Part shown: piece by piece, positions 1 through 64,000 of the stretch | Layout of the letters: every line of letters starts with the position of its first letter | How positions within the stretch are numbered: position 1 is the stretch's first letter | Source: Haplodiscus bocki | Taxonomy: Eukaryota | Direction: 5' to 3' | Assembly (NCBI GenBank): GCA_965655095.1 | Contig: OZ296657.1 | Coordinates: forward strand, 13,268,001 to 13,332,000 | Length of the DNA: 64,000 nt | Program-made: the position numbers and the translations under genes | Notes under the pieces: model-generated | What the model was told of the DNA's origin: nothing | Seen by the model: only the letters and a program-made list of their open reading frames with translations | Database searches by the model: none

Positions 1-160
1 TGAGAAAACTGTTGGGGAGTGGTAGCACGAAAAAAACTACAAGCAGAATTATTCCAACAAAATCTGCAAAAGAAACCAGTCGGTCGCGAAGTCGCGAAGA
101 GAAGTTTCATTCAAACATTTCTCACTAATCGAATCAAATATATTTCGGTACCAACCTATT

Positions 161-1474
161 GTGGCACTTTTTAAAAATCTAAGAGGGAAGGTCCCAATAA
201 ATAAGAATGTCTCGTCTTCCCAGGAAGAAGAGTTTTGTCTCACTACCTTACTTGATAGGAACTGCATAGAGTTTAAATTTCAAACGGATCCGAAGTATCA
301 CGTTGATTTGGGACAGACTTACTTGGCTTTGAGACCGAATATTGTCAAGGGTCGTGGTTACGAAACTTCAAAGATCAGAAAAGTTAAAAAGGAGAAAAAA
401 AGCAGCAAAAGCGGATGAGGAAATGGTGACTACTAAGAGGCACCAATTTCCCTCGTTACTCTTGTAAACAACATTTTGCACTACATTTTGTCCAATGTTG
501 GGGTTTCGATCAACAATCAGCAAGTTTACAGTTCGTTTCGATTCTATGCGCACAAAACTTCTATTTCCAAAAACTTCAGGTGAGCCATCTTTGAACACAA
601 GGGAGTTTTGCTTTGCGACGGGTACGACTACGAAGAATATCCGGATTAAATTATGGAAGCGCCTTTGTCCAAGGATTTTTTCACAAGGAGAATGCAAACG
701 CTCAGTAGACCCGACGGCTTCATGTTTTTTGGTAAACTGGGTGTAGACTTTTTTCTCCACTTCTGAATTGCTGTATCCAAATTGGAGAAATAGGTTACGA
801 CTATTAGGAATCAGACTTAGTTCCTACGTGATTACGGACAACCCCAACGTTAGTCTTGGAATTGTTTTTTACTCACTCTACACTCGCCGTATTGTTCTGT
901 AGGACGATTATCGCAAGAAAAGAATCGATATAATTGCATAAACTCCTCTGGAGTTCAACTAATTGGAATCTCTAGCATAGAATTTTATCATTCCGGCGGG
1001 ACAAAAGCGGTTCATCCAAGAAAACAATTTCAACAATGCTCCACTTCGACGGATTGCTAATGCAATGAAAACAAACTCTGCTTTCAGTGGATCGTACAAT
1101 GAAATCAGTTCTGGTATCAACATTTTGATCTCACACAGAAAATGAAATTCAGAGGTGGTCAGCCAATCGTACACTTTTCTGCTGCAAATAATCGTCGCCT
1201 TTATAATACCACAAGGGGAGCAATGAAACTTCAAGATGATATCCCCTTAATTCCAATTGATAATTTCAAAGACCATTATGTACTAGTGTTTAATTTGACT
1301 TCGATGCATGATGCTACTGAAAAATCTCACTACCCAGAACTAGTTGGAAAACCACTGAGACCGAAGCTGAGTTTTATTTTCCTTCTAAAACACGTTACTT
1401 AACTCAGTGCATTGGGGGAACGAATATCTTAGCTGGTAGTTGACAAATTTGCTATTGTTGGAAAGAATGTCTAA
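161..1474 (+). pseudogene. Polinton major capsid protein (PY-type double jelly-roll), frameshifted
   Basis: Fragments joined across frames: CIEFKFQT..VDLGQTYL, LVNNILH..SNV, GKLGVDFF..LLYPN, FIIPAGQ..NNAPLRRI, DHYVLVFNLTS..HYPELVGKPLR. Order matches Maverick PY. Confidence 0.75.
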
Positions 1475-1475
1475 A

Positions 1476-1865
1476 ATGAATTATGTTTCTCTCCAGCAAA
1501 TATTCAATCGTATTCCACTACTCAGGTATCACTACCTTGGTTCAGTTTCCCCAGACTATGTTCCACTACTTGACAATTAAAAATTTGTCATTTTAAACAC
1601 ACAACCCAGCAATATTCAGTGTGAACACTGCATAATGATTGCACACTCTCGTCACAAATATTTATTTTTCAGACTCTCTCGATCGACCCAAATTTCTCAA
1701 GCAGCAAAACGAGCAGATGATACCAGAACCACTACAATCCAACTGCATCCTTTGCGGTTTCTACAAGCTAAATGCAGCTTTTCATCTTTTCAAATTCCGA
1801 CAAGAAGAAATAACTTGAGTTCATAATGTTAAATAAAATTCATTCATAAGTATTTACATGTTATA
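1476..1865 (+). pseudogene. Adenain-like cysteine protease of Polinton, decayed
   Basis: MNYVSLQQIFNRIPLLRYHYLGSVSPDYVP..ILNTQPSNIQCEHC (GEHW-like) ... PLQS..CGFY; directly after MCP. Confidence 0.65.
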
Positions 1866-4800
1866 TATTTTTTTTAACGCGAATATGCAGATTATACAAT
1901 GTGTTTGTAAATATTTAGAGACTTTAAAAAACTTTTCTAAACTTTACTGCAATCGTTTTACATTGCATTAAGTCAAATCAGTAACGTGAGAGAAAGTGAT
2001 TGATACCGCTTGTATGGCCGGTCTTTCCTCTTATGACTGGTCTTTCCCTTTATCACCTTTCCTTATATGATATATTGTAACGAGTAACACTTACTACATA
2101 ATGTTGGCCAATTTTTTTTTGCATTCCTACAATCAATTCGATACAATCTCTACGTTTGTATGAGTTTTTTCTGTTGAATTTTTGTTCCGCAGGCGTCCCC
2201 GAGTTTTACCCTATCTTCATACCTTACCAAAATATACTCTATTTTAATACGTTACCGATCTATACCTTATCTCGATACATTACCGAGTTATACCCTATCT
2301 TGATATTTTACCGAACTATCTTACCACATAGCATTAAGTCGCAGTAGTATCCGCAGGTGTTATAATTAACCGCAGGCGTCATACTTAGACCGCTCTCTAA
2401 TAATAAACCGCGCGGGCGGGATGCAAGAAAAAAATCCGTTCAAATGTTTTTTCAATATAGTGTCATAGTGTCGGAAATGAGTCATTCAGCCCACTTCCTA
2501 TCTTTATACATGGCTTCCTACATGGCTTGATACAATGACTCGGCTCATACTGGAACTATACCTTATGTTAGTACATCACCAAACACACTCGGATTTCGCC
2601 CAAAGCCAAAACGTTGGCAGCAGCCAATCAGAATCGGGCACGAAAAACCCTAATCTTCGTCAGCCAATCTGAATCGAGTGTTACGACACTCAAAAACACT
2701 CGAGAGCTCTCGGCTAGGATGGAAGACCCTTCTCGGCTCTCGGCTCTTCTGAGCTCGCTATAGCCTATCTTAATATATAGGGTCTTCCACCCCCCCCCAC
2801 CACCACCTCTGGTCACTCTTATACTACTGAGATGTATTCTTGTCGCTATCAATGGAGAAATCAGATACATTAGTTACGGGAAAGTTGATAGTTTCACAGG
2901 TGCTTTCCGATATAAAAGGGCTGCTTTGAAGTGATTCGGTAACGATCTAAAAAATATACGGCTCCTTTTTCAGTCAGCAATTTGAATTGTCAGCAGTTTG
3001 GTGAAGATATTTTTGTATGTTTGAAAAAGGTTTGCAGGGTTTCAAAATCAATGACAATTTATGATTTGTTGAAGAAATGAAGTATATTAAACTAAACAAA
3101 AAAAACCTAAAACTTGTCTCCAATATCGGTGTGACAGGAAAATTTGAAACAGCAAAAAAAAAGAAAGAGAACAGATCATTTTTTCGTTAGAGCTCTAAAT
3201 TGGTAAATTGGGGAAGTGTTGAAGTTGTTGGCTATAACTGTAATTGTGGGTAAGTTTGAAAAAAATAACGATGAGCTGTAATCGAGCGGATACCAAAGAT
3301 CGATTTGGAAAGGTGGTTTTCTCAATATGTATTGACTGTTTGTGTGTATATGTCAAGAAACCGAGTTACAGGGTGTTTAAATGAACCTACATTTTTACAC
3401 GGAAAAGGGAAAAATTTTAACTGTTTACACAGTAATTTCAATAGTTGGATTTTTCCAATTTTATATTGTATTGACAGCATGAGATTTCTGGCTATTTGGT
3501 TGAAGATGAACCCTGATTTGATAACTATTTGACGTGGTTGAGAAAAAGATGATAAAGATGGTTATAAATTTGCCATTGTTTTGCAGTTTCGAAAGTGAAC
3601 AAAAACAGGATTTTTTTAACTTCGCTTTCAATAAAAACATTTGTAATTTCAGTATCGGACATCCAGATCTAGAATAGGATGATATATGCGAAAATTTGAT
3701 GAATTCCGCTCTGTCTAAAATATTAAATTGTCTCGATAAAATATTTCGATATTCTTTGCAGGTGGACTTTCACTTCTTTCTATAAATAATTGCCTGATAT
3801 GAAACGGAAAGGTGGTTTTTTTGTGGTATGTCTTGTTTCGTGATCGATCAAAACTTAAAGATTTCATGCTATGTTCAACTTGAAGTTTACTTCCTACGGG
3901 TTGGAAGTTGAGCATCACAAAACTTCAAATAAATGTCAGTAATCACCCCCAATATTAATTTTGGATTAGGCATTCGGGAAAATTTTACTGACGTATTAAA
4001 CCAGATGAAGTAGAATGAATTGATAAACGTCAACAAGTGAAATATTTGTCAAAAGCGGCTCAGATTTCATTGTTGGATAAATTTTAATTAGGTTTTAAGC
4101 TCTGAGTGTTTTTGGAGTCTTCTCTTATTGTTAGAGCTGCAAAGTTTCCGGTATAATCAGTACCTTTATTGTTGAGCCATGGGTTCTAACTCCTTGACTG
4201 TTTAAGTCGTAAATTCCAACTCTTTTTACCAGAGAATGAAAGAGAATGGAAAGTATAGATGAAAGACAAACTATGATTGAATCGAAGTGTGTTAGCAAAA
4301 CAGTGTTTTTATGCAAACCCCTTGTGAGAACTCTCTGGCTACTAGAATTTCTGGTGATAGCGGATTCATTACAACAGCTTTTTTGAACTGAATGTTGAAC
4401 TTCAAAACCACTTTGTCTGATACTTCCGTTTATCGTTCCTTGTTTATGAATATCCTTCCGCATGTAGCTAGTCCGTTGTTTGATAACCCTCGTGATGAAG
4501 GCTGGGGTTTAGATTTTTGCGCATGGAAACTCCCGCCTTTTGCTTCACTCCCTCTAGTCTATTCGTACAACTTTATAAAAAGCACTGAATAGACCATTCG
4601 CCTTGGTGTGCTTTTGTAAAAGTTTCTGGAGCTCAATTAGTCGAGCACCTAATTGGAAAAAAATGTTGGTTTCATGTTTTTAAACATTTCTTCAGGAGGT
4701 TATTTGTCATTTGAGCCGTGGAAATGTTGTAATGGATCTAATAATGGAGAAAATTTGTCGGCCCAAGAACAGGAACAGAAGAATTAAGCGTAAAACAAAC

Positions 4801-7800
4801 AACCGGATGATCCGAATTTGAAAAGAGACTTGAAATAGACATGAATGGACTTGGAGGAGTAGTTAAATGAGAGTTTTTGATAATATTTGGGAATGATTGA
4901 GAGAGTTTGAAGTAAATTTCGCCCTTTTTGGAAGCATTCGAAACAAAAAGTTTAGTATTGTAATCACGATTTACGTTAGTGTCTACAGGGATTTCAGTCG
5001 AAACTAGAATTTATTGAGACATTCGGAGTTTATTTCTTTACGAGTCAGTGGGAGCTGCAGAGAAACGCGGAAAAATTGGAAACAAGACTGCCAGCTACCA
5101 GCAGCAAATTTTGCGCCTTCCCACCTTAATAAAGATGTCTGTTTAGAAGAAGAAAGCGTTTTATTTCCAAAAAACTCTCTCCTTTATTTAGACGGAATCA
5201 TTTATTGTAATTCTTCCAACGTTAAGTTTTCTGAATTTTAGCAAAAACTTTTCAAAATTTAATTGGAAAGACAACAATTGCAGGAAAAATTTACCATTTA
5301 ATACGCACTGAATGAAAAAAACCATACTAAGCGACTTCGAAAAGTTTCAATGCTTTACCTCAAAAAATACATTTTTTGTTTTAAAAAAGTTTCCTTTGTT
5401 CTGTTTTAGTCCAGAAATTTTACTATCCTAGTCCCAATGCACGGAAAATTTCTTCAAGTTGGTGAATGAAAAGCAAGCTCAAAAACATGCACGCACGTCG
5501 TTTAACGTGAACGCAATTGGCAAACATCGGGTAAGGAAGCACCACATTCGAATGAATGGTTTTGCTTCCATAATTTATTCATGGCGCAAAAATCTAAAGT
5601 TCGTTGTAACAAAAAAAGTATTAGTTTTTAAAAAGGAAAGAGTTCCGTAAATTTATTCTCAGTGATGTATTATTTGATATTGGGTAAGAGTTTGTCCGTG
5701 ACGAATGTGTAATTGTTGTTGGATGTTTGGTTTGTGGTTAGTACCAGAGACAAAAAAGTTCTTGTAGATGCTTATGGTACGTACACTGCTTCATCTGACG
5801 TGTTTGGAAAAAAAATGTGTGTGCGTTATTCAATGGAATCGTTCTAAAGTTTTGATTCATCCTAAAGTTTTGGTTCTTTTGTGTAAGACTTCTATGGGGT
5901 GCATGAAGTTGTGTAAATTGAGTTGATATTTAGGAGGGACAAAAAATTAATTATCTTGAAGCTGTTAAAGGAGCTCTGCATTTTTTACAGCCAGCTTGCG
6001 AGTTTGCAGATGGAACATTAGCCTGAATTATGGTGCTAAGTGATGGTGTAAAGACAATTTTTCTGAACTATTTTTGGTGGTCAAATTACCAAAAGTTTGA
6101 GTTACGGTATCAATTGCCGATTGATTGAGAGAACAAAAGTTGGAGCTGGAGTTCTTCGTTGAAGTTCTTCCTGAAACAAAATCGATAAGTGATAAAATAT
6201 TTTTTGTTGTTTGCAGACAGTTTTGTTTTAACTGTAAAGTTTGTTGGTTTCAGTATTATATGAACCCGAATTTGAATTCAGACGCGGCGAACGCACACGT
6301 CCAGTAGAATATTCACAGAAAAAACAAAAAAAAAGACAAAACATCAATGGGGTACACAGGATAATACTTTAAATTATACTACATCAATGGAGGTACACAG
6401 GAAAATCGTAAAATTAGAAAAAAAACAAGAATAGTAAAATTAGTGAGAAACTTAAGTTAAATTAGTAAAACATAAATTATCAATGGGGGTACACAAGATT
6501 AAATATAAATATTTTTTGTTTATAAAAAAGTCACAATAACTTTTTGACTTGCCTGTTTCTCAACACCACATTAAATTCCTTAGAAACAGTAATTTATAAG
6601 ACTATTTACCACTTATGTGAATTGGAATGGTGAAAAAAACTTGCACATGCACTTCTTACAACTAAACGGGAGTGAAAAAAACAACCACTATCCAACTATA
6701 CAACCCGTAGAACATAGAATAAAACCACCGTATTGAATGTATAATACCAATTCCGAGGTGAGCTTTCAATTTCATTTAAATAATATCGTTTATCATCAGA
6801 AATTGACAGTGCAGTTTTACTTACTTTTTGAAGATACAGATCACGATTAACAGACTTTATGAACTAGGTATCACATTCTTTCTAATGTTCTTCTTCAAAT
6901 AAACAAATATAATCTTCGTTAAAATTAAAATTTTCTGACCTATATTTTGCGGTTGAATGAAAAATTATTTTTCTCTTTAAATCCATGTACGATTAAAAAA
7001 ATCACTACTGCAATATATGTGATAAAAAGATTAACTTCAAATCTAAAAAAAAACCTCTTCAAAGTCTAACTCACAAAGAAATTGAAAAACATAAACGATT
7101 GAAACACATTATCCAAAATCCTGATTTCTTTGATATAGACTCAAAACTTCACGAAGATATCACTAATCACAAAAAAAGAAATCGAGTTTTACCTCCCTGT
7201 ATATGGTTTTATTTTAATTTTCATCAAAGAATTTACTTCCTAATTTCAATCAGAATTAACCCAAAAAACTTTTTTCAAAAAAAATTGTTAATCGAAATTC
7301 AAAATTTTTTGAAAGAGGACATACACTTTTTCATTTATCTGGTATGTTTATTACTACCGTTATTTCTATTAGAAACACGAGTTATCAATATTATCCTAAG
7401 CAAACAAAATCAATGCTTTGAAGATTTTTGAATAGAATGATCGATTCATATCTATATCTCGTAAACTCACTAGATAGAACTGTTTCTCATCCAATAAATC
7501 GAAAAATCTCACATATGCCATTTTTTATACTTTATGAACTTTTTCTCCTAATAGCGTATATAAATTTAAAAAAATCGAAGCTGATGAATTTTCTCAATGA
7601 TAACATCCACAGAGTCTTGATTTTTTTGAATAGTTTTATATGATCTATAAGTCCAAGTAAGCGACAGAAAAAATTCGTTTCTCATAGCAAGTCTTTTGAA
7701 TGAATCACCTAAACCCATTTTTGCAGCTGGATTAATAAATCAATTTTCCAATCCTTATAACAATCAAAGTTTAAAACGGCTTTAATGGCTTTCATTTATA

Positions 7801-8027
7801 TAATATAAACAAATAGAAACACTAAAAACAACCGATGATAGTTTTAGTGGAAAGAACACCATACAAAATATAGATGCCAAAAATGATGAAAATGATCTCA
7901 ATATCACACTAGTTTTTCAACCTGAAGATTTGAATTGTTTTTTGCTTCCAGTTTTAATAATATGGAAAACTGTCACATAAAAATTGAGAACTGAAGGTCT
8001 CATCGTGTTTTCATAATAACTGAAAAA

Positions 8028-8750
8028 TGGATGAACTTCTATACCCATCTCATCCTGATAGATGCAATAATACAGGGCCAAGCGATTGCGCAAAATCATT
8101 CTTTCTAACAAAGTTAATTCTCAATTTTCTTTATGAATTTGGAAAAAAATTTTCTTTTCACCATCTCGCCACCATGATATATATCAGAAATTAATTAATT
8201 TTTTTAGTAACTCCCACCAAAAAATATAATCCAGAACAATCTTAGAGAAGAAGATTTAGATCCATTAATCGAGGAAATAGTTATTGATGAAAACCTTGAG
8301 AAAATAGAAAAAAATAGAAGCAAACGAATTATTAGGAGAAGTAAAATACCCTCAGGAATAGAATTCAAATCAACCAACTGTAAATATTTTGGAAGATTTA
8401 AACGGAAAAAAATGTTCTCCGAATTCAGGCAATGTATAAACTATCTAAATATGCAAAGTAACATATTTAATTTCAAAATCAATCAAGATCATTAAGAAAT
8501 ACCAAAAAAAAAACAACTTTTAGGGCTAAAGGAAATATCCATAAAATATTCAAACCAAACAACTTCAGAGATGTTCAAGACCTATATGAAGACAAAACAA
8601 GTATAGTTATGACAACTAATGAACTCAAATTTTTAATTTCTAGTTGGTGGAATGGAAAAGATCAACCTCTAACTATTGACATGACAAGAAAAATATACAC
8701 AAGACCTTATCGATTGAGATTTTTTTCATTCCAGTTACAAATCCTTTTTA
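8028..8750 (+). pseudogene. A32/FtsK-like DNA packaging ATPase remnant
   Basis: LLYPSHPDRC..TGPSDCAKS is a degenerate Walker A (IITGPSECGKS type); homologous to 14820-15533. Confidence 0.6.
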
Positions 8751-9874
8751 AGTTATTTAAATGAGTTGTAACCCCCCATGTCACTAGAAAAGAAATGATC
8801 GAATGAGCAAGTTATCAGAACAGCGAAAAAAATCAAAGAGCAGATAAAGTTAAATAAAGTCTTTTTACACAAATTCATATTGAATAATTAGCAGAAACCT
8901 TCAAACCTTTAACTCAAAAGTTCAGAGAAGTGAATGTATCTACTAAAAACTTAGAAAAAGTATTTAAAATAACAGGTTCTGATAATGAAACAAAGAAAGT
9001 TCTAACACCTGCTCTGCCAAATATAGAAAGTCATTCATCTGAAAGTTTTGTATACGATACATCATTACAAAATACATAAGAGGGTATGAAGAGAACGATT
9101 GATTTCTTTAAAATACGTGAAAAACCTGATATGTCGTGAAATGGAAAACCTTTTGAAATACTAAGAGGATAAAGAGTTCAAATTGGAGATAAAGTGTATG
9201 ATTTTACCACGAACGTTCAAATTGTCATATCAAATATTCAACCTAAATTAGGTAGACTAAGTGATGCTGAACAATTATTTCCAAATGATGTCCAGAAAAG
9301 TCCTAACTACAAAATTTATAAAACAGTAGGTGGAGAACGAAGATTGAAGAGATTCCGACATATCAGAATTTTGCTTCCTCAAGAAATCAATGAAGTGAAA
9401 AGCAAAATCTAAGAGGTGAAGCAATGAAAGTTATCATCCCCTCGAATATTATTGATATATGGACTACATTAAAAAACTTACTGGGATCAGAACTAAATGG
9501 TCATTATGTACCCTAACAGACGAATCAAAATTGTTAGATCAGTTATACGTGAGAGGAGAACTACAAAACGACCAACAGTACCAAAATGATCTTGGTAAGT
9601 TTAGTGCAATTTAATTGGAACTACCAAGCAAATTTTTAGAGCAAAAAGTTTTCCATACAAAACCTAAAACTGAAGAACATATGTTGATTGTTAGGCTGAA
9701 AACTACGCATGAAAAAAAATTCTCAACCTCTACAAACTAAAAACAAGAAACTTGAAATCACTGTCACCTTCCTAACAGTTGATTTCAGTATCTTTGATGT
9801 TAAAACTGGGAAATATTAAATTTGTATTTAGCATAGTCCAATATCAAAAAAAGTGTTTCATCCGAATAACTTTT

Positions 9875-10074
9875 NNNNNNNNNNNNNNNNNNNNNNNNNN
9901 NNNNNNNNNNNNNNNNNNNNNNNNNNNNNNNNNNNNNNNNNNNNNNNNNNNNNNNNNNNNNNNNNNNNNNNNNNNNNNNNNNNNNNNNNNNNNNNNNNNN
10001 NNNNNNNNNNNNNNNNNNNNNNNNNNNNNNNNNNNNNNNNNNNNNNNNNNNNNNNNNNNNNNNNNNNNNNNNNN
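9875..10074. other. Assembly gap (200 N)
   Basis: N run. Confidence 1.
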
Positions 10075-10259
10075 AAAACATCGAAACCTGTTTGGTGTTT
10101 TGAGATGATATAGGCTCAGCGCGTAATATTAACAGTCCTGAATATTTGAGAGTAGCTCAACAAACAGCTGTTAGAAGAGAAGTTCCAGACAAAAGAAACA
10201 GAAATGCAGTTTTCGATTATGTTGATGTTGAAAGTTCTATAGATTGATCATTTTTCGTT

Positions 10260-11260
10260 GTTTTGAAAACAAAGACTTCTCCAAAAATGTTTGAGCTTGT
10301 TTCACTATAAATGAAGCCAACATCAAAGGGTGGTATTATTGTTGCTCCTGTTTTCTTTGTTGGTGAACTCGTTTTTGTTGATTTAAAAAACTTTCGTATT
10401 TTTCATGATTACATTTTTCTTTGCATTTTATATTCCATTGCTGTAAAACAAACCCACCTGACTTTGGTGCTTCAATCACTGTTGCATCTACAATTTGTTC
10501 CCTGTGATCTTTTGAATAATTATAAACGCTTGCTCCGACATTGATTTTTTAAAATTTTCCTGAAGTAAGGTTGTATCTGAGAATATGATCTCTCGTAATG
10601 AACAAGCGACATATTTCTTTTTTAAGAGTTCTTTATCCGTAGCTTCATTTATACTAATTTTAAAACCTTCTAAAATTTTTTCACCTTTGTAATAGCAAAT
10701 TTCTTATCTTGAGTTTCAAACACTACAGATAAATCACGTCTACTTCTATCCTTTTCAGAAAAGGAATCAACGTAAGCTTTGGATGTAGCGTGGTTATCAT
10801 CAGTAGCTTCAAAATTTTCATTTCTTTGTGATAATTTGCTTAAAGAAGTGTTTTCAATATCTTTATTTTTTTGTTTCTTACAAAATTTGTTCCATCTAAA
10901 CTTTGATCATCTCTTTTTGGTGTTATATGTCCTCCTACTGCATGATATGCGTTTACTTTAACAAAACCAACAATATCGAGATTTTGACCAATAAAGTCAA
11001 CATCTGCAGGCAGAGTTTCTTACTACACCAGTAACCATTGATTTTAACATCTTGATAGAATTTTGAAGCCAATTCCCGTGGATCGAACGGAATAGGTGAT
11101 CTTTTAATTTCAAAATCAGTTTTCGTTTTGATGGATTAATCAGATTACTTTCAATAGTTTTACTTCTTAAGTACGGTTTTTGAACGAATGAAGATGTATC
11201 AAGTTTACTTTCCATATCAAGCAGGAAATATAATGTACTACCAAAGACACTTGTTGACAC
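10260..11260 (-). pseudogene. Putative fibre/spike-like virion protein remnant
   Basis: ATDDNHATSKAYVD (10768-10807) resembles the A(A/T)K.YVD motif of fibre proteins; follows the protease. Confidence 0.4.
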
Positions 11261-11269
11261 TTAAATAAC

Positions 11270-11663
11270 TAAATTAAATTTTCAAAGAAGCGTTAAAGTA
11301 ACCCATTTTTTCCATCAGATAGGAAAAATACAAACAAGACATTCCACATAGTCTACTCTACAGTTTTTGAAATTTATACTTATGAAAAAAGATTGGTTTT
11401 GGTAAGTGTTAATGTTAATTTTATCGGGATAGTCTCCAAACGAAGCAAAGTAGATTGATTTGTTAACTTTTATGTAAAAACATGTCCAATGAGTTCCTCC
11501 CATACTACCGTTACTAAAAGTTACGATTCCTCTGTAAGTGCTCATTATAGAATCTCTTGGATAAATAGGATAGTTGTAAACTTTATCCGAATCAGATTCG
11601 CTTGTAGTTTAATCCATCAATCCATATTTTTTCATGAATTTTTTCAAACTAAGAGTTGTCATA
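11270..11663 (-). pseudogene. Adenain-like cysteine protease remnant
   Basis: GIVTFSNGSMGGTHWTCFY..IYFASFG ... SRLCGMSCLYF; His and Cys catalytic motifs. Confidence 0.75.
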
Positions 11664-11689
11664 TTGAATGTTTTTAATTTTATTATTTT

Positions 11690-12938
11690 TTTTACCATAA
11701 TATTTTCTCTATGTCTGGTTGGTATGATAAATAATCTAGCATTAGCGGGGTCAACTCTAGATTCTTCGAATAACTGTCTTTTAGGGATTATAACACCAAT
11801 TTGAAATCTTAAATCATTGACTGGAATAAGATAAATGTTTTTCATATCAGAAGAAGTTCCGAAAAGACTTAATATTTCTTCTCCAACGTACTCTTTATGA
11901 AAGAATTCAAGATCTCTATATTGATCAAGATAATCAATTTTAGCATTCATAAAACTAAGAGAATCTTCACAAAATCTTATACCATAGATTTCTAGAAATT
12001 AAATTCTAACATCAACTTTATCGAAAACTGCTATAATGTTTACTTTGGTTGCAACTCCTATTCCAGCAAACTTTTGGTGAGCTACTTTTTGATATTTCGG
12101 ATTGTTTACTTTTTAAGCAGAACCTATATCAACCTGAAATTCCAATACGGTCTCGATAGGTTTTCTATCTGTAAACCACGAGTCAAAGGTTAATCTGAAA
12201 CTGTTTTTGATTGAAGCGTGAAACGTTACTTGTGCTTCGGCATTAAGAATGAAAATTGGAACGTATGAACAAAAACTATTAAAGGTTTTCGTATTGTAAA
12301 TAGCTAGTGTTGTGTAAACCAAATCATGTCAATCTACGGTTTTGAAGTTAGAAGAAATTTTAATTTCTTGGTTGTTTTTTAAAAAACTTCCCAAAGTCAG
12401 AAAATTATGTGTTCTAGTAGTATTTGCTCTGTTTCTTCCTTTGTTTGATACTATGTTGTGGTTAATAATAAATATTTGTTTTAAACATGTATTGCTTATT
12501 GTATTTCCATCAATTTTATCGTAGTAAGATGCTAAATCTCCACCTTTACTTGTTAAAACTCTCATTTTTGTTGAAAGTTTGCCGACATATTAATTGTATT
12601 CCAATTCACTCCCGCCGGTTGTACTTAGCCTGCCTTCTTGAAAAGTAAAAGCAATTGCAGTTTTTACTAATCTATTTTCATTACCATTAGTAAAATCAAG
12701 ATCATGTGGATTGGGAGGATTACTTGGAGCATTAGGGGAGCAACCTTTTTTCGGTTATATCTTGATGAAAGTATGCATTACCAATTTGATGACAATAGTT
12801 ACTTTGTCCAAAAATAATGGTCTGATCGGGATCGTTCACTCGTACTCCTTGTTGATGATAAAAATTTTTCAAGTTTCTTTTTATTACTGAATTATCAATT
12901 GTTTCCTTATCTATCATTTGGAAATCTCCAACGTTCAT
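11690..12938 (-). pseudogene. Major capsid protein (adintovirus/Polinton type) remnant
   Basis: IDNSVIKR..YHQQG..IIFGQSNY..IGNAY, EFQVDIGSA..NPKY, DYLDQYRDL..KEYVGE; ~1.25 kb gene between minor capsid and protease. Confidence 0.65.
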
Positions 12939-13089
12939 TTATATACCATAAAAACCTTTCTTGATAAAAATTTTTGTTTTAAGGTTTGTAGAGTTGGAGG
13001 TAATGGAGACTTAGTATTTTCCAGTTCGGGTATTGGTTTCGAATTTCTTTTAGCACGCAATCGTGATTTAAATAACTTCTTTGACATCT

Positions 13090-13885
13090 ATTTGTAAAAA
13101 TTTAAAATTCTATGATTGATAATCGGAAAGTTACTAATGGACCGTTGAAAAATACCAATTATCTTTTTTCATATCTTAGTTTAAAACTGATAATTAAATT
13201 AAAGGCTTTACTTTCCCTCATATACCACTGAAACCCTCCTTTAGCTTTTCATAAATGTTCAAAATCGGGATCTGCATCCATTGAGAAATTATGAATTATT
13301 CCAGTTGCTCAACTTTTGAATATCATTCCCTGGGCAACATCAGTCTCGAAGAAAAAAATATCAAACGATAACATGTCAACAAGATTATGTAACATCTTGT
13401 ACATATCATGTAATACATTCGGTGTACACCCTAAAAGATACTGCAAAGTATCATCTTGAAAACGATTTGCCATACTCTACCAGGTTAAATTTCTAAAAAA
13501 ACTACCCACATTTGAGAAAATTTCTTGAAGTGAAAACGGATAATCTTCTTCTGTTATATATCCTTCATCATTTATAACTCGTTTAAATCCTTTTTTTGAA
13601 AACTACAATTCATAAGCTCCTGAAATTTTTATGAATTATTTTGTATTCAGCTTTTTCAAACACTGATGTGAAAGTGATATTACTATTTTTACTTGTAATA
13701 TTGAAGACACCGTTATAAACGTTTAGAAAGGTGAAGGCGATTTTGAATTGTCTGTTATAAGTTTTTTGAGGTTGCGACAAAGTTTCTTTATGAGTGAATT
13801 TATCCATAACAAAGAACAAATGTTCTTCAACTTTAGGTCTTGTTCTGAATGCTTTTGTTCTAAAATTTTACCTGGAAATTCCATT
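13090..13885 (-). pseudogene. Minor capsid (penton) protein remnant
   Basis: MLSFDIFFFETDVAQGMIF..TGIIHNFSMDADP..GFQWYM..ISFKL resembles Polinton minor capsid C-termini; upstream of MCP. Confidence 0.55.
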
Positions 13886-14819
13886 TTTGTAGTTTTATCT
13901 TTATCAAGAGCTTTTCGATTTTGTTGTTCGTTTTGAATTTAACTTTCCTTATGTAATCCAATTATTACATGAAGAGCTTTTGTTAAAGTATTAGTATGTC
14001 GAGGTAGTTTTAATCCGAGCAAAACTTTTTCTCCATTCCAAAATATCAATATTATTGGAGGGAAAGACAATTTTCATTCTTTCAACTTGCAAAAGATCAG
14101 ATTCGTCTTCGTTCGAAAATGTAGTTTCAACATCTGCAACTGCTGGAGGAAGTTCTTCTATAAGGAAGGCTTTACGTTTGGAGTATCTATCTCCAACACC
14201 CGTAAATCCCACATTCTTTATATTATTGTTAAACACTAGAACATCCGTATCATTCTTCATACTTTAACCACTACATCCCGTCGAAAATAGAGTTTCATAT
14301 AACTCGTCATTTAATCCAGAAACAGTGACTCTTATTTATATCTTGTCGGCACCCAATGTCTCAAAAAGAACTCCGAGAATAGTTGCTTGGCCTGAAGAAT
14401 CTTGATTTAATTATAATGAATTGCAACTTTTCATCAAAGAACCTACAGTTCCTTTCGATGGAATACTGAACTTAGCATGATTTGGAAGGAGAATTATATT
14501 CGCTTCATTATCATCATTTCCATCCTCCAAGTCAATTTCAACAAGAAATAACTCTGGTTGGTTTTCACTTGCAGAATTTATTTTTTAAGTACTTCTTCTA
14601 TTTTTTAAAAGGAATCAGCCATCTCTTTCAGTTTTTTAGTATTAGGTTTAAACGTTTTTGGTAAATTTTTATCATGAGTTTGTTTTAAAATTTTGTTTTT
14701 AATTCTATTTGCCTTTTGATTTTTTGTACTTCTGATAGTTTAGCTGTTTCAATATTACCTTCCTTAGCAACACTAGGAAGAATACTCGCTTATTTAATTT
14801 AAAAAGAAGCGCTATCTGG

Positions 14820-15533
14820 AACGAATATACAGTTTGATCCGGAACAATAACGACCAGTGTATTTGTCTTTGGTGATATCAGTAAAAAGTGGTTGATATCT
14901 TTCAATGCATCAAATAGAAGTTAATTAATTGAAGTAATTAAGTGTCATATTAATAGATGCTGTTTCTTGATAGAGCTTTCGAAAATCTCTGAAATTGTTC
15001 GGCTCGATCAGATGATGAATATTTCATTTAGCCTTAACAGCTGTTTTTGGTATTTCGTAGTAGTCTTGACTGATTATGAAAAAATATATATTACTATGTC
15101 TAGATCATGTAAACATTGCTTGAACTCGACAATCGTTCTTCTCTTTTTCGTTTGAATCATCAGAATGAGTACCATTGCAAAATACAAATCTCAATTCTGC
15201 CTTTAGTTTCAATTTTCTAATGACTCATATGTTTTTATTTCTGTTTCTCAATCTTCAAAAATGCCGCCATGAACCATTTCCGCAATCAAAAAATCCAAAT
15301 TAGCTTCATTCAATAGGTTTTGGATTCCAATTATTGGAATGAAAAAATCATAACTTTTGGAAAAATTTTGATATAAATCTTGCTGTAGAGATCGCGAATG
15401 TATGAATAAATATTCCAAAACTGGCAATAGTATTCAAAATTAAATTTGTTAGAGAACAATAGTTTTCACATTCAAAACGTTCGGTGGTAAATAGTCTAGC
15501 AAGATGAGATGGGTATAGAACTTTGTTCATCAT
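14820..15533 (-). pseudogene. Packaging ATPase remnant
   Basis: KVLYPSHL..LTNLILN..; homologous to 8028-8750. Confidence 0.55.
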
Positions 15534-17399
15534 TTAGTTGTTATGAAAACAAAAGCTAAAAACTTGCCCAATTTATTGAAGCTATAAGAGATAGTAATAA
15601 AACACCCCCAGGATTTGAAAAAATTGAGTTTTCATCATCTATAGTTTGTTTGGTATTTTTTTCATTATCATATACATTTTATATACTATCATTAAAGCTG
15701 ACAAAATCATCAATTGTATTCAACATATTCATTTACACAGTGGAAACGTCTGATTTTTGCGCTGTATAAATGAGCAATCTTGATAAAGTGATCAAATTGG
15801 TTGATGATTTTATACAAATAACTAGGAATAAAGAAAACAGTTTGGAAGAAATAAGTGAAATTAGAACTTTTTCGAAAACTTGTTGAAAACATTCATAATG
15901 ATTGTGATAATCATCTTACTATATCGGACCTATTCAATAAAAATGAAGTTCTCTTAAGAATTTAGCTCGATTCGTTGAAAGATGAAATGTTTGACGAATT
16001 AAGTTTTAAAATACTACCAAATGAGATGGCTATTGATGAGGACAAAGCTGTTTTGGAAAATCATACCAAGAACAAAGACAAAAATAGCAGAAGCATTGGA
16101 CTAAAACATTTGGGTTTATCAATTTGGAGATGTAATGTGAGAGTATTTCCCAATTACAGGATGAAATAAACTCCGATGTAACCCATTTTCATAATGTGGA
16201 TTTTTATCATGTTTTCTACATGAAAGAATATTGAGCATTGATTTTGGTTGTTTAATATAAAGTTCAGAAGTCACCTTTATATTGGGACCAAAAGCTGTTA
16301 CAGGTACTTAACTTATACGAGAAAATTCAAGTCCTTTGGCACAAAATATTCAATCCAAAGTAATAAAAACCATTATAGGTGGATAATTGTTATGTTATTT
16401 TGTAATTCAAGTTCATTATGACTAGTAACTTTTTTGTTCAAAACCAATTTGAAATCATTTTTAACAAGATAAAATTCGAATTTTTCATTGTACTTTCGGA
16501 TATGTTCGTGAGAAAATGAATATATAGCAAAGAAATCAAGATTTTGGATAATATGTTTTGTTGGTATACACTTTTCAAAATCATTATGAGTTAGACTTTG
16601 AAGATGCTTTATTTAGCATTCAATATTATTATTTTTACCCATATATAACAATAGTAATCCATTTGAATAAACATGAATAGTTGAATTAAAAAATTTAATT
16701 TGGAGGAGAAAATCAAAAAGAATGTGACATTTATATTTTGAAATCTTCTAATCATGATATGCATCTTCATAAATTACGTAAAACTGCACAATAAGTTTTC
16801 CATGATGAAAAACGTTATTCAGATGAAATTGAAAGCACGCCGTGGAATTGATGTTTTTTGTTCTCAGAGTGGTATATTTGTATTGTCAAAATAATTTTTA
16901 TGTAACAACAATCTTTCTTAAAAAATTTGACATAATTTAATTTATAGTTTTTTACTATTGCTCTTTTGCATCCCCATTGACACGATATTCAGATTAAGTT
17001 TCTGTCAAAACGATCTTTCGTAACAAAATTAGTTTTATACGATATGATTTATTTTTTAATATCATTTTTGTGCACACGCATTGATACGATTCTCAGAAAA
17101 ACTTTATGTAAAATTGATCTTTCCAAGTAAAGATTTTCGTAAGTTTAAGTTCTTTTTATCATTCGGGTGTTCTCCCATTTATCTAGTGTTTAGAAGAACT
17201 TTCTGTAAAACGGTGTCTCATAATAAAGTTTTTATAAATTTAAGTTTCAATTTTTTATTTTCATTCCTTTGTACCCCCATTGATATATAAATTACACAGC
17301 AAAAATATTTGCGTCCGCGTCTTTTTAGTGTAGTTGCAAAATTTACCCGCAGTATTTTAACCGCAGTGCATCGTCGCATCTGGTGTCAAACGTGGTTTT

Positions 17400-18940
17400 T
17401 GTAACTACTTATGTACCATTTTTTGACACAGTTATCATACGTTTCCGAGCATAGTCGGCTATTTTTTCGTTATCCAGTTGTTCTGCTTTAGTTTCCTTGC
17501 AATATTTTTCAACCTGTTCAACTATATTTAATAAAATAATATTTCAAGTTGATAATTCTATATTTTCATCACCCAATATTTTATAACTTTTTTGAGCACC
17601 TAATAATAAGGCTACTAAGTTTTCACCTCTTTTAGCTTGTGTTAGTATAGACTAGGATTTGTATTCTTTAGTAAGTTTTAAATTTGTTTCTCTTGGATTT
17701 TGATCATTTGATGCAAGCTGAAAAGCTGAGTTCTTTTGATATTTATATTTTCATTTTCTATTAAAAGTTCTACCACAGTAGTTTTCCTCAAAAATACCGT
17801 TTTCGTATTTTGCAGTTCCACTTCTCACACAGGACGAGTTCCCAGTTAGTCTTTGGGGTTCTTGTTTCTTCTTTTGGCGGTTTTTGGTTTTAAAAGCTGT
17901 CCATATTTGTTTTATCTCTAAATCTTTCAATAGTAGAATTGAGACAACCGAAGCATCTGGTTTTTGGTTTAGTTTGGGAAAAATTGTCTTTTTTCCCATG
18001 AGTTTTAAAATTTACTCACTTTTCTTTTAGAAATCTAAAATTGAATATGTGTGATTTGTAAAGAGAGTTTATAGTAAATGTAGTGGACATTTATTGAAAA
18101 TAATATTGAAATTATTTCAAAGTAGTCATTTTTTCCTTTAGTAATTCCATCACACTCTTCCATGTCTACCTCAGGAAACCTTGCTTTTTTGTTTCTTCAG
18201 GTTTATTGATTTCAAAAGTTCAACCCATTACAACGCTTTTTATGACATGAAGGTTTTTATAACAAAAACTTCACCTGAAATACTGAAATAACGACAATTA
18301 AATGAATGTAAAATGTCTTTTTGCGTTTTTTCATCTGTTCCCTTTGAATATCATGAACTTCACGTTTCTTCTTTTCTTCTGAATGTAGTTACTAGTTTTC
18401 AATTTCGAAAAGATTAATTTTCATATCTCTAAATTTTATCTGGCTGCCAGTGATATTCTTCAAACCAAATTTTGGATCTCCTTCGTCTAAATTGTGTTTT
18501 GGTATTTTTCTTTTCATTATCAAGCTGGTGTCTTTTTTAAGTATTACTTTCAATTTAAAATAAATCAATTCTTTCAATGCATTCTCTGCAAAATTCTTTA
18601 ACCAAAGCAATAACGTCCGTCTAATGAATAAATAGATTTCGATAAGTACTTTTTATTAAAACACAAACATATTCATTACTCGACCTTGCAGACAACAGTT
18701 TTGTACTGTGCCATTCTTCAAAATGGGGAAAAAGAGTATCTGAAAACTCTTTCTTAATTTTTATCTTTGGTAAATAGGACACCATTTGAAAAGAAAATTA
18801 CATTTTAGGTATTGAAGTTGACGGTTTTAGATGAACATGGATCAATGATAATTTACTTGACATATATCTTAGCTGGACATGGGAAGCCGATTTTTTACCT
18901 CCCTTGGACATGATAGATGAATTTTTTCATTCTAAACAAG
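17400..18940 (-). pseudogene. Possible MULE/MuDR transposase remnant
   Basis: KIGFPCPAKIYVK (GCM1/WRKY-like), EVDMEECDG, KCPLHLL (CxxH) in MULE order; heavily decayed. Confidence 0.35.
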
Positions 18941-18964
18941 TTTCAGCTTACTAAAATAATTTTT

Positions 18965-19367
18965 AGAGCTCAAGACCCTTAGAACTTACTGCCTTTGTAT
19001 GCTTTGTATGACGTCACAAGGCCAACGTAGGTAGCCCAGAAATTAGTGGCTATCAACCAAAACACCATTACAACCACCTTCTTCTCATTTTCCTGCAGAA
19101 AATAACAAAAATTCACCCATTTTTCCATCATTTTCCTCAATATGTTCCTTAATTTCAAAAAAAAATGCATAAAATTAGTGAAATTTTCAACCTTTCAGCT
19201 GCGAATTTGAAAAAAAAAATGACGTAAAAATATAGAAAAACGAGGGTAAAAATGACAGAAGCAGTGAGTATATTGGTGTTTTGGTTGTTAGTCACTATTA
19301 TATTGGCTACCTACGTTGGCCTTGTGCCGTCCTACTAAGACAATAAGTTCTAGTGGTTTTGAGCATT
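18965..19367. mobile_element. MITE with ~120-130 bp imperfect terminal inverted repeats
   Basis: GCTCAAGACCCTTAGAACTTA..CACAAGGCCAACGTAGGTAGCC..CAACCAAAACACCA is mirrored as TGGTGTTTTGGTTG..GGCTACCTACGTTGGCCTTGTG..TAAGTTCTAGTGGTTTTGAGC. Confidence 0.75.
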
Positions 19368-21858
19368 AAGAACCTATACTGACACTGCATTTCAGTCTTG
19401 ACTGTCTCGATAGTCTTGACAATCCCAGGAGGCCCATCGATGGTCAACGACAGCTCAGCGATTGTGCGTTTTCCGCTGATTTTGAAAAATTTCGGGAGGA
19501 AAATTGTTCAAGTTAAAAACTGAAATGCTCATTTGGTGAATATCTAAAATAAAAGAATTTTTTGCCGCTGGCATGGGACATATTCTTAAATTGAAGAAAA
19601 ACCAGTAGGGTAGTTTTTTTCTAGTCCCTGATTCCCAATCAAGCATAGTGTGACATTTTTAGAGTCGAAAATTTTTGAAAATGCTTTCGAAGTATCTTGT
19701 TTCAGGGTTGAGTTTTTATATAAGGAAAATTCTTACGAAGGTTTTTCATACCGGACAAATGTAGACAACTTTTTACTATATTATTTGTCAAACATTTTTT
19801 TCGGTTTCTGCGTTAGATCATTTTTTTTCGGTACTCTTTCCGAAAAATGCCTCAGAAAGTTGAAATTTAGGTCCACGTCCTTTGTTTTTTTTTCAATGAA
19901 ATTGCTTGCAAAAAAGTTTTGATACTGGTTCATTGTAGATACTATTGTGCAAGAGTTTTCGAACGTTATTTTCTTCATGATCTGCAGCAGATCGTTGTCT
20001 TTCTGCCTTATTTGCAAAACAAATATTCTAAAATTTGCTGTACTCGGATAAAAATCCATGTTTTTTGACTGAAAGTTTTTTTCAAAAACTCATTACACCT
20101 GACAAAAATTAGAAATTTCAGGCAGGATAAAAATAGGGCAAAACCTTAAAGGAGATAACGTCATTGACAAAGCAGAAAACTAGTGAGTAGAATTTTTCTA
20201 GAAACTTAGGCCCTGAGTGACTCCTAAAACCTGAAGTTTTTAAAGATTAAAATGATGGAAAAAAAAACGACATTGCGAGGGCCATCCGACCCGTTCTTAG
20301 AATCAGACTTTCATCACTCACAATCGTTGAACCATCGATGCCCATCGAAAAAGTATCTGGGCCAGCGCTGCTGAGGGCAAAAGCATTGATGGGTTCACAA
20401 TGACCATCGATAGTCACAGATGAAGTCTCAGCACGGGAAGATTCGTACAATAATGGAATTATTCAAACATCAAATTTCCGGAGCAGATTTATACGAATAT
20501 TCTATTCGAGAATGATTACATAACTTGAGTGTACATTTACGGGGTTTTCGGGAGCAGATTTTAGAGACTCTCAGTTTTTGTTGGAGACAGATGAGAACTC
20601 ATGTTGCTGAAAGAAAAACTGTCATACTGCTCTTTTATCATGTATGACGTACATACAATTCTTTCACCAATATTAGATTATGATCAGTTTGGGCGGGGAA
20701 CCAAGCGTATCTCGCAGTTGAGATGAATTGTATACACAACAAGTGAATTTCAGTTGCATTGGCAAACATTTTAATCTAAAACTATTAAGTTTCTTTTCCC
20801 AAAATTTACCACATTCCTTTTAAGTCTATACGGTTTCGAGGATAACAGGAAAAGTTTCAAATATTTTATTAGAACACAGTTTTAAATGTCTTTCATCGCA
20901 CTGAATTTCTTTGAAGTAGCACACTTCTAACAGTTATTTAGGAAGATCAAACCCGCGTGTCTAACTTCTAGGAAATCCTTAGCCATTTTTCGGGGAGTGC
21001 GGAAACTGGATGTTTCTAGCCATCCTTTTTTTCTGGTGAGCTTGATTATTCTACTCCAACTCGTCACAAGTGCCGTTGCTGTAAAAAAGCGCTGGCTGTC
21101 ATTAAAAAATAAAAAAAATCCCAGACTGACCTCGCTTAAAAAAACAAGCTGAATAAAATGAGTATCATAGCAGACTGAACTGAACATAGTTTGGTCTATT
21201 TATGATTCCAGTAGACCCAAAATCTGGTCCATTTATGATAACAGTTTAGCCATAGTCTGAGCCATTCATAACTCGTCCAGACTGACCATAGTCTGGGCCA
21301 TATATGATTTCCTAGGTGATCATCACAAGATCAAATACAAAATTTTGTCTGATTAGTATGGCGCCATACTATGGTCAGCTGACTATGATAGACTATGATC
21401 AGCTTGGTAGAGAAACCCGTGTTTTTTTGCAGATCCCTGGTTATCATTTCTATTTTTTATTTTCAGACAGATGTGTTGCGATTCCAGAGTTTACACAAAA
21501 TTTTCATTTGTTTGATTTGATTCATTCTCCAAGGAAAATAGATAAAATGGCAAGAAAAACCGACCAATGGATTTCCATCATGGCTAACATGGCCGGAATG
21601 GCAACAAAGATGCTGCCAAAGACTTGTTCCGTGTCTTTATTTTCATTCACAAAGAAGATTCAGCGGTCGCTCTTGGCAAAAATAAGACTTTTATTCAACG
21701 GATTTCTACGTGAAAGCCCAAAATTGAACACCGGTAAATGATAATCAACTTCCAAAATTCAATATTCAAAGAAATGCTCAGTAGAAAACGGATACACTAT
21801 CTTCTCAAAGTGTTATGCTTGTTGCACAAAAGCTACTTGTTACTGGCAAGTAGACATA

Positions 21859-22281
21859 CCGTAAAGTCCGGCGTAAAAGACCCCTTCAAACTATAAAGCA
21901 GAAAATCGGATTTAGTATATCCTCACCGCATAAGACCGCTCATATAAAATATCGGTATACGTACTTTAAGATGAAAAAAATCTATTGGTGGTTGTTTATT
22001 CGAAAAAGAAATGTTTTGTGTATAATTGTCATAAAAACATCAAAATATCTAACAAAGACTATCTAGATATTAAAATTTGTTCATCAAAAAAACAGAAAAT
22101 TAAAAATTAAAAATCTTGTGCAGCCAGCCCAGAAAAATCGTGTTCGTGTGTCTTTATGTGACATTTTCATTCATTTAAATTATTTTATAATGACTTTCTT
22201 CCTCGACGTAAAAGACTCCTCCGTCAAGTTTGGAGCTAAATTTTGGTCTTGAAAAAGGGTCTTATACGCCGGACTTTACGG
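21859..22281. mobile_element. Tc2/pogo-like (Tc1/mariner superfamily) MITE, 423 bp
   Basis: 25-bp TIR CCGTAAAGTCCGGCGTA(A/T)AAGACCC with 1 mismatch; TA TSD at 21857-58 and 22282-83. Confidence 0.9.
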
Positions 22282-22479
22282 TACTCATTTTCAGGAGAAT
22301 ATTCATATATTTTTTGATGCTTCTTGCTTCCAAATTCATCAGCTCACAGAAGGGTTCACCTGCAAATTTGCTTATTCCCGTAAACTTTTTCTCACAGATC
22401 TTGTAAAACAAAACTCAATCTAAACCACAAAGCATAACGAAAAATTCTTTCCAATTATATGCACGTCATCGATCGCCCT

Positions 22480-22870
22480 GAGTTTTCCACTCTACCGCTG
22501 TGACGGTAAATGCTAAGTTATTGACTAACATTTTGGCTGCTGAATTTGGAAACGATAAATATCATTACAGTGTCCGTGAAATCTCGAACTTTTACTCTGA
22601 ACTTTTCTTTAAAATGTCTAATCTACAAAATAAATGTTTTGAAGATTCCAGTTCTTTTCCCATGGCGTTTTTGTGTGATGAGCGAAATCAAATACATGCC
22701 CAAGTAGGAAAATCATGAAAATTTTTCATATTGAAAAAGTTCAGGCAAGCAAAATTTTCGACAAAACATGTGAAATTCAGACGACATGCATCAGTGAACC
22801 ATACAGAGCATTCCTGCAAAATACAATGCTAAAAAAATGGCCATTCTTTTTCCTTATGGCATGACTATAT
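22480..22870 (+). pseudogene. Possible MULE-like transposase fragment
   Basis: YHYSVREISNFYS..FPMAFLCDERN resembles the YDTTFNLGDFY..IP.AFL.HERK segment of MULE-like transposases. Confidence 0.3.
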
Positions 22871-24049
22871 TCATATTAATCCGTCAAAAGTGATTAGCAT
22901 TGGGCTTTTGCGCCCCTTATCACTTGCAACTGACGGAAGCTTGTGATTGATGGGGAGACCAGTTACCGAACAGTGGATAAGTAATAATTAGTTTCTACGC
23001 TCAGACAATTAACGCCAATCATTTTTATTATTACTTAAAGGTAATTACAAAAACTCGGCTAAAATATTTTTCGAGGCCCCTATTTTTAAGCGCTGTCAAA
23101 AATGTACCGAAATGAAGAACTTTTGAAGTTATGTAGATAGAAACCAGTTTTTTCCATGTGAAAAAAAAACAATGAAGTGCTTGGAAAATCTTGTGTGCTT
23201 CGAGGAACATTTTCTGAGATTACCAAAAAAATGTATTTTGAAAGAAAAATTTTGCAGACCGCAATAACATGAAAACTTCAAAACTTTAAACAATTTCATA
23301 TTATTGGGATCTGCCAAAGTTTAATTTGAAAAATTTAATTTTTGGTAATCTTAGAAACGATTCCTTGGAGCATTTAAACTTTCCCTGATTTTCATTCCTT
23401 TTTACATAGAAAATGCGTAGATTTTTTTAAAGTATATCAGGACTTTCCATGGGGTTGTCATATTTCAAGAATTGTAAAACTTTACATTCTTCTTCTAATA
23501 ATTTACAAGAAGCGTCAGTAACTGGAAAAGAGTTTACAACCTCCATGCAGTGTCAACTAGGGCAGTTCAGTTTTCGTTGCATTATGCAGACAGACGTTAG
23601 CGTTGAAATACATAAATTTTCCTTGTGCTTCCTTCTATACGACAATAATGTCTTAATCTTTTCTGTTAACCCTCACCCAACCGATTTAACTCCCCACACG
23701 CTCGACCAAAATGAGGTGCAATTTTCATATCAACTTTTGATGCCTTGAAGTAATCTCATAACAAAAGATATCCATATCATGCTCAAGTTGCCTAGACTTA
23801 TCCTTCTTGTATCCCTCTTCTTATTATTTCCTGAATTGACACTAAAAAATCAATATATTGTAAAGTGTGACGAAGAAAAACCTACTCATCCAAATGTCGT
23901 TTATCTGACAGAAAAGTAAGTCAATAAAGGAAGACTTTCATAGAAAATATGTTTTTTGAGAGCGAACTTTCTCATTAAGAAAATAAAACAATTCCAGCGA
24001 ACAAAAATTTCAATGCATCTGTCTTTAGCACGTCAACAAATGTCACGAG

Positions 24050-24053
<4 letters not shown>

Positions 24054-24091
<38 letters not shown>
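24054..24091. repeat. (CT)n microsatellite
   Basis: About 19 perfect CT units. Confidence 0.95.
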
Positions 24092-24093
<2 letters not shown>

Positions 24094-24877
24094 TTCTCTC
24101 TTAATGAGTCCTCTTAAGTAGTCCTCCTGCGATCTAGGAGCGCTTGAGTTTTGTGCCAAGTTGCTCCTAGGATGCTCTTCACAATTTTCCTTATTTAATG
24201 CTGCCAATTTCCTCTTGTTTCGAGTTGTCATCTTTCACGAGAAAAATAATGATCAGTCAGTAATACTTGATTATTTTTCAGAAGGAGAAATCAATTTCGG
24301 TCTTTTTAACAGGTTTTATCAACATCGAAGGCAAATACTATACTGGAATATTATCATCAGTACTTTACAATAAATAAAAAATTGTGTCTTCTGTACTTTC
24401 ATTTCTCCTATTTATACCTTTTCCTGGCGGGAAACATAATTGTTTACACACCAAGTCAAGGTACAAATAGGGAAAAGTACTGTCTAAAAGTATAACATCA
24501 AAGTTAGAAAAGCCGACACTGGCGGGAAATAAAAAACTTTTCCATCCATCTCTTCCATCATAGGACGCGCCTTTTCCCTCTTTCGACAGAAAATGGACGG
24601 TGCTAATCCGTCGGAGATGGACATCAAAGCGTTTATTCCCGCGCCGACATGTTGTTTACAGTCTTATTAAACTAAATTTCTTAATTGGGAAAGGAAAATA
24701 AAATGAGTAAAATGAAAAATGAAGAAATAAAATAAAATACAAAATTCATTACTTCAGTCTAGAAACACATTAAATCATCATTTCCATGTTCATTTCATCA
24801 TCACCTGATTATTTAGTCTTTTGGAAATGAGGAGAAACTAGTATCACTACTAGTTTACTCCTCGTTCCGACTAGTAG

Positions 24878-25120
24878 CTACCTTATGGTCTCCGGAGCAG
24901 CTCCGTAGCCACTAGTAGTACAAGTTAATTCAGTCAGCGCTACTAGTGGTCTCCGGAGCAGCTCCGTAGCCACTAGTAGTACAAGTTAATTCAGTCAGCG
25001 CTACTAGTGGTCTCCGGAGCAGCTCCGTAGCCACTAGTAGTACAAGTTAAAATTCAGTCTGCTACTAGTGGCCTCCGGAGCAGCTCCGTAGCCACTAGTA
25101 GTACAAGCATCAATACAGTC
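24878..25120. repeat. Tandem repeat, 61-bp unit x ~4, each unit holding a 40-bp imperfect palindrome
   Basis: Unit CTACTAGTGG-TCTC-CGGAGC-A-GCTCCG-TAG-CCACTAGTAG-TACAAGTTAATTCAGTCAGCG; starts near 24878 (degenerate), 24940, 25001, 25062. Confidence 0.95.
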
Positions 25121-28110
25121 AGGCGTGCTCAAATTAGGAGTGAATACGGAGTCACTCCGTATTTACCATAGCACTGCAGCACAGCATAGCTATAAGAATG
25201 ATTGTGACGTCACCAGACTAGTAGCGACGGAACGCGTACGGAACAAATATTCACTCCGAGAGTCAATTTGATAGCACTTTAGCACAGTAAGCTAAGCTAA
25301 TAACACTCAAAAGGTGGATGTAAATCAAAGAAAATGAATAAGTTATTACAAATTATAGCACCTTTTAGAATGAAAAACTCTGTGAATATCCGTTTGTTCC
25401 GTAACGGTTCCATATTGGTCCGGATCAGTTCACTAGGGTATATGATACGGATCAGTAACATGAAAATTAAGAGAAATATGAAATATTGTGTTTTATTTAC
25501 AGCTCATCAATTCCCTTGAGGGTCTGGGAATGTTCTTTTCTTCTGCAGCTCTAATCCGCAGGCTTCGCAAGCATACTGCGACACTAATTTTTATTATTGT
25601 CGTGATCGCAGCTCTCCCCTCATTGAAAACAAACCAAAACCCCATTCAGGAATCACTTGAGTCAAATTCTGATCGACTTTGAAAATACGGTAGTCAAACA
25701 AGGTAATCTAAATTGCATACCGGATCGATTTTTTTTTAGTTCTCTCCTAATTTTCCGGACGAATTGAAAAATAATTGATATGCCAAACTTTTTCAAACTT
25801 TACCTTCAGGGATCTAGTGGATAAACAAATTTTGTTCGAAGTCTTACAGAAAAGGACCTACCATTTTTAACTATCATAACTCTGTCAAAGATCGCAAAGA
25901 CATTTACTTCGTTTCCACCATTTCCGATAGCATCAATTATTAAATGCCCGCCTAACAACTGATTTCTCTAAAAAACCGAAACATGAAATTATCCGAAATC
26001 TTTTGAAACTTCTTTCAATTTAACTATCAATTTATATGGAGGCGACAGCATCAACAAGCTCTTGGACATGCTCCGACTTTTTTTTAACCAGTTGAAGTCC
26101 TTTGGTTTCAACGGACGATCAATTTGAGTACCCCACATAATCAAACTTTGTACGAAGTATTTTTGAATTTTTACAGCCCATCCATTTTAAGTCTGTGTGC
26201 ACTTTTAATCTCAAAAACTACCATTGGTCACAACTTCAAGACTCAATTTTTCAAAGTCTCCAATGATAGTCAACATCGTACCATTTCCCATCTTTGCCAA
26301 AAAAATCGACCACTGCAGTTTTTTCAACAACTCAAAGCTTCATTAAAGTCCTCCGATTATACTAAAGGCTCAATTTACAGCAACTAAAATATTTCAGGGC
26401 CAAGTCAAAACATAACATCTTCCCACTTAAATAATCACAGCAGACAGCCACGAGGTTTTCCTACTATTCAATTTGGTTCAAGTCCTACAACACTTCAAGT
26501 TACTTCTTCATTATAAGATCTGACTTCGGAAAGCCCCCTCGTAAAATTTTTAACAACTTTCATTTTAGCCAACAACCTTAAATCAAATTTGTTGAAAAAA
26601 AATCAACAGAAGTTGGACAAAATATTTCTACTGCCCCGCCTCAGATTCAGTCCAGTCAAAAACACGACGTTTTTAAAATTTTCGAGACCCAACAGCTTCT
26701 ATTCCACTTTTTATCCCCCGTGAAGCAAATCATCAGCAAATTAAACATTGATTTTAGAACAAACTGTTTGTCCTATTCAACCCACAAACCACTCACTACT
26801 TCCCACAAAAGCTCCCAACAACTTTTCACCATTGACGCAGCTTAATGCATATCTTATAACAACTACTACTTCTTTCTAACAGACACTCCAAATATGTACT
26901 GTATATCTTTGCACAACTTAAACATGTCCACTTCCAACTAACATCAATCAAATTCACCAAAAAATTTCTTTTCTAGCAGCCAGATCTATACCCCATTCAA
27001 ATCCACACGTCTGAACTACTACAACATTAAAACCAAAAAACTCTCCAGAAACTTACTTTATACATAACACAATTTCAGATTAGAATTCAATCGGTGTTAC
27101 ATAAATAATCAACCCTTTTTAAATCCCACAAAAGTGAGTACAACCATCAATACTATCCGAATCTTTCCACAAACACCACCTTCTTCATTACAGTTGAGCC
27201 CGTACAAAAGTATTATTAGTCCACCAATTTCAATCCCAGATATATTTCAAAACACCTTGAAAAAACCAAACACAAGACAATACGTAGCTCCACTACCTTC
27301 GGCTCATATATCAATTCGTGATTCCTAATCCTTACCTCAGGCATTCATTCCAGATCTCAATTTTTTTCATGGCGTAATTGAAAAAAAACTGCAGAAAACC
27401 ATTTGGAAAAAATCGGAAACTTTGTCTCTTTTGAACAAGACTGACAACAGAACGACCCAAATTGAAGTTTATTTTGCCATAATTGATTTATGGCTATTGT
27501 TCAACGCTGTCTTGAAAATAAAGCATTAGGTTTCCATACAAAAGTTGACGAAAACTACCAATGACATTCAAATACTTTTGTCCACTTCATTAAACGGCGA
27601 TTTTTGACACTTAAGATATCAATTTAGGGTTCAAACTGAACCCATTGCAATTAATGAAAACGTGATGAAAAGATTCGCCAAAATGGTATTTGGGTTCAAA
27701 CTGCTGTTGAACGAGGCAGCTGTAGAATCTGCACAACTGCTACTAAAATAGAACATACGCAAACCTCACCAACAATTTACCGAGAAAAAGACATTTCCCA
27801 TGAAGTCTAGCCGAACCGTTTCCTCCTGGACTTGAAGTTTTCAAACCATTTGATTCTCTTGTGATAGTAGTTGAAGTGAAGATGTTTCCAATTGAAGAAT
27901 TATTGTTCAAGATTGAATGTGCAAAACAAATAACATTACCAAAAAGGTACATGCACTTGATTTTTTATCTGAAAAATCAACGCAGAGTATAAATACATCC
28001 CAAATTGACCTTGATTCCAGATTAAAACTTGAACTCACAAACAAACTTTTCACTTTTTGCAACGAGTCGATTTAATATTTTTCTGGTTGATGCAGAAGAC
28101 CATAAAATAC

Positions 28111-29947
28111 TGTCGAGCGGGTGGTAGAATTCGGTTCGAAATTATGTTGACACAGACTTGTCATTTTCTTGGTGTGCGGCCGTTACTGATTAAATAAATT
28201 TAAGTCTCAAAGTTGCCCTACCGGCCCGCGTAAAGTATAGCGTGAATTCGCTAGCAAGGACTTAATGAATAGCTATTGGGTGGCTAGAGAATTTGTCAAA
28301 GAATTTGTTTAACGCAAGCAGTTCTGTTATATAAAGTAGGAAATTTATGGCTTGCATATAATACTTGTATTGTCAAACTTGCCAGAGATTTCACAAGGGG
28401 GGCGGTACTGTTTTAAGCGCAGAAGATTTGATTCAAATTCCTTTCTTTTCCAAAAACATTCAAAGTAAGAACATTAGCAACTTTACCGTTGAACTCTGTT
28501 TGATCAATATTTACCAACACTCAGAAATTTAATGCGGAATTATGAATCTACAATTTTTAACTGAAAAATGAAGAAAAAATTGTTGCACGCGCTTTTAATT
28601 GACGCGGAATTGAAACACAAAAATAACAGTAGCTCCAGTGATGAAAAGTAACATCTTTTCTAACCTTGTAGGAGATGAGTTGCCTTTGAGCACCATCTAT
28701 TTGCGTCGAGTTTGTACTAGAACGGAGAAAAAAATCATCGGTATTTTCTAGCAGTTTTTTTTAAAAAAGAACCTCTAAATCAGTTTTAGCTAAGACTACG
28801 TAATTCGCGTAATGAATCAACCTAGCGAGTTCTCCTAGGCCATTACATAGTTGTCAACCCGTAGAATAAAATCTAGGGATTTCGTTGAACGCTGGCTCAG
28901 TCTCGATCAGAAGGTTGACTTAATAACTCAGACACTGTGACTCGGTTTATGGCGTAGCAACCGTGCAATTTCTCCTAGGTTCAGGCAATTACTATCGGAT
29001 AACCAATGAACCTGATTCTGATTGAAATTGGGTTAGTAGGTAATTTCATCTAAGACTCAGCATCATTTCACTTCAATGGAGGCAGCCAATAAAAGCACAA
29101 CCCAGAACGGAAGGACCAAGAACCGATTTCTCTTAGGTATCAGGAAGTTTTGAAGAGTTCTTGTTCAGAGCAGTTTCCGTGGCAACTCTTGTTCAGAGTA
29201 TCTGCTGATGGACCCGATCTTAATTAACTAAGTTCATCTGGTGAGTTGTACTCTACCAGGGTAGTCTTTTTAGATACTAACAATCCGTTTTTTTCCCAAT
29301 GGTGGAATTAGGTTTATAGTTGATAGGTTTTTGGCTATATTTGAATCCTTTCCCAACGATTGGAAACTTCGAGTGTCTTGGAAAAGTTGTCTCTTTTCCA
29401 AAGATATAAACGTTACCAATGTCGGGAAGGCAAATTTCCGTGAAGGTTTCAAGTTTTGAGTTTCCAAATTTTTAGGAGAAGAGAATTGAGAATTTAGCAG
29501 TTTTTGCTTTCGGAGTTGGTAGTTGACGGTAGGCGATCAGGAGTTTTATAGTTTCTCCTGTTGGCGGCCGGCGCTCAGTCTTTCCGAACTCTCGTACCTT
29601 TCAAGGTTATGACCAAGTACGGTAAGCCTTACGCCAAGGAGCACCAAACAAGGTGATCCTCCAAAAAGAGTCAAAAATTGAAGTGTTAGGACGCAAGTTG
29701 TGACTTTTGTGAAGCAATGAAATCAAACTCCGAGAACGGGCGGTAACAAAGAGAAAAGCGTCGTTTCCATCGTCTGAGGCGTGCCAACGAAATTTTGAAG
29801 TTTCAAAATGTGCAATTCCAACTTTGTTCTCGCTCTCCAACAACTATCCTTTCAATCGGTAAGTTACTATTATTTTTCATTATAACTTTTATTATGTCAT
29901 TTCTAAATTTAGAAATAGCATTGTTTAGCGTTATGGCTAACGCAACA
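28111..29947 (-). repeat. 3' LTR (1837 bp)
   Basis: Direct repeat of 49488-51328; TGTCGAGCGG..CGCAACA; purine tract AGGGTGAG precedes it on the minus strand. Confidence 0.95.
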
Positions 29948-29988
29948 ACTCACCCTAGTAACAAAGTGTTGAAAATGATGGAGGGCCT

Positions 29989-30902
29989 CTACGGAAAAGG
30001 AAAGGGAAGAGAAGACTGGGTAGGTTGTTTTGGGGGGTCAAAAAAGGAAATATCAAGGTTACTGGTGTCATTGTAGAGATAGCCATCAGTTTCATTAAAA
30101 GTTTCGTATGTGGGAAGGAGCACGCGTGTCGCGTTGTTGGTAAGGTAGAGAAGTCAATTAAGGTTGGTCGGGTTGATTCTGTGGGCTCGATTGTTTGGCT
30201 CCAGGCATTAAGAGGGTTCAGTTGGTCACGCATTCTGATCTGGATTGGCTTTGAAACCGGCCGAGGCAGAATGTCATCATATTATCCTGCAGATATAGAG
30301 AGAGGGATGGAAGCCCATGTTCCGATAGCAGCGGCGAAACCGTAGGGGTACCAGTTCAAAGAAAAGTTTGAGCCGTATGGGTGAGAGCGAACGCTAGGGC
30401 TGCGAAGTTGGGTGATTGGAGCGTCTTCCCGCCCAGGTATCAGATACCATAATCTGGCGGAGTCAAACACCAGTTTTACAGAGGAAATCTTGAACAACAT
30501 GAAATTACAATTACTGTGCTCAAACTGGCAGATTTGGTCGCCCATAGTTGAGAGCTGAAATTGTAGTGAATTAAGCTTCAAAATGTATCTGCGCGTTTTA
30601 GAAGAACTACGCTTCTCTAAGACTCTAATTTTTTATGCGAGTGTCATTAATGAAGAAGACTTACTTGTTATTTGTTGGTCAAGTAAGTCGATCTGGGGCT
30701 GTAGAAGAGCGAAGTCTCTTTGGAGACGTTGGACCAGCTGCTTGAGGGTTGTCCGTTCTAATTCTTCTGTCTCCACATGCCTGCGCAACTGTTGTAGAAT
30801 AGAATATATCACAATTGCAGGTGATAGCGTTGAATATCTATCTATAGGAGGTGCTTGGGTGGGCAAAGTAAATTCCTCAGGTAATCCAAATAATCCAGGC
30901 AA
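29989..30902 (-). pseudogene. TRAF-like gene (coiled coil + TRAF-C/MATH domain) inside the LTR element
   Basis: Coiled coil LERTTLKQLVQRLQRDFALLQPQIDLLDQQI; then MLFKISSV..LRSPSVRSHPYGSNFSLNWYPYG..GTWASIPLSISAG*YDDILPRP..IRMRDQ..GYLYNDT..ISF, matching the TRAF MATH pattern (IWKI..SPPFYT..GY..LYLNG..GTHLS..GEYD.LLPWP..LLDQ..Y.KDDT). Confidence 0.8.
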
Positions 30903-31100
30903 AAAAATAACTCGTTTTCAACAAACTAGTAAAATCAAAAGTTTAGACAAAATTGAAATAAAAAACTGAAATTTAAATTATTACTGTGAATTAGCTGTTA
31001 TAGCTCGGAGCGGTGCAACAAGTCGCTGAGAGGAGAGGAGCGTAGTCCCGATGGTAATTTCTTGTCGGTGGCTATTCCAGAGGAGTAATTCCCAGGAAGA

Positions 31101-31604
31101 TTATTCCCGTTTCAATCTATAATGCAGATGAGGGTTGAAACGAAGGCATTTCACGACTCTCGCCAGTCGAGCGAAGTGTTCTCTTTTGTGTTGTCGGGAA
31201 ATTGTAAGTCTATCTCGGCTACTAGAGTTTTGGCTGGTGGGTCCTTGCAAACTGCGTAGTTTCCGTTTGGATCGGCCGCGAGCACTGCGGGAAGAAGAAA
31301 TCTTGGATCTAGCGTCTCCAACAGAAGAAGAAATGGTGGAAGGTTGTAATTGGTCACAAGTGACAGTAGGAGCAGAGCAAAACGAAGATAATCCTTTTGT
31401 TGTTGATACAGTGTCCGATTGTGCATCGGGTGGAGCAGGGTTTGACGGGACAGTTATTGAAGGAGGGGAGAAAAGAGTTACTACTGGCTCAACTGGCTGT
31501 CCCAAAGTTGATGGCGTCAAAGTTAGAAAGTCGAATTCCAGATCCGTCAAGACAGGCAATGGGTCGTCACTCTCCCTTGCTTGAAAATCTAAACACTGAA
31601 GCAT
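31101..31604 (-). CDS. Accessory ORF, Ser/Thr/Pro-rich with basic C-terminus (167 aa), unknown function
   Basis: Open 167-codon frame right after env, same strand; SRSARGRSKRKLR basic tract. Confidence 0.45.
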   Translation of the reverse strand: MLQCLDFQARESDDPLPVLTDLEFDFLTLTPSTLGQPVEPVVTLFSPPSITVPSNPAPPDAQSDTVSTTKGLSSFCSAPTVTCDQLQPSTISSSVGDARSKISSSRSARGRSKRKLRSLQGPTSQNSSSRDRLTISRQHKREHFARLARVVKCLRFNPHLHYRLKRE

Positions 31605-31620
31605 TAAACGAAAAAAATTG

Positions 31621-33747
31621 TTAAACAGGTGACAATGGTAATGTTACCGTTCTCATTGCAGAGTAGAGGTGCTTTTCTTTCTTTTTCGCACCCTCTTTCA
31701 CCTCATGCATATCCTTTTTCACACATGGACCTACCTCCATGTGTTCAACAGCGGTTAGCGCCGGAGCACGTGGGTTATACATGGAAGTTAACACAGTTGT
31801 CAATGCAATATTGTATGATGCACTCAGAAAGGTCTTACCAAACCCCAGAGTGGAACCGGTTAACTTATCTATTTCCATGTAACGCATGATCATAACTATT
31901 ACATCAATTAAAAACTTGATGAACAGAAAGAATGAAAAATAGATTCCGCAATGCTCAAGTACGTAAACTACAGGTCCAAATGTGTCCAAAAACGGATCTT
32001 TAAAATATCGAGCTGAAATAATCTTAACCACAAAGAACTCGGTTCATGAGGTATATTAGTGAAAACCGTCTGTACCTTCTTGGGCAGTGGTGTAGACAAA
32101 AAAAATTTGTGCGAAAATTTTAAGTACCATTCTCGAAGCCGCATTGATAAGGATGCTATCACAAAATCCTTTGCTCGTTACGAGTGTACATGCCTGCATC
32201 CTGTAATCCAGTAAAAGTGTGAGAAGCAACCGGGCTAATATACTGAGGTCCAAATATGGCAGGTTTGTCTTGATGTACGATACCAGGTGTTAGGGTATAC
32301 CAGGAATCTTCCTGATCCATGTCGAGTTGGAACAGGTTTTTGATGCGATCAGAACAGTTTTGAGTCGTAGCATGAGGATAGGTTTGTCGGGTTACAGGGT
32401 CAACGAATTGAATTTGTCCTCTGTAAAGAATCAGAATTTTATTATAGCACTGGTTCATTGTGTGAAGAGGCGAATAAACTTTTGGGCAAAGGTAGAGCCA
32501 TGCTACGCTTCCATATGTTTCCAGAAACATTGATCGGTTACCATTGAGCATGTAGCCAGCCAAACGAGGGTTTTCATGGCCTAGCATAAGATTAGTCAAG
32601 GTTTGAGTACGTTCTTGTTCGCATTGGTTTTGTAATAACTGTATTTCCGTCGCTTGGAGTAATCGCGAGCTTTGAAAAAATAAAAAATAAATCTTCGTTG
32701 CAAGGTGCATTTCATGGTAGGCAATCTTCAAATAACTATCGGGGTTCTCTGTTTGTAACTTTTGTGTTCCCTCTAACTGAGGATTGTGAGCGTAAAGTTG
32801 AAGGAAGTGGCCTTTCTCCTTTGGTCTCAAAGTTTGTAGGATCTTGGTTGCTCCAGTTTGATCGCGACCCAGGTTTCTCCCGATGTCAATGTCAGAACCT
32901 TCGCTTGAGCTATCCATATAAAAAGAATCATAGTCTGTGGGTTGGATAGATGTTGGCTTTCCGCAATGTTTTTGAGTGTTGTTCTTCACTTCAAATACGA
33001 ATTTAGAGCTAGAGTCGGCTCCACTGATAACGTAACACTTTCTTCCTTGTTTTACCAGGTTAACCTCCTCAGTTCAAACAATCGAGATTTGCGCAGTTGT
33101 CAGGATAGTCCCATATGTAAGGATAGGGGTCTAACGAAGTAGTTTCACATCCCAGTTCTTCCAAAGAGCATGGTAAAATTAAACCAGTATCAGATAAAAT
33201 TTTCCCGTTTTCTAACGTAACTTTCAGAGTGGTGGTTTGCATGTGAGGGAGGAAGGTGTCACGAGTGATCCAACCTTTACTGTTACATTCATTCCTGTAG
33301 TCAACTCTGGTGTCACTAGAGGTTTCTACAATAGGGTTTTTTGTGTCGAAAACAAAACTTATCGAAAGCCCAAGTAACGCTCGACATTGTTCTGGAGAGA
33401 TAACAATGTGACTTGTAATTCCTGCAAAAGTGTGATCAATGCTGCTATGATCATGGTGTCCACAATGCTTTTTTTTTCCGGACGTGTTGTAATTGGCTTT
33501 TTGTAACCTTTAATTCTTTTCTAAGATGTTTGGTGAAAAGGACAACTTTAGCCTTACTTATTTCCAATTCTTCAGGCATAATAAGGCTAGGTCGTACCTG
33601 ATTTATGACGTAAAGAGATTTATCAGTCATTTCACTGCAATCAAAATGAGCTGCATTCAGAGCATAGCCAACCTGATCTTCATCTGGAGTTAAATTGAAA
33701 GCTACTTCGACAGTATGTGCGACCATTTGGAAAAATATTAGCTTCAT
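31621..33747 (-). pseudogene. env: env: chuvirus-like class III fusion glycoprotein, frameshifted
   Basis: N-terminal hydrophobic stretch, AAHFDCS (YDC-type start), Cys-rich ectodomain, helix LQNQCEQER..LAGYML, AWLYLC..QCYNKILILYRGQIQFVDPVTR, C-terminal TM GIYFSFFLFIKFLIDVIVMI. Confidence 0.75.
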
Positions 33748-33999
33748 CGCTAGAATACATCTGTAGATGGTAGCTAAGAAAAAGGAACAGTAAAAAGGAA
33801 AGCCGTAATCTTCAAGCGGCAACTTTGTGGGCACGAATACAAAGCCGGAGCAAAAATTTTGTAGTAGGCGCTCCGCTACTGCGAAACGACACCGAGATTT
33901 CTTTAAAGGACGTCGGACTAGAACCGAGTGTCAAAAAGGGACGCCGGACTAAAACCAGTTCGTCAAAAAAGTGCCAAATACGGTTTTTTAACCTAGATT

Positions 34000-34915
34000 G
34001 AAGCTCTTAAAACTAGTCTTAGGACGTTTCGAACTAGATTGTCCAGTGCTGTGAGTCAGTGACTGACAATAGAGAATAAGTTATTTCACCAGTTGCTTTT
34101 GCAATGGGTTAAGTTTAGAGAAGAAAGGAAACTTGGTGAATTATACCAAAGACGACACGAGGTTGATCAATCTTTCTGTGTCTTGTTTGGTTGGTATTTT
34201 CTAAGTTGCGGGCTGAGCTTGTCGTAGATTTCTGACTGTTAATATAATCGGCTTTTCAACTTCTCCCCGAACAATTTTTGTTATTTCCAGATGGTTTTCA
34301 GTCGTAGGACGTTGCCAAACACACTTGAGGTTAAATTCGAACGTCATCAAGCTTCAACTGTTTTACTCGAAACTTTGGTTTTTAATCTTTATGTTTCCTG
34401 GTGGTGGATTGAATTAAAGGCTTTCAATAAAGGAGTAGTACTCTGACTCTTCAGGGCACTTGAAGTTAATTTTTTTCCAATCACCAATTCTTTCTGTCAA
34501 TTTATTGATTACTTTAGTTTCTGATTCAAAAGCTAAATGTTCAAACAGATAAGAATCATTCTTAATTTCCAAAAAAATTGTGGTCATTTGATCTGACTCT
34601 TTATTTCTGCTGGTGGAGGGTTTTTGTAAAGACCTTCAACAAAGGAATAATGTTCTGATACTTAAGGCACTTGAAAATTGTTTGTATTCCAGTTTCAACA
34701 GCCTCTGTTTTTACGTCGAAACTTTCTGTAGTTAAATCGTAGGTTATTGTTCTGAGGATAAAAGTACCTCCGTTAACTTTGAAGAATATGATTGTCATCT
34801 GATGGATAGATTACCCAAAAGATTTAGTGTTAAGTGTTTCTGTTGTCAGTCGTTGGATTGGGATTCAGTTGCGTTGAGTTGCTTCTTCCGGATTACTTCG
34901 TACCGTTGAGTGCAT
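34000..34915 (-). pseudogene. Decayed accessory ORF between integrase and env, unknown function
   Basis: Protein-like segments (MTIIFFKVNGGTFILRTITYD.., KNDSYLFEHLAFESE.., LKCVWQRP) broken by stops and frameshifts. Confidence 0.4.
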
Positions 34916-35309
34916 ATCACATCTGAGAACGATGCTTCAGTTAAAACACAGCTTTAAACTTTTCTTTAAAAAAACTAAATATTATTTTAGAGTATTCATT
35001 GAAAATAAGTTTAAGGTAAAAAGTTTTATTCAATTGATTTAGGCGGTTTAAAAATTAACAGAATCGTGCACCAATATTTTATGTTCTTTTCTTTGTTCCA
35101 TTCTTTTTTCCGTTTTGCTGTGCTTTGTCACAGCAGGGTCTTCCGGGGGAAAAGTGCATTTTTTGTCGGGTAGGGAAGAAATAAAGTCAAGAATGAAGTG
35201 AGGAAATGATGGATTGAAGAGAACTGGATGCGGGTAAACAGAGAAGTAATTTTTGTCGTGTAGGTACTTTTGGTGGTATTCCATTTGTTATTCCCTTTGT
35301 TGTTATAGG

Positions 35310-35765
35310 ATGGCAGAACCCCCGCCATTCGTCGTGGAGGTGGTAGGGTGGGAGAGGATTGACCCTCTCCCGGAGCTCCCACTCTTCCAATCCACGGCCA
35401 AAGAGTCGTTTGGCGGCTCTCTGTACATCTTCGGGGAGCCCGCCATCTTTTGGTTAGACGGTTGGAGAGCCTTTATGAGGTATCAGCGGGGCAATGATGA
35501 AGCACCAGTTAAAGAGGCCCCGGTGTTGGCAATGTTCCGGAGTTTCTTGGTCCGTTTTTATGGAGAAAACTGGGAAGCGACGGTCTTTTCCGACTCGGGG
35601 GAGGTGCTATTGTTCGAACTCCGAGCAATCCTTGCCGGGTGGCTCGGCCTCACAATGGAGCAGAGGGAAGAGTTTGCTCTGGCCATGGACGGTTGGCCAC
35701 AAGCTGTTTTCCGGGCGCGGGTTAGGTCCATGGCGAAAGCCGGGCGCTTCCGGTGCCTGGAGTGA
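35310..35765 (+). CDS. Antisense accessory ORF (151 aa), GC-rich, unknown function
   Basis: Open ATG..TGA frame MAEPPPFVVEVVGWERID..AGRFRCLE in a GC-rich island; preceded by pyrimidine tract + TAG (acceptor-like). Confidence 0.55.
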   Translation: MAEPPPFVVEVVGWERIDPLPELPLFQSTAKESFGGSLYIFGEPAIFWLDGWRAFMRYQRGNDEAPVKEAPVLAMFRSFLVRFYGENWEATVFSDSGEVLLFELRAILAGWLGLTMEQREEFALAMDGWPQAVFRARVRSMAKAGRFRCLE

Positions 35766-36375
35766 GCAACGCCTGCCGGCAGGGTTATCCTTCCCCGTTG
35801 GTTTGGCTCTTGTTATGTCCAAACCATTCCTCTGCATGGGAAGTATTCATTTGTATTAGGATTAAACATTCCAAAATTTGTGAGAAGAATACAACGTAAG
35901 TTTTAAAAACCAATGAAATTGCCATCTGTTATTTCGGGTAAGACGGTTGAAGTTGCTGGAAAGAGTTGAAGAGGAGATAGGTTAGTGTGAATGAAAGTCA
36001 GAAATTCCTCCATGATTGGGTCTAGGTGTTCAAGGGAATGATATCACAAAAGTTCATAAAGGCTTGCCATTGCAAGAGAATTACAATGGATTTGAATGTT
36101 ACATTTACGCTTGAGATCCTGTTGAAGTGTGATTGTAGAAGAGGTGTGAAACACACACGGACAATGTGTGTCGAATAACTCCAGTAAGCCTTAGTCAAAA
36201 GCACTGTGTCTAGGGCCAGATCGGACCAAAAATGAGTGACCGTCCACTTGCAGTTAGGGTATAATTTGTGACATTCAGGCATCTTGTGCTGAATATAACG
36301 AATGAAAAAGTAGTTAGTATGGATCTAAAGAAACAGAAGGTGGGCGAACACTGAGCAACAAAGAATTGTTGTCTC

Positions 36376-38150
36376 CTAAAGTTTATAACGCTGACGAGTG
36401 AGGGTACGAAGAACCGATTGAGAATTAGGATCGTTTGGCTGAGGTCTGTAATACCTTGGTTCTCTTGCTTTAGACTTGAGACTGTTCCGCAGAAATTGTT
36501 GTATCAGAGTAAGTGGTCTGGTTGCAGCCGAAGTTGACAGTTTTTCCTTCGCCGTCTCCTGTGAATGTTGTGATAGTTGTTCAGGTGTATTGGGTAGGGT
36601 TGGCGAGAAAAATTGAGGTGAGTCAACTCCCGAGTCACTGCTGGTGACTTTATCACGTTTGAGTGAAGTGATTGCCCGAGCCGTAGGTGATGGTTTGATT
36701 GGAAATGGAATGGGGTCTTCTGCGACTGGCTCAGTAAAGCTGTTCATTTTCCCAATTCTTTCTTCCAAGAAACGTTCATAAAAATCGTCATCATGTCGTT
36801 GGTCGTGTGGTACATATTCTTCAATCATAGCTGGTAATGATTCTTCTTTAGGATAGTATTCAACCAAATGGTTAGGGTGGACCGTTTGCATAACTGATCG
36901 GTCGTTGTAGTCTTGAATTTGATAGGTAGTACTAGTTATACGCTTGATAACGGCAAATGGACCCAGTCGTCGCTGTTGTAGTTTTTGACTTTTTGATAGG
37001 TCCTGCCGGTGGTTTTCGTAAAAAACTTTCTGACCGACGCCCAGACGGCGTCCTACTTTAAATTTGTTCCTGTATGCATGGGAACAAGCCCTCTGTTCGC
37101 GACATCTTTTCAAAGTAGGGGAAAAAATGTTTAAAGTCTCGCTCTCGATCTAACGGAGGGTGAGAAAGCTGTGGTTGAAGTAAATTCTGGAGAAGCTCAT
37201 TCTTCGTAGAGTTCTCGTCGTGAGTATGAGGAGGCAAGTCCGTACAGAAGTCGGAACAACATAAGTTATGTTTCTTTCGGTAGTGTCCCAATTTGACAGA
37301 CATGGGAATTTGTGGTTTGGCGTCGAAGACGATTTCGTAAGCCGTTTTACCAGTCGTGTAATTAACACTGGCATTGTGCTCGAACGCAAACTTTGGCGCG
37401 AGAGAAGCCCAGTTAGTGCCAGCATCGTTCAGAGAAATTCTCCAATAGCGAGCAATTTGCTGGTTCTGAGTCTCTACTTTGCCGTTTGTCTAAGGCGAGT
37501 GAGCTGTACGTGGTCGAAGGGTAATTCCCAACTCTTTAGTCCACTTGATGAAAACTGTGTTGAAAAAGGTTGTCACTCTATCGTTTATGATAGACTGAGG
37601 AATTCCAAATTGAAGTATCCATTTTCCGACTGCGGCACTGGTAGCTTGTGCTCCGGTATTAGTAACAAGATAGACCATTGGGAAACGCGAGAAAGAGTCA
37701 ACTAAGAGGAGACTATGGGTGTTCCGGTTACTCGGTGGATGGAAAAGTCCTTTATGGTCGATATTTATTGCGCAAAACGGTGCGGTATCACTTGGCCATT
37801 CTTCCAACGGTACCTCGTTAAGATGTTTAGGTTTTGGTTTATTATTCTGGCATGCAAGACAGTCAGCTGTTAAGGCCCAGATCCAGTCGAACATCCCTGG
37901 CCAATAATATAATCTTTTAGCGTTAGCATACGTCTTTGAGGCTCCCACGTGTCCTCTTATTAAAATGTCCCATGCGGAAGCAAGCTGAGAAAAGAGGTAA
38001 AGGTAAGCAGATTCGTAAGTTCCTTTCGGTTAATGTATCAGAAGGTTCATTATTACACAGAAGTTTGCCGTGCTCTTCTATGAGTAGTCGATCTAGCTCT
38101 TGGCCGTATCTGAGCAGACCTTTAGACTGTCAGTTTTCTGGAGCTTTTAG
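36376..38150 (-). pseudogene. pol: pol: integrase (HHCC, DDE core, GPF C-terminus)
   Basis: HVGASKTY..YYWPGM..CLACQ; NIDHKG..LVDSFSRF..FGIPQSIINDR..TNGKVE; RRLGPFAVIKRITSTTYQI. Confidence 0.9.
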
Positions 38151-38899
38151 GTCAGGAGAGATACCTCCTTGAATCCAGGAGCGTACAACACTGAGCATTG
38201 GATCTTTTGTGTTGCTCGTGTAATATGGTAGGAACATCAAGATAGAAAACCTTTACAACATCAACCAGATTGGTAATCAAATCCCGAGTTCTCAAATGAA
38301 GAGCAGCCGTAGCTGATAGTCTCTTTTTTGCGAAGAAGGTATCAGGATTACTAAGTACCGAGTCATGAGTTGCTCGAGCCTTGCATAGGCGGTAGTGATC
38401 GTTGGCATTGATTTCACAAGCGTAGGCATCTTCATGCTCGTTCATATCGCAATCTTCGTGAACTCTATGAGTTCGACGTGTGAAGAGGCTCCAGTGTCCT
38501 CGGTTCGTGCCGTCTCAGTCACATTGATAGAACTGTGTGTTCCAGTGGAGCTTCCAGATGGTGATAATGATACTGAAGACTGTGGTCTGCACGGCCGTCG
38601 GAACTGGTTGATAATTTCTCCCATTCGGAAACAGTCTGAAGCTAGCTGTACTGAAGACGTAGCAAGGTCAGTACTAATGGTATTAGTAGAAAAAATTTCA
38701 CCGTCAATATGCAATCGGAGTATCTTCTGATCTTTGCCTTGTTGGCAATGAATAGGGTAAAAATCGTTACACGTATCAGCTGTGGTATCTTCGTGGTTTA
38801 TTCTGTACGTTATCTGTTGTCCTTATTCGTCAAAAAACTGAATATCTTGTGGTAGTTTTTTGTGTTGAAGTTGGTGATTTTGATATTCGTCAATGATCA

Positions 38900-39542
38900 C
38901 GTTCCGGTTAAGTATATCAGTGAACGCTTGGTTAGATCCTGGCGTCCAGATGATCTCCAAATTCTGGAACTTCGTTATTATAACCTGTTACCTGAAGAAC
39001 CGATGGGATAACTGTCTTTTGCGTCCCCATAGAGAGAGGATGGGTTTGTGGTCACAATACAAGTATATTGGAAAAGGAGATCCAATAATGTAATGCTCAT
39101 AAGTTTGCAAAGCTGAGACAATCCCACACAATTCCCTGTGGAGTGTTGACATCTTTCGTTCAGCTTTTTCAAAAAATTGAGAATTGAAGAAAATGATTCG
39201 CTTCTCTTCCGCGAACTGTTGTATTAGAATGCAACCAGTTACAACATTAGACAAATCTTCGTGACTATGAATACGATACTCAGTTAAAGGAATGGCGAGA
39301 CTTCTATTTTCACTGATTCTATACCTTATCATTTGGAAGACCTTCTAGTGATTTTCAGTCCAATGGAACAACGTAGAACCTCTAATGAGCTCGTAGAAAG
39401 GTTTTCTGCCCACGTGAAGGTTTTTGATGTAGCAACTGTAAAATCCAAGATATCCCTGCACTTTCATAACATCTCGTTTGCACTCGGGTGATTTGAGATT
39501 CTTTAGGTCATTGACCCGTTTGGCAATTAGCTGTATTCCGTC
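38900..39542 (-). pseudogene. pol: pol: RT C-terminus and RNase H
   Basis: DGIQLIAKRVNDLKNLKSP; GCILIQQF..STLHRELCGIVSALQTYEHYIIGSPFPIYLYCDHKPI. Confidence 0.9.
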
Positions 39543-39547
39543 GGTAG

Positions 39548-39668
39548 GCCTAGACCGTGCAGCAAAAATCAGTTTAATATTGGAGGTAGGCAGTGCCTAC
39601 CATGCCAGATATTAAGCTGACAAGAACAGATACTACACATGATCTTAGCCAAAAGGCCGAGAAGAGAT
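39548..39668 (-). ncRNA. U2: U2 snRNA copy, 3'-truncated (nt 1-121)
   Basis: ATCTCTTCTCGGCCTTTTGGCTAAGATCATGTGTAGTATCTGTTCTTGTCAGCTTAATATCTG.. with branch-recognition GTAGTA and Sm site GATTTTTG. Confidence 0.95.
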
Positions 39669-39766
39669 AACCCAAAAATATTCTATCTCCACATATAAAT
39701 CACAAATGTAACTTCCATCATGCAGTTTTTCAAATTCGCACATTCTCAGCTACCCCAGCTATGACC
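39669..39766 (-). promoter_or_regulatory. U2 upstream region, probable snRNA promoter
   Basis: ~98 bp nearly identical to 44138-44235, upstream of the other U2 5' end. No PSE consensus recognised. Confidence 0.55.
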
Positions 39767-40547
39767 TTGACTTCTTACAACATGACAGGACAACGATCCA
39801 ACGTCTTTGCATTCATTGTAGGCGCTAATTGTGGTAGTTGTTGCCAAACATCATGACACTGAAACTGAAACGCAAACTTTTGACCTTCAAAATTATGTTA
39901 TCAAACAGGTTGTCATCGAAAGTGCATGTAAAATGATTTCGCTAGAACACCCGTTAATGGTCTCAAAATGAGCAATTCACTTGCCAAAATGGTTCCGTGA
40001 GAAACTTTTGCAGTTTACGTACACCCAAACGTGCTAAAGCGCCAAATTGGTCTGACAGAGCTACGTAGGTCTGACAGAACTGTAGGAACCTGCAAAAACT
40101 CTTTTTGTCTACGTCAACGGCAAGTCAAAAAAGGATGTCCAATTCTCCGTAACATTACGTAAGAGTCCTAATTCACAAGTTATGAGCTTAAAATTGGCAC
40201 AAAACCAAGCACCCGCGAAGCAGTAGCAAAAAAAACCGTAAAACCAAACGTCCCAAAAGACAACGTATGCAACCTTCTGACTGATGCACACTTCTTATTC
40301 CCCAAGAAGAGTCTTCAAGCCTGAAAAGACTTCTGGTTGAGTCGAATAACCTAACTTATGGGCGATACTGGAAGAAAAAGATGAGAAACAAAAAATTCAG
40401 CTATACTGCAAACACGAAAACCCAAAAACGAACTTCATCAAACGATTCAACAAAAATGCATAACATCACTCAACACACTCATTATTTCAACTTCAAGGAT
40501 CACTGTTTAGGTCCAGTTGAGTAGGTAATGAGTTCAAAATGGTCGAT

Positions 40548-40696
40548 TGGGTCGTACCCGGTGGGAGTGTAAGACCGGGACAATCCCTGGTCCGGCTAAA
40601 GCAAGCTTTTTTGCCTAGACCGTGCATCAAAAATCAGTTTAATATTGGAGGTAGGCGGTGCCTACCATGCCAGATATTAAGCTGACAAGAACAGAT
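40548..40696 (-). ncRNA. U2: U2 snRNA 3' portion (nt ~38-186) downstream of the retrotransposon insertion
   Basis: ATCTGTTCTTGTCAGCTTAATATCTG..Sm site..stem-loop IV CCCGGT-CTTACACTCCC-ACCGGG..GACCCA. Confidence 0.93.
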
Positions 40697-43600
40697 GAAA
40701 TATTTGAATTAGTATAAATAAAACAAAATATACGAGGTAAGTTTTTTTTCAAACACTGGTTAGAATCATACATTTACAAAAGTAAATATCAAGAAAAATG
40801 GGGTTTGAGTTTTTGTCAGAAAAAGTTTGATTAATAGATTTGCGGAATTCCTGTCAGATGTTCTGCGGAGATGTTTCGGGAATGGTGGATGACAAGAGCT
40901 GCGGCTTTGCGAGTAAACGTTGTGATGTCCTTCTTGCTGCGGATGAACTTCTGGAGCACAGGGTATGAGGATCTCGAAAAACTGCCCAGAGTACCCAGCT
41001 GGATTGTGGCGATTGAGGTAGAAAATCCACTGACTTCATAGGCTCGTTTCAAGTTCTCATATTTCACTTGCATCTGCTGAGCATTCCATTGGAAAGTTTC
41101 TTGAGATTCAGCAGATACTTTGATGTCAATGATGGCAGCTTCTTTGGTCTGTTCGTCCTGCACAATGATGTCCGGCTGCATGTTTCCAAAACGTTGCTCC
41201 TTCAAAATTCTTAGCCGATGAGGAAACTGAGAGGCTAGAAGGTCTCGGACATCGTTGTGCCGTTTAATGATTTTCTTCCTCATCACGCTGCAGTTACTTA
41301 ATGTATGATTTAGGGTCTCACGGTCGGCTTGGCATTGACGGCAGTTTTGATTTTCAGGAAGATGATTCCACACAAAGTTTGATCTTACAGGGACTAGATT
41401 TAGCCTTGCGCGGTGGATGAATCTGAAGTCGCAGAGTTTTGTATGAAAGTTGAAGACTGCTTTAGTTGTTTGCGGTGTTTCGGCCAAAGTCCTCCAGAAT
41501 CGTCCTTGATTCGGCGCCCGTTGTATTTCTTTCAAACTCTGTTTCTGCAGGTATCGGGTAAGAACAGGCCAAGGGTCTCGGTACTTGGCGCCTTCTATAG
41601 AAAGCGTGACACTGTCCTCCAGCATGGTCAGTTCGACGTCTGTGTCCAGGTACTTTGCTAGTCTTCGTAAGCTTCTGGCTGTTTCCTTGATTGTATCACC
41701 GTACCCTCTCACGCTACCACTGTTGATTGCGTCTATAGCTTCTTGCAATGTTTTGTCGTCGAGTAACACGCGCTTTAGGTATTCGCCAAATGGTCCTGTT
41801 GTATTGAGGCTTCGGATGAAAGTTTGGAGAGTCATTTTGCTTTTGGCGAGAACTAGATCTGGCAGACCGGGACCACCATACATGCGATGAAGATGCAGGT
41901 ATGCCGTAGCAGCCCTTTCGGGTAGGTACAAAAGTCGTTTGGTCATTCTCCGAAATTGTCGATTCATCTTCTCCAGTTGGGTCATTGTGCTGTTAGAGTT
42001 CTCAAGCAAGTGGAACAGCATCGGGTAGATCTTTATTCGCAGTGCATGCAGTTTTTGCATTGGGGTCAACTCTGAGCATTCAATTAGTTCAGCCATGCGG
42101 AATGTTTTGTCGAAACACGAATCCAGTCCTTGGATTGTTGAGGGGAACGCTTCTGTACCAAGGTACTTGTATGCCCTGTCATCTTGGACCTCGGGAATGG
42201 ATGTTCCGTCAATGTCCAAAGTCAGAGACCTCAGATTCGCTACACCACACTTCTTTGCATTGAAAGAAAAACCAAGACGTTTTGCCAATTTCACTGTTCT
42301 GTTGAAAATGTCTTGGACCTCACTTTCTTCGTCTATGATGATGGCCAAATCATCCATATATCCAAGACAAACTGAGTTGGCCGACGTTGCTTCTTTGAGT
42401 ACGGGGTCCAAAACCAGATTAAAGAGGAGACCACTTAATGGGCAGCCCTGCTTGACACCGCGTGTGACTGGTACTGGTCCTGCGAGTTCTTCTCCTTCAA
42501 CGCTCACAGGCGTTGTCTTGCACCCCGCATATCTTATCAGCTCCACTATCCACTGGGGACAGTTGCACTGCTTTAACGCCTCGAAGATTAGCTTCTGGTC
42601 TACACTATTGAATGCATCTGACAGGTCCAGATAGATTACTGTCTTTTTCTTCTTCAGAGCGTTCCCAACTGCCAGTGTGTTTTCAGAGACACCACGTCTT
42701 CCAAAAGCAGCTCTTTGGCAGAAACCAATGCCTTTATTTACTTCAAGCCATTTGCTCAAGCGTTTGTAGAGAATGGAGGCGAGTAGCTTGTATGACACGT
42801 TTGACAGGGCTATTGGTCTAAAGCAGCGAAGTTCTTTTTCTTGACCAGCTGTGTACTCCTCTGGCTTCTTGAAGAGCATCATACTATTGTATGATTTCCA
42901 GCAGGACGGAGTTAAGCTGCTATAACCCATCGCATGTAGACCTTCAGTAAAATTCTTTGCGAAAACTTTTTCTTGTCTCACTTTGTCATAAGTCCATCCA
43001 TCTGGTCCTGGGGCTGAGTTTTTGTGTTCTAGTGCTCGTTCAACTTCGTACACTGTGAAACGACGGGCTAGGTCTTCTCGTCCCTCATTGCATGGCAGCC
43101 AGTGTCTTGTTGTCAAAGATGATGCCCCGTTGTTGTTTGGAGCACTCAACTGCTGTAACAGGCCATAGCGAAGATCTATCTCATCGACTTGACAAATGAT
43201 TTCAGGTACAAACTCGATGCGTTTCAATGCCGCTTTCATATCTTTACTGTAAAGTTTTTGTAATTCTGCAGCAGTCATCCTTGATTGCTGATGATGTGTC
43301 CTTCTCGCAGTGTTCCGTTTCATCTTTTCTTTCGGAGGCAGCAAAGCATTCAACCATTCGTCACATTCTTCGCCTTGCCAATTCAGATCGTTCTCATGTC
43401 TTTCATAGCTGTCGGGATTGACGCTTTCAGCATCGGTGTCATCTAGCTCTGCCAAAGGGGTACTAGAGACTGTACTAACAGATAGCAAGTCATCTGCTGT
43501 TTCGGCCACCGCCACAGTTTCTTCTATCGGTAACAAGGGCAAAGGAGGAGCAGGGGGTGCTGGTGGTAGTGATGATGACGCCGGTGGAGGAGACAGCCGC

Positions 43601-44107
43601 GACTTGGATGCAAGAGTAAGGGTTACCTTGCATTTACGTCTGTGACTACTCAAAGCCTTCTGAGTCCCAAACGAGCTGTTGCAACTGGGACATGGGTAAG
43701 TAGTCACCTGCACCGACGGGTCCCCGAAATGAGAACCTTGATGTGTTGTAGCTTTTCTGCGGTCACTTGTCAGGAACTTACAGTAAATACACTCAAAAAC
43801 CAACTCGTTTGCTTCTCTGCATCCAGGATCGCTCTGTCTGCAGACCCTCGAGTGTCGAAAAACGTCTCTCTTGAACGCGGACTCTTTGATGGCTCGGTCA
43901 CACGCCACACAGATTAGTGGAAAAGCCACAGGGAACGGCACCACTGCAGTTTGGCCATCGAAAATGAAGCTCGACATCTGCACGGCTCGACACGTGAGGT
44001 TGAAGCTGTCTCACTGCTCCTCCTGTCTTCTTGGACACTTCCTGCTGTCGTCTTGCTGTAGCGTCAGGAAGTAGGCTCGTCTTGACTTCAAGCTCGACAA
44101 AGAACAC
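40697..44107 (-). mobile_element. U2-targeting RLE non-LTR retrotransposon (Utopia, NeSL group)
   Basis: Single ORF inserted in U2 after nt 37/38 (GTAGT(A)|TCTGTTCTT), same orientation, no poly(A). Confidence 0.9.
40831..43977 (-). CDS. Intact non-LTR polyprotein (~1048 aa): three N-terminal Zn fingers, RT, CCHC, restriction-like endonuclease
   Basis: CVAC..H..C, CIYC..H..H, CPSC..H..C; SAPGPDG, FRPIAL, LDLSDAFNSV, GVKQGCPLS, YMDD, YKYLG; CRQC..ETLNHTLSNC, RHN, QPDI..IIDIK. First ATG at 43977 (the track starts at GTG 43983). Confidence 0.95.
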   Translation of the reverse strand: MSSFIFDGQTAVVPFPVAFPLICVACDRAIKESAFKRDVFRHSRVCRQSDPGCREANELVFECIYCKFLTSDRRKATTHQGSHFGDPSVQVTTYPCPSCNSSFGTQKALSSHRRKCKVTLTLASKSRLSPPPASSSLPPAPPAPPLPLLPIEETVAVAETADDLLSVSTVSSTPLAELDDTDAESVNPDSYERHENDLNWQGEECDEWLNALLPPKEKMKRNTARRTHHQQSRMTAAELQKLYSKDMKAALKRIEFVPEIICQVDEIDLRYGLLQQLSAPNNNGASSLTTRHWLPCNEGREDLARRFTVYEVERALEHKNSAPGPDGWTYDKVRQEKVFAKNFTEGLHAMGYSSLTPSCWKSYNSMMLFKKPEEYTAGQEKELRCFRPIALSNVSYKLLASILYKRLSKWLEVNKGIGFCQRAAFGRRGVSENTLAVGNALKKKKTVIYLDLSDAFNSVDQKLIFEALKQCNCPQWIVELIRYAGCKTTPVSVEGEELAGPVPVTRGVKQGCPLSGLLFNLVLDPVLKEATSANSVCLGYMDDLAIIIDEESEVQDIFNRTVKLAKRLGFSFNAKKCGVANLRSLTLDIDGTSIPEVQDDRAYKYLGTEAFPSTIQGLDSCFDKTFRMAELIECSELTPMQKLHALRIKIYPMLFHLLENSNSTMTQLEKMNRQFRRMTKRLLYLPERAATAYLHLHRMYGGPGLPDLVLAKSKMTLQTFIRSLNTTGPFGEYLKRVLLDDKTLQEAIDAINSGSVRGYGDTIKETARSLRRLAKYLDTDVELTMLEDSVTLSIEGAKYRDPWPVLTRYLQKQSLKEIQRAPNQGRFWRTLAETPQTTKAVFNFHTKLCDFRFIHRARLNLVPVRSNFVWNHLPENQNCRQCQADRETLNHTLSNCSVMRKKIIKRHNDVRDLLASQFPHRLRILKEQRFGNMQPDIIVQDEQTKEAAIIDIKVSAESQETFQWNAQQMQVKYENLKRAYEVSGFSTSIATIQLGTLGSFSRSSYPVLQKFIRSKKDITTFTRKAAALVIHHSRNISAEHLTGIPQIY

Positions 44108-44137
44108 CTGATCTCAGCCAAAAGGCCGAGAAGCGAT
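44067..44137 (-). ncRNA. U2: U2 5' end (nt 1-~30) followed by a diverged U2-like leader
   Basis: ATCGCTTCTCGGCCTTTTGGCTGAGATCAGG-TGTTCTTTGTCGAGCTTGAA..GCCTACTTCC. Confidence 0.85.
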
Positions 44138-44235
44138 AAAACAAAAATATTCTATCTCCACATATAATTCACAAATGTAACTTCCATCATGCAGTTTTTC
44201 AAATTCGCACAATCTCAGCTACCCCAGCTATGACC

Positions 44236-44590
44236 GCTTTTCAAATTTATTGCTTTTGCCCGCATTGGAATTATCCTTCTGAATATCGTTGCAACCAACT
44301 TTTGAACTTCCGAGATTTTTTGCTGGAAAAGGTCGTTATTTGTCTGATCATTCAATTTATGCTCGATACCTAATTTTTTGATTTTCTTTTGTGTTTCATA
44401 ATTTTGTATGCTTTTCCCACTCAAAATCTCTGTTTCATCAACATTAACAGATAGTTGAGTGGCATCGCAAAAACACTTTACTCTGTCAAATAAGGTTTCC
44501 AGAGATCTACTTTTAACGTAACAAGTTTTATCATCAGCATAGGCTGAAACTTTAGTGACAAAATTGGTGTTTATAAAAGGGTCGTTATAG
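44236..44590 (-). pseudogene. L1/Tx1-like non-LTR RT fragment
   Basis: KVSAYADDKTCYV..FCDATQLSVNVDETEIL..IKKLGI. Confidence 0.75.
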
Positions 44591-44597
44591 GGTAGGC

Positions 44598-45330
44598 AAA
44601 ACAACGTGTCCTAAAACGTTCACTCTTTGAGGAAGAAGAATGTTTTTTCCTGAGCGGGTTTCAGACCGGCTTCCCTCATTAAATTGTGGTACTCGTGGAT
44701 ACTCAAGAGCATTTCTCCTTTGTTTTGTGATTGCATTATAGTGTCGTCTATGTAGGTTATTGTTGTCTTTTTTTTTAATCAGCGGCTCGAAATGGATTGT
44801 CATTAGTCGGCTGAAAAACTTAGGTAATCCACATAGTCCATAGAACCCTCCGATATATGTGTACTGTCTACCACCAATGATAAAGCTAGTCAGCTTCTGG
44901 GTTTCAGGACTCAGTGGTACTCGATGGTATGTGCAGGATAGACCACTGACAGAAAAGAATTTTTCGTTTACTCAAGATCATTTGTACAGGTTATAGAGGT
45001 CACGAGTAGTTAGTAAGGTCAGTGACAGATTTTAGGAATCGAGCTTCTATGACTTGTTTCATATAGTCGCTTTTGTGCATCAGAATGATGCGGTTAACAA
45101 ACAGTGATCTCATTTTGTCATTGTCTCCCATTTCTCGAATAATAATTTCGTCATTTAGTTGAGTTAAGGGTTTCTCCAGTTTTTTTTAAGTGCAGTGGTA
45201 CTTTGCTAGGTGTCTGCTTTTTCAATTCTACACTTGGTTTCAACTATACATGAAACTTTTGACGAATTTTACCAACGTCGAACTTGTGTTGCGAGTAGAC
45301 ATACCTAGAATCAAATAACATGTCGATAAG
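44598..45330 (-). pseudogene. pol: pol: RT N-terminal part
   Basis: YSQHKFDVGK, KVPLH, YHRVPLSPETQKLTSF, ITYIDD, FLGHV; resumes at 39542. Confidence 0.9.
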
Positions 45331-45629
45331 GAGAGTCACCTTTTCATCGGTAATATCAGAGAACTGGAAGCCAAATTCCTTCATGTATTGCACAAGTTCT
45401 TTCGGCTGGTATTGTAAATAATGTTCAATCAGATGATTGTTATAATCTTTATCCCGAAATGTAAGAAACTGTTCATCGCATGTAGGCTGACAAGATTTAG
45501 CTTCTCTAGTGAAATCCGTTTCCAAGTCTCTGCCGTGCAATAGAACTCTTCGCTGTACCTTTCGATTTCGTCGTCAGCTTAGAAGTCGAGGTCTCCTTCT
45601 GAGGACAAGGCATGTACTCCATTTTTTTC

Positions 45630-46056
45630 TAAAGTGTAAACTACTATTCGAATATTTGAGTCGGCGAAAAAATCCTTAAGTAGTTTTACAACATCTTGCC
45701 AGTTCATTTGATCAAGTCCGCATCCAATTGTAGGAATTGCGATGGCCGAGATTCCATACAATCGTGCATGGGACTTCATTTCCTCTAGAGTTAAAGATAA
45801 GGTACGTAGGTTAGGTTCTTCAGAATAATAAGTTTTCGTCACCAAATTGTAGATATATCGGTTCCCAACGTGGTCCCATAATTGAAAGGTTTGCCCTGTC
45901 AATAATTTTGTCCGTCTGCATGCATCTCGAAGTCCAAGAATCTGTTGAGAGCAGGTCGGCGAACCCTTTGCTCATCTTAGCATCGGCTGAGATGCAAAGC
46001 CCAATGGAGTGTGGTTGTTGCAATGTTGAGTCTTTGGTACCAAGGATAATTTGTAA
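45630..46056 (-). pseudogene. TARG1/OARD1 (Poa1p-like) macrodomain within pol, one frameshift
   Basis: SIGLCISADAKMSKGFA..RYIYNLVTKTYYSEEP..LEEMKSHA..IAIPTIGCGLDQMNWQDV..IRIVVYTL aligns by eye with human TARG1 (SLAHCISEDCRMGAGIA..RYIYYLITKK..LEAMKSHC..MPRIGCGLDRLQWENV..ITVYTL). Confidence 0.9.
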
Positions 46057-46499
46057 ACAATCATCTGGAGATTGCGCGGGAATTTTTGAGTGTAAAAGAA
46101 AACAGTCATTGCATTTGTTGTCACTAGTTATTATGGCATTGGTTAACTCATAGGGGTTCCTGATTTGGTACTTTGGTTCTTTTTTATTGACTACTTCCAA
46201 AAACGAAAATCCATTTCGTCCTCTAGGGAGCCTTATCTGACGGTTTTTGTTAGTTTCGATCAGTATTGGGAGAGTGGGTTCAGGCTGAGTGCATATGATA
46301 TCAACAAAAAAAAGACCAGTCGACACCGCTTCCCTGTTGGGTTGAAAAGTTGAACCAGGAGGGATGAGAGACTTAGGATCTCCAGGCGAGTACTTCCAAC
46401 ATCTTGCTCTTTTAGCGTCAACGTGCATAGTATAAAGCAACCGGTTTGTTAGAATTCGAGAAACATGAGGAAAGCTTTTGTTTTGGTGAAGATTTCCAT

Positions 46500-46840
46500 A
46501 ACAGAAAGTTTTTGGAGGCTGCCATAGTTCATTACCGGGTGAATTGAAATGAATTCCGGAAGTCTGGTTCTAACAGAAGTCCATCCCGAGGAGGTATTAA
46601 GTTTTCGTTTTCGGAATCCAGACAGTTAGAGGAAATGAATATTCACCATTAGGGTCTTAAGTGAACTCTATAGTGGCGTAACCGATCATTAGTACTATTG
46701 GCTCGAATAAGTTTTGGTTAATTTATTGATTCTCTGCACCATTTTAGGATGTGGGAATTGTGAAATCTCCCAGAAAGTCCGATAAATGATGATCGAGCAG
46801 GAAACTCCTGTATCCAGCATGAATTCAATTTCTAGTCCAC
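46500..46840 (-). pseudogene. pol: pol: aspartic protease
   Basis: IEFMLDTGVS at 46801-46830; LLGMDF at ~46575-46595. Confidence 0.85.
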
Positions 46841-46986
46841 TATCTTTTTGAGCTTCTCCGGTGGCGAAATAGAAAATATTAAAGCTAAGTGTTCAACTCC
46901 TGGTGCCATCGGAGTCAGACCTCGGAGACCTCATCAGTTTAACGGGCAGAGGTCGGACAATGCATTGACTGAATCGTCTGTTGTGG

Positions 46987-48380
46987 TCAATCGAACTGCA
47001 TGAGAACTAGGTTGGTCATTCGTTTGCGAAAATCGCTGTTCATAGGGGACAAAACTACCGGATTCTTGACTGCTGGATCGTCAAAATATTTAATTATTGG
47101 GCCTACTAGACCGCCAGGGCTGAAACTGCCGGCTCGGCTGTGAGTCTCGTCTTGGGCCAGAAGGAGAGCATGGATTGGTTCCAATATTTTGCCAGGTTCC
47201 TCTCGTCGGCGTTCCGGGAGAACCATTCCTGTAGTAGTTGTCATCATTCCTGTTAGCGAACTGATTCTGGTATCAATCAAACGATGGTCCACGACCAGAA
47301 CTGAATGAATTGTTTCTGGACGGATTACCCCAAATAATTCCTACGTAGAATTGTGTAGTTTCTTCGTAAGTCGCTTGTTGTGCGTCGGTTGTGTCCCTTC
47401 TAGCTTGATTTATGCTTCCAGCATTGTTATGAATGAACTTTCCAGATCCATGACTAGGTCCTCGGCGTTTGTTGTAATCGGTCCTGAATGTTAAGCGTTT
47501 TTGAGCCATCTTCCCGTTCTGTACTTTTTTGATTTCTTCATCCCGAATTTTCTTCCTACACCAGCTTGGAGTGTGTCCGTTGGTGTGGCAGTAATTGCAA
47601 AACTGCGTGGCGTTTTGTCGGCCCTTTTGGTTAGGGTCGGGTTGTCGTGTATTCTTCAGTGCAATTTCTCGATTGTCCTGTAGCCCGGAACGCAGATTTT
47701 TCATTTCTTGGGCCAGTGAGGCCAGTTGGATTTTGGTCTGTTCCTCATCATTGAGGAAGTTCGAAGAGACTTGATAACTTACGTATCGTTGGATGATTCG
47801 TGTGGAGAAATTGTTCCATTTTGCGTTAGGATTTTCCATCAAGTATTCTTGTGCTTTTCGTTGTAAGTATCTTGGACGAAGTCCTCGTAGAGTATAATCA
47901 ATGTATCAATGTCGCCTTTGTCTCCCTTGTGCTTGACGTGCTGCAGCTCTATCACCTTCTGCAATACCTTTCATGTCAGCAGGCCATCCTTTGTCGACAA
48001 TATTCTTTATTCGATGTAAAAAAACTTCTGATTTCTTCTCCGTCGCCTCGCACACAGTGTTCTACTTCCATTCTGTGACGGAATTTAATCCATTCGTCGG
48101 AAAAATTTGTTATGAATTGTTCCCGTGTGGCTGCCCAACTGGTGGCATTCTCGATATTATTTTCATACCACTCTGCCGCTGGTCCTCGGAGTATAGAGGA
48201 AAAAAGTGACTTTTTGCGAAAAGTATAACTAACCAAATCATCAAAATCCGCGGGTGCATCACCTAATGCGAAGTTTATTTTCCTTTCTATAAGTTGGACA
48301 AAAGATTCAGCGTCCTGGTCGGGATCAGTGCCAGAGAAACTTGTCTAAGGCTAAATCGGGGTATGCGAGATGACTGCTAG
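46987..48380 (-). pseudogene. gag: gag, frameshifted
   Basis: FSGTDPDQDAESF..LRGPAAEWY..; zinc knuckle CNYCHTNGHTPSWC (CX2CX4HX4C). Confidence 0.9.
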
Positions 48381-48474
48381 CCAAAATTTTATTGCAGTCA
48401 ACTTTGTAAGACAGGTGATCCATTAATCCACCATAGACATGAAGTTGGAACTCGTTTACGTGGGGTTCTGGAAA

Positions 48475-49450
48475 CTAGTAGTAATTCAGTAGCGCCGTTG
48501 CAACAGATTTCAACAATGGATGAGGTTCGTCTATTTCTAATAGTTGAGAAGCTGTAGGACTCCTTTGTTGAGGAATTTCTACACGTATCCAAAAATCAAA
48601 AATGAAAGTCCACTTTAGGTATATGATATTACCGGTAAAAATTTCGTTGATTGTAGTGATGGCCCATGAGCAGTTAAACGGTTGTATTTCGTCAAATCCG
48701 TCATCAGCGAGAGTATTCCAAACAACTGAGATTTGGTTGGCCGGATGTGGCATTCAAATGTGACTGTTGAGTTCTTTAATGAGTTGCAATAGTTGAACTA
48801 CAGATAAAAGATATACGGGTCCCAAAATTAGAATAAAGATAGCAAGAGATAAGAAGTACAGGATTATTATCAAATTGCGTCTCATCCGAAAAAATTGGGA
48901 TAAGAGGATACCAAAAGAAATGAATTTTTCTGAGATGGGGAGGTCCGCGTTTCCGAAACGATCTCGTACGAGGTTACCCAAAGACGAAAGATCATAAGTT
49001 TTGTAGGATGTTGCGTCCCGAATTGCAAATAGGAGGTGATATAATTTGCCGTTTAAATCACGTCCCTTTTTTTGATGAGCAGGATAGGTAAATCGTCACT
49101 CGTCAAATATTAAGAATCACAAAGCTGTCCAATTATGATTCGTTCCAATCGTATCACAGCGAAAAGATAAGGTGGTGTCAAAAGTAGTGCCACTACTGTG
49201 AAAAAGGAAAAATAGAGCGCCACAGTTAAGCCACGTCCTATCCAAGGTGGGTCTAGTTAAACTCTCAAGTGATCACTCGGAGAAATCCGGTGTCTATTTA
49301 TGGAATTCAGTCTCACCAGCACCACGAACAAAGATCCAATTGAGATTATACCATTTACAGTTAGGAAATTGACCAAAACTGAAACTAACAGGCCAGAAGA
49401 AAGTAGCACAATAGACTTGAAAAACTCGTGAACTTCACTCGTAGCATCAT
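48475..49450 (-). pseudogene. Pre-gag membrane-protein ORF(s), decayed
   Basis: Several hydrophobic segments including two homologous 30-aa TM motifs; ORFs 48754-48981 and 48475-48753 are in frame (TGA-ATG). Confidence 0.45.
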
Positions 49451-49467
49451 CAAAGAAAAAAGAACTG

Positions 49468-49485
49468 CCTCACTGGTCGCACCAA
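49468..49485 (-). other. Primer-binding site
   Basis: TGGTGCGACCAGTGAGG starts ~3 nt after the 5' LTR; tRNA species not identified. Confidence 0.7.
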
Positions 49486-49487
49486 TT

Positions 49488-51328
49488 TGTCGCGCGGGTG
49501 GTAGATTTCGGTTCGAAATTATGTTGACAAAGACTTGTCATTTTCTTGGTGTGCGGCCGTTACTGATTAAATAAATTTAAGTCTCAAAGTTGCCTTGCCG
49601 GCCCGCGTGAACAAAGTAAAGCGTGAATTCGCTAGCAAGGACTTAATGAATAGCTATTGGGTGGCTAGAGAATTTGTCAAAGAATTTGTTTTACTCAAGC
49701 AGTTCTGTTATATAAAGTAGGAAATTTATGGCTTGAATAAAATACTTGTAATGTCAAACTTGGCAGATATTTCACAAGGGGAACGGTACTGTTTTAAGCG
49801 CAGAAGATTTGATTCAAATTCCACTCTTTTCCAAAAATACTCATAGTAAGAACGTTAGCAACTTTACCATTCAACTCTGTTTGATCAATGTTTATCAACA
49901 CTCAGAATTTTATTACGGAATTATGAATCTAAATTTTTTAACTGAAAGTTGAAGAAAAAATTGTTGCACGCGTTTTTAATTGACGCGGAATTGAAACACA
50001 AAAATAACAGTAGCTCCAGTGATGAAAAGTAACATCTTTTCTAACCTTGTAGGAGATGAGTTGCCTTTGAGCACCATCTATTTGCGTCGAGTTTGTACTA
50101 GAACGGAGAAAAAAATCATCGGTATTTTCTAGCAGTTTTTTTTAAAAAAGAACCTCTAAATCAGTTTTAGCTAAGACTACGTAATTCGCGTAATGAATCA
50201 ACCTAGCGAGTTCTCCTAGGCCATTACATAGTTGTCAACCCGTAGAATAAAATCTAGGGATTTCGTTGAACGCTGGCTCAGTCTCGATCAGAAGGTTGAC
50301 TTAATAACTCAGACACTGTGACTCGGTTTATGGCGTAGCAACCGTGCAATTTCTCCTAGGTTCAGGCAATTACTATCGGATAACCAATGAACCTGATTCT
50401 GATTGAAATTGGGTTAGTAAGTAATTTCATCTAAGACTCAGCATCATTTCACTTCAATGGAGGCAGCCAATAAAAGCACAACCCAGAACGGAAGGACCAA
50501 GAACCGATTTCTCTTAGGTATCAGGAAGTTTTGAAGAGTTCTTGTTCAGAGCAGTTTCCGTGGCAACTCTTGTTCAGAGTATCTGCTGATGGACCCGATC
50601 TTAATTAACTAAGTTCATCTGGTGAGTTGTACTCTACCAGGGTAGTCTTTTTAGATACTAACAATCCGTTTTTTTCCCAATGGTGGAATTAGGTTTATAG
50701 TTGATAGGTTTTTGGCTATATTTGAATCCTTTCCCAACGATTGGAAACTTCGAGTGTCTTGGAAAAGTTGTCTCTTTTCCAAAGATATAAACGTTACCAA
50801 TGTCGGGAAGGCAAATTTCCGTGAAGGTTTCAAGTTTTGAGTTTCCAAATTTTTAGGAGAAGAGAATTGAGAATTTAGCAGTTTTTGCTTTCGGAGTTGG
50901 TAGTTGACGGTAGGCGATCAGGAGTTTTATAGTTTCTCCTGTTGGCGGCCGGCGCTCAGTCTTTCCGAACTCTCGTACCTTTCAAGGTTATGACCAAGTA
51001 CGGTAAGCCTTACGCCAAGGAGCACCAAACAAGGTGATCCTCCAAAAAGAGTCAAAAATTGAAGTGTTAGGACGCAAGTTGTGACTTTTGTGAAGCAATG
51101 AAATCAAACTCCGAGAACGGGCGGTAACAAAGAGAAAAGCGTCGTTTCCATCGTCTGAGGCGTGCCAACGAAATTTTGAAGTTTCAAAATGTGCAATTCC
51201 AACTTTGTTCTCGCTCTCCAACAACTATCCCTTCAGTCGGTAAGTTACTATTATTTTTTATTATTACTTTTATTATGTCATTTCTAAATTTAGAAATAGC
51301 ACTGTTTAGCGTTATAGCTAACGCGACA
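49488..51328 (-). repeat. 5' LTR (1841 bp)
   Basis: TGTCGCGCGG..CGCGACA (7-bp terminal inverted repeat); direct repeat of 28111-29947. Confidence 0.95.
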
Positions 51329-51332
51329 ATAC

Positions 51333-54300
51333 GAAAATTTAAAACCCCTTGTCTGGAAACATCTCAACGTCTATTCATACCTTTCTTTATTATACGCAAC
51401 TTTCTCCACCAGGAGAAACTTGCTTCAACAAACGTGGAAACCCTGGAACAATTCGTTGAAGATTAAAGTTCCGTAGGTATCAACAATCTAGAAAAAATGT
51501 TACTTCGAAAAATATATGTTGTCTTTAAATCAAAGTCAAACACCATTGGCCAAAAAAAACTTAAAGTAAAATGATCAAAACAAAAAATCCGGAACTTCTG
51601 ACAATCAACCAACATATTCCCGCTCCACAAATTTTAATGACCAAAATACACATAGGTTCGAAAAAATCTTCAATGAAAATTACAATGGTTTCAGTGGATT
51701 TTCATTTTCAAACAATAAAAACAAATCAACGGGAAATACTACCATTTTTTACTTCTCCCTATCAAAACCAAGATCAAATAGACATCGTAGTGGTCTCACT
51801 TACCTAGACTCTGCAAAATCTTGGAACCCGCGTGCAATAAAGGTTAGAGTTACTCCAAAATCGTCAAAAACTTCAATTAAAGTTATTTTTGATGTCGAAT
51901 AGACTCCATACTACTTTTAAAAAAGTAAAATAAAACAAGTTAACGACCTGTTTTTGTAGAATTTCAATTCAAAAACTGATACTTCCTTTAACCTTAATAT
52001 TCGAAATTATCATCAAGTTGAGCAGCTGTGCAAGTGTCCCTGTTTTGATACCATCCGCGAGCACAGTTAGTGCAAAACAATTCAATTTTACTTTTACACA
52101 CTTTCTCGATTGAAAGTCACAAAGTTACTGGTTGCACTCCGTACTGAAGTTTTAAAAGTTACTTTTTTTATCAAGTTGCTGCTCTACAGATATTCAGGTA
52201 TCTTCATGCTAGTTTTATCTTCCAGTTGAAGTAGCGGATACTGGTAACGAAATTTTCGCCACACTTTTAAAGAAACATACATTGGATATTCAAAAGCTAC
52301 AGCATCCGTTTCAAAACATTCGCTCAAATTTCATGAGAATCATTCAAATAAAATCAATCAAATACTGAAAAATTAATTCAATGTGTTTCTTGTTTCTATC
52401 AAATAAAGTCAAACTAAACTTTCAATTGCAGCAAAATGATTTAAAAAATAATGCTTCCTCTGTAAGTAATTCATCTCAATGTTCACTTCAACCATTTTTT
52501 AAACCATATTTTTCCCTTGATGCCCCAAAATTTCTCTAACACTAAAGTCAACACTTCTTTCAGTTTCATTAATAAGTTTTCGACTTGTTCCGTGATTTTT
52601 TAGTTCAAAAAATAAAGAATACTCATCGAAGGTTTCTCACTCTTTTTGTTACATACATTAGATTTCCAAACCCGTCAAATTGTTCCCCGGAAAACAAATA
52701 AATGATGTTAAATCTTTCATTCACAAAACAGTTCATTTCTCCCTCCCGAAATGTTTGAACTATTTTAACAAATAAAATTATTCGCTCGACGTCCAATTAG
52801 AATTACCCTCTCTTCAGATCAATGAAACACGATTACTTTGATCTAAATCGAATTCATTTTTTGAAAATCTACCCTGTAACAAATTCAAACTTTTCCAAAG
52901 TTTTTCAACATCCCATTTGAACAGAAAATTTCAGATTTTCCAACATATCAATTCTAACTTTCCCATCTACTGATTGGAGACGAATTAAAATTGTGAAAAT
53001 ACCTTTTACTCTACATAAAGTTTATGCCAGTTATCGGATTCATGATTTTGAAGAACCGTAACCGTTCAGATATAGAATTGGAAAATGCTATTCTCTTTTG
53101 TCCCAAGGCCCAAACAAAGTTATTTTATATTATAGTGAAAAAGTAAACTCTCTCCTCGAAGAGTTTGAAAAACACAGAAATGTTCTTAACATTGTCTCGT
53201 CCGACAATGATTTCTATGCTTGTGGATCGACATTTTCGAAACCCTTAGTTGGTTTCCTTGCGTACGACATTGCTAATATTTCTTTGGACGTCCTTCATCC
53301 TAACACCACTATTACACAGTCTATTGTATTCATGCCCATCAAACCTCCAGTTTCACTGTTGGAGCATGTGAATGAAATGTACAAATCGGCAAATGCTTTC
53401 TTGTTTGCTTCCGCACAATTTCCTTTAGATGAAAAAACATTGCTCTAAATGAACTTTGATCCGGTGGAAAAATTTATGACCATTTAAAGGACATAGGGTT
53501 TAATTTTGGAAACTCGCCCTTTTTCTTCCCACAGCTGAATCAGGCAGATTTTTCATTAGTGTTTGCTGATTTAGGTCAGTCAATAAGTCACACGTTTTTT
53601 TTATTACATTAAGAAAACAAGAGGTAAGAAAAAAATGCAACCTCTCCTCTGTCAAAAAAAGCTCTAAACGTAAAAACCCGATGCATTCCAAAGCTTTTTT
53701 TTGTTCAAAACTTCGAAGTGGTCAACCTAAAAGGAAAATGATTCAAGAAACTTCCAGGCAGCACAAGTTTTTTTCTCAGTTTGTTAAAAATCTTATTTGA
53801 CTGAAGAACTTTTATGATTTCCTTAAAGATGTTGTCACCTCCGGAAATTTGAGTGGTAGAATTTTTTCATCCAAAGTCATATGTCTCTCTCGGCAGATGT
53901 TGAAATAACAGAATCAAATACTTCATCTACTTAATATTCAGCACTGATGCTCTCCCAAATGGTGTTGGATGCACTTCCTCCGAGCAGACCCAGATGACTA
54001 GGTTATTACCACTAAACTTAAAAAGGAAACCAAATCTTTCATTCCTCGAGGCTTAAACACTCATGAACGAAGAAAAACAAAACCACAACGATCCATCTCG
54101 ATTTAACTGAAATTTTTTTCTCTTCAAGTTTTTGAAATTCTTACTATCAATTCCGAAAATCTTATCACTTTCCCTACTTATCACCGACCGCTAATATCTC
54201 TTTTTACTCGAGAAGGCAACCTCATTCTCGGATTTAAAGATAAAAAATGCACAAAAAATGCTAAATTTAAAAAATTGAAAAGTATATGCACAGCTTGAGG

Positions 54301-55130
54301 ATTTCTCGCCAATATCGATGTGCTGAGTTGAAACATTGCACAAAAGAGAAAATATCTCTCATCAATTTGATAAAACAAATCAAAAGGAACCGTGCATTAC
54401 ACAAAAAGACGCAGAGGTGAAACCGTTTCTAATTTCAGTCGCCTTTCGACCGGAATAGTTTCTTAAAAGTATAATCTTGCTAGATTACCCCGAGAAATTT
54501 AAACAAGTTTGATGCTACAATTCTATTTAAATCCAAAAATATATAATAAATTTTTTGTTTTAAACCTCTCAGAAAAAAAAACAGAATCAACTTACTTCAT
54601 CAAACTCATTCAACAAACGAAAGTGATGTTTTGTAATGATGATTTGGAAACGATTTTGTAAAAATTCTTTGGAAAGTTTTAAAGCACTATCACAAACAAT
54701 TCATTCAGTACTGACCCCGAAACTCACTCAAAAACAACTTGCTTATTCAATTGCCAACTACTCGATGATCCATCAACCCATAAATAAATAACAAAGCCAC
54801 CATAACAGACTTCGCCTCATAAAAGATAAACGAATTCCTTTTCAAGATCTATGTTTATCCAAAAATAGCGAGTACTCTTTTCTTTTCTTTCTTCCATTCG
54901 CGAAACAATCAAACTTCTACGGTATCACAACTCCATTCCCAAAAAAGATACTTGATTACCAACAACTTTTTCCTGATAACGACCTAATGCCTAGCCCAAT
55001 CTACCAATCCCTTACCAAACCCGGAAATGTTCTTTTCTGGATGATTTGAGCACTTAACCCAACATGCCATGAATGACTTGAGCAAACTCTCATGTTACTA
55101 TGAACAACTTGGTATATCATCCTTCCCCAG
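51333..55130 (+). pseudogene. Older, heavily decayed Gypsy pol; its 5' part probably lies at ~25700-28110
   Basis: TYFIKLIQQTKVMFCNDD (~54590-54642) at the RT YxDD position; KKRKYLSS..QK-like segment upstream; gag-like YQFRVQTE at ~27620 on the other side of the TSD. Confidence 0.45.
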
Positions 55131-55136
55131 TCCCAG

Positions 55137-55336
55137 NNNNNNNNNNNNNNNNNNNNNNNNNNNNNNNNNNNNNNNNNNNNNNNNNNNNNNNNNNNNNNNN
55201 NNNNNNNNNNNNNNNNNNNNNNNNNNNNNNNNNNNNNNNNNNNNNNNNNNNNNNNNNNNNNNNNNNNNNNNNNNNNNNNNNNNNNNNNNNNNNNNNNNNN
55301 NNNNNNNNNNNNNNNNNNNNNNNNNNNNNNNNNNNN
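55137..55336. other. Assembly gap (200 N)
   Basis: N run. Confidence 1.
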
Positions 55337-58089
55337 GGAAGTTCTTTCTGCACTTAAAGGGACCGTACCCTGGCGCGCAGTTTATTTGATTGGTTAGTGG
55401 ACCCGGCACTTAGAGCGTTCTATTCGAGAATAGATCCGTTTCAATGTGCTTATATAGAATATAGGTTAATATACATAGAACTCTCTCAATGAGAAATTAA
55501 GTCCTTTCTAATAAACACATCATATCTCTTTTGCACTTCATTCAATATAATAAGCTGCATAACGGTTTAACTCATACGCGAGGTACTTTCATCCATTCGG
55601 AGGAGGTTTAGTTTTCGCATGGGAGAGTTACAATTCTTTTTGCTTATGGTGTGGTGAAGTTAACATTTGAAAAACCTGAACTTCATCACCAAGTTAATGA
55701 GCATACACTTTCAAAAGTAGTACATAAAATATTCTCAAAACTATTGAAAGTTCGCAAAAACTTTACTCTTCGTTTTTCTTAGACTGTCTACAACGATGAT
55801 AAAGCACACATTCGTATGTAGGAGAAACAATAATTGTGAGAGTTGATCAGCTTAACCAGGAATCCCAGCAACAATTCATTCGACGCTAATGTTATGAAAG
55901 TTTTACTCGAGTCATTGCAACAGAAGACCTCTGGAAGAAATTGCTTTGAAAGAATTTCGGCTGGACGATGTTTTTCACCAAACTTATGATTCAATAAAGG
56001 CCTCGGTGTGTAATAAACTTTATAGTGAAGATGTTTTAACATAAGTTAAAGCATTCAGGAGTGGGAATAAAAGCTGGCTTACTGTTTCGTTATCCGAATC
56101 TGGGAAATTGGAGGGCAGTCGTGCGAGAGGCAGTGTGGTTGTAGTTGGATTGGTGGTTGCTCAAGTGGGATGTGAGATGTTCGAAAGCATTTACTTTTGG
56201 TAGACCAACAAAATCATTGGGAAGCAATGTGCCAAAAACATCATTGATTCATTAGCATCGATCGCAGGCACGTCATAAGAATATCTCATACTTGATTCAT
56301 GAAAGTCAGTGAGATGGCTTGGATAACAGCTGTCAGGATTCATCTGAGTTCTTGCGATGGAATTTGGCTTTTCAAATGTACACGTTTAATGCAAGTGCAC
56401 ATTTGAAAAGAAAAACAGCATCGTAAACGAAATCAGATTACTTAGATATGTTCAAGTTATGTGTGCCAAATTGGGCTTCCTGACTCATCTGTTCAAGCCC
56501 ATGCTATTGGATGGCAAGTGAGGTATTGGGTGGCAATTCGAAGTATAAGTGTACTGGGTAATTTGGCAATAATTCCAGATATTGGCCCCCTGCATCAAAG
56601 TGTATCGTGTTCACCCGACAAGCTACCTAATATTTTGATTTAAGCTAACGAAAACTTTAGTAAATTTCTTCAAAATTTTGTTAACTTTTGTAACTTAAAA
56701 TAACTCATCTGACACATTCCTGAAATACAGTACCAACTCGAAAGAAGGGAAAGACGCGATGAACACATGGCATTGAAAAAAAAACTTGAATCTGTCAATA
56801 CAATTTTGGTTTTGACAAATGTTCTAGGAATGAAGGTGTAAAGATTTTTCGTTTGAGGATTATCGGAATTTACTCATTTTAGAAAAATTAATGAATTTGT
56901 CATTATTTATTCAGCCCCTCCAGTTTCACCTTTTTCACTCAAATTTGCTACTTGATAGAGAATAGTTGTTTTTACTAAGCATAACGAAAATCAGTTATCA
57001 AAAATTTAATGATCCAAACCTCTACAAGTTTCTTAAACTTAGAGACTTTTTCTACGGAAATGCTTCATTGAGATAAGAACCAGATGATAGTTAGTCAGAT
57101 AACTATAACCAATTTTTATCAAAAAGTTATCACATATTTTCATATATTACCACGTCTCTGCCCGTACTTTTATCAGAAAAGCATTTCCGCTAGAAGTGTT
57201 GACAAAAACTGGCAATGAGTTTAATCGTAAAATTTTTTTGATAGTGATTCTCTGTTATGGTTAGAATTAGAAACCGGCATAATTTCTATCAAAGCGCAAA
57301 TCTGAGTGAAAATGGTAGACATGAAGAAAATGAATGAATATTTAATCAAGGACGTCAAAGGCCTATAAATATGGCTTTTTGTTATGAAATCAAAGTCTCA
57401 ATACTTGGTAGCCTACTTTATTGACTTCTAAAACTTTTTTGTGAAATTTTTGAAACGTTTTGTGAAATCCGCATGTTCTTTCACACAAGCCAACTTTCAC
57501 CAACAAACCTGAGATATAAACAATATTTCGTGGAGTCGAATTGCAGAGACTTTCCATCTTTATCACATCATCTCGTAGTTTCCAACAGACACAGTTGTTG
57601 AAATTTTTATAGTAAAATTAGCTGCGACAACCGAGTGAAACAACCTAAGTCTTTCCGGTAGAATTACCTAAACTACAGGAAACCTTGATCTTGTAACCGA
57701 AACTATTCAGAGGCTGTTCTGACGATAAAGCGAGCAACAAACAATCTGGTACCAGACCACAGAAAAACCGCGATTCCCGGATCTTGGGTCATCTGTAATT
57801 CTGAGGTCTAATAATCTTTGCTGGGTTCCTGGAAGAAAAAGAAAATGTCTTCATGGTTTGTTGACATTGCGTAACAGTTAGGCCTAGCCCACGGCTCCTA
57901 AAAACACCAAATGGTACTACGTAAAATTAGTGTAGGCACAATCCTGTAGGTGAGTGGAAAAATTACCACTCGGAAGTGGAAAAACTAATGTCCTACGACA
58001 AAACAACCAGCAAGTCCATAGTTCATAACAGGCTGGACAAAAGTAGGGTGACTTTTCAGTTTTGTGGTGTAAAAACACCGAACTTTTCG

Positions 58090-58805
58090 NNNNNNNNNNN
58101 NNNNNNNNNNNNNNNNNNNNNNNNNNNNNNNNNNNNNNNNNNNNNNNNNNNNNNNNNNNNNNNNNNNNNNNNNNNNNNNNNNNNNNNNNNNNNNNNNNNN
58201 NNNNNNNNNNNNNNNNNNNNNNNNNNNNNNNNNNNNNNNNNNNNNNNNNNNNNNNNNNNNNNNNNNNNNNNNNNNNNNNNNNNNNNNNNNNNNNNNNNNN
58301 NNNNNNNNNNNNNNNNNNNNNNNNNNNNNNNNNNNNNNNNNNNNNNNNNNNNNNNNNNNNNNNNNNNNNNNNNNNNNNNNNNNNNNNNNNNNNNNNNNNN
58401 NNNNNNNNNNNNNNNNNNNNNNNNNNNNNNNNNNNNNNNNNNNNNNNNNNNNNNNNNNNNNNNNNNNNNNNNNNNNNNNNNNNNNNNNNNNNNNNNNNNN
58501 NNNNNNNNNNNNNNNNNNNNNNNNNNNNNNNNNNNNNNNNNNNNNNNNNNNNNNNNNNNNNNNNNNNNNNNNNNNNNNNNNNNNNNNNNNNNNNNNNNNN
58601 NNNNNNNNNNNNNNNNNNNNNNNNNNNNNNNNNNNNNNNNNNNNNNNNNNNNNNNNNNNNNNNNNNNNNNNNNNNNNNNNNNNNNNNNNNNNNNNNNNNN
58701 NNNNNNNNNNNNNNNNNNNNNNNNNNNNNNNNNNNNNNNNNNNNNNNNNNNNNNNNNNNNNNNNNNNNNNNNNNNNNNNNNNNNNNNNNNNNNNNNNNNN
58801 NNNNN
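58090..58805. other. Assembly gap (716 N)
   Basis: N run. Confidence 1.
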
Positions 58806-61800
58806 TCTATCTAGGCATCTCCGCAACCGTGACGTACTGGGCAAAAAAGGAAAGACCATCTAGTCTTCTTTTCTGCGCTTATATTGAAAAGCTGATGGTG
58901 TTCATTTTACTGCCTAGCTCGTTCAAAACAATCCTAAATTGCCTCTTTGAATTTTTCATGAACGGTGTTAGCCTTCAAAAATCTGATGTCGAATGGAAAA
59001 ATTGACGCCCAGAGGATTCCACTACATCAATTCTGGTCTAGTTGTGAGAGTCCTCTTCCACGGGAGGTAGTTAATGTAGGACATGAGCTCTCGTGATGTC
59101 GCAGCAAGACTAGATCCGGAACATTACGCTTGTCTTGATGCCACCTCTAGCACCCAGAGTGTAGGTCGTGGCATCTAACCCCCGGTGATGGGATAATATG
59201 AAAAAAATAAAAGATCTTAAGGATCTGGTGAGATTAACAGAATAGTGTGCTCGTGTTGGCGTGGCAGTCACGAATTGATTCCTGGGTAATTTGGTGATAG
59301 CAGAACTACGAATAAGATTAATTTTACTGCGTCGTATCACTTCTACTGAGTCAACCATTTTCAATTCGCAGTTCACCTTCTCATTGAATGTACAGTTTCA
59401 AAACAAAACGTTCTGTTTTTTTCTCTTTTACTTTTGTCTGTTTTCTGTTTTTTTTATTTCCTGTTTCATCCATTGAAAATTTTTTTCTGCCCACTTTTTC
59501 GTGTTTTTACTTTCGCAGCGTTTTTGTTTTTCTTCATACTTTTTCACAGCCATGTCCTAAATGAAAAATAAATAACAAACTTGGACTCTGAAAAGATAGA
59601 ACTTCTTTTACCTTATCAAAAACGAAAGAGACCTAAAACTTATCTCTGCTCTACGTAAATCAAAATTTTTTCGAATGTCTGGGGTTCGGATTGAAAATTC
59701 TTTTGCAGACGGTTCGTTCAAATTTAACCTAGCTTGATACTACTTGCTGAACACATGCATGTAAATCACCAATTAACATCGGAAACATTGAGTACGAACA
59801 TATTTGAACAGAGGCCAACCAAAAATTGAAATCAAAAACTGACTAATCTATGGGCAGGTGCAGGTTAGGTGAGCACCAAAATTGAATTAGAAAGACGGAA
59901 CACCGCTGGTTTGTTGTTACGTTAGCCTGTTTGCAGCGCTAAAGTAGCAAGCACAGCAAGCGACGGTTAGACAAAAGTGTTCTTCCCACACTAAGTTCAG
60001 ATTCCTCAGATTTCGTGGAATATTTCGGCTAAGCTATATTCAAGTCCTGTCAAAATCGAAAGTTGCTTGATGTTTTGGCAACAACTTTCTTGTTTTCTCG
60101 TCACCATTCAGTTGACAAAGAAAAAACAGTATACAAACAAGCAAAAAAAAATAAAACTTCAAGTTGGACACTGTTCTTCAACTTTCTTGACACAAGTCGT
60201 AACTACAGACGAAAAGAACGAAAGCCCTTTGGAACAACCAAACATTCGTACAACCGCCGTAACACTAGAGCTAAAATTGGAATGAAGTCCGGTCCTCATT
60301 CAGATTTTGTTCTTTAGCGAGTGAAAGTGTCACCCACACTTTGAGAGTTGTTTAATTCTAAACTACATAATCATGTCAACTTTATTTACTTTTTTCTCGT
60401 TTTGCCATTATCGTGCCTTCCTATGTTTCCCTTCTATTGCTTTTCATTGAAGCGTTTTGCAAAGCGTCCATTTTATCGCTCAATACTGGCAATGGCGCAG
60501 AAATTGAAAACCGAGCTTTTAGGGCGAGAAACCAACGCTTTCTGTAGAAGAAGGCTTACGACAAGAATACGCCTAAAAAACCTGTGTTATCTTTAATTTT
60601 GTCCTTTGGGAGAGTTTCTTGTTTTCAATTTTCACCAACACTTCTTGTTTATTGGTGGTGTCTTTCAAGAGAAGTTTCTTTTCCTCGGGTTTACTCTGCA
60701 CGTGTGTTTCAGTTTTATGTTTTTTTGTTACCCATTCCACGTATTGGTAATGGGTCTATGTAGAGTGAGGATGGTTATCCCCGAGCTTCTCCCTTATTTG
60801 GCAAAGGCTGTCGTGCTTCCAGTTGACAATAGCTGTCATCAGATGTGTTTCGATCATTAGAGATCTCCACGAGCGCAGTCATGAGCTCTCTTGAGCTGAT
60901 GAGTGGCTCCCCAATCTCTGTGAGTGGTGTTTACGGCTTCTCTGGTGTTTGAATTTTGATATGGTCAGCATGCATTGTTAAAAAAGCTTCAAGAATTGAG
61001 TTGTTTTCTTCACTTTCACTGTTCTCACATTGGCTCCTGCAGCCTTGAATCTGTTCATTCCTGGTTTAGGTCGAGCTAAAATATCGTTATATTGAGTCCC
61101 GTCTTTTTCTCCCTACGAACTGGAGATGATGTCGAGGGTTTTTTTTCATTACGTCCTAGGTTGAAAAAATTTACTTTGCCTTTCATTTGGCAACTATTGC
61201 CCACTATATTCTGTGCCAGTGTCTCTGCATAAACTAGAAACTACGCGTTGTTTTCTTCTTTGGTCTTCTATTTGGACCTTGAATATGGCTAAGAAAGATA
61301 TAACAGGCTGACGGATTTAATAAGGCTTGGCCGCTGAAGTTTCCGGTAGGGTGTCTACTTTCCAATCGAGTCCGCAAGTTTTGGAAAAGTCCCCTAAGTT
61401 ATTGCAGACTTTGCTGAAACTCTAACCAATATTTTGCTATAAACGAATTGACTTTGGGCTGGCAAGGAAATGGCGGGGTCACGGCCATTGATAGTAAATC
61501 TAGAGGAACGTTTAGAGCACTATGTATATTTTTGGGTCCGGTAAACTATGATAGTGGGGTTACCATCGAAAGGGGGCTCTTTTTGAAGACATTTGGCAAT
61601 TCTTTGGTGAGAAACCGTCTTAGTTGGCTAGAAGAAGACCAGAGGTTCTATTTTCCTCAGCCAATTTCAGATTCAAGCCATGTGGATACCTGGTGCACTT
61701 CAAAGATGCTTCACGAAAATGTCCCATTTATGTGGCACTCTCAACTGCTGAAATTTCGCTCCAGAAAGGTTCTTTCGGTTTTTAATTGACTAATTTCAGA

Positions 61801-61939
61801 CTTTTGAGTCAAAATGGTACTGGTGCTTCTGAATCTCCGCTCAGATCTGAAGTTCTGGGCGGAAACGCTATATCTGCTTATATTAGCCTCACAGTCTCCT
61901 AATTTTTGAATATTTCGGTTTTTTCTATGATTGGTCCTA

Positions 61940-64000
61940 AGTAGTATACAAACAAGCATATGACACCAGCCGCGGCGGCCGCACCACACCCCACACCGCG
62001 TCCAATAGCCCGTATAAGCCGTAATTTCTCAGAAAAGACGCAAGACGCAAGACGCGTCCAATAGCCCGTATAAGCCGTAACTTCTCAGAAGACGCAAGAC
62101 GCAGACGCAAAAATTATACTATGTCAATGGGGGTACACAGGAACGAAAATGTGAGTTTATAAAAATGTTTTTTCATCTATATATCAATGGGGTAGCACAG
62201 GAACGAAAATATAATTTTATAAAAATATTTTATCATCTATAAATCAACATGATAGCATAGGAAGGAAAACAAAATTTTTTTTTTCAGTGATTATGTTATA
62301 TACAAATACTAAATCAATTATGAGTATATATATATATACTTTTCTGAGAAAACGACTTATACGGGCTATTGGACGCGGTGTGGTGTGTGGTGCGATCCTT
62401 CTTGGCCGATGTCATATGCTTGTTTGTATACTACTATAAGATAACAAATATGATATTATACTCTTATTCATGTATGTATACTGAATATAATTACACGTAT
62501 AAGAGTATTTTTTTTCTTTGTCTTGTACTCTTATATTTGAATATGAATAATAAGATAAATTTATCGTTTTCTAATTTTTATTTAAAGTAATTGCTATAGT
62601 ATAATCTTATTTTAACAAATGTGATTATGTTTAATTATAAATTATACGATTAGTTATATATTCTCAAATATAATGACAAAATATTATTCCCATGGATTAT
62701 TTTCAATATTATTTATATAACATCGTTTATCATCGAAAATACTCAAAGCCGTCTTTTTAATTCCCTGCATAAACATGTTATGATTAATCGACTTTAAAAT
62801 ATAATTAATACATTCATTTTCTAATTCTTCGCCATCTAAACAGATTTTATATTCCTCGAATTTAAGATTTTTTGACTGAGACTTAGAAACACCCTTTAAT
62901 TTGTTTTTACTATCATTTCCACATTTAAAAGCATACATTTTACTTCTCAAACAAATAAATTCATCAATCCAAATATTTTTAGGAGTTTCTATCTTAAATT
63001 TGCCGATTACTTTTTTATTTTTATTACTGAATAAATCATGATTTTTATCTATGTTACTAAAATCAAATATTTCTTCTAAATATTTTAAATCTTTGGTAAT
63101 GTTTTGTGTTTTTAAACTTAATATGAATGCATCCGTATCAATATAATGTAATTGTATATTTTCTTGTCCAAAATATGGTTGTAGAATATCATAATAGGTT
63201 TCGTACATATGTAATTTTGATAATTCTAATACGCTGAATCCGAGATAAATTGGTTTATTCATAAGAACTTCATTTTGTTTGTGAGTATAACTATCACAAT
63301 TTTCATATGATTTATGAATGCCATTGAAAGTCAATTTAGATTGTTGTTTTATTATTTCTCTATAATCATCTTTTTTAATAAATTTTATTTTTAATCTGTT
63401 CCGAACATTTTCCATTGTTTTTCCATAAAAAGCATTGTTTAATAATTTGTAGAAATCTTTTTCAAAATCACTCACAGCTTGATTTCGTTTCATTGTATTA
63501 AAATTTATATATTTCTTTAACCAATTACTTTGTTTAAATGATATTATATCATGAACTTTATCAACTACCATACCCTGCCTAACATAAAATTTTAACATCC
63601 TATAATGAAGCAAATATTTTTTCTTACCAGACCAATCACATATTACTTTTTTAAAATGTATATAAGTATCAGGTTTAATTTCTTTCATATAATCACTAAA
63701 TTTATCAGGATTAATTTTTTTATTCATAGGAGCAAATGGAAAATTTTTTGTTTTTTGTTTTATATTATTAGAATATTTTAAATCAAATTCAATAAAATAT
63801 CCAATATCACTATCATCAGCTGTATTCATTATATCTTCTAATTTAAGAGTATTATCAATTTTAATTTCATCATAAGGTAAATATTGACTCATCGAGTGAC
63901 CATATAGATTATTAGCATCTACATATAATATCTTTTTATTATCATCTGATTTTTTATATCTATCACCCATAACACTGCTTATACCACCTCTAATATTATT
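61940..64000 (-). mobile_element. Polinton/adintovirus-like element C: terminus plus pPolB, continues beyond the window
   Basis: AGTAGTAT terminus at 61940, GACGCA repeats, ~56-bp tandem duplication (61997-62110), (A)TCAATGGGG..CACAGGAACGAAAAT repeats, then the pPolB 3' end. Confidence 0.85.
62684..64000 (-). CDS. Protein-primed family B DNA polymerase (pPolB), C-terminal polymerase domain; 5' part outside the window
   Basis: IRGG, YVDANNLYG, YKLLNNAFYGK, YIDTDAF, GKFKIE, LRSKMY, KLKGV, DDKR; no stops across more than 430 codons. Confidence 0.95.
   Translation of the reverse strand, partial: NNIRGGISSVMGDRYKKSDDNKKILYVDANNLYGHSMSQYLPYDEIKIDNTLKLEDIMNTADDSDIGYFIEFDLKYSNNIKQKTKNFPFAPMNKKINPDKFSDYMKEIKPDTYIHFKKVICDWSGKKKYLLHYRMLKFYVRQGMVVDKVHDIISFKQSNWLKKYINFNTMKRNQAVSDFEKDFYKLLNNAFYGKTMENVRNRLKIKFIKKDDYREIIKQQSKLTFNGIHKSYENCDSYTHKQNEVLMNKPIYLGFSVLELSKLHMYETYYDILQPYFGQENIQLHYIDTDAFILSLKTQNITKDLKYLEEIFDFSNIDKNHDLFSNKNKKVIGKFKIETPKNIWIDEFICLRSKMYAFKCGNDSKNKLKGVSKSQSKNLKFEEYKICLDGEELENECINYILKSINHNMFMQGIKKTALSIFDDKRCYINNIENNPWE

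Follow-up and report, generated by a model that had tools for sequence, protein, structure and literature searches.

In complex retroviruses, such as the lentiviruses and HTLV-1 with its antisense HBZ, pol and env are accompanied by many small accessory ORFs. Among Ty3/gypsy elements, env genes of the gB type are described as widespread across animals in the "ancient errantiviruses" (Chary and Hayashi, eLife, PMC13524379). Burro1/GYPSM1 of Schmidtea mediterranea is reported as an env-bearing giant Gypsy element with a MATH_TRAF_C domain, and the same account puts foamy-like fish ERVs at up to 17 kb (PMC6431247).

To these systems we compare an element of Haplodiscus bocki found in a window of 64,000 nucleotides, meaning the whole stretch analyzed (assembly GCA_965655095.1, contig OZ296657.1, positions 13,268,001 to 13,332,000). 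The explanation that we favor, with moderate confidence, is that this element, now decayed, belongs to a high-copy, env-bearing Ty3/Gypsy lineage with about 10 selected accessory genes, which likely spreads between cells by means of its env and likely counters host defenses.

Results

Element architecture and copy state

A preliminary description of the locus proposed one TSD-bounded element of about 18 kb in its native form, and this was borne out. Two LTRs with TG...CA termini, 97.6% identical over 1,842 aligned columns (K2P 0.023), lie on the minus strand with ATAC on either side (Table 1), and matching 4-bp TSDs are also readable in several sibling copies. Because the stretch at 39543-44603 is missing from siblings, native length is ~18.16 kb (23,218 less the 5,061 bp of the nested insertion, or 18,157 bp). 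Fourteen of the first 18 siblings align over gag-pol and the 3' genes without that insertion, which holds, between 132-bp direct repeats, a non-LTR element with an open 1,059-aa frame (40831-44010, minus strand). Internally deleted copies of the element also exist (L071 and L112). The 14-nt core of the primer-binding site has 2,474 exact matches genome-wide versus 31 for a reversed control, and one search pattern found no cognate tRNA gene in the genome. Upstream of the 3' LTR there is no long polypurine tract; a short G-rich run sits at the junction, with pyrimidine-rich sequence upstream of it.

Table 1. Features of the element, with positions counted from the first letter of the window
Feature	Position	Strand	Description
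5' LTR	49488..51328	minus	1841 bp; TSD ATAC at 51329-51332
Primer-binding site	49468..49484	minus	17 nt, TGG-start, adjoins LTR
preTM1	49260..49442	minus	61-aa hydrophobic ORF; hydropathy peak 2.7; dN/dS 0.33
preTM2	48763..48885	minus	41-aa hydrophobic ORF; dN/dS 0.33
pre119	48397..48753	minus	Small beta-meander plus two-helix protein (model); dN/dS 0.14
gag	46937..48384	minus	Pfam Retrotrans_gag; broken in window copy
pol	36376..46990	minus	PR, ~150-aa insert, macrodomain, RT, RH, IN with long tail; broken, split by nested insertion
Macrodomain, TARG1/OARD1-type	45630..46010	minus	Within pol, between PR and RT; Pfam Macro on window
Nested insertion	39543..44603	none	Private to window copy; decayed RT-bearing repeat enclosing non-LTR element
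post124	35918..36282	minus	Follows pol; weak alignment with pre119 (E 0.02); dN/dS 0.26
anti154	35310..35765	plus	Antisense, acidic, open in window copy; dN/dS 0.23
s73	34593..34798	minus	Paralog of s74 (42% identical); dN/dS 0.24
s74	34366..34587	minus	Paralog of s73; dN/dS 0.34
s112	34009..34347	minus	Weak profile match to pre119 (E 6e-4, probability 28%); dN/dS 0.31
env, class III-type fusion glycoprotein	31621..33770	minus	Pfam Monjiviricetes_fusion; broken in window copy
basic202	30990..31577	minus	Ser/Pro-rich then basic; kept ~75-aa C-terminal domain; dN/dS 0.29
vTRAF	29992..30914	minus	Coiled coil plus TRAF-C/MATH; broken in window copy
3' LTR	28111..29948	minus	1838 bp; TSD ATAC at 28107-28110

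Besides gag (482 aa) and PR-macrodomain-RT-RH-IN, the element has a class III-type env and about 10 extra ORFs, one of them antisense, with the TRAF gene last. Pfam matches on window frames (Retrotrans_gag, Macro, RT_RNaseH, Integrase_H2C2/rve and Monjiviricetes_fusion), together with PR and RT matches in sibling frames collinear with the window, agree with the order first proposed for gag and pol. The predicted pre-gag TM region, antisense ORF and basic ORF were all located on the window by mapping and hydropathy. Two or three further ORFs without assignment, one antisense, had been expected; the antisense gene stands, but the count was too low, with five between pol and env (post124, anti154, s73, s74 and s112) and three before gag. 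In the window copy gag, pol, env and TRAF are all broken, and younger copies keep long open frames.

Gag-Pol affiliation and the macrodomain

LTRs with a short TSD, gag followed by PR-RT-RH-IN and an RT of the Ty3 branch place the element in Ty3/Gypsy (Metaviridae); it has neither the retroviral-type RT nor the class I env of Retroviridae. By similarity, as distinct from a tree with named clades, the best PDB match of RT-RH is Ty3 (E 1.8e-37), with foamy virus at E 3.9e-22. The dN/dS of RT is 0.10. The ~150-aa insert between PR and RT, which may resemble a dUTPase-like insert, has a dN/dS of 0.26, no Pfam match and only chance matches in a PDB profile search.

As proposed, pol carries a macrodomain; it is of the TARG1 class, and the host is rich in PARPs. 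In a sibling frame its best match is human TARG1/OARD1 (PDB 4j5q, E 3e-20), its dN/dS is 0.26, and the equivalents of the catalytic Lys and Asp of TARG1 occur in 28 of 29 and 26 of 28 copies, respectively. The host genome gave 31 PARP-domain matches, with many long PARP frames.

Env and the TRAF gene

The proposed class III env is supported as a putative class III-type protein by Pfam PF24664 (Monjiviricetes_fusion; E 3.9e-39 in a sibling frame and 2.6e-19 in the window), and this assignment is Pfam's own, the structure model from a shallow alignment having a pLDDT of 28. In a younger copy env spans 724 aa with a signal peptide and a C-terminal TM segment by hydropathy; its dN/dS is 0.15. No relatives were found among the viral contigs searched. 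Distant env relatives in the host, L106 and L110, are organized as gag-pol-env or pol-env and contain no macrodomain or TRAF, so these two genes are dispensable for such elements.

The suggested TRAF-MATH gene was confirmed: the window vTRAF, read with X at stops, matches Pfam TRAF-mep_MATH (E 1e-5), and its PDB matches are TRAF1/TRAF5 (5e1t and 6ku5, E 2e-9 to 4e-9). It is 308 aa long in younger copies, has a dN/dS of 0.13, and neither this ORF nor a 436-aa TRAF ORF has a RING or zinc fingers. A tree groups the vTRAFs with two host TRAFs, L115 and L116, apart from three other host TRAFs (support 99/100), showing at the sequence level a kinship with intron-bearing host genes and supporting the host origin first suggested. 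L115 and L116 have splice-bounded exons, element genes were not found near them, and they share an N-terminal motif with the TRAF of a sister family, B. These putative donors may themselves be RING-less, because no RING or zinc-finger exons were found within the 18 kb examined around them. In an alignment, the known receptor-binding positions of TRAF2 are altered in vTRAF, which would therefore not be a plain decoy for canonical receptor motifs.

Small ORFs

The anti154 frame has 0.5% stops and a dN/dS of 0.23, versus 0.42 to 2.5 in the five other frames, and its homolog in the sister family is likewise antisense. The pre119 gene has three paralogs in that family. Its structure model (pLDDT 80) had a best PDB fold match of Z 4.9 among mixed matches, several of them PH-like, and nothing at E ≤ 0.001 against viral folds; we read these low-scoring matches as neither an assignment nor proof of a new fold. 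Profiles of s73/s74 did not match those of pre119 and s112, and PDB profile searches with s73/s74 and pre119 returned only chance matches. Weak homologs of basic202 lie 3' of env in the distant elements L105-L107 and L110 (E 0.0009 to 0.02). Between pol and env, siblings also contain a doubtful 65-aa ORF, missing from the window copy, with a dN/dS of 0.57.

Family-wide presence and selection

Copies chosen through the 3' region hold TRAF by construction, and the fair control is a set of 20 copies chosen by gag alone, a gene being scored as present when more than half of it was found. There, basic202, env, s112 and s74 occur in 19 of 20 copies, TRAF, s73 and anti154 in 18, and post124 in 17. 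The idea of private insertions was rejected on this presence in most of the 20.

In comparisons of 25 to 30 copies per gene with one younger copy, a shared reference that leaves the values not independent, dN/dS was 0.13 to 0.34 for nine extra ORFs and 0.69 to 0.95 for the LTR control. Stop codons make up 0.3 to 0.7% in the ORF frames versus 1.6 to 14% in other frames. Sister family B has the same gene order, at 36% identity for TRAF, 55% for env and 73% for pol, and the small ORFs have been duplicated and turned over between the two families. The accessory genes are thus family traits kept by purifying selection, and the postulated lineage is supported by both families.

Discussion

As in Ty3, replication would proceed by tRNA-primed reverse transcription, and integration would leave a 4-bp TSD. 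Its macrodomain, either cut from Pol or RT-linked in the particle, would strip PARP-added ADP-ribose from element proteins or nucleic acid. The C-terminal half of a TRAF (coil plus MATH, intronless and without a RING) was probably captured from host mRNA in a single event that predates the split of the two families. vTRAF may work as TRAF1 or a TRAF2 without its RING does, entering host TRAF trimers so that stress, death or immune signaling is dampened or redirected. TRAF1, described as having no RING, resembling dominant-negative TRAF2 and making heterotrimers, can also boost signaling (PMC6305416), and the effect of vTRAF could therefore go in either direction. Duplication of a single gene for a small beta-meander protein may account in part for the small ORFs, whose products may bind host proteins. 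In sum, the accessory genes likely blunt host defenses as those of complex retroviruses do.

A possible, though doubtful, alternative is that the extra genes, rather than blocking immunity, support the life cycle of the element or the survival of its host cell, for example in RNA export, trafficking or budding or by keeping stem or germ cells alive, the macrodomain being an ADP-ribose reader or handling DNA-repair PARP marks at integration. The link to NF-kB made in the preliminary description found no support, as a search of the host genome, run without a positive control and with exons that may hide the domain, gave no Rel/NF-kB match. Such a result suits the alternative, as do the altered vTRAF groove, the basic202 homologs 3' of env in distant elements, a position expected of a core regulatory gene, and the interpretation of the extra Burro domains as tools of apoptosis and ubiquitination (PMC6431247). 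The retained TARG1 catalytic positions and the many long PARP frames of the host argue instead for countering defenses, and the small ORFs, duplicated and turned over from one family to the other, fit conflict.

Infectivity is a separate matter. That env no longer yields infectious particles, acting only within or between neighboring cells for an intracellular transposon, is unlikely. All copies examined come from one genome and are known here from their genes, some of them internally deleted, yet env has the low dN/dS given above, retains its signal peptide and TM and is 55% identical to that of the sister family. Finally, that the extra ORFs are passengers, whether private insertions or neutral cargo, is hardly credible: the window copy is broken and the 65-aa ORF, with its dN/dS of 0.57, is absent from it, but 18 to 19 of the 20 gag-chosen copies carry extra ORFs, with low dN/dS, depleted stops and gene order kept in family B.

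Accessory genes held under selection by a retroelement are markers of the defenses met in its host. Two of those described here have readable biochemistry, ADP-ribose removal and TRAF signaling, and direct pairing tests are possible because of this and because donor-type genes for one of them lie in the same host genome. Elements of this class occupy thousands of places in the 1.5-Gb genome and thereby also shape it. More tentatively, an invertebrate Metaviridae lineage may have independently reached and passed lentiviral complexity. Its particles would be infectious and class III-enveloped, and it would carry at least 10 accessory genes, an antisense one and one for a repeated small protein of undescribed fold among them, together with a dominant-negative TRAF of host derivation and an ADP-ribose eraser within Pol. 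If so, these features would together suggest that retroelements are restricted through PARPs and TRAFs in an animal possibly without NF-kB.

The expectation that this combination is undescribed held in part. Class III env in Ty3/gypsy (PMC13524379) and a TRAF/MATH Gypsy element (PMC6431247) were already known, whereas for the whole gene set, the antisense gene and the repeated small protein we found no earlier report in a search of papers. Of the several captured genes first claimed, only TRAF and the macrodomain are traceable to host types.

The element resembles complex retroviruses in its many small accessory ORFs, antisense gene and large genome, but its RT is Ty3-like, its env is not class I and its accessory genes match no retroviral ones in sequence. 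The macrodomain shares sequence class and catalytic-equivalent Lys/Asp with human TARG1/OARD1 and differs in being embedded in a retroelement, where it is known from sequence. vTRAF resembles the TRAF domains of TRAF1 and TRAF5 in its coil and MATH (E 2e-9) and, as in TRAF1, has no RING, unlike TRAF2-6 with their N-terminal RING and zinc fingers; its groove residues and retroelement location set it apart.

With the ancient errantiviruses, as these are described, the element shares LTR-gag-pol-env organization, a Ty3/gypsy RT, multiple copies, invertebrate-type hosts and a separate env of class III type bearing a signal peptide and TM, but about 10 extra ORFs, the Pol macrodomain and TRAF distinguish it (PMC13524379). 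The main text of that source contains none of the words macro, TRAF, accessory and acoel, and among the matches listed for its supplements "macro" appears in species names only. Burro1, according to its description, is likewise a large env-bearing Gypsy element with MATH_TRAF_C and accessory ORFs, and its dUTPase-like insert between PR and RT occupies the place of the ~150-aa insert here (PMC6431247). Burro1, however, exceeds 30 kb and encodes a ~4,900-aa polyprotein in which a gypsy/F-kind env is placed in frame after gag and before pol; this polyprotein also holds MATH, BCL2 and Ubl, with BIR as an accessory (PMC6431247). Our element has no Pfam match to BIR, BCL2 or Ubl. Here, in contrast, TRAF stands apart as the last gene and traces to TRAFs of the same host, the class III-type env follows pol, and Pol holds a TARG1 domain. 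The TRAF capture looks independent of that in Burro1, and together the two elements suggest repeated TRAF capture by env-bearing Gypsy elements.

Architecture and decay of the element

The preliminary description's single Ty3/Gypsy element bounded by target site duplications was borne out, its LTRs being 97.6% identical (K2P distance, 0.023) with TG...CA termini and ATAC on both flanks, and subtraction of a nested insert that is absent in sibling copies gives a native length of 18.16 kb. The genes lie on the minus strand, downstream of a primer site starting with TGG. Frames in the window matched Pfam gag, Macro, RNase H, integrase and Monjiviricetes_fusion, as well as TRAF/MATH once stops were taken as X. 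This copy is decayed: relative to a younger copy, pol lies in nine pieces with 12 stops, env in four with three stops and TRAF in two with two stops. Annotation was based on the frames of younger copies, which encode gag (485 aa), a pol stretch (1212 aa), env (724 aa), a basic ORF (202 aa), TRAF (308 aa), an antisense ORF (154 aa) and further ORFs of 124, 73, 74 and 112 aa (post124, s73, s74 and s112), all placing collinearly on the window.

Other repeats are present (see the table). The nested insert in pol is a decayed RT-bearing repeat, itself holding a non-LTR retrotransposon. The 438-aa frame reads like a fragment of protein-primed DNA polymerase B and, with its adjacent repeats, is possibly a Polinton-like end; the long inverted repeats and the region between them are likely a large DNA transposon.

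Features of the window and a related array in the host genome
Feature	Position	Strand	Description
Element	28111-51328	minus	Ty3/Gypsy
5' LTR	49488-51328	minus	
3' LTR	28111-29948	minus	
Nested insert	39543-44603		
Non-LTR frame	40831-44010	minus	open, 1059 aa; zinc fingers, RT, C-terminal nuclease-like end
132-bp direct repeats	39635-39766, 44104-44235		enclose the non-LTR frame
84-bp repeat	39548, 40613		beside the non-LTR frame
Open frame	62687-64000	minus	438 aa
60-bp tandem repeats and inverted repeats	61940-62435		
Inverted repeats	6743-8990, 14563-16855		long, degenerate (65-74%); flank AT-rich 10-kb region
Tandem repeat	24886-25129		61-bp unit, 3.6 copies
TRAF-bearing tandem array (L002-L010)	G000:C4:103366643-103403792		host contig; ~20 units, spacing ~1.8 kb, each with the family's TRAF region

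Retention and selection

The 1.5-Gb host genome was searched with the element's 3' region (40 scored of 385 candidates), the TRAF protein (134 of 3895) and gag (40 of 2617), and 30 loci chosen via the 3' region and 20 via gag were retrieved. Sibling copies share 77-86% identity with the window, and LTR pairs are 74-99% identical in a first set (13 pairs) and 90-99.4% in a second. Were the accessory genes private insertions, siblings would lack them; more than half of each gene is present in 19/20 gag-picked copies for basic, env, s112 and s74, 18/20 for TRAF, s73 and antisense, and 17/20 for post124, making the set family-wide. One internally deleted copy, with gag joined to the TRAF end (L111-L112), adjoins a host zinc-finger TRAF gene on contig C8.

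For each gene, 20-30 copies were compared pairwise with a single younger copy and dN/dS was pooled; the values include post-insertion decay and are not independent. They came to 0.09-0.19 in gag, PR, RT and RH, 0.15 in env, 0.13 in TRAF, 0.14 in pre119 (a small ORF before gag), 0.23 in the antisense ORF, 0.24-0.34 in the remaining small ORFs, 0.26 in the macrodomain and 0.57 in a doubtful 65-aa ORF. The accessory genes are thus under selection (about 0.13-0.34, versus 0.69-0.95 across all six frames of the LTR control). Within ORF frames, 0.1-0.7% of codons are stops, as against 1.6-14% in other frames, and the antisense strand is the coding one at the antisense ORF, since stops are fewest and dN/dS lowest there.

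Searching the genome for the Pfam TRAF domain (150 of 2967 candidates scored) revealed a sister family, B, with pol 73%, env 55% and TRAF (433-441 aa) 36% identical. Four retrieved copies repeat the layout of the first family, running from three pre119 paralogs and gag through pol (which includes the macrodomain), the antisense ORF, a pair of ~73-aa ORFs and an ORF like s112 to env, the basic ORF and TRAF; the accessory set is therefore old and has been retained. Family B (L140-L148, L155-L156) was recently active, its terminal repeats being 99.7% identical, and many of its copies have a TRAF of 433-441 aa. Two copies have a terminal repeat, at least 3-5 kb long, that includes the basic and TRAF genes, and TRAF therefore occurs twice in them, ~18 kb apart.

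Host-like and other accessory genes

The macrodomain, between PR and RT, matches human TARG1 (E = 3e-20; next class, 1e-3), and the positions corresponding to its catalytic Lys and Asp are kept in 28/29 and 26/28 copies, respectively. The host genome has 31 PARP-domain matches; about 10 lie in open frames of 1,700-2,500 aa, and some may belong to mobile elements.

The element TRAF comprises a coil and MATH with no RING. It is kin to host genes: in a midpoint-rooted tree of 12 rows, one partial, element TRAFs group at 99/100 with two host loci (L115 and L116), separate from three other host TRAFs. These loci have exons bounded by splice sites and no element genes nearby. Their YPYG motif recurs in both element TRAFs, and the TRAF of family B also has a longer N-terminal motif in common with them. 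The grouping with intron-bearing loci fits a single capture of a spliced host message. TRAF1, also without RING, is described as akin to dominant-negative TRAF2 and heterotrimer forming, with signalling enhancement also possible (PMC6305416). Two sequence comparisons would count against a simple-decoy role for the element TRAF. It differs in alignment at the residues of the TRAF2 groove, and a search of the host genome, which had no positive control and in which split exons could hide a domain, gave no Rel-domain match.

Env is probably class III-type, judging from its Pfam match (Monjiviricetes_fusion, E = 3.9e-39, younger-copy frame); 1426 representatives match it at E <= 0.001. Pre119, post124, s112, s73 and s74 have no Pfam match. 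The predicted structure of pre119 (pLDDT 80; four strands, two helices) gave no clear fold match (best Z, 4.9) and none among viral models at E <= 0.001. Post124 (E = 0.02) and s112 (E = 6e-4) match pre119 weakly; s73 and s74 are paralogs.

Comparison with known systems

The element is an unusually complex, new form of env-bearing Ty3/gypsy, and we moderately favor its being infectious and engaged in counter-defence. Seven env relatives were found in metagenome contigs; the two with pol lack a macrodomain or TRAF and carry weak basic-ORF homologs downstream of env. In L106, a distant env-bearing Gypsy without macrodomain or TRAF, env is followed by two tandem basic and coiled-coil ORFs that show a weak relationship to the basic ORF. 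The preliminary description knew of no such combination, and no description of the whole set was found in the literature searched. Chary and Hayashi show that Ty3/gypsy elements with a gB-type env occur across animal phyla, and this feature is therefore not new; the words macro, TRAF and accessory are absent from their main text (PMC13524379). Planarian Burro1 is described as having MATH_TRAF_C, a dUTPase-like insert and env, but in a layout unlike that of the element here (PMC6431247).

Follow-up and report, generated by a model that had tools for sequence, protein, structure and literature searches.

A RING-less TRAF gene as cargo of env-bearing Ty3/gypsy elements in Haplodiscus bocki

TRAF genes carried by retroelements and viruses

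Large DNA viruses commonly carry captured host signaling genes, whereas LTR retrotransposons rarely do so. The one LTR-element precedent found is Burro of planarians, which rests on domain matches. Burro/GYPSM1 are gypsy-like LTR elements with a MATH_TRAF_C domain and with an env that is akin to the fusion proteins of mononegaviruses (PMC6431247). In these features they resemble the element of Haplodiscus bocki described herein, which is gypsy-like as well, resides in a soft-bodied invertebrate, and combines MATH_TRAF_C with a mononegavirus-related env. In Burro of Dugesia tigrina, MATH_TRAF_C likewise constitutes a separate accessory ORF (PMC6431247). However, Burro extends over about 30 kb, and its TRAF, BIR, BCL2-like, ankyrin, and env domains lie within a giant ORF1 or ahead of it (PMC6431247), whereas the H. 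bocki element measures about 18 kb, with env as a separate gene after the integrase and TRAF as a stand-alone last gene behind a second accessory gene, orfX. The H. bocki element has neither the length of about 30 kb nor a giant ORF1 polyprotein of the Burro type, in which the env, BIR, BCL2-like, and ankyrin parts are in frame. Compared with Burro by description and not by sequence, the TRAF capture is likely independent since the probable donor is a lineage-specific RING-less paralog.

Virus-borne TRAFs with the same fold (E 7e-13 and 2e-12) and a length of 206–296 aa are found in iridoviruses (ISKNV ORF111L and the grouper and knifejaw entries). They differ in that they belong to DNA viruses of fish, show an identity of 19–20%, and, in the case of ORF111L, are pro-apoptotic according to excerpts of PMC3352826; the iridovirus TRAF is a separate capture. 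Vertebrate TRAF1 (PDB 5E1T and 5H10) resembles the element protein by lacking a RING, by combining a coiled coil with TRAF-C, and by its fold (excerpts of PMC4858697 and PMC11117997), but the identity is only 20–28% and orthology is not implied. The same clade as two TRAF genes of the host contains Convolutriloba macropyga LOC142342694 (XP_075250303.1–306.1), a RING-less TRAF with the N-terminal helix that is common to the element proteins. Members of this clade are cellular, contain introns, and have one zinc-finger remnant and a host-type receptor groove, whereas the element copies are intronless and exhibit 31–38% MATH identity to them.

TRAF genes in gypsy-like elements (Burro) and in iridoviruses are therefore known already; new are the size, the gene order, and the likely donor. 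No published report of this TRAF-bearing element or gene was found; an annotation could exist in repeat databases such as Repbase and Dfam, in subscription journals, or in the supplementary files of papers on acoel genomes. In H. bocki, a single genome presents the likely donor, the lost intron, selection, and spread over several recently active lineages.

Architecture of the element and its TRAF gene

The window is the whole stretch of DNA analyzed, namely 64,000 nucleotides of contig OZ296657.1 (positions 13,268,001 to 13,332,000), and coordinates are counted from its first nucleotide. Its element comprises the following features.

28107–28110 and 51329–51332, no strand: two copies of the 4-bp target-site duplication ATAC, in the flanks
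28111–29947, minus: 3′ LTR, about 1.84 kb, TG...CA, 97.6% identical to the 5′ LTR
29989–30915, minus: captured TRAF gene by Pfam and solved-chain matches, broken by five lesions
about 30510–30030, minus: TRAF-C/MATH part of the TRAF gene, by the fold of an intact relative
about 30834–30510, minus: coiled coil of the TRAF gene, by the fold of an intact relative
ahead of the coiled coil, minus: short N terminus of the TRAF gene in the window copy
30981–31580, minus: orfX, second accessory gene in the env–TRAF interval, one stop in the window copy
31624–33810, minus: env, Monjiviricetes-type fusion glycoprotein (PF24664, E 2.6e-19); the upstream end is approximate, the Pfam match beginning at 33753
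36376–47006, minus: pol (presumed protease region, macrodomain, RT, RNase H, integrase), broken
39543–44598, minus: nested 5-kb insertion inside RT, outside the family, with a 1059-aa non-LTR retrotransposon frame
46937–48390, minus: gag (Retrotrans_gag, weak Ty3_capsid), broken
49467–49484, minus: primer-binding-site-like stretch starting TGG, just inside the 5′ LTR
49488–51328, minus: 5′ LTR, by comparison of the LTR pair

Within the element, gag is followed by pol (with macrodomain, RT, RNase H, and integrase), a gap, env, orfX, TRAF, and the LTR. Every gene of this copy is broken; env is divided into four pieces with three stops, and pol is split by the nested insertion. With TG...CA LTRs, a target-site duplication, and gag–RT–RNase H–integrase followed by env, the element belongs to the env-bearing Ty3/gypsy (Metaviridae) type, an assignment based on domain order and Pfam matches (Integrase_H2C2, SH3_Tf2-1, and Retrotrans_gag). 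The presumed protease region of pol gave no Pfam match. The window contains no tRNA gene, and a tRNA matching the primer-binding-site-like stretch was not found.

Several further observations were made on this copy. A macrodomain (PF01661; 45540–45950, minus) is situated within Pol ahead of RT and occurs in all five elements compared. The LTR differences are clustered, with 37 in the first 480 bp, eight in the last 100 bp, and one across the intervening 1.26 kb, which is attributed to gene conversion or assembly collapse. Hence, the identity of 97.6% understates the age of the element, with which the heavy decay of its genes agrees. The 1059-aa frame of the nested insertion is open and contains C2H2 fingers and an RT; no exact target-site duplication of at least 8 nt was found around this insertion. 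A GC-rich antisense frame of 171 aa (35250–35765, plus) is located in the integrase–env gap; it is conserved at about 70% in 10/10 copies fetched and has no Pfam match. The purine run ahead of the 3′ LTR (29948–29960, minus) is short and imperfect.

The TRAF stop ends at 29989 and the 3′ LTR is reached about 40 nt farther on, at 29947, so that the placement of TRAF as the last gene ahead of the 3′ LTR, as described in a preliminary description of this locus, is borne out. Lentiviral nef, too, is the last accessory gene before the 3′ LTR, where it overlaps U3. The position is alike, but there is no homology, the TRAF gene ends short of the LTR, and the element is of the Ty3/gypsy type and not a retrovirus. 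Upstream of the window TRAF, neither a RING nor a zinc finger is present, also in agreement with the preliminary description; the next upstream frames are the separate orfX and then env.

The window TRAF frame (29958–30917, minus, with X at stops) shows a coiled-coil stretch and then the TRAF-C signature. It matches TRAF-mep_MATH (E 1e-5) and MATH_2 (E 1.5e-4), in both cases below the curated cut-offs, and solved TRAF4 chains with E about 1e-3 (7 sequences). An intact relative, in contrast to the window copy, exceeds both Pfam cut-offs (E 2e-17 and 5e-17). Together with the fold of this relative, the matches agree with the earlier reading of an intronless coiled-coil and MATH gene. The gene starts at 30915, 13 nt beyond the range originally assigned. 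At that position, which is aligned with the start codon of the other copies, the window copy has no ATG; it is further damaged by a frameshift near 30900–30907, in-frame stops at 30635–30633 and 30284–30282, and a frameshift near 30097–30101. The TRAF-C signature had been described as reading through one stop: the signature is indeed present, but the damage amounts to five lesions including two stops. The TRAF copy within the window is a dead relic.

The fold was derived from the intact relative. Aligning 18 close copies gave an unusable model (pLDDT 38), whereas a broader alignment of 22 rows yielded one with a pLDDT of 76. This latter model consists of long helices at residues 27–80 and 86–135 and a TRAF-C sandwich. 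The sandwich matches TRAF5, TRAF4, TRAF1, TRAF3, and TRAF2 at E 3e-14 to 1e-11 (Foldseek), and the Foldseek matches of the model span TRAF1–6. According to the predicted helices, a TRAF-N coiled coil is located directly ahead of TRAF-C; its a and d positions are hydrophobic in 11/15 and 9/15 cases, compared with 6/38 and 6/35 elsewhere. Within the TRAF-C signature G-x-Y-D-x-x-L-x-W-P, D213 and P219 are present in 63/63 copies and W218 in 57/63. The RING and several zinc fingers of TRAF2–6-type proteins are absent from the element frames, while a similar search detects both at the locus of a RING-bearing host TRAF.

Spread, selection, and origin

A genome search with the MATH part returned 3364 candidates, of which 150 were scored and all match; at least 150 matching copies thus exist, which is a lower bound and no copy number. 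The order env–orfX–TRAF–LTR is found in 10/10 copies fetched with 20 kb of context, and gag–pol plus two LTRs (97.1–99.7% identical) in 8/10. Twenty-one of 63 aligned TRAF copies are intact from the ATG to the shared stop and 42 are not, whereby the intact share is biased upward since these are the top-scoring matches; three near-identical local duplicates had been dropped beforehand. Besides the lineage of the window, three further lineages hold TRAF at the same place, giving four in all. In these three, the TRAF frames are longer or shorter, the gene order is the same, and the LTR pairs are 95–99.96% identical. With some LTR pairs 99.9% identical, the TRAF-bearing clade has been active very recently. 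The elements measure about 18 kb, and gag, pol, env, orfX, and TRAF each occupy a frame of their own. Between lineages, the identity amounts to 72–89% for RT, 48–79% for gag, 50–78% for env, and 27–53% for MATH, which makes MATH the most divergent protein compared.

Outside this genome, 0/80 metagenome TRAF loci have gag, pol, env, or orfX nearby. Two candidate relatives, P0222 and P0265, have their best matches in the H. bocki genome at 45–46% and 44%; both are known as proteins without genomic context, and a TRAF-bearing LTR element was seen herein in one species only. IMG/VR contained no relative of the element TRAF (six candidates, none confirmed), and the ESM Atlas returned TRAF/MATH clusters, none with a useful taxon.

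Other arrangements of the gene occur as well. A tandem array (L100 and L101; G000:C4, about 103.37–103.40 Mb) repeats a 1.8-kb unit with orfX and TRAF about 15 times, with most frames open and 282–307 aa long. A second array, of the distant lineage, is located at C10, 65.79–65.81 Mb. At L083:834–3563, an internally deleted element with gag near TRAF lies just downstream of a RING-bearing host TRAF gene.

To assess selection, three subfamilies, comprising 30, 12, and 9 of the 63 copies, were compared through net pairwise distances with 60 bootstrap resamples; the 12 ungrouped copies, including that of the window, were left out. The net dN/dS of TRAF between subfamilies is 0.09 [0.05–0.14], 0.07 [0.04–0.10], and 0.13 [0.08–0.21], at net dS values of 1.15, 1.23, and 0.20. 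Off-frame controls gave ratios of 1.0–1.15 and 2.0–3.0 in the shifted frames, and the env-end control gave 0.05–0.16. The coil (0.04–0.15) is constrained as strongly as MATH (0.05–0.10). Within subfamilies the ratio rises to 0.24–0.52, as expected where neutral decay after insertion is mixed in. Judged from these substitution patterns, the TRAF cargo gene is under strong purifying selection. The preliminary description would have been contradicted by a single copy evolving neutrally; many copies and a net dN/dS of 0.07–0.13 were found instead.

The second accessory gene shows a similar regime. The orfX protein has an acidic N terminus, a Pro/Ser linker, a basic segment, and a conserved C-terminal part of 80 aa, and no Pfam match. 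Its net dN/dS between subfamilies is 0.14–0.18, and 0.06–0.08 in the conserved C-terminal 80 aa, from which orfX evolves under purifying selection. It is present in all four lineages (the window and loci L123, L131, L133, L146, and L244), with a pyrimidine-rich, acceptor-like TAG site at its start in every lineage. Since in two lineages no ATG follows this site, orfX is probably a second exon. In two lineages, the TRAF ATG overlaps the orfX stop or closely follows it. By its layout, orfX may resemble a transactivator or an RNA-binding regulator. As a separate observation, the net dS between subfamilies is 0.10–0.13 at the env end versus 0.9–1.2 in orfX and TRAF (L031–L099). Recombination at the env/orfX border or a homogenized env could produce this contrast, which suggests exchange of a 3′ cassette.

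The likely origin of the gene was traced by a profile search for proteins with the N-terminal helix common to the longer element TRAFs, one of which led to two single-copy host TRAF genes. Neither has gag, pol, env, or an LTR pair within 30 kb, and both contain a GT–AG intron at the same place inside MATH. In DNA runs, the coverage of one of them, gene A, is low and uniform, compared with thousands for repeats, by rough estimate. Gene A opens with an ATG exon, in which one zinc-finger remnant resides, and has an in-frame stop 15 codons upstream. A RING/zinc-finger profile found nothing in the 20 kb upstream of either gene, and the same profile finds exons of the RING-bearing host TRAF. Full-length relatives lack a RING as well, among them the acoel RefSeq protein XP_075250303.1 of C. 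macropyga; P0294, a member of the 90% cluster of this protein, shows 71–73% MATH identity to the two host genes. Judged by this identity, the host would be an acoel. With E-values of 7e-12 to 3e-4, a helix profile built solely from element proteins matches the RING-less host clade; at the RING-bearing host TRAF locus, it matches no frame. The helix motif FPL-x-x-x-K-x-x-Q-Y-L-H stands out in two lineages; in that of the window, it is eroded. The RING-bearing host TRAF was rejected as likely donor with 21–36% identity over short stretches and 20–33 bits, versus 80–128 bits for the RING-less clade; herein, its exon-by-exon comparison lowers the 20–33 bit scores.

Two quick trees were calculated. 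Elements and the RING-less clade group together against 12 other animal TRAFs with an SH-aLRT of 99 and no resolved sister relation. In the first tree, the RING-bearing host TRAF, represented by one partial exon on a long branch, falls within the same unresolved group; in the second it was left out. Monophyly of all element TRAFs has a support of 0, though it is not rejected, so that two captures are possible. The lineage farthest in RT and gag is also the farthest in MATH, which a single old capture would predict. At the position of the host MATH intron, the frames of three element lineages continue without interruption, and the frame of the fourth also runs past it, which argues for a passage through spliced RNA. 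We infer a single ancient capture via spliced mRNA, with a host TRAF clade that was already RING-less as the likely donor. Compared with this clade, the element has dropped the last zinc finger and, in the lineage of the window, also part of the N-terminal helix and linker. The earlier proposal of a captured TRAF module is thereby supported, both by the lost intron and by the kinship with the likely donor clade. Its reading of the missing RING as a truncation that created a decoy is not, as the closest cellular clade is itself RING-less and the RING was most likely lost before capture.

A third host-type TRAF occurs in a decayed repeat of about 6 kb (L104–L108, L110, L129, and L135), which has kept the MATH intron. 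Six loci were recorded, two of them being the arms of one inverted pair, and the identity between places is 67–78%. The repeat is regarded as a DNA-level amplification and contrasts naturally with the LTR copies, which lack the intron.

Receptor-binding strand and proposed role

The receptor hot spots of TRAF1/2/3/5 comprise a serine triad, a β3 Arg/Tyr pair, and a conserved β7, as given in excerpts of PMC6125299. They were mapped onto the element and host proteins via alignments with TRAF1 and TRAF5. The host clade has the β3 arginine and the β7 glycine in 9/9 proteins and, unlike TRAF1/2/3/5, no serine triad, which is absent from the element TRAFs too. In the lineage of the window, both the β3 arginine and the β7 glycine are replaced and the loop is shortened. 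Arginine takes the place of the β7 glycine in 59/63 copies, and the new strand residues are conserved (P259 in 61/63, T260 in 60/63, and R262 in 59/63). In two further lineages and P0129, the β7 glycine is replaced by a different residue. The most distant lineage, which is very recently active, retains both residues and thus a host-like groove, and loss of the groove in all lineages is ruled out by it. By alignment, the receptor-binding strand appears remodeled in three of four lineages. With these residues replaced, the protein may have a partner other than a host receptor, and simple competition for receptor tails is doubtful for the lineage of the window, whose binding strand differs from that of the host.

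Acoels are reported without TLR, MyD88, IRAK, and NF-κB, and their Rel domains are NFAT (excerpts of PMC12849515). In the H. bocki genome, a low-sensitivity search gave zero matches to the RHD DNA-binding domain (one candidate). The genome contains one Rel dimerization-type exon, two TIR matches, one of which is fused to ankyrins, a clear TNFR cysteine-rich exon, and two BIR matches.

With slightly better than even confidence, the gene is read as a selected accessory TRAF that was retro-copied once from a RING-less host TRAF and acts as a trimeric adaptor retuning TNF-receptor/TRAF signaling (cell death/JNK and not TLR/NF-κB) for the element. The TNFR exon and the two BIR matches in the genome count in favor of this pathway. 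Expression would proceed via a 3′ spliced RNA on which translation of TRAF follows that of orfX, since the acceptor-like site is found at the orfX start everywhere and the TRAF ATG lies at or near the orfX stop in two lineages. The protein could then trimerize with host TRAFs through its coiled coil in the manner of TRAF1–TRAF2. TRAF1 forms homotrimers as well as heterotrimers with TRAF2 and recruits cIAPs (excerpts of PMC4858697), the TRAF1–TRAF2 trimer assembling through the coiled coil (excerpts of PMC4858697 and PMC11117997). A shifted TNF-receptor, JNK, or cell-death output may keep the cell permissive, and a pro-survival effect would be exerted in cells where the element is active. This signaling effect is suggested by analogy with the TRAF family. 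From the same excerpts, the RING-less TRAF1 acts both negatively and positively. ISKNV ORF111L binds TRADD and induces caspase-8 apoptosis (excerpts of PMC3352826), so that the effect of the element TRAF may be of either sign.

Rather unlikely, in our estimate, is an adaptor that has been re-aimed, with the scaffold binding partners other than host TNF receptors, for example a restriction factor or a product of the element itself (the Env tail, Gag, or the orfX protein), and with a partner specific to each lineage. The strand, of which three of four lineages have differently remodeled versions and which is conserved within the lineage of the window, would fit such a protein, as would the position of MATH as the most divergent protein and the net dS near 1 in orfX–TRAF against 0.10–0.13 at the env ends, with the 3′ cassette exchange this suggests. 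On the other hand, constraint is as strong in the coiled coil as in MATH, and the most distant, very recently active lineage has a host-like groove. The MATH identity of 27–53% versus 72–89% for RT is compatible both with targets that change and with a constant target. Less probable still is a positive scaffold that switches on JNK, proliferation, or apoptosis and thereby LTR transcription or particle release. Downstream of several receptors, TRAF1 acts positively (excerpts of PMC4858697), ISKNV ORF111L is pro-apoptotic (excerpts of PMC3352826), and the donor being RING-less already, nothing needed cutting off; a germline-inherited element would, however, gain little by killing its cell.

The model of the preliminary description, a RING-truncated dominant negative that blocks immune signaling from TLR/TNFR to NF-κB, is given a low probability. 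Its RING-less architecture and last-gene position are real, and the TNFR exon, the two TIR matches, and the Rel dimerization-type exon could be counted in its favor. However, the RING absence was most likely inherited from the donor clade, neither TIR match is established as a TLR, the ankyrin fusion characterizing one of them, and the RHD search, a weak test, gave no match. As acoels are reported without TLR, MyD88, IRAK, and NF-κB (excerpts of PMC12849515), TLR/NF-κB is an unlikely target for a decoy. That the gene is a neutral passenger, a functionless retro-copy carried along, is hardly conceivable, provided that the codon alignment holds: the window copy and 42/63 aligned copies are not intact, but single-copy decay hits gag, pol, and env alike, the gene is kept in four lineages, and the net dN/dS is 0.07–0.13 over dS above 1.

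In acoels, which reportedly have neither TLR nor NF-κB, a TRAF kept by a parasite under strong selection points to the host TRAF/TNF-receptor axis as a candidate for their defense. The element TRAF also represents a knock-down target in animals used for work on regeneration and symbiosis. Tentatively, and with well under even confidence, a broader picture can be drawn in which retrovirus-like acoel elements carry a spliced orfX and TRAF cassette and a Pol macrodomain, an arms race has given each lineage a re-aimed TRAF of its own, and a large DNA virus acquired the same host paralog independently. If true, an NF-κB-independent, TRAF-centered antiviral or cell-death pathway would be suggested for acoels, whose immune signaling is reported as missing.

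A last observation concerns contig L152 (39 kb, of which 15 kb were examined), which is gene-dense and intron-free like a large DNA virus. It contains genes for HSP70, a kinase, a BIR+RING IAP, and three TRAF/MATH proteins, one of them from the RING-less donor clade. Judged by gene density and gene content, the contig looks like a large DNA virus. Its TRAF beside an IAP and the apoptosis domains of Burro point in the same direction, namely to a shifted TNF-receptor, JNK, or cell-death output.

Follow-up and report, generated by a model that had tools for sequence, protein, structure and literature searches.

The presence of env genes of the herpesvirus gB type in Ty3/Gypsy retroelements has been described by Chary and Hayashi (eLife 2026, PMC13524379), who report env-carrying Ty3/gypsy 'errantiviruses' of the HSV/gB type with a C1 cysteine configuration. 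In supplementary file 2 of that study, the motif C-G-x-H-S-H-[TSI]-S can be read in the env rows of Insecta_C1, Platyhelminthes_C1a and mosquito BEL elements, while its genome table shows no row for Xenacoelomorpha, Placozoa or Chaetognatha. Section 9 of the same article states that herpes gB requires partner proteins, and whether the gB-type errantivirus env fuses membranes without partners is left open there. Chuvirus-like glycoproteins have also been found with BEL and with Gypsy fragments (Dezordi 2020 and 2023; PMC7642597, PMC10084718). A gB/chuvirus-type env in a Gypsy element is already published (PMC13524379, PMC10084718), and the elements described here represent one more, very large family.

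The env gene analysed here lies in a 64,000-nucleotide stretch of the genome of Haplodiscus bocki (contig OZ296657.1 of assembly GCA_965655095.1, positions 13,268,001 to 13,332,000), referred to below as the window, whose own numbering is used for all coordinates. The element that hosts it is a two-LTR Ty3/Gypsy of 23.2 kb on the minus strand (28111-51328), flanked by a 4-bp target duplication, ATAC (28107-28110 and 51329-51332). Its LTRs are about 1.84 kb long; the 5' LTR (49488..51328, minus strand) is 97.6% identical over 1842 columns to the 3' LTR (28111..29947, minus strand) and has TG...CA ends. The primer-binding site (49468..49484, minus strand) is 17 nt long and complementary to the 3' terminus of a tRNA whose anticodon is CAU (Met), and the same site is found in the sister copies. 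For the primer tRNA itself, a first tRNA pattern had zero genomic matches, a second one, built on the T-arm and acceptor, had nine, and an Rfam tRNA match with a CAU loop reached 30.2 bits; ARAGORN called no tRNA gene at four loci of this second pattern. At the other end, a short purine-rich tract, AGGGTGAGT (29948..29956, minus strand), precedes the 3' LTR and is likely to be the plus-strand primer, with GGGTGAG in this position in 12 of the 13 sister copies examined.

In the coding direction, gag is followed by the protease region, the macrodomain, RT, RNase H and integrase; after a spacer of 2.6 kb come env, an ORF of ~208 aa, a TRAF-like ORF and the 3' LTR, so that gag, RT, RNase H and integrase are encoded upstream of env on the same strand. 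The fragmented gag (47273..48344, minus strand) is recognised by PF03732 (E 4.6e-5) and weakly by PF19259. The pol gene, also fragmented, is divided into a 5' part (44599..46569, minus strand), with the protease region, a TARG1-like macrodomain (45579-45971, minus strand; PF01661, E 5.6e-5) and the start of RT, and a 3' part (36376..39542, minus strand), which holds the end of RT, RNase H, integrase and an SH3-like tail (PF17917, PF17919, PF17921, PF00665, PF24626). RT is split by a nested insertion of 5 kb (39543..44598), sister copies aligning up to 39542 and again from 44599. This insertion carries an open non-LTR-type RT ORF of 1059 aa (40831-44010, minus strand; PF00078, E 2.7e-31, zf-C2H2, zf-RVT), in which N-terminal C2H2 fingers and a C-terminal CCHC plus restriction-endonuclease-like motif can be read by eye; it is flanked by direct repeats of 132 bp and 84 bp, with a second RT fragment at 44215-44610.

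Sister copies with open frames show the complete pol organisation, in which the order PR-Macro-RT-RH-IN is formed by PR at residues 42-131, RT at 669-791, RH at 854-985 and IN at 1309-1474. The best PDB match of the sister pol is the yeast Ty3 Gag-Pol (E 1.2e-51), with foamy virus and MLV ranking lower, and since Ty3 is the best match among solved structures, the element is assigned to Ty3/Gypsy; no BEL-type families appear among the Pfam matches of the element and sister ORFs. Judged by its LTRs, primer site, pol order and RT/RH type, the env-bearing element is a member of Ty3/Gypsy (Metaviridae). All genes of the window copy are fragmented, and this copy is a dead element, older than its sisters, the nearest other LTRs being 85% identical to its own.

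Several further elements were observed in the window. Small ORF pieces, one of them with a hydrophobic stretch, lie between the primer site and gag (48475-49095, minus strand) and have no convincing Pfam match. The pol-env spacer, of 2-3 kb, holds in several sisters an antisense ORF of 221-234 aa without a Pfam match (35128-35860 in the window; L021:8231-8893, L027:7810-8499 and L047:1601-2269 elsewhere). Outside the element, long degraded inverted repeats (6743-8508 with 15044-16855) surround an AT-rich region in which fragments resembling capsid and ATPase were discerned by eye, possibly the remains of a Polinton-type element. A 61-bp tandem array occupies 24886-25129, and a short 43-bp inverted repeat is found at 61980-62394.

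The env gene (31621..33747, minus strand) is a broken class III glycoprotein gene of the gB/chuvirus-G type, identified by a PF24664 match, alignment to an open sister and the predicted fold of that sister. The original prediction, made from the letters alone, had proposed a chuvirus-like class III glycoprotein here on account of an FDC start, a cysteine pattern, a central helix bearing QC, a CY.K.....FVDP.TR motif and a C-terminal transmembrane segment, and all of these features are present on the minus strand. Reading from the Met at 33747 to the stop at 31621, a hydrophobic leader is followed by AHFDC and a Cys-rich ectodomain, the central helix reads LLQNQCEQER, CY-x-K precedes FVDP-x-TR, and a hydrophobic C-terminal segment ends at the stop; the motif differs from the one proposed only in its K-to-FVDP spacer, of 10 residues and not 5. 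The window env is not a single ORF. Aligned to an open sister copy, it consists of four pieces that correspond to residues 1-92, 91-227, 228-533 and 533-715 and are 68-84% identical to it; the reading frame changes three times (near 33475, 33089 and 32170), and three stops are present. The 304-aa piece (32162-33073) matches PF24664, Monjiviricetes_fusion, with an E value of 2.6e-19 and the open sister copies with one of 5e-41, and 25 of the 25 aligned env relatives match PF24664 without any other family. By these alignments, the similarity of env to PF24664 and to the sisters is not a product of chance.

The open sister env used to describe the complete protein has 715 aa and is 85% identical to the long piece of the window. 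Hydropathy, the sole basis for these two assignments, peaks at residues 1-19 (leader) and 609-627 (a single transmembrane peak), and four sequons are found. A model of the sister ectodomain built with 112 aligned relatives (pLDDT 80.4, pTM 0.62) replaced an earlier env model from a shallow alignment of 28 close copies (pLDDT 45). In a Foldseek search against the PDB, herpesvirus gB filled all of the best 33 rows listed (best E 2.5e-13, TM 0.22-0.30). VIA-align placed gB, rhabdovirus G and thogotovirus Gp at ranks 1-12, followed by PH domains, which match at model positions 40-279; its best match has a Z of 10.2 and an rmsd of 13.6 over 405 aligned residues, and gB domain IV is matched with a Z of 6.4 and an rmsd of 3.4. 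In BFVD, ranks 1-9 correspond to the G proteins of Tacheng tick virus 4 (a chuvirus) and of chu-, qin- and xinmovirus-like or unnamed viruses (E 1e-25 to 1e-28, 13-16% identity), with gB appearing first at rank 33. Whole-chain agreement is modest, with TM values of 0.25-0.30 to gB and 0.36-0.50 to the best viral G. Atlas neighbours of env are PF24664 clusters of negative-strand RNA viruses (Negarnaviricota; 0.96-0.97), although the recognition value lies below the tool threshold and is weak alone, while sequence searches of the PDB with env, as a single sequence and as a profile, returned 0 matches at E up to 10.

These predictions make the env product a class III fusogen that resembles chuvirus-type G more closely than gB and is far from both in sequence. 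Its modelled fold comprises a PH-like domain into which a long beta-hairpin fusion domain is inserted, a long central helix and a beta crown. The proposal that a class III fusogen of the chuvirus-G/herpes-gB kind holds the env position of this Gypsy element was thus borne out, with gB and chu-like G leading the three fold searches; a best match to baculovirus F or to a non-fusogen, which the original prediction had named as the contrary outcome, did not occur in any of them. An F-type env (baculovirus F, class I) was rejected on the same class III matches and on the absence of a furin site, R-x-x-R, from the open sister env. Fourteen ectodomain cysteines are kept in 23-25 of 25 aligned rows, among them C95 (23/25) and C162 (25/25), beside which the predicted fusion loops are found at the expected places. 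These loops are His-rich or polar, as in the published C1-type env, loop 1 reading WHCGHHDHSS here and HCGMHSHTS in relatives. The polarity of the loops was considered as a novelty and discarded, because the same motif appears in published C1-type rows.

With the C1 gB-type errantiviruses of PMC13524379, these elements share gag-pol-env between LTRs, a class III env with a leader and a transmembrane segment, a furin site that is not required, a multicopy state and an env that diverges with pol, as well as the loop-1 motif, read by eye against the Insecta_C1 and Platyhelminthes_C1a rows. However, the motifs of this clade occur in 0 of 229 domain I-II rows of supplementary file 2; the pol-env gap reaches 2-3 kb in lineages A and B; and the ORF after env, the TRAF fragment and the pol macrodomain have no counterpart in the main text of PMC13524379. 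Flatworm C1 errantiviruses show the order gag-env-pol (PMC13524379), in contrast to gag-pol-env here. Anakin, from mosquitoes (PMC7642597), likewise combines a Chuviridae-like glycoprotein, with an HCG-x-x-SH loop, and an LTR element, but it is a BEL/Pao element, whereas the pol of this family is Ty3-like. The G proteins of Jingchuvirales, Qinviridae-like viruses and Xinmoviridae coincide with env in Pfam family (PF24664) and predicted fold and are its best BFVD matches, although they are only 13-16% identical, and env is here retroelement-borne with no viral L or N nearby. Herpesvirus gB (PDB 2gum, 9e5v) shows the same class III domain set and is the best PDB match, yet identity is 10-11% and TM about 0.25, and the env studied here has polar loops and a shorter ectodomain.

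A search of the same genome with the 304-aa env piece yielded 130 scored matches from 5412 candidates, about 44 of which (hand count) are located in frames of at least 700 codons without a stop in the match, and a Pfam search of the genome revealed additional, more distant env lineages. Flanks were fetched for 17 env copies, and in all of the sister copies so retrieved the genes around env are the same. Compared with lineage A1, env is 78% identical in A2, 52% in B and 38% in C. In 13 sister copies with both LTRs at least partly covered, most of them selected for an open env, LTR identity ranges from 97.1 to 100% and is at least 99% in 10. The dN/dS ratio of env (Nei-Gojobori) is 0.07-0.24 in 16 of 18 within-subfamily pairs, copies having been chosen for open env with the consequent bias to young, selected ones; the remaining two pairs (0.46 and 0.55) both have very low dS. 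Between the window pieces and A1 sisters the ratio is 0.10-0.39, and between lineages dS is saturated. The family is young, abundant and recently spreading, and its env is under purifying selection. In one copy (L057, G000:C3:85281215), an internal deletion joins pol in frame to env, forming a frame of 1129 codons.

Accessory genes accompany env in these elements. The ORF that follows env (30984..31643, minus strand) has about 208 aa in sisters and a conserved basic core of ~85 aa, with one stop in the core of the window copy. This core, marked by a basic helix, Y-x-L, W, N and I, could be aligned in 10 elements, one of them a 27% relative, and occurs in all lineages for which enough flank is available, as far as that relative (window, L018, L027, L048, L050, L066, L046, L075, L076, L077 and L080). 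It has no Pfam or PDB match, and the protein may be regulatory or RNA-binding. The macrodomain of the sister pol matches structures of human C6orf130/OARD1 (E 5e-27); this TARG1-like domain is located between PR and RT in lineage A, forms the last part of the gag frame in lineage C (L043, L045), and was not seen in the distant element L076. In the distant relative L080, two uncharacterised ORFs of 295 and 1032 aa are encoded between pol and env (5806-9727).

The last gene before the 3' LTR (29955..30917, minus strand) encodes a TRAF-like protein with a coiled coil and a MATH domain, without RING or zinc fingers; the window copy has two stops, and its pieces are 57-74% identical to open sister ORFs. 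The latter match PF21355 (E 1e-14 to 4e-18) and the structures of TRAF1/5/2, and neither an N-terminal RING nor TRAF zinc fingers were found in Pfam scans of five element ORFs or in the sequences. This ORF is present in lineages A, B and D and was not seen in C or L076; a MATH search of the genome gave 150 scored matches from 2967 candidates, and dN/dS within subfamilies is 0.09-0.51 (17 pairs). Two single-copy host TRAF-like genes, 52% alike (L059/L082, G000:C5:50415523; L060/L085, G000:C5:9060192), share with the element gene the motifs FPL-x-N-x-K-x-FQYLHA and YPYG, and the grouping of the element TRAFs with this pair, which leaves out two other TRAF-like genes, is supported at 100/99. An intron with GT donor and AG acceptor sites interrupts both host genes at the same MATH codon, the last exon having been located by profile, whereas element copies read through this codon without an intron, as expected if a spliced mRNA was captured. 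In the ~14-24 kb upstream of either host gene, no exon for a RING or zinc finger was seen. The element gene was thus likely captured from the host TRAF family, in one or two events, as the lineage B TRAF is not resolved with A and D. By analogy with the general behaviour of RING-less TRAF fragments, the element fragment would act as a dominant negative or a diversion, and likely dampens or diverts host TRAF signalling.

The idea that a TRAF in a Gypsy element is unprecedented was dropped in view of Burro/GYPSM1, the planarian giant Gypsy, which, as described in PMC6431247, has an env and a MATH/TRAF-C domain, the latter a separate accessory ORF in one species. Burro is about 30 kb long, with env within the gag-pol polyprotein and BIR, BCL2 and ankyrin cargo (PMC6431247), whereas the element of this family measures 16 kb, has the order gag-pol-env and carries its RING-less TRAF as a separate gene, the last one before the 3' LTR; likely host TRAF donors are found in the same genome. 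A literature search that had most subscription journals and Repbase outside its scope listed no direct description of a TRAF or macrodomain gene in a gag-pol-env Gypsy beyond Burro.

The origin of env was approached with a profile search of 1.84 billion representatives, in which 317 proteins reached an E value of 1e-30 or better, the best 150 of them descending from 85% to 23% identity. No named protein is listed in the best 120, and none of 20 proteins looked up among the nearest relatives from outside has an informative name (18 unnamed, 2 'hypothetical protein'). IMG/VR scans with two env alignments gave 19 and 7 pattern matches, none of them confirmed, and a sequencing-run search for env listed no RNA data. 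Among seven metagenome env loci, the two that are long enough both show Gypsy pol upstream of env, and four of the seven also contain the ORF after env. L076, with an env of 40% identity, has a full gag-pol-env, and L080, at 27%, has Gypsy pol upstream, presumably in the same element. Across nine elements, env identity tracks RT identity (Spearman 0.875, 0 of 5000 permutations), a correlation inflated by four pairs of near-copies and accompanied by an RT tree with one of six branches well supported. A 39-row env tree, with no viral rows, shows a deep radiation in which the lineages of this genome are interleaved with proteins of other records.

Because env covaries with RT, its distant relatives are linked to pol and its tree is deep, env is, on sequence grounds, an old resident of the whole Gypsy clade, not newly taken from a chuvirus. 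The independent env capture that the original prediction had suggested is not supported by these data, given that relatives down to 27% adjoin Gypsy pol and that loop 1 carries the motif of published C1-type env. A direct chuvirus fossil was discarded as well, since identity to viral G is 13-16% and the neighbours are gag and pol. An older event, in which an ancestor of the Gypsy clade took env from an RNA virus of the jingchuvirus kind, separately from the C1-type errantivirus env already published, is possible but doubtful. It would agree with the chu-, qin- and xinmo-like G proteins as best structural neighbours, with the Negarnaviricota clusters of the Atlas, with the absence of the clade motifs WHCG, WYCG, YWCG, TSLDP and PTNY from all 229 domain I-II sequences in the PMC13524379 supplement, and with the six separate endogenisations of such glycoproteins counted in PMC10084718 (Dezordi 2023). 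However, the distance to viral G (13-16%) contrasts with a retroelement-linked continuum from 85% to 23% (best 150 of 317), loop 1 is common to published Gypsy and BEL env, and none of 16 ORFs scanned around six distant env loci encodes a viral RdRp or nucleoprotein; any separate viral capture would be very old. Solo, domesticated chuvirus-like glycoproteins are known in mosquitoes (PMC7642597), but the reading of env as a gene domesticated by the host, or as an isolated viral fossil near a retrotransposon by chance, is extremely improbable and is refuted at this locus, where env is broken, is enclosed by an LTR pair flanked by a target duplication and keeps its gene neighbours in all of the sister copies retrieved.

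As for function, the locus is best understood as the decayed env of a dead copy of an abundant Ty3/Gypsy family, whose predicted class III glycoprotein quite probably admits the particles of open copies to neighbouring cells. The earlier suggestion that env could make the element infectious fails for the broken window copy and is plausible at the level of the family. By analogy with known class III proteins and Drosophila errantiviruses, env of open copies would be translated from a subgenomic RNA and, as in class III proteins, displayed as trimers on the budded particle. Uptake of the particle by a neighbouring cell would be followed by acid-triggered refolding of env, probably at low pH, with a His-rich loop 1, and by fusion with that cell, so that the element could pass from surrounding somatic cells to the germ line and insert there, as Drosophila errantiviruses do. 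In this scheme, env descended with an old Gypsy clade, a processed host TRAF fragment was gained later by lineages A, B and D of this genome, and both this fragment and the macrodomain would weaken the responses of the host. A role other than entry for the class III fold, such as the blocking of receptors to exclude competing elements or a part in the budding of particles, could be argued from the polar loops at both predicted fusion-loop positions and from the partner proteins that herpes gB needs (PMC13524379, section 9). Such a role is nevertheless improbable, considering that all domains, the Cys pattern, the leader and the transmembrane segment are under strong selection in hundreds of mobile copies and that Chuviridae-like BEL env has the same His-rich loop.

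Returning to the reading of env as an entry protein, it can be tentatively proposed, as a bolder extension with less than even chances, that these elements form an uncatalogued and deeply diverse clade of 'complex' invertebrate retroviruses, possibly in a phylum outside the published survey, in which a cell-to-cell Gypsy would combine a chuvirus-type class III env with an accessory kit. As part of the same proposal, this kit would comprise a conserved regulatory ORF after env, an ADP-ribose-erasing Pol macrodomain and a RING-less TRAF derived from a spliced mRNA, acting as a dominant-negative decoy against innate signalling. The many natural open env copies offer material for asking if a gB-type env fuses without partners. 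A processed TRAF with identifiable donors, selected beside env and a macrodomain, points to innate signalling and ADP-ribosylation as host activities directed against elements, a kind of defence that would be expected if elements move between cells like viruses.

What the first reader, a model, noticed from the sequence alone, without database searches (positions are those of the whole stretch)
44067..44137. 5' leader of the U2-targeting element is a diverged U2 copy missing the target / branch-recognition site
Seen: after U2 nt 1-30 the sequence continues TGTTCTTTGTCGAGCTTGAA..GCCTACTTCC, which aligns with U2 TGTTCTT-GTC-AGCTT-AA..GCCTACCTCC, while the 9 nt TGTAGTATC (GUAGUA and the nick site) are absent. 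It is much more diverged than the two true U2 copies are from each other, so it is not a fresh TSD. Inference: an element-encoded U2 mimic that could aid homology-directed 5' joining and U2-promoter transcription while escaping re-cleavage and splicing interference.
Basis: partly seen in the sequence, partly recalled or inferred. Interest (0 to 1): 0.7.

Follow-up and report, generated by a model that had tools for sequence, protein, structure and literature searches.

The report
Retrotransposon leader with decayed U2 remnant
The flagged stretch is the start of a Utopia-type retrotransposon sitting in a U2 snRNA gene; its first ~45 bases travel with the element and are probably a decayed remnant of duplicated U2 target sequence, not a working U2 mimic.

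Summary
The sequence facts hold, on the minus strand. 44137-44109 is U2 nt 1-29. The next ~42 nt align with U2 nt 41-57 and 78-87, and the branch-site and insertion-site bases are missing.

The stretch is the 5' junction and 5' UTR of an intact 3.4-kb Utopia-like element (zinc fingers, reverse transcriptase, restriction-like endonuclease). The element is inserted at U2 nt 37/38.

The same leader is in every copy of this family that I could fetch. Those copies sit in U2 units whose flanks are far more diverged than the elements, so the leader belongs to the mobile unit and is not a fresh target duplication.

Its resemblance to U2 is only moderately above chance (p 0.002-0.09 depending on scoring; not significant in one subfamily). 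Two observations make a U2 origin likely:
- A sister 5' module has a clearer U2 nt 46-118 remnant, also lacking the target site.
- Two copies elsewhere carry 69-bp and ~110-bp target duplications.

A function as a mimic is not supported. The leader has no U2-like fold. It is the fastest-diverging part of its module. A near-identical enzyme works with an unrelated leader.

This is a new member of a known kind, of modest interest.

The parts
44138..44226 (-). Proximal promoter region of the interrupted U2 snRNA gene
   Evidence: 88 of 92 nt identical to the stretch upstream of the second U2 unit at 39669-39760. The same block lies upstream of every U2 unit in the related loci.
44109..44137 (-). 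U2 nt 1-29 (stem-loop I), the upstream half of the interrupted gene, with A23G
   Evidence: Identical to nt 1-29 of intact U2 genes of the same organism apart from A23G. The Rfam U2 model aligns only this part.
44067..44108 (-). Element leader nt 30-71. It comprises a 2-nt filler, a block like U2 nt 41-57 (44106-44087), a 28-nt core that is invariant within the family (44098-44071), and a block like U2 nt 78-87 (44076-44067).
   Evidence: Present in all family-A copies. Shuffle tests give p 0.002-0.09.
43978..44066 (-). Rest of the 5' UTR. It has no upstream ATG and no detectable U2 similarity.
   Evidence: Sliding windows against U2 are non-significant. The only ATG from U2 +1 onward is the start codon at nt 161.
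40831..43977 (-). Intact ORF of 1048 aa: N-terminal C2H2 zinc fingers, reverse transcriptase, then a CCHC motif and a PD..D.K restriction-like endonuclease
   Evidence: Pfam RVT_1 at 2.7e-31 and weak zinc-finger hits. The best solved relatives are R2 proteins, E 4e-34. The cysteine, histidine, PD, D and K columns are invariant across 11 relatives.
40697..40830 (-). 3' UTR, ending in the motif AATTCAAATATTTC that distant families share
   Evidence: 3' junction comparison across families.
40542..40696 (-). U2 nt 38 to the 3' end, the downstream half of the interrupted gene
   Evidence: Rfam U2 hit of 111 bits in which model positions 1-37 do not match. Junction read directly.
39506..39668 (-). 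Next U2 unit. Its 5' part is intact (T4 variant), and a retroelement pol fragment replaces it from about nt 118.
   Evidence: Rfam U2 hit of 114 bits. The sequence after about 39551 reads as retroelement pol. L008 annotates RT_RNaseH there.

Best explanation
The stretch is the 5' junction and the first part of the 5' UTR of a full-length, probably active, Utopia-type site-specific non-LTR retrotransposon. The element is inserted at nt 37/38 of a U2 snRNA gene.

U2 nt 1-29 are the upstream stump of the gene. Because the element has no promoter of its own in front of it, its RNA most likely starts at U2 +1. It therefore carries these 29 nt, which give the homology for a uniform 5' junction.

The next ~42 nt belong to the mobile element. 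They are most likely the decayed remnant of U2 sequence from just 3' of the nick. The proposed route is as follows:
1. An ancestral insertion made a long target duplication.
2. The duplicated sequence was captured into the transcript.
3. The bases around the target site (nt 30-40) were later lost.
4. The remainder drifted.

Loss of the target bases removes two liabilities. One is a second insertion site between promoter and element. The other is the AUG at U2 nt 29-31. Whether that loss was selected is inference.

Shown: the anatomy, the mobility of the leader, the moderate similarity, and that long target duplications happen.
Inferred: the U2 origin of this particular leader, the transcription start, and any benefit.
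For: Anatomy:
- Rfam U2 hits, the ORF and both junctions were read directly.
- At least 12 different element families in the same organism all join at U2 nt 25-32 on the 5' side and at nt 37/38 on the 3' side.

Mobility of the leader:
- Family-A copies in three different U2 unit types share the leader.

Similarity to U2:
- It is confined to the first window after the junction, p about 0.003, and the controls are null.
- An independent sister module H has U2 nt 1-30, then TA, then an 83-nt stretch that aligns with U2 nt 44-118, p about 0.0015.

Route of capture:
- In L010 the H copy is preceded by intact U2 nt 1-105 and followed by U2 from nt 37. That is a 69-bp target duplication.
- In L015, from another genome, a 40%-identical element is preceded by U2 up to about nt 148 and then by U2 nt 4-28.

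RNA starting at U2 +1:
- Extra internal U2 5' pieces restart exactly at +1 at L003:8460 and L007:15893, and another internal U2 5' piece lies at L013:7690.

Loss of the AUG:
- T30G removes the U2 AUG, and the 5' UTR has no upstream ATG.
Against: - The similarity is short (17 U2 bases with 3 insertions, plus 9 of 10) and depends on the scoring scheme (p up to 0.09).
- It is not significant in the A2 subfamily, where the U2-matching bases TTCTT and CTTCC have changed.
- Part of the first block is equally well explained as a copy of the start-codon region.
- The A and H leaders do not align significantly with each other (p 0.13-0.29), so a shared capture is unproven.
- No transcript data exist for any of this.
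Confidence: 0.6

Rival explanations
1. The leader is an ordinary family-specific 5' UTR, and its likeness to U2 is coincidence or comes partly from an internal duplication of the start-codon region. On this reading the 'missing 9 nt' is just the small target deletion (nt ~30-37) that every Utopia insertion in this genome makes.
For: - p values reach 0.09, and the A2 leader is not significant.
- The 10-mer TGTCGAGCTT is repeated at the ORF start with p about 0.02, and GTCGAGC occurs three times.
- L002 has a 16-nt tandem duplication in that region.
- All other families also lack nt ~31-37 without any U2-like leader.
Against: - The match sits exactly at the junction, is collinear with U2, and is the only window of the element that scores.
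- A second, unrelated leader (H) shows the same design more clearly.
- Two leaders of about 12 reaching p of 0.003 or less is itself unlikely by chance.
- Long target duplications that would seed such leaders are seen directly.
Confidence: 0.27
2. One reading: the leader is a selected, element-encoded U2 mimic that promotes 5' joining and U2-type expression while avoiding re-cleavage and interference with splicing.
For: - The target site and GUAGUA are absent from this and from every other leader seen.
- In arrays crowded with at least 12 rival families, a leader holding an intact target would expose the element to being cut off from its promoter (inference).
- The 28-nt core is invariant among the copies.
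Against: - There is no U2-like structure beyond stem-loop I. The MFE z-score is +0.15 to +1.4, against -3.5 for real U2.
- Between A1 and A2, 5' UTR nt 30-160 differ at 16 of 131 positions, against 8 of 540 in the adjoining ORF (Fisher 4e-7).
- The invariant core is no more than the 98.5% module identity predicts.
- Family H has the same RT/endonuclease part with a different leader and has three identical copies.
- U2 nt 41-87 lie on the wrong side of the break to guide 5' joining.
Confidence: 0.1
3. The leader is not part of the element. It is the 5' part of an old, mutated U2 pseudogene into which the element happened to insert.
For: The window copy lies in a solitary, diverged U2 locus whose neighbouring U2 copy is a truncated variant.
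Against: The same leader, with the same gap, precedes the element in U2 units of three different flank types on other contigs.
Confidence: 0.02

Closest known systems
Utopia (U2 snRNA gene-specific non-LTR retrotransposons, NeSL clade; Kojima and Jurka 2015, PMC4640811)
   Same: - The 3' flank resumes at U2 nt 38/39.
- A single ORF has N-terminal zinc fingers, RT and a C-terminal zinc finger plus restriction-like endonuclease.
- 5' boundaries are variable.
- Several families co-reside in U2 arrays, and disrupted units are common.
- Tandem copies occur.
   Different: - That paper reports no target duplication for arthropod families, 20-bp duplications for reptile families, and unresolved 5' ends for many.
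- I found no description there of a U2-derived leader lacking the target site, of 69-110-bp target duplications, or of swapped 5' modules.
- The host here is unidentified.
R2 elements whose ribozyme cuts upstream in the 28S rRNA (Eickbush, Burke and Eickbush 2013, PMC3774820)
   Same: [quoted passage not shown] Here U2 nt 1-29 would play that part.
   Different: R2 is cut out of a Pol I co-transcript by an HDV-like ribozyme. Here no ribozyme was found, and the RNA would simply start at the U2 start site.
SLACS/CZAR elements in trypanosomatid spliced-leader RNA genes (from my own knowledge, not checked in a paper here)
   Same: A restriction-like-endonuclease element sits a few nucleotides into a small-RNA gene. 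It has a long (about 49-bp) target duplication and is expressed from the host gene's start site.
   Different: The target gene, clade and host differ. There the duplication is a regular feature, not a decayed remnant.
Keno (U2-targeting, Tx1 group, AP-endonuclease type; cited in PMC4640811)
   Same: The same insertion site in U2.
   Different: Keno has an AP-like endonuclease. This ORF has none and carries a C-terminal restriction-like endonuclease.

Membership tests
Utopia | Insertion at a fixed site in U2 snRNA genes, with the 3' flank starting at U2 nt 38/39 | tested here: met
   The window 3' junction is ...AAATATTTC followed by ATCTGTTC, that is U2 nt 38. All relatives in L001-L015 show the same.
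Utopia | C-terminal CCHC zinc finger plus PD..D/ExK restriction-like endonuclease, and no AP endonuclease | tested here: met
   Columns C879, C882, H891, C896, P935, D936, D951 and K953 are invariant in 11 relatives. A weak zf-RVT hit lies at 855-902 and there is no Exo_endo_phos hit. R2 proteins are the best solved relatives.
Utopia | One to three N-terminal zinc fingers and no Myb domain | tested here: met
   Weak C2H2 hits at residues 96-116. Cysteine and histidine columns at 23-26, 63-66, 79-83 and 96-112 are invariant. There is no Myb hit.
Utopia | RT groups with Utopia families inside the NeSL clade | not tested
   No reference Utopia or NeSL protein sequences were available in the tools. 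The nearest named proteins are spider 'R2' annotations at 26-27% identity.
Keno (Tx1 group) | N-terminal AP-like endonuclease | tested here: not met
   No Exo_endo_phos domain in the ORF.
R2 | Insertion in 28S rDNA, a Myb domain, and a 5' HDV-like ribozyme | tested here: not met
   The target is U2. There is no Myb hit. Rfam finds no ribozyme family in the window or in the leader region.
U2 snRNA (the leader as a U2 gene or mimic) | Stem-loops IIa/IIb, Sm site and stem-loops III/IV, as scored by the Rfam model RF00004 | tested here: not met
   31 bits against a gathering score of 46, all of it from nt 1-33. Later model segments are skipped. The fold z-score is not below shuffles.

The most novel reading that the evidence does not exclude
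In U2 arrays crowded with a dozen competing Utopia families, elements repeatedly capture long target duplications as new leaders. Only lineages in which the duplicated target site has been excised survive, because an intact site between promoter and element lets a rival insert there and cut the element off from its promoter. The family-A and family-H leaders would then be two independent 'immunised' U2 remnants, the trace of competition among site-specific retrotransposons for a limited set of snRNA promoters.
Probability: 0.25. Interest if true: 0.55.

Novelty: new member of a known kind. Interest (0 to 1): 0.3.

Why it matters
Utopia elements are known, but their 5' ends are poorly resolved and their expression and 5' joining have not been studied.

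This locus and its relatives give a compact natural data set:
- More than a dozen families in one U2 array system.
- Uniform junctions at U2 nt 25-32.
- Restarts at U2 +1.
- Long target duplications caught in the act.
- Leaders that look like their decayed products.

The set makes two questions directly testable. Do these elements use the snRNA promoter? Does target-derived sequence on the RNA guide second-strand joining, as is proposed for R2, which is now being developed for gene insertion?

The specific claim of a functional U2 mimic does not hold up, so the finding itself is of modest weight.

Tried and rejected
1. Rfam U2 covariance model on the leader region of the window and of family H. 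Only nt 1-33 or 1-30 score, so there is no U2-like structure beyond stem-loop I.
2. Thermodynamic folding of the leaders of three family-A copies. It is no better than shuffles. With only three variants and an invariant core, no covariation test was possible.
3. By eye, the leaders of families B, C and E (L003:3616, L003:8460, L005:2176) looked U2-like. Shuffle tests gave p 0.28-0.98, so I dropped the idea.
4. Direct homology between the A and H leaders is not significant.
5. The idea that G4 and G30 mark an element-specific U2 variant. G4 is simply the normal U2 of this organism, and the T4 copy in the window is the odd one.
6. A metagenome scan for more relatives gave one short, 5'-truncated contig, which adds only another 3' junction.
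7. Host identification failed:
   - Other window ORFs are repeats or retroelement parts.
   - Accession strings are not in the paper library.
   - The nearest named proteins are distant spider annotations.
8. tRNA-like stretches seen by eye in the 5' UTRs of L015 and L003 were not called by ARAGORN.
9. My first synonymous/non-synonymous count was out of register. It was redone.

The large representative protein search and structure prediction were not needed and were not run.

Full report
**What is at the coordinates**

The feature lies on the minus strand. Rfam finds two U2 snRNA matches in the window. The match at 39668-39506 has an intact 5' part. In the match at 40731-40542, the first ~37 model positions do not match.

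Reading the minus strand from 44400 to 39300 gives this order:
- A U2 proximal promoter block at 44226-44138. It is 88/92 identical to the block in front of the second unit.
- U2 nt 1-29 at 44137-44109.
- A 131-nt 5' UTR.
- An intact ORF at 43977-40831.
- A 134-nt 3' UTR ending ...AAATATTTC at 40697.
- U2 from nt 38 to its end, at 40696-40542.

The ORF has C2H2 zinc fingers and a reverse transcriptase (Pfam 2.7e-31). It also has a C-terminal CCHC motif plus a PD..D.K nuclease motif, invariant across relatives. Its best solved relatives are R2 proteins. It has no AP endonuclease and no Myb domain.

This is the anatomy of Utopia, the U2-specific restriction-like-endonuclease retrotransposons of the NeSL clade. 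Their 3' flank starts at U2 nt 39 by the authors' numbering (PMC4640811).

**The observation**

After U2 nt 1-29 come two bases, GG. Then TGTTCTTTGTCGAGCTTGAA aligns with U2 nt 41-57 with three inserted bases. After 10 more bases, GCCTACTTCC matches U2 nt 78-87 at 9 of 10 positions. U2 nt 30-40 are absent.

Against dinucleotide shuffles the local alignment gives:
- p 0.009-0.013.
- p 0.004 unconstrained, and 0.002 if the alignment must be collinear with U2.
- p 0.002-0.09 over three scoring schemes and two query lengths.
- p 0.003 in a run whose controls were all null: reverse complement of U2, reversed U2, and seven later windows of the element.

So the match is above chance, but not by much.

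A caution applies. The 10-mer TGTCGAGCTT inside the first block recurs exactly at the start codon, which is itself a 2% event. Part of the block could therefore come from an internal duplication. One copy (L002) has a fresh 16-nt duplication at that spot.

**Other copies**

A word-based protein search found relatives only in unnamed assemblies. I fetched their contigs.

L008 is the same locus as the window in sample ERZ26859043, so that sample is the same organism.

Family-A elements occur at L002:3388 and at L001:1521, L007:351 and L007:4847. All have U2 nt 1-29, a 2-nt filler, the same gap and the same leader. The 28-nt core GTCGAGCTTGAAGTCAAGACGAGCCTAC is invariant.

The U2 units that hold these copies differ. 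The upstream 300 nt are about 80% alike between the window and the others (191/236 and 192/243). The window and L002 elements are 92-97% alike throughout. The leader therefore moves with the element.

**The wider setting**

The same organism's U2 arrays have units of about 1.09 kb and hold at least 12 different element families. Each family has its own 5' UTR. All of them join at U2 nt 25-32 on the 5' side and at nt 37/38 on the 3' side. A small target deletion of about nt 31-37 is thus the rule here, and nt 1-29 are common to all.

In several elements, extra U2 5' pieces inside the 5' UTR restart exactly at U2 +1 (L003:8460, L007:15893), and another internal U2 5' piece lies at L013:7690. The simplest reading is that the RNA template begins at the U2 start site. 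That is an inference, and no transcript data are available.

This parallels R2 elements whose RNA keeps upstream 28S sequence, which is proposed to anneal to the target and give uniform 5' junctions (PMC3774820).

**Is the leader U2-derived?**

Two further results raise the odds.

First, family H (protein P0032) shares more than 98% of its last ~900 residues with subfamily A2, but has a different N-terminus and a different 5' UTR. After U2 nt 1-30 and the two bases TA, its leader aligns with U2 nt 44-118 over 83 nt. Shuffle p is about 0.0015 with gap-tolerant scoring and 0.02-0.05 with harsh scoring. It also lacks the target and branch-site bases. Two leaders out of about 12 reaching p of 0.003 or less, both starting right at the junction and both collinear with U2, is unlikely by chance.

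Second, the route by which U2 sequence 3' of the nick can end up in front of an element is seen directly. In L010 the H copy is preceded by the promoter and intact U2 nt 1-105. Then come U2 nt 8-30 and the H leader, and the 3' side resumes at U2 nt 37. That is a 69-bp target duplication. The same element in L009 and L011 has the ordinary junction. In L015, from another genome (GCA_029980085.1), a 40%-identical element is preceded by U2 up to about nt 148 and then by U2 nt 4-28. If such a copy is transcribed from U2 +1, the duplicated U2 becomes part of the next generation's leader.

**Is it a functional mimic?**

The evidence is against this.
- The Rfam U2 model gives the window leader 31 bits (gathering score 46), all from nt 1-33. 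The H leader behaves alike.
- Predicted folding of the first 148 nt has z-scores of +0.15 to +1.4 in three copies. Real U2 from the same organism scores -3.5.
- Subfamilies A1 and A2 share a 5' module whose first 540 ORF bases differ at 8 sites, 3 synonymous and 5 not. Leader nt 30-75 differ at 7 of 46 sites, and the whole 5' UTR from nt 30 at 16 of 131 (Fisher 5e-5 and 4e-7).
- The changes fall on the very bases that match U2: TTCTT becomes TTTCC, and CTTCC becomes CTTTG. As a result the A2 leader is no longer significantly U2-like.
- Family H shows that the same enzyme backbone spreads with an unrelated leader. It has three identical copies on three contigs.
- U2 nt 41-87 lie downstream of the break, so they cannot help join the 5' end to the upstream stump. 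The useful homology is nt 1-29.

**What remains plausible**

A leader with an intact duplicated target would offer rival elements an insertion site between promoter and element. It would also keep the AUG at U2 nt 29-31, which opens a short upstream reading frame. The family-A 5' UTR has no upstream ATG, because T30 is G. Loss of nt 30-40 removes both problems. I cannot tell from these data whether this was selected or is just what survived.

**Verdict**

The sequence facts are right, and the leader belongs to the element. It is probably (about 0.6) a decayed U2 target-duplication remnant. It is not a U2 mimic in structure or in conservation.

The element is a new member of the known Utopia kind in an unidentified host. 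Membership by RT phylogeny was not tested, for lack of reference sequences.

**Housekeeping**

The window holds 1116 N, and I did not try to fill them. No contig looked human. The retroelement with an envelope-like gene next to the U2 units was only described.

Noticed in passing
window 40831-43977 compared with L001, L002, L007, L009: The elements are mosaics. A1 and A2 are 98.5% identical over the first 540 ORF bases but 75-77% identical over the 3' half. H shares the 3' 85% with A2 at more than 98% but has a different N-terminus and 5' UTR. L007's two adjacent copies are identical at the 5' end and 93-97% alike further on. The 5' and 3' modules are being exchanged, by template switching or by array recombination.
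   Followed up: partly
L010:5305-5430 and L010:9350-9420; L015:1-150 and L015:3720-3870: Two elements have long target duplications (69 bp and about 110 bp of U2). In each, an internal U2 5' piece (nt 8-30 or nt 4-28) lies between the duplicated U2 and the element.
   Followed up: yes
L002:520-570 and L012:4985-5040: These are head-to-tail joins. The complete 3' end of one element (...AATTTAAATATTTG) is followed by a short A-rich filler, then U2 nt 8-32, then a 5'-truncated element, with no promoter between them. The U2 piece in L002 reads ATCAAGT where the array U2 has ATCATGT.
   Followed up: no
L003:8432-8600 and L013:7638-7760: One family's 5' UTR is built from two or three repeats of a U2 5' fragment (nt ~6-25) followed by a small hairpin (CTCTT..AAGAG) and about 30 more bases.
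   Followed up: no
3' ends of elements in the window (40697-40712) and in L002, L003, L005, L006, L007, L009: Families that are only 46-50% identical in protein share almost the same last 14 nt (AATT[CT]AAATATTTC). This may be the RNA feature that the reverse transcriptase recognises to start copying.
   Followed up: no
window 32159-32989 (-), 36376-37113 (-), 38988-39332 (-): An ORF matches a viral fusion glycoprotein family (Monjiviricetes_fusion, 2e-19). It lies near integrase-like and RT/RNase H-like ORFs. Together they look like an envelope-bearing LTR retroelement, whose pol fragment truncates the second U2 unit at about nt 118.
   Followed up: no
window 62684-63970 (-): This 428-aa ORF has no Pfam hit. 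It has more than 2400 relatives at E of 1e-5 or less, and the 120 listed are 74-84% identical. All are from unnamed assemblies, and a few carry DNA_pol_B_2 or Endonuclease_7 domains. It is a very high-copy repeat gene, possibly part of a Polinton/Maverick-like element.
   Followed up: no
window 39665 (minus strand, U2 nt 4): The second U2 unit has T at nt 4, where all array U2 genes and all element-flanking stumps have G. With its 3' truncation it is a dead variant copy.
   Followed up: yes
window 43975-43991 and 44092-44098: GTCGAGC occurs three times in the 5' UTR and ORF start, and TGTCGAGCTT occurs twice (p about 0.02). L002 has a 16-nt tandem duplication at the same spot. The start region may be prone to slippage.
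   Followed up: partly
L015:215-330 and L003:8895-8965: Stretches in two 5' UTRs look tRNA-like by eye (GGTTCAATTCC-type T-arm). ARAGORN calls nothing there.
   Followed up: partly
window 47273-47842 (-): A weak KilA-N domain hit (E 6e-4, below the curated cut-off) in a 189-aa ORF.
   Followed up: no

Follow-up and report, generated by a model that had tools for sequence, protein, structure and literature searches.

Within the 64,000-nt stretch of the Haplodiscus bocki genome analysed here (the window), a TARG1/OARD1-class macrodomain lies at 45,630-46,056 on the minus strand, in pol of an env-bearing Ty3/gypsy element of 23 kb (Table 1). The element, at 28,111-51,328, ends in two 1.84-kb LTRs with TG...CA termini, its pol follows the order protease (PR), RT, RNase H (RH) and integrase (IN) with gypsy-type Pfam domains, and it has an env-like third ORF that is broken in this copy. 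The macrodomain sits between the protease motif LDTG (~46,815) and RT, which is where the first-pass annotation of this DNA had placed it.

Table 1. Features of the macrodomain-bearing element in the window, in order along the minus strand.
Feature	Position	Strand	Evidence or remark
5' LTR	49488..51328	(-)	97.6% identity to 3' LTR over 1,842 columns
Primer-binding site (TGG...)	~49,470-49,484	(-)	just inside 5' LTR
gag fragments	47276..48344	(-)	Pfam Retrotrans_gag, E 4.6e-5
Aspartic protease of pol, broken	46560..46845, bounds approximate	(-)	LDTG near 46,815
Macrodomain, N-terminal piece	45952..46056	(-)	CISAD motif (Ser35 equivalent); same frame as upstream linker
Macrodomain, C-terminal piece	45630..45950	(-)	LVTK (Lys84) and GCGLD (Asp125); frame differs from N-terminal piece
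RT, 5' part, broken	44570..45130, bounds approximate	(-)	translation, tblastn
Nested insertion splitting RT, foreign to the element	39576..44570, bounds approximate	(-)	U2 snRNA gene pieces and non-LTR retrotransposon
RT, 3' part, and RNase H	38583..39575	(-)	Pfam RT_RNaseH, E 5.5e-17
Integrase, broken	36379..38207	(-)	H2C2, rve, SH3/p58_C
env fragments, chuvirus/gB-type class III fusion glycoprotein	31621..33930	(-)	Pfam Monjiviricetes_fusion PF24664, E 2.6e-19 on 32,162-33,073
Post-env accessory ORF: coiled coil and TRAF-type MATH domain	29958..30920	(-)	disrupted in the window; other copies have it as a 309-aa open frame
3' LTR	28111..29947	(-)	element flanked by 4-bp target-site duplication ATAC

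The macrodomain and the state of the window copy

Three-frame translation of the minus strand gives LQIILG as the first residues of the domain (46,056) and VVYTL as the last (45,630), reproducing exactly the span first annotated. Two frames share this span, with a frame change near 45,950 when a natural public Pol is aligned to it by tblastn. The C-terminal piece alone matches human OARD1/TARG1 (E 1e-16) and Pfam Macro (E 5.6e-5), while an unbroken natural copy in the same genome (L020) matches residues 20-148 of human OARD1 at E 6.5e-24, its next non-TARG1 match being DarG at E 4.9e-5. The best sequence match of the domain is TARG1, and not MacroD, PARG or DarG, and the class originally assigned to it stands. 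Residues are numbered here by counting along chain 2lgr (160 aa, ending at Leu152), by which the lysine of LVTK is K84 and the aspartate of GCGLD is D125, the two equivalents that had been read as retained. The labels Ser35 and Gly123 are placed by the same count.

Aligned by tblastn with the natural public Pol, the window pol yields 12 HSPs and changes frame ten times; it also has stops and the nested insertion in RT, and for these reasons this copy is unable to make Pol. It is a dead relic; taken alone, it is an ordinary dead insertion. The two LTRs are nevertheless 97.6% identical despite the ten frame changes, and the best DNA matches to the copy reach only 84% among the 40 of 1,593 candidates that were scored. 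Possible reasons are mobilisation in trans of an already defective copy and homogenisation of the LTRs.

The insertion in RT is composed, over 39,506-44,235, of U2 snRNA pieces (Rfam RF00004; 39,506-39,668, 40,542-40,731 and 44,066-44,137) and a non-LTR element. The latter interrupts one U2 copy, and its 1,059-aa zinc-finger/RT ORF (40,831-44,010) is intact; it may be of the U2-targeting Utopia type.

In-frame copies across the family

The genome (1.5 Gb) holds 1,593 DNA candidates (40 scored) and 6,294 protein candidates (150 scored) for the domain; these are first-look counts, and the protein candidates include other macro-bearing families. Open frames of at least 1,700 codons occur at 16 of the 150 scored protein candidates. 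In the window subfamily, the PR, macrodomain and RT motifs share a single stop-free frame at 2 of 30 loci (the window counted), with the macrodomain joined to RT at three more of these loci and PR joined to the macrodomain at three. In a distant subfamily, with 44-47% domain identity, all three run in one frame at 9 of 12 loci. A public protein of 1,827 aa carries PR (28-117), the macrodomain (290-432) and then RT, RH and IN in a single chain. The TARG1-class domain is a real, selected, family-wide feature of Pol, and these natural copies, in which it is in frame with PR and RT, bear out the initial view that it is built into Pol.

That view had been set against a processed pseudogene. Within the domain the window copy changes frame, as might be expected of a host TARG1 processed pseudogene or of an assembly artefact confined to one copy. 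The interval 45,400-46,300 around the domain contains no poly(A) run of at least 8, and the longest direct repeat shared by the flanks of the domain is 8 bp, with no target duplication of its own. Given in addition the large number of first-look candidates, the in-frame natural copies and a domain tree that follows the RT tree, we regard either explanation as extremely improbable. The in-frame natural copies already refute both.

A single gain among macro-less relatives

A search with the RT-RH region delimits an isolated clade of 36 proteins (the query counted) at 44-100% identity, outside which identity to other gypsy RTs falls from 44% to 32%. The domain lies between PR and RT in 9 of the 36. 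The nearest macro-less proteins (P0396-P0399) are 156-169 residues shorter in the PR-RT region, and the gap in the alignment falls at the domain. Macro-bearing rows form one clade, nested among macro-less rows, with support 90 (unstarred) in a rapid 47-row RT-RH tree that used SH-aLRT only and omitted truncated, duplicate and many distant rows. The tree contains no named reference elements, and the family appears in it as its own long-branched clade. The domains of the macro-bearing clade also group as one clade (97/88), so that domain and RT trees agree. Since the macro-less sisters show the empty site, the domain was gained once.

A macro-less sister family is present in the same genome, with RT 65-69% identical; it has the domain at 0 of 6 loci, and its PR-to-RT interval is ~490 nt shorter. 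Open frames of at least 1,600 codons are found in 16 of its 150 scored copies. This family amplified without the domain in this very host, so the domain is accessory and not needed for replication.

The host also has a TARG1 gene candidate of its own (L043; L072:4344-5327 (-)), which is single-copy, intron-less and without retroelement domains, and which bears a 190-aa N-terminal extension with no Pfam family. The first-pass annotation had called for a phylogeny of the domain against host TARG1. The candidate falls outside the element domains in all three trees, but an AU test did not reject their grouping (p 0.17).

The same class at other positions in Pol

A cellular-type TARG1 query found the domain in two unrelated gypsy families of the same genome, in one between RH and IN and in the other at the IN end, with the Lys84/Asp125 pair intact at 11/11 loci of the former and 6/6 of the latter. 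A profile search extended this to public proteins: among 45 longer matches that were scanned, four RT-bearing Pols have the domain at the RH-IN or C-terminal position, one of them from the sawfly Athalia rosae (XP_048515211.1), and one more protein has it after the protease. Two gypsy Pols (P0263 and P0295) have a tandem pair of TARG1-like domains in the RH-IN interval, of which the second is degenerate.

The PR-RT, RH-IN and C-terminal domains of this genome group together with P0304 and P0291 at 97/89 in a tree of 29 rows and at 89/70 in one of 40 rows (mixture model); with 55 rows the grouping was not recovered at 80. A common capture by the three families of this genome may be entertained from these trees as a lead only.

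Active site, selection and fold

The Lys84/Asp125 pair is kept in 27/29, 12/12 and 14/14 loci of three subfamilies (53/55 altogether) whose domains are 44-81% identical, which extends to the family what had first been noticed in the window. Among 120 public matches K84 is present in 114 and D125 in 117, where columns are conserved at 0.81 on average; by rank of conservation the two columns lie in the top 20% and the top 3%, respectively. All five families and subfamilies of this genome that were examined retain both residues.

Domain dN/dS is 0.17 in the window subfamily and 0.04 in subfamily B, beside values (window subfamily/B) of 0.14/0.06 for PR, 0.09/0.04 for RT and 0.18/0.02 for the PR-macrodomain linker; these are pairwise codon counts from 11 loci with long open frames, a choice that biases them downward. 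Synonymous sites between subfamilies are near saturation. Judged from its codons, the domain is under purifying selection.

Purifying selection on an in-frame segment might nonetheless mean little more than that processing of Pol requires the segment to fold and to remain in frame, in which case the domain would be a tolerated passenger. In-frame inserts in Pol are shielded from stops and frameshifts anyway, the adjoining linker has much the same dN/dS (0.18, 0.02), macro-less sisters thrive and decayed versions of the domain exist, all of which a passenger would explain. It would not readily explain why the active-site residues are fixed when the domain has otherwise diverged by more than half between subfamilies (44-47% identity), nor why unrelated families keep the same class at three Pol positions, and we think a mere passenger quite improbable.

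The linker itself (46,100-46,500, minus strand, in the window) is conserved, with dN/dS of 0.02-0.18. By eye it resembles a dUTPase-like fold, which occurs in some gypsy Pols; the segment has no Pfam match.

An AlphaFold model of the domain reached a pLDDT of 95.6 from a 79-row alignment that included cellular homologues; a model from a shallow alignment of 20 rows (pLDDT 49) was set aside. The modelled domain has the minimal macrodomain fold without extensions, and a Foldseek search of the PDB with it returned human TARG1 at all of ranks 1-8 (TM 0.85-0.89), followed by DarG and Poa1p. Very probably the domain is a hydrolase. Passages in PMC9411070, PMC8120803 and bioRxiv 10.64898/2026.03.31.715305 give Lys84 and Asp125 as the catalytic pair of TARG1, while one in PMC7050489 gives residue 125 as Glu125. 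By analogy with the human enzyme, Lys84 would attack the distal ribose and Asp125 would resolve the adduct.

Not every lineage has kept this site. In P0391, P0393/P0394 and P0400 a full-length, in-frame domain on a long branch has a changed GCGLD loop; the genome searched with two of these decayed-site domains gave nothing above 40% identity. Persistence in frame in three lineages after loss of the Asp125 loop is what would be expected of a non-catalytic reader, one whose binding of ADP-ribose or poly(ADP-ribose) would position Pol or the particle, or would sequester the signal, and the ALC1-like class includes readers according to a passage in PMC7050489. However, the loop that changed also binds the diphosphate, and its change should impair ADP-ribose binding as well; the conservation ranks of K84 and D125, and their retention in all five families and subfamilies here, speak against a reader too. 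A reader therefore seems very doubtful to us.

A proposed role

We lean, at slightly better than an even chance, towards the view that the domain, an in-frame and selected part of Pol, serves as an accessory enzyme that would strip host-added ADP-ribose from the RNA, cDNA or proteins of the element. As part of Pol it would, by what is general in retroelement biology, be carried in the particle alongside RT and the genomic RNA. Marks of this kind would be set by host PARPs, for example the helicase-PARP fusions of this genome, and unless they were removed from the base or protein concerned, translation or reverse transcription would be blocked.

Passages of bioRxiv 10.64898/2026.03.31.715305 describe human TARG1 as selective for the uracil-N3 and guanine-N1 ADP-ribose that PARP10/15 place on RNA, which it removes far more efficiently than ADP-ribose on protein. 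With this preference for RNA base marks, the genomic RNA would rank no lower as a candidate substrate than the cDNA or proteins named in the first-pass annotation. The RNA-binding patch of the human enzyme is given in the same source as K50/R86/R126. These positions are basic at 1/3 in subfamilies A and A2, which include the window subfamily, and at 3/3 in subfamily B and the RH-IN family. They vary among cellular invertebrate TARG1s too, and net charge of the domain does not separate element from cellular copies.

The host genome has 31 matches to the PARP family profile. Of nine of these that were examined, all with long open frames, seven are SF1 helicase-PARP fusions (three with a ZNFX1 domain) and two are ankyrin-PARPs. 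Read by eye, the H-Y-E triad is present in three of the seven fusions, the glutamate is absent in three and one is cut short. These fusions (L063-L067, L069 and L071) are long single-frame genes of SF1 (ZNFX1-like) type with one or two PARP domains. Helicases of the ZNFX1 type sense foreign RNA. The helicase-PARPs are linked to the elements by co-occurrence alone. A fuller version of the proposal, in which RNA-sensing helicase-PARPs would ADP-ribosylate bases of element RNA or cDNA and three unrelated gypsy lineages would counter with a TARG1 eraser, a mobile module exchanged between elements and fitted into three slots of Pol, is tentative and, taken whole, rather unlikely.

The catalytic evidence as a whole would fit equally well with an active hydrolase whose task is DNA-damage housekeeping and not immunity, clearing PARP1-type ADP-ribose from cDNA ends, nicks and Pol proteins during reverse transcription and integration. 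Passages in PMC7050489 and PMC4695847 have TARG1 acting at sites of DNA damage and on nucleic-acid ends that carry ADP-ribose, and cellular relatives of the domain are fused to DNA ligase 3, BRCT and HMG domains. Yet a single-copy TARG1-like gene candidate is present in the host itself, macro-less sisters integrate without the domain, and a position between PR and RT gives no tie to integrase. We consider housekeeping unlikely.

Only recently has ADP-ribosylation of DNA and RNA bases been described in animals; TARG1 is the enzyme that reverses such marks. If retroelements repeatedly capture and keep an eraser, this would be genetic evidence that hosts place the marks against reverse-transcribing parasites. 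Both sides can be named for a test in vitro, namely the isolated domain and the host helicase-PARPs, and sister families with the domain, without it and with a decayed one, some of them in one genome, amount to a natural comparison.

Relation to known systems

The closest known protein is human TARG1 (OARD1, C6orf130; PDB 4J5Q, 4J5R, 4J5S, 2L8R), of the ALC1-like class, which the element domain resembles in fold (TM 0.88, rmsd 1.4 A, 32% identity), in minimal domain size and in equivalents of Ser35, Lys84, Gly123 and Asp125. Human TARG1 is a free nuclear protein, whereas the element domain sits inside a retroelement polyprotein; the human GDL motif near the start is replaced by GTEDSIL, and the basic RNA-binding patch is only partly kept in the window subfamily. 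The macrodomain of the DarG antitoxin (PDB 5M3E, 5M3I) belongs to the same class, shares the catalytic lysine and has a similar fold (TM 0.82-0.84), but it is a far weaker sequence match (E 4.9e-5 versus 6.5e-24 for TARG1) and, according to a passage in PMC7050489, lacks the acidic partner that the element domain has.

Coronavirus Mac1 and alphavirus nsP3 likewise place an ADP-ribose eraser in a replicative polyprotein and are the model for the proposed function; they are MacroD-type, with 12-13% identity and TM 0.73-0.75 to the element domain. Macrodomains of RNA viruses act against PARP immunity. The first-pass annotation had contrasted this domain with RNA-virus macrodomains as a MacroD-type group. 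For Mac1 and nsP3 this is right, but as a general contrast it was too strong: in a Foldseek search of viral models, arthropod RNA-virus and cressdnavirus proteins rank first, at 27-33% identity. Kadipiro virus VP8 is among the best of these (TMq 0.89), the likeness being judged by fold and identity. From these matches, retroelements are probably not the only viruses to have the TARG1 class.

Capture of a macrodomain by an env-bearing LTR retroelement also has a precedent in fish. Teleost epsilon-like endogenous retroviruses occasionally carry macro-domain ORFs, as a passage in the review PMC4977317 states, citing Basta et al. 2009; by that description they differ in being Retroviridae, as against Ty3/gypsy here, and in having the domain in additional ORFs. 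The env-carrying Ty3/gypsy elements of Chary and Hayashi (PMC13524379) share with ours the gag-pol-env arrangement between LTRs, the PR-RT-RH-IN order and a gB/chuvirus-type class III fusion protein. The main text of that paper contains 0 mentions of macro, TARG1, OARD1, ADP-ribos or TRAF, and among the 10 matches to 'macro' in its 7 supplements the 4 displayed are species names. A captured macrodomain in a viral or retroelement polyprotein is already known; for the TARG1 class in a gypsy Pol we found no report in a literature search that excluded subscription journals and Repbase reports.

Other features of the element and the window

The accessory ORF downstream of env matches MATH at E 1e-5 in the window and at E ~1e-17 to 1e-14 in 3/3 natural copies scanned. 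It lies 9.5-11 kb downstream of the macrodomain in 37 of the 40 best macrodomain matches, a count in which these 40 were set against 65 of the 144 MATH matches. The ORF has a coiled coil with its TRAF-type MATH domain, and neither RING nor zinc fingers; possibly it is a dominant-negative TRAF decoy. About a dozen closely spaced copies of it occur on contig C4 near 103.37-103.40 Mb. An extra ORF stands between env and this TRAF-like gene, at 31,101-31,643 (minus strand) in the window and ~208 aa long in other copies; a Pfam scan of it gave no match.

No tRNA genes were found in the 64-kb window. Beyond the element, long inverted arms at 6,743-8,508 and 15,044-16,855 are 73-82% complementary and ~6.5-9.8 kb apart, and probably represent an ancient DNA transposon or a repeat present in two opposed copies.
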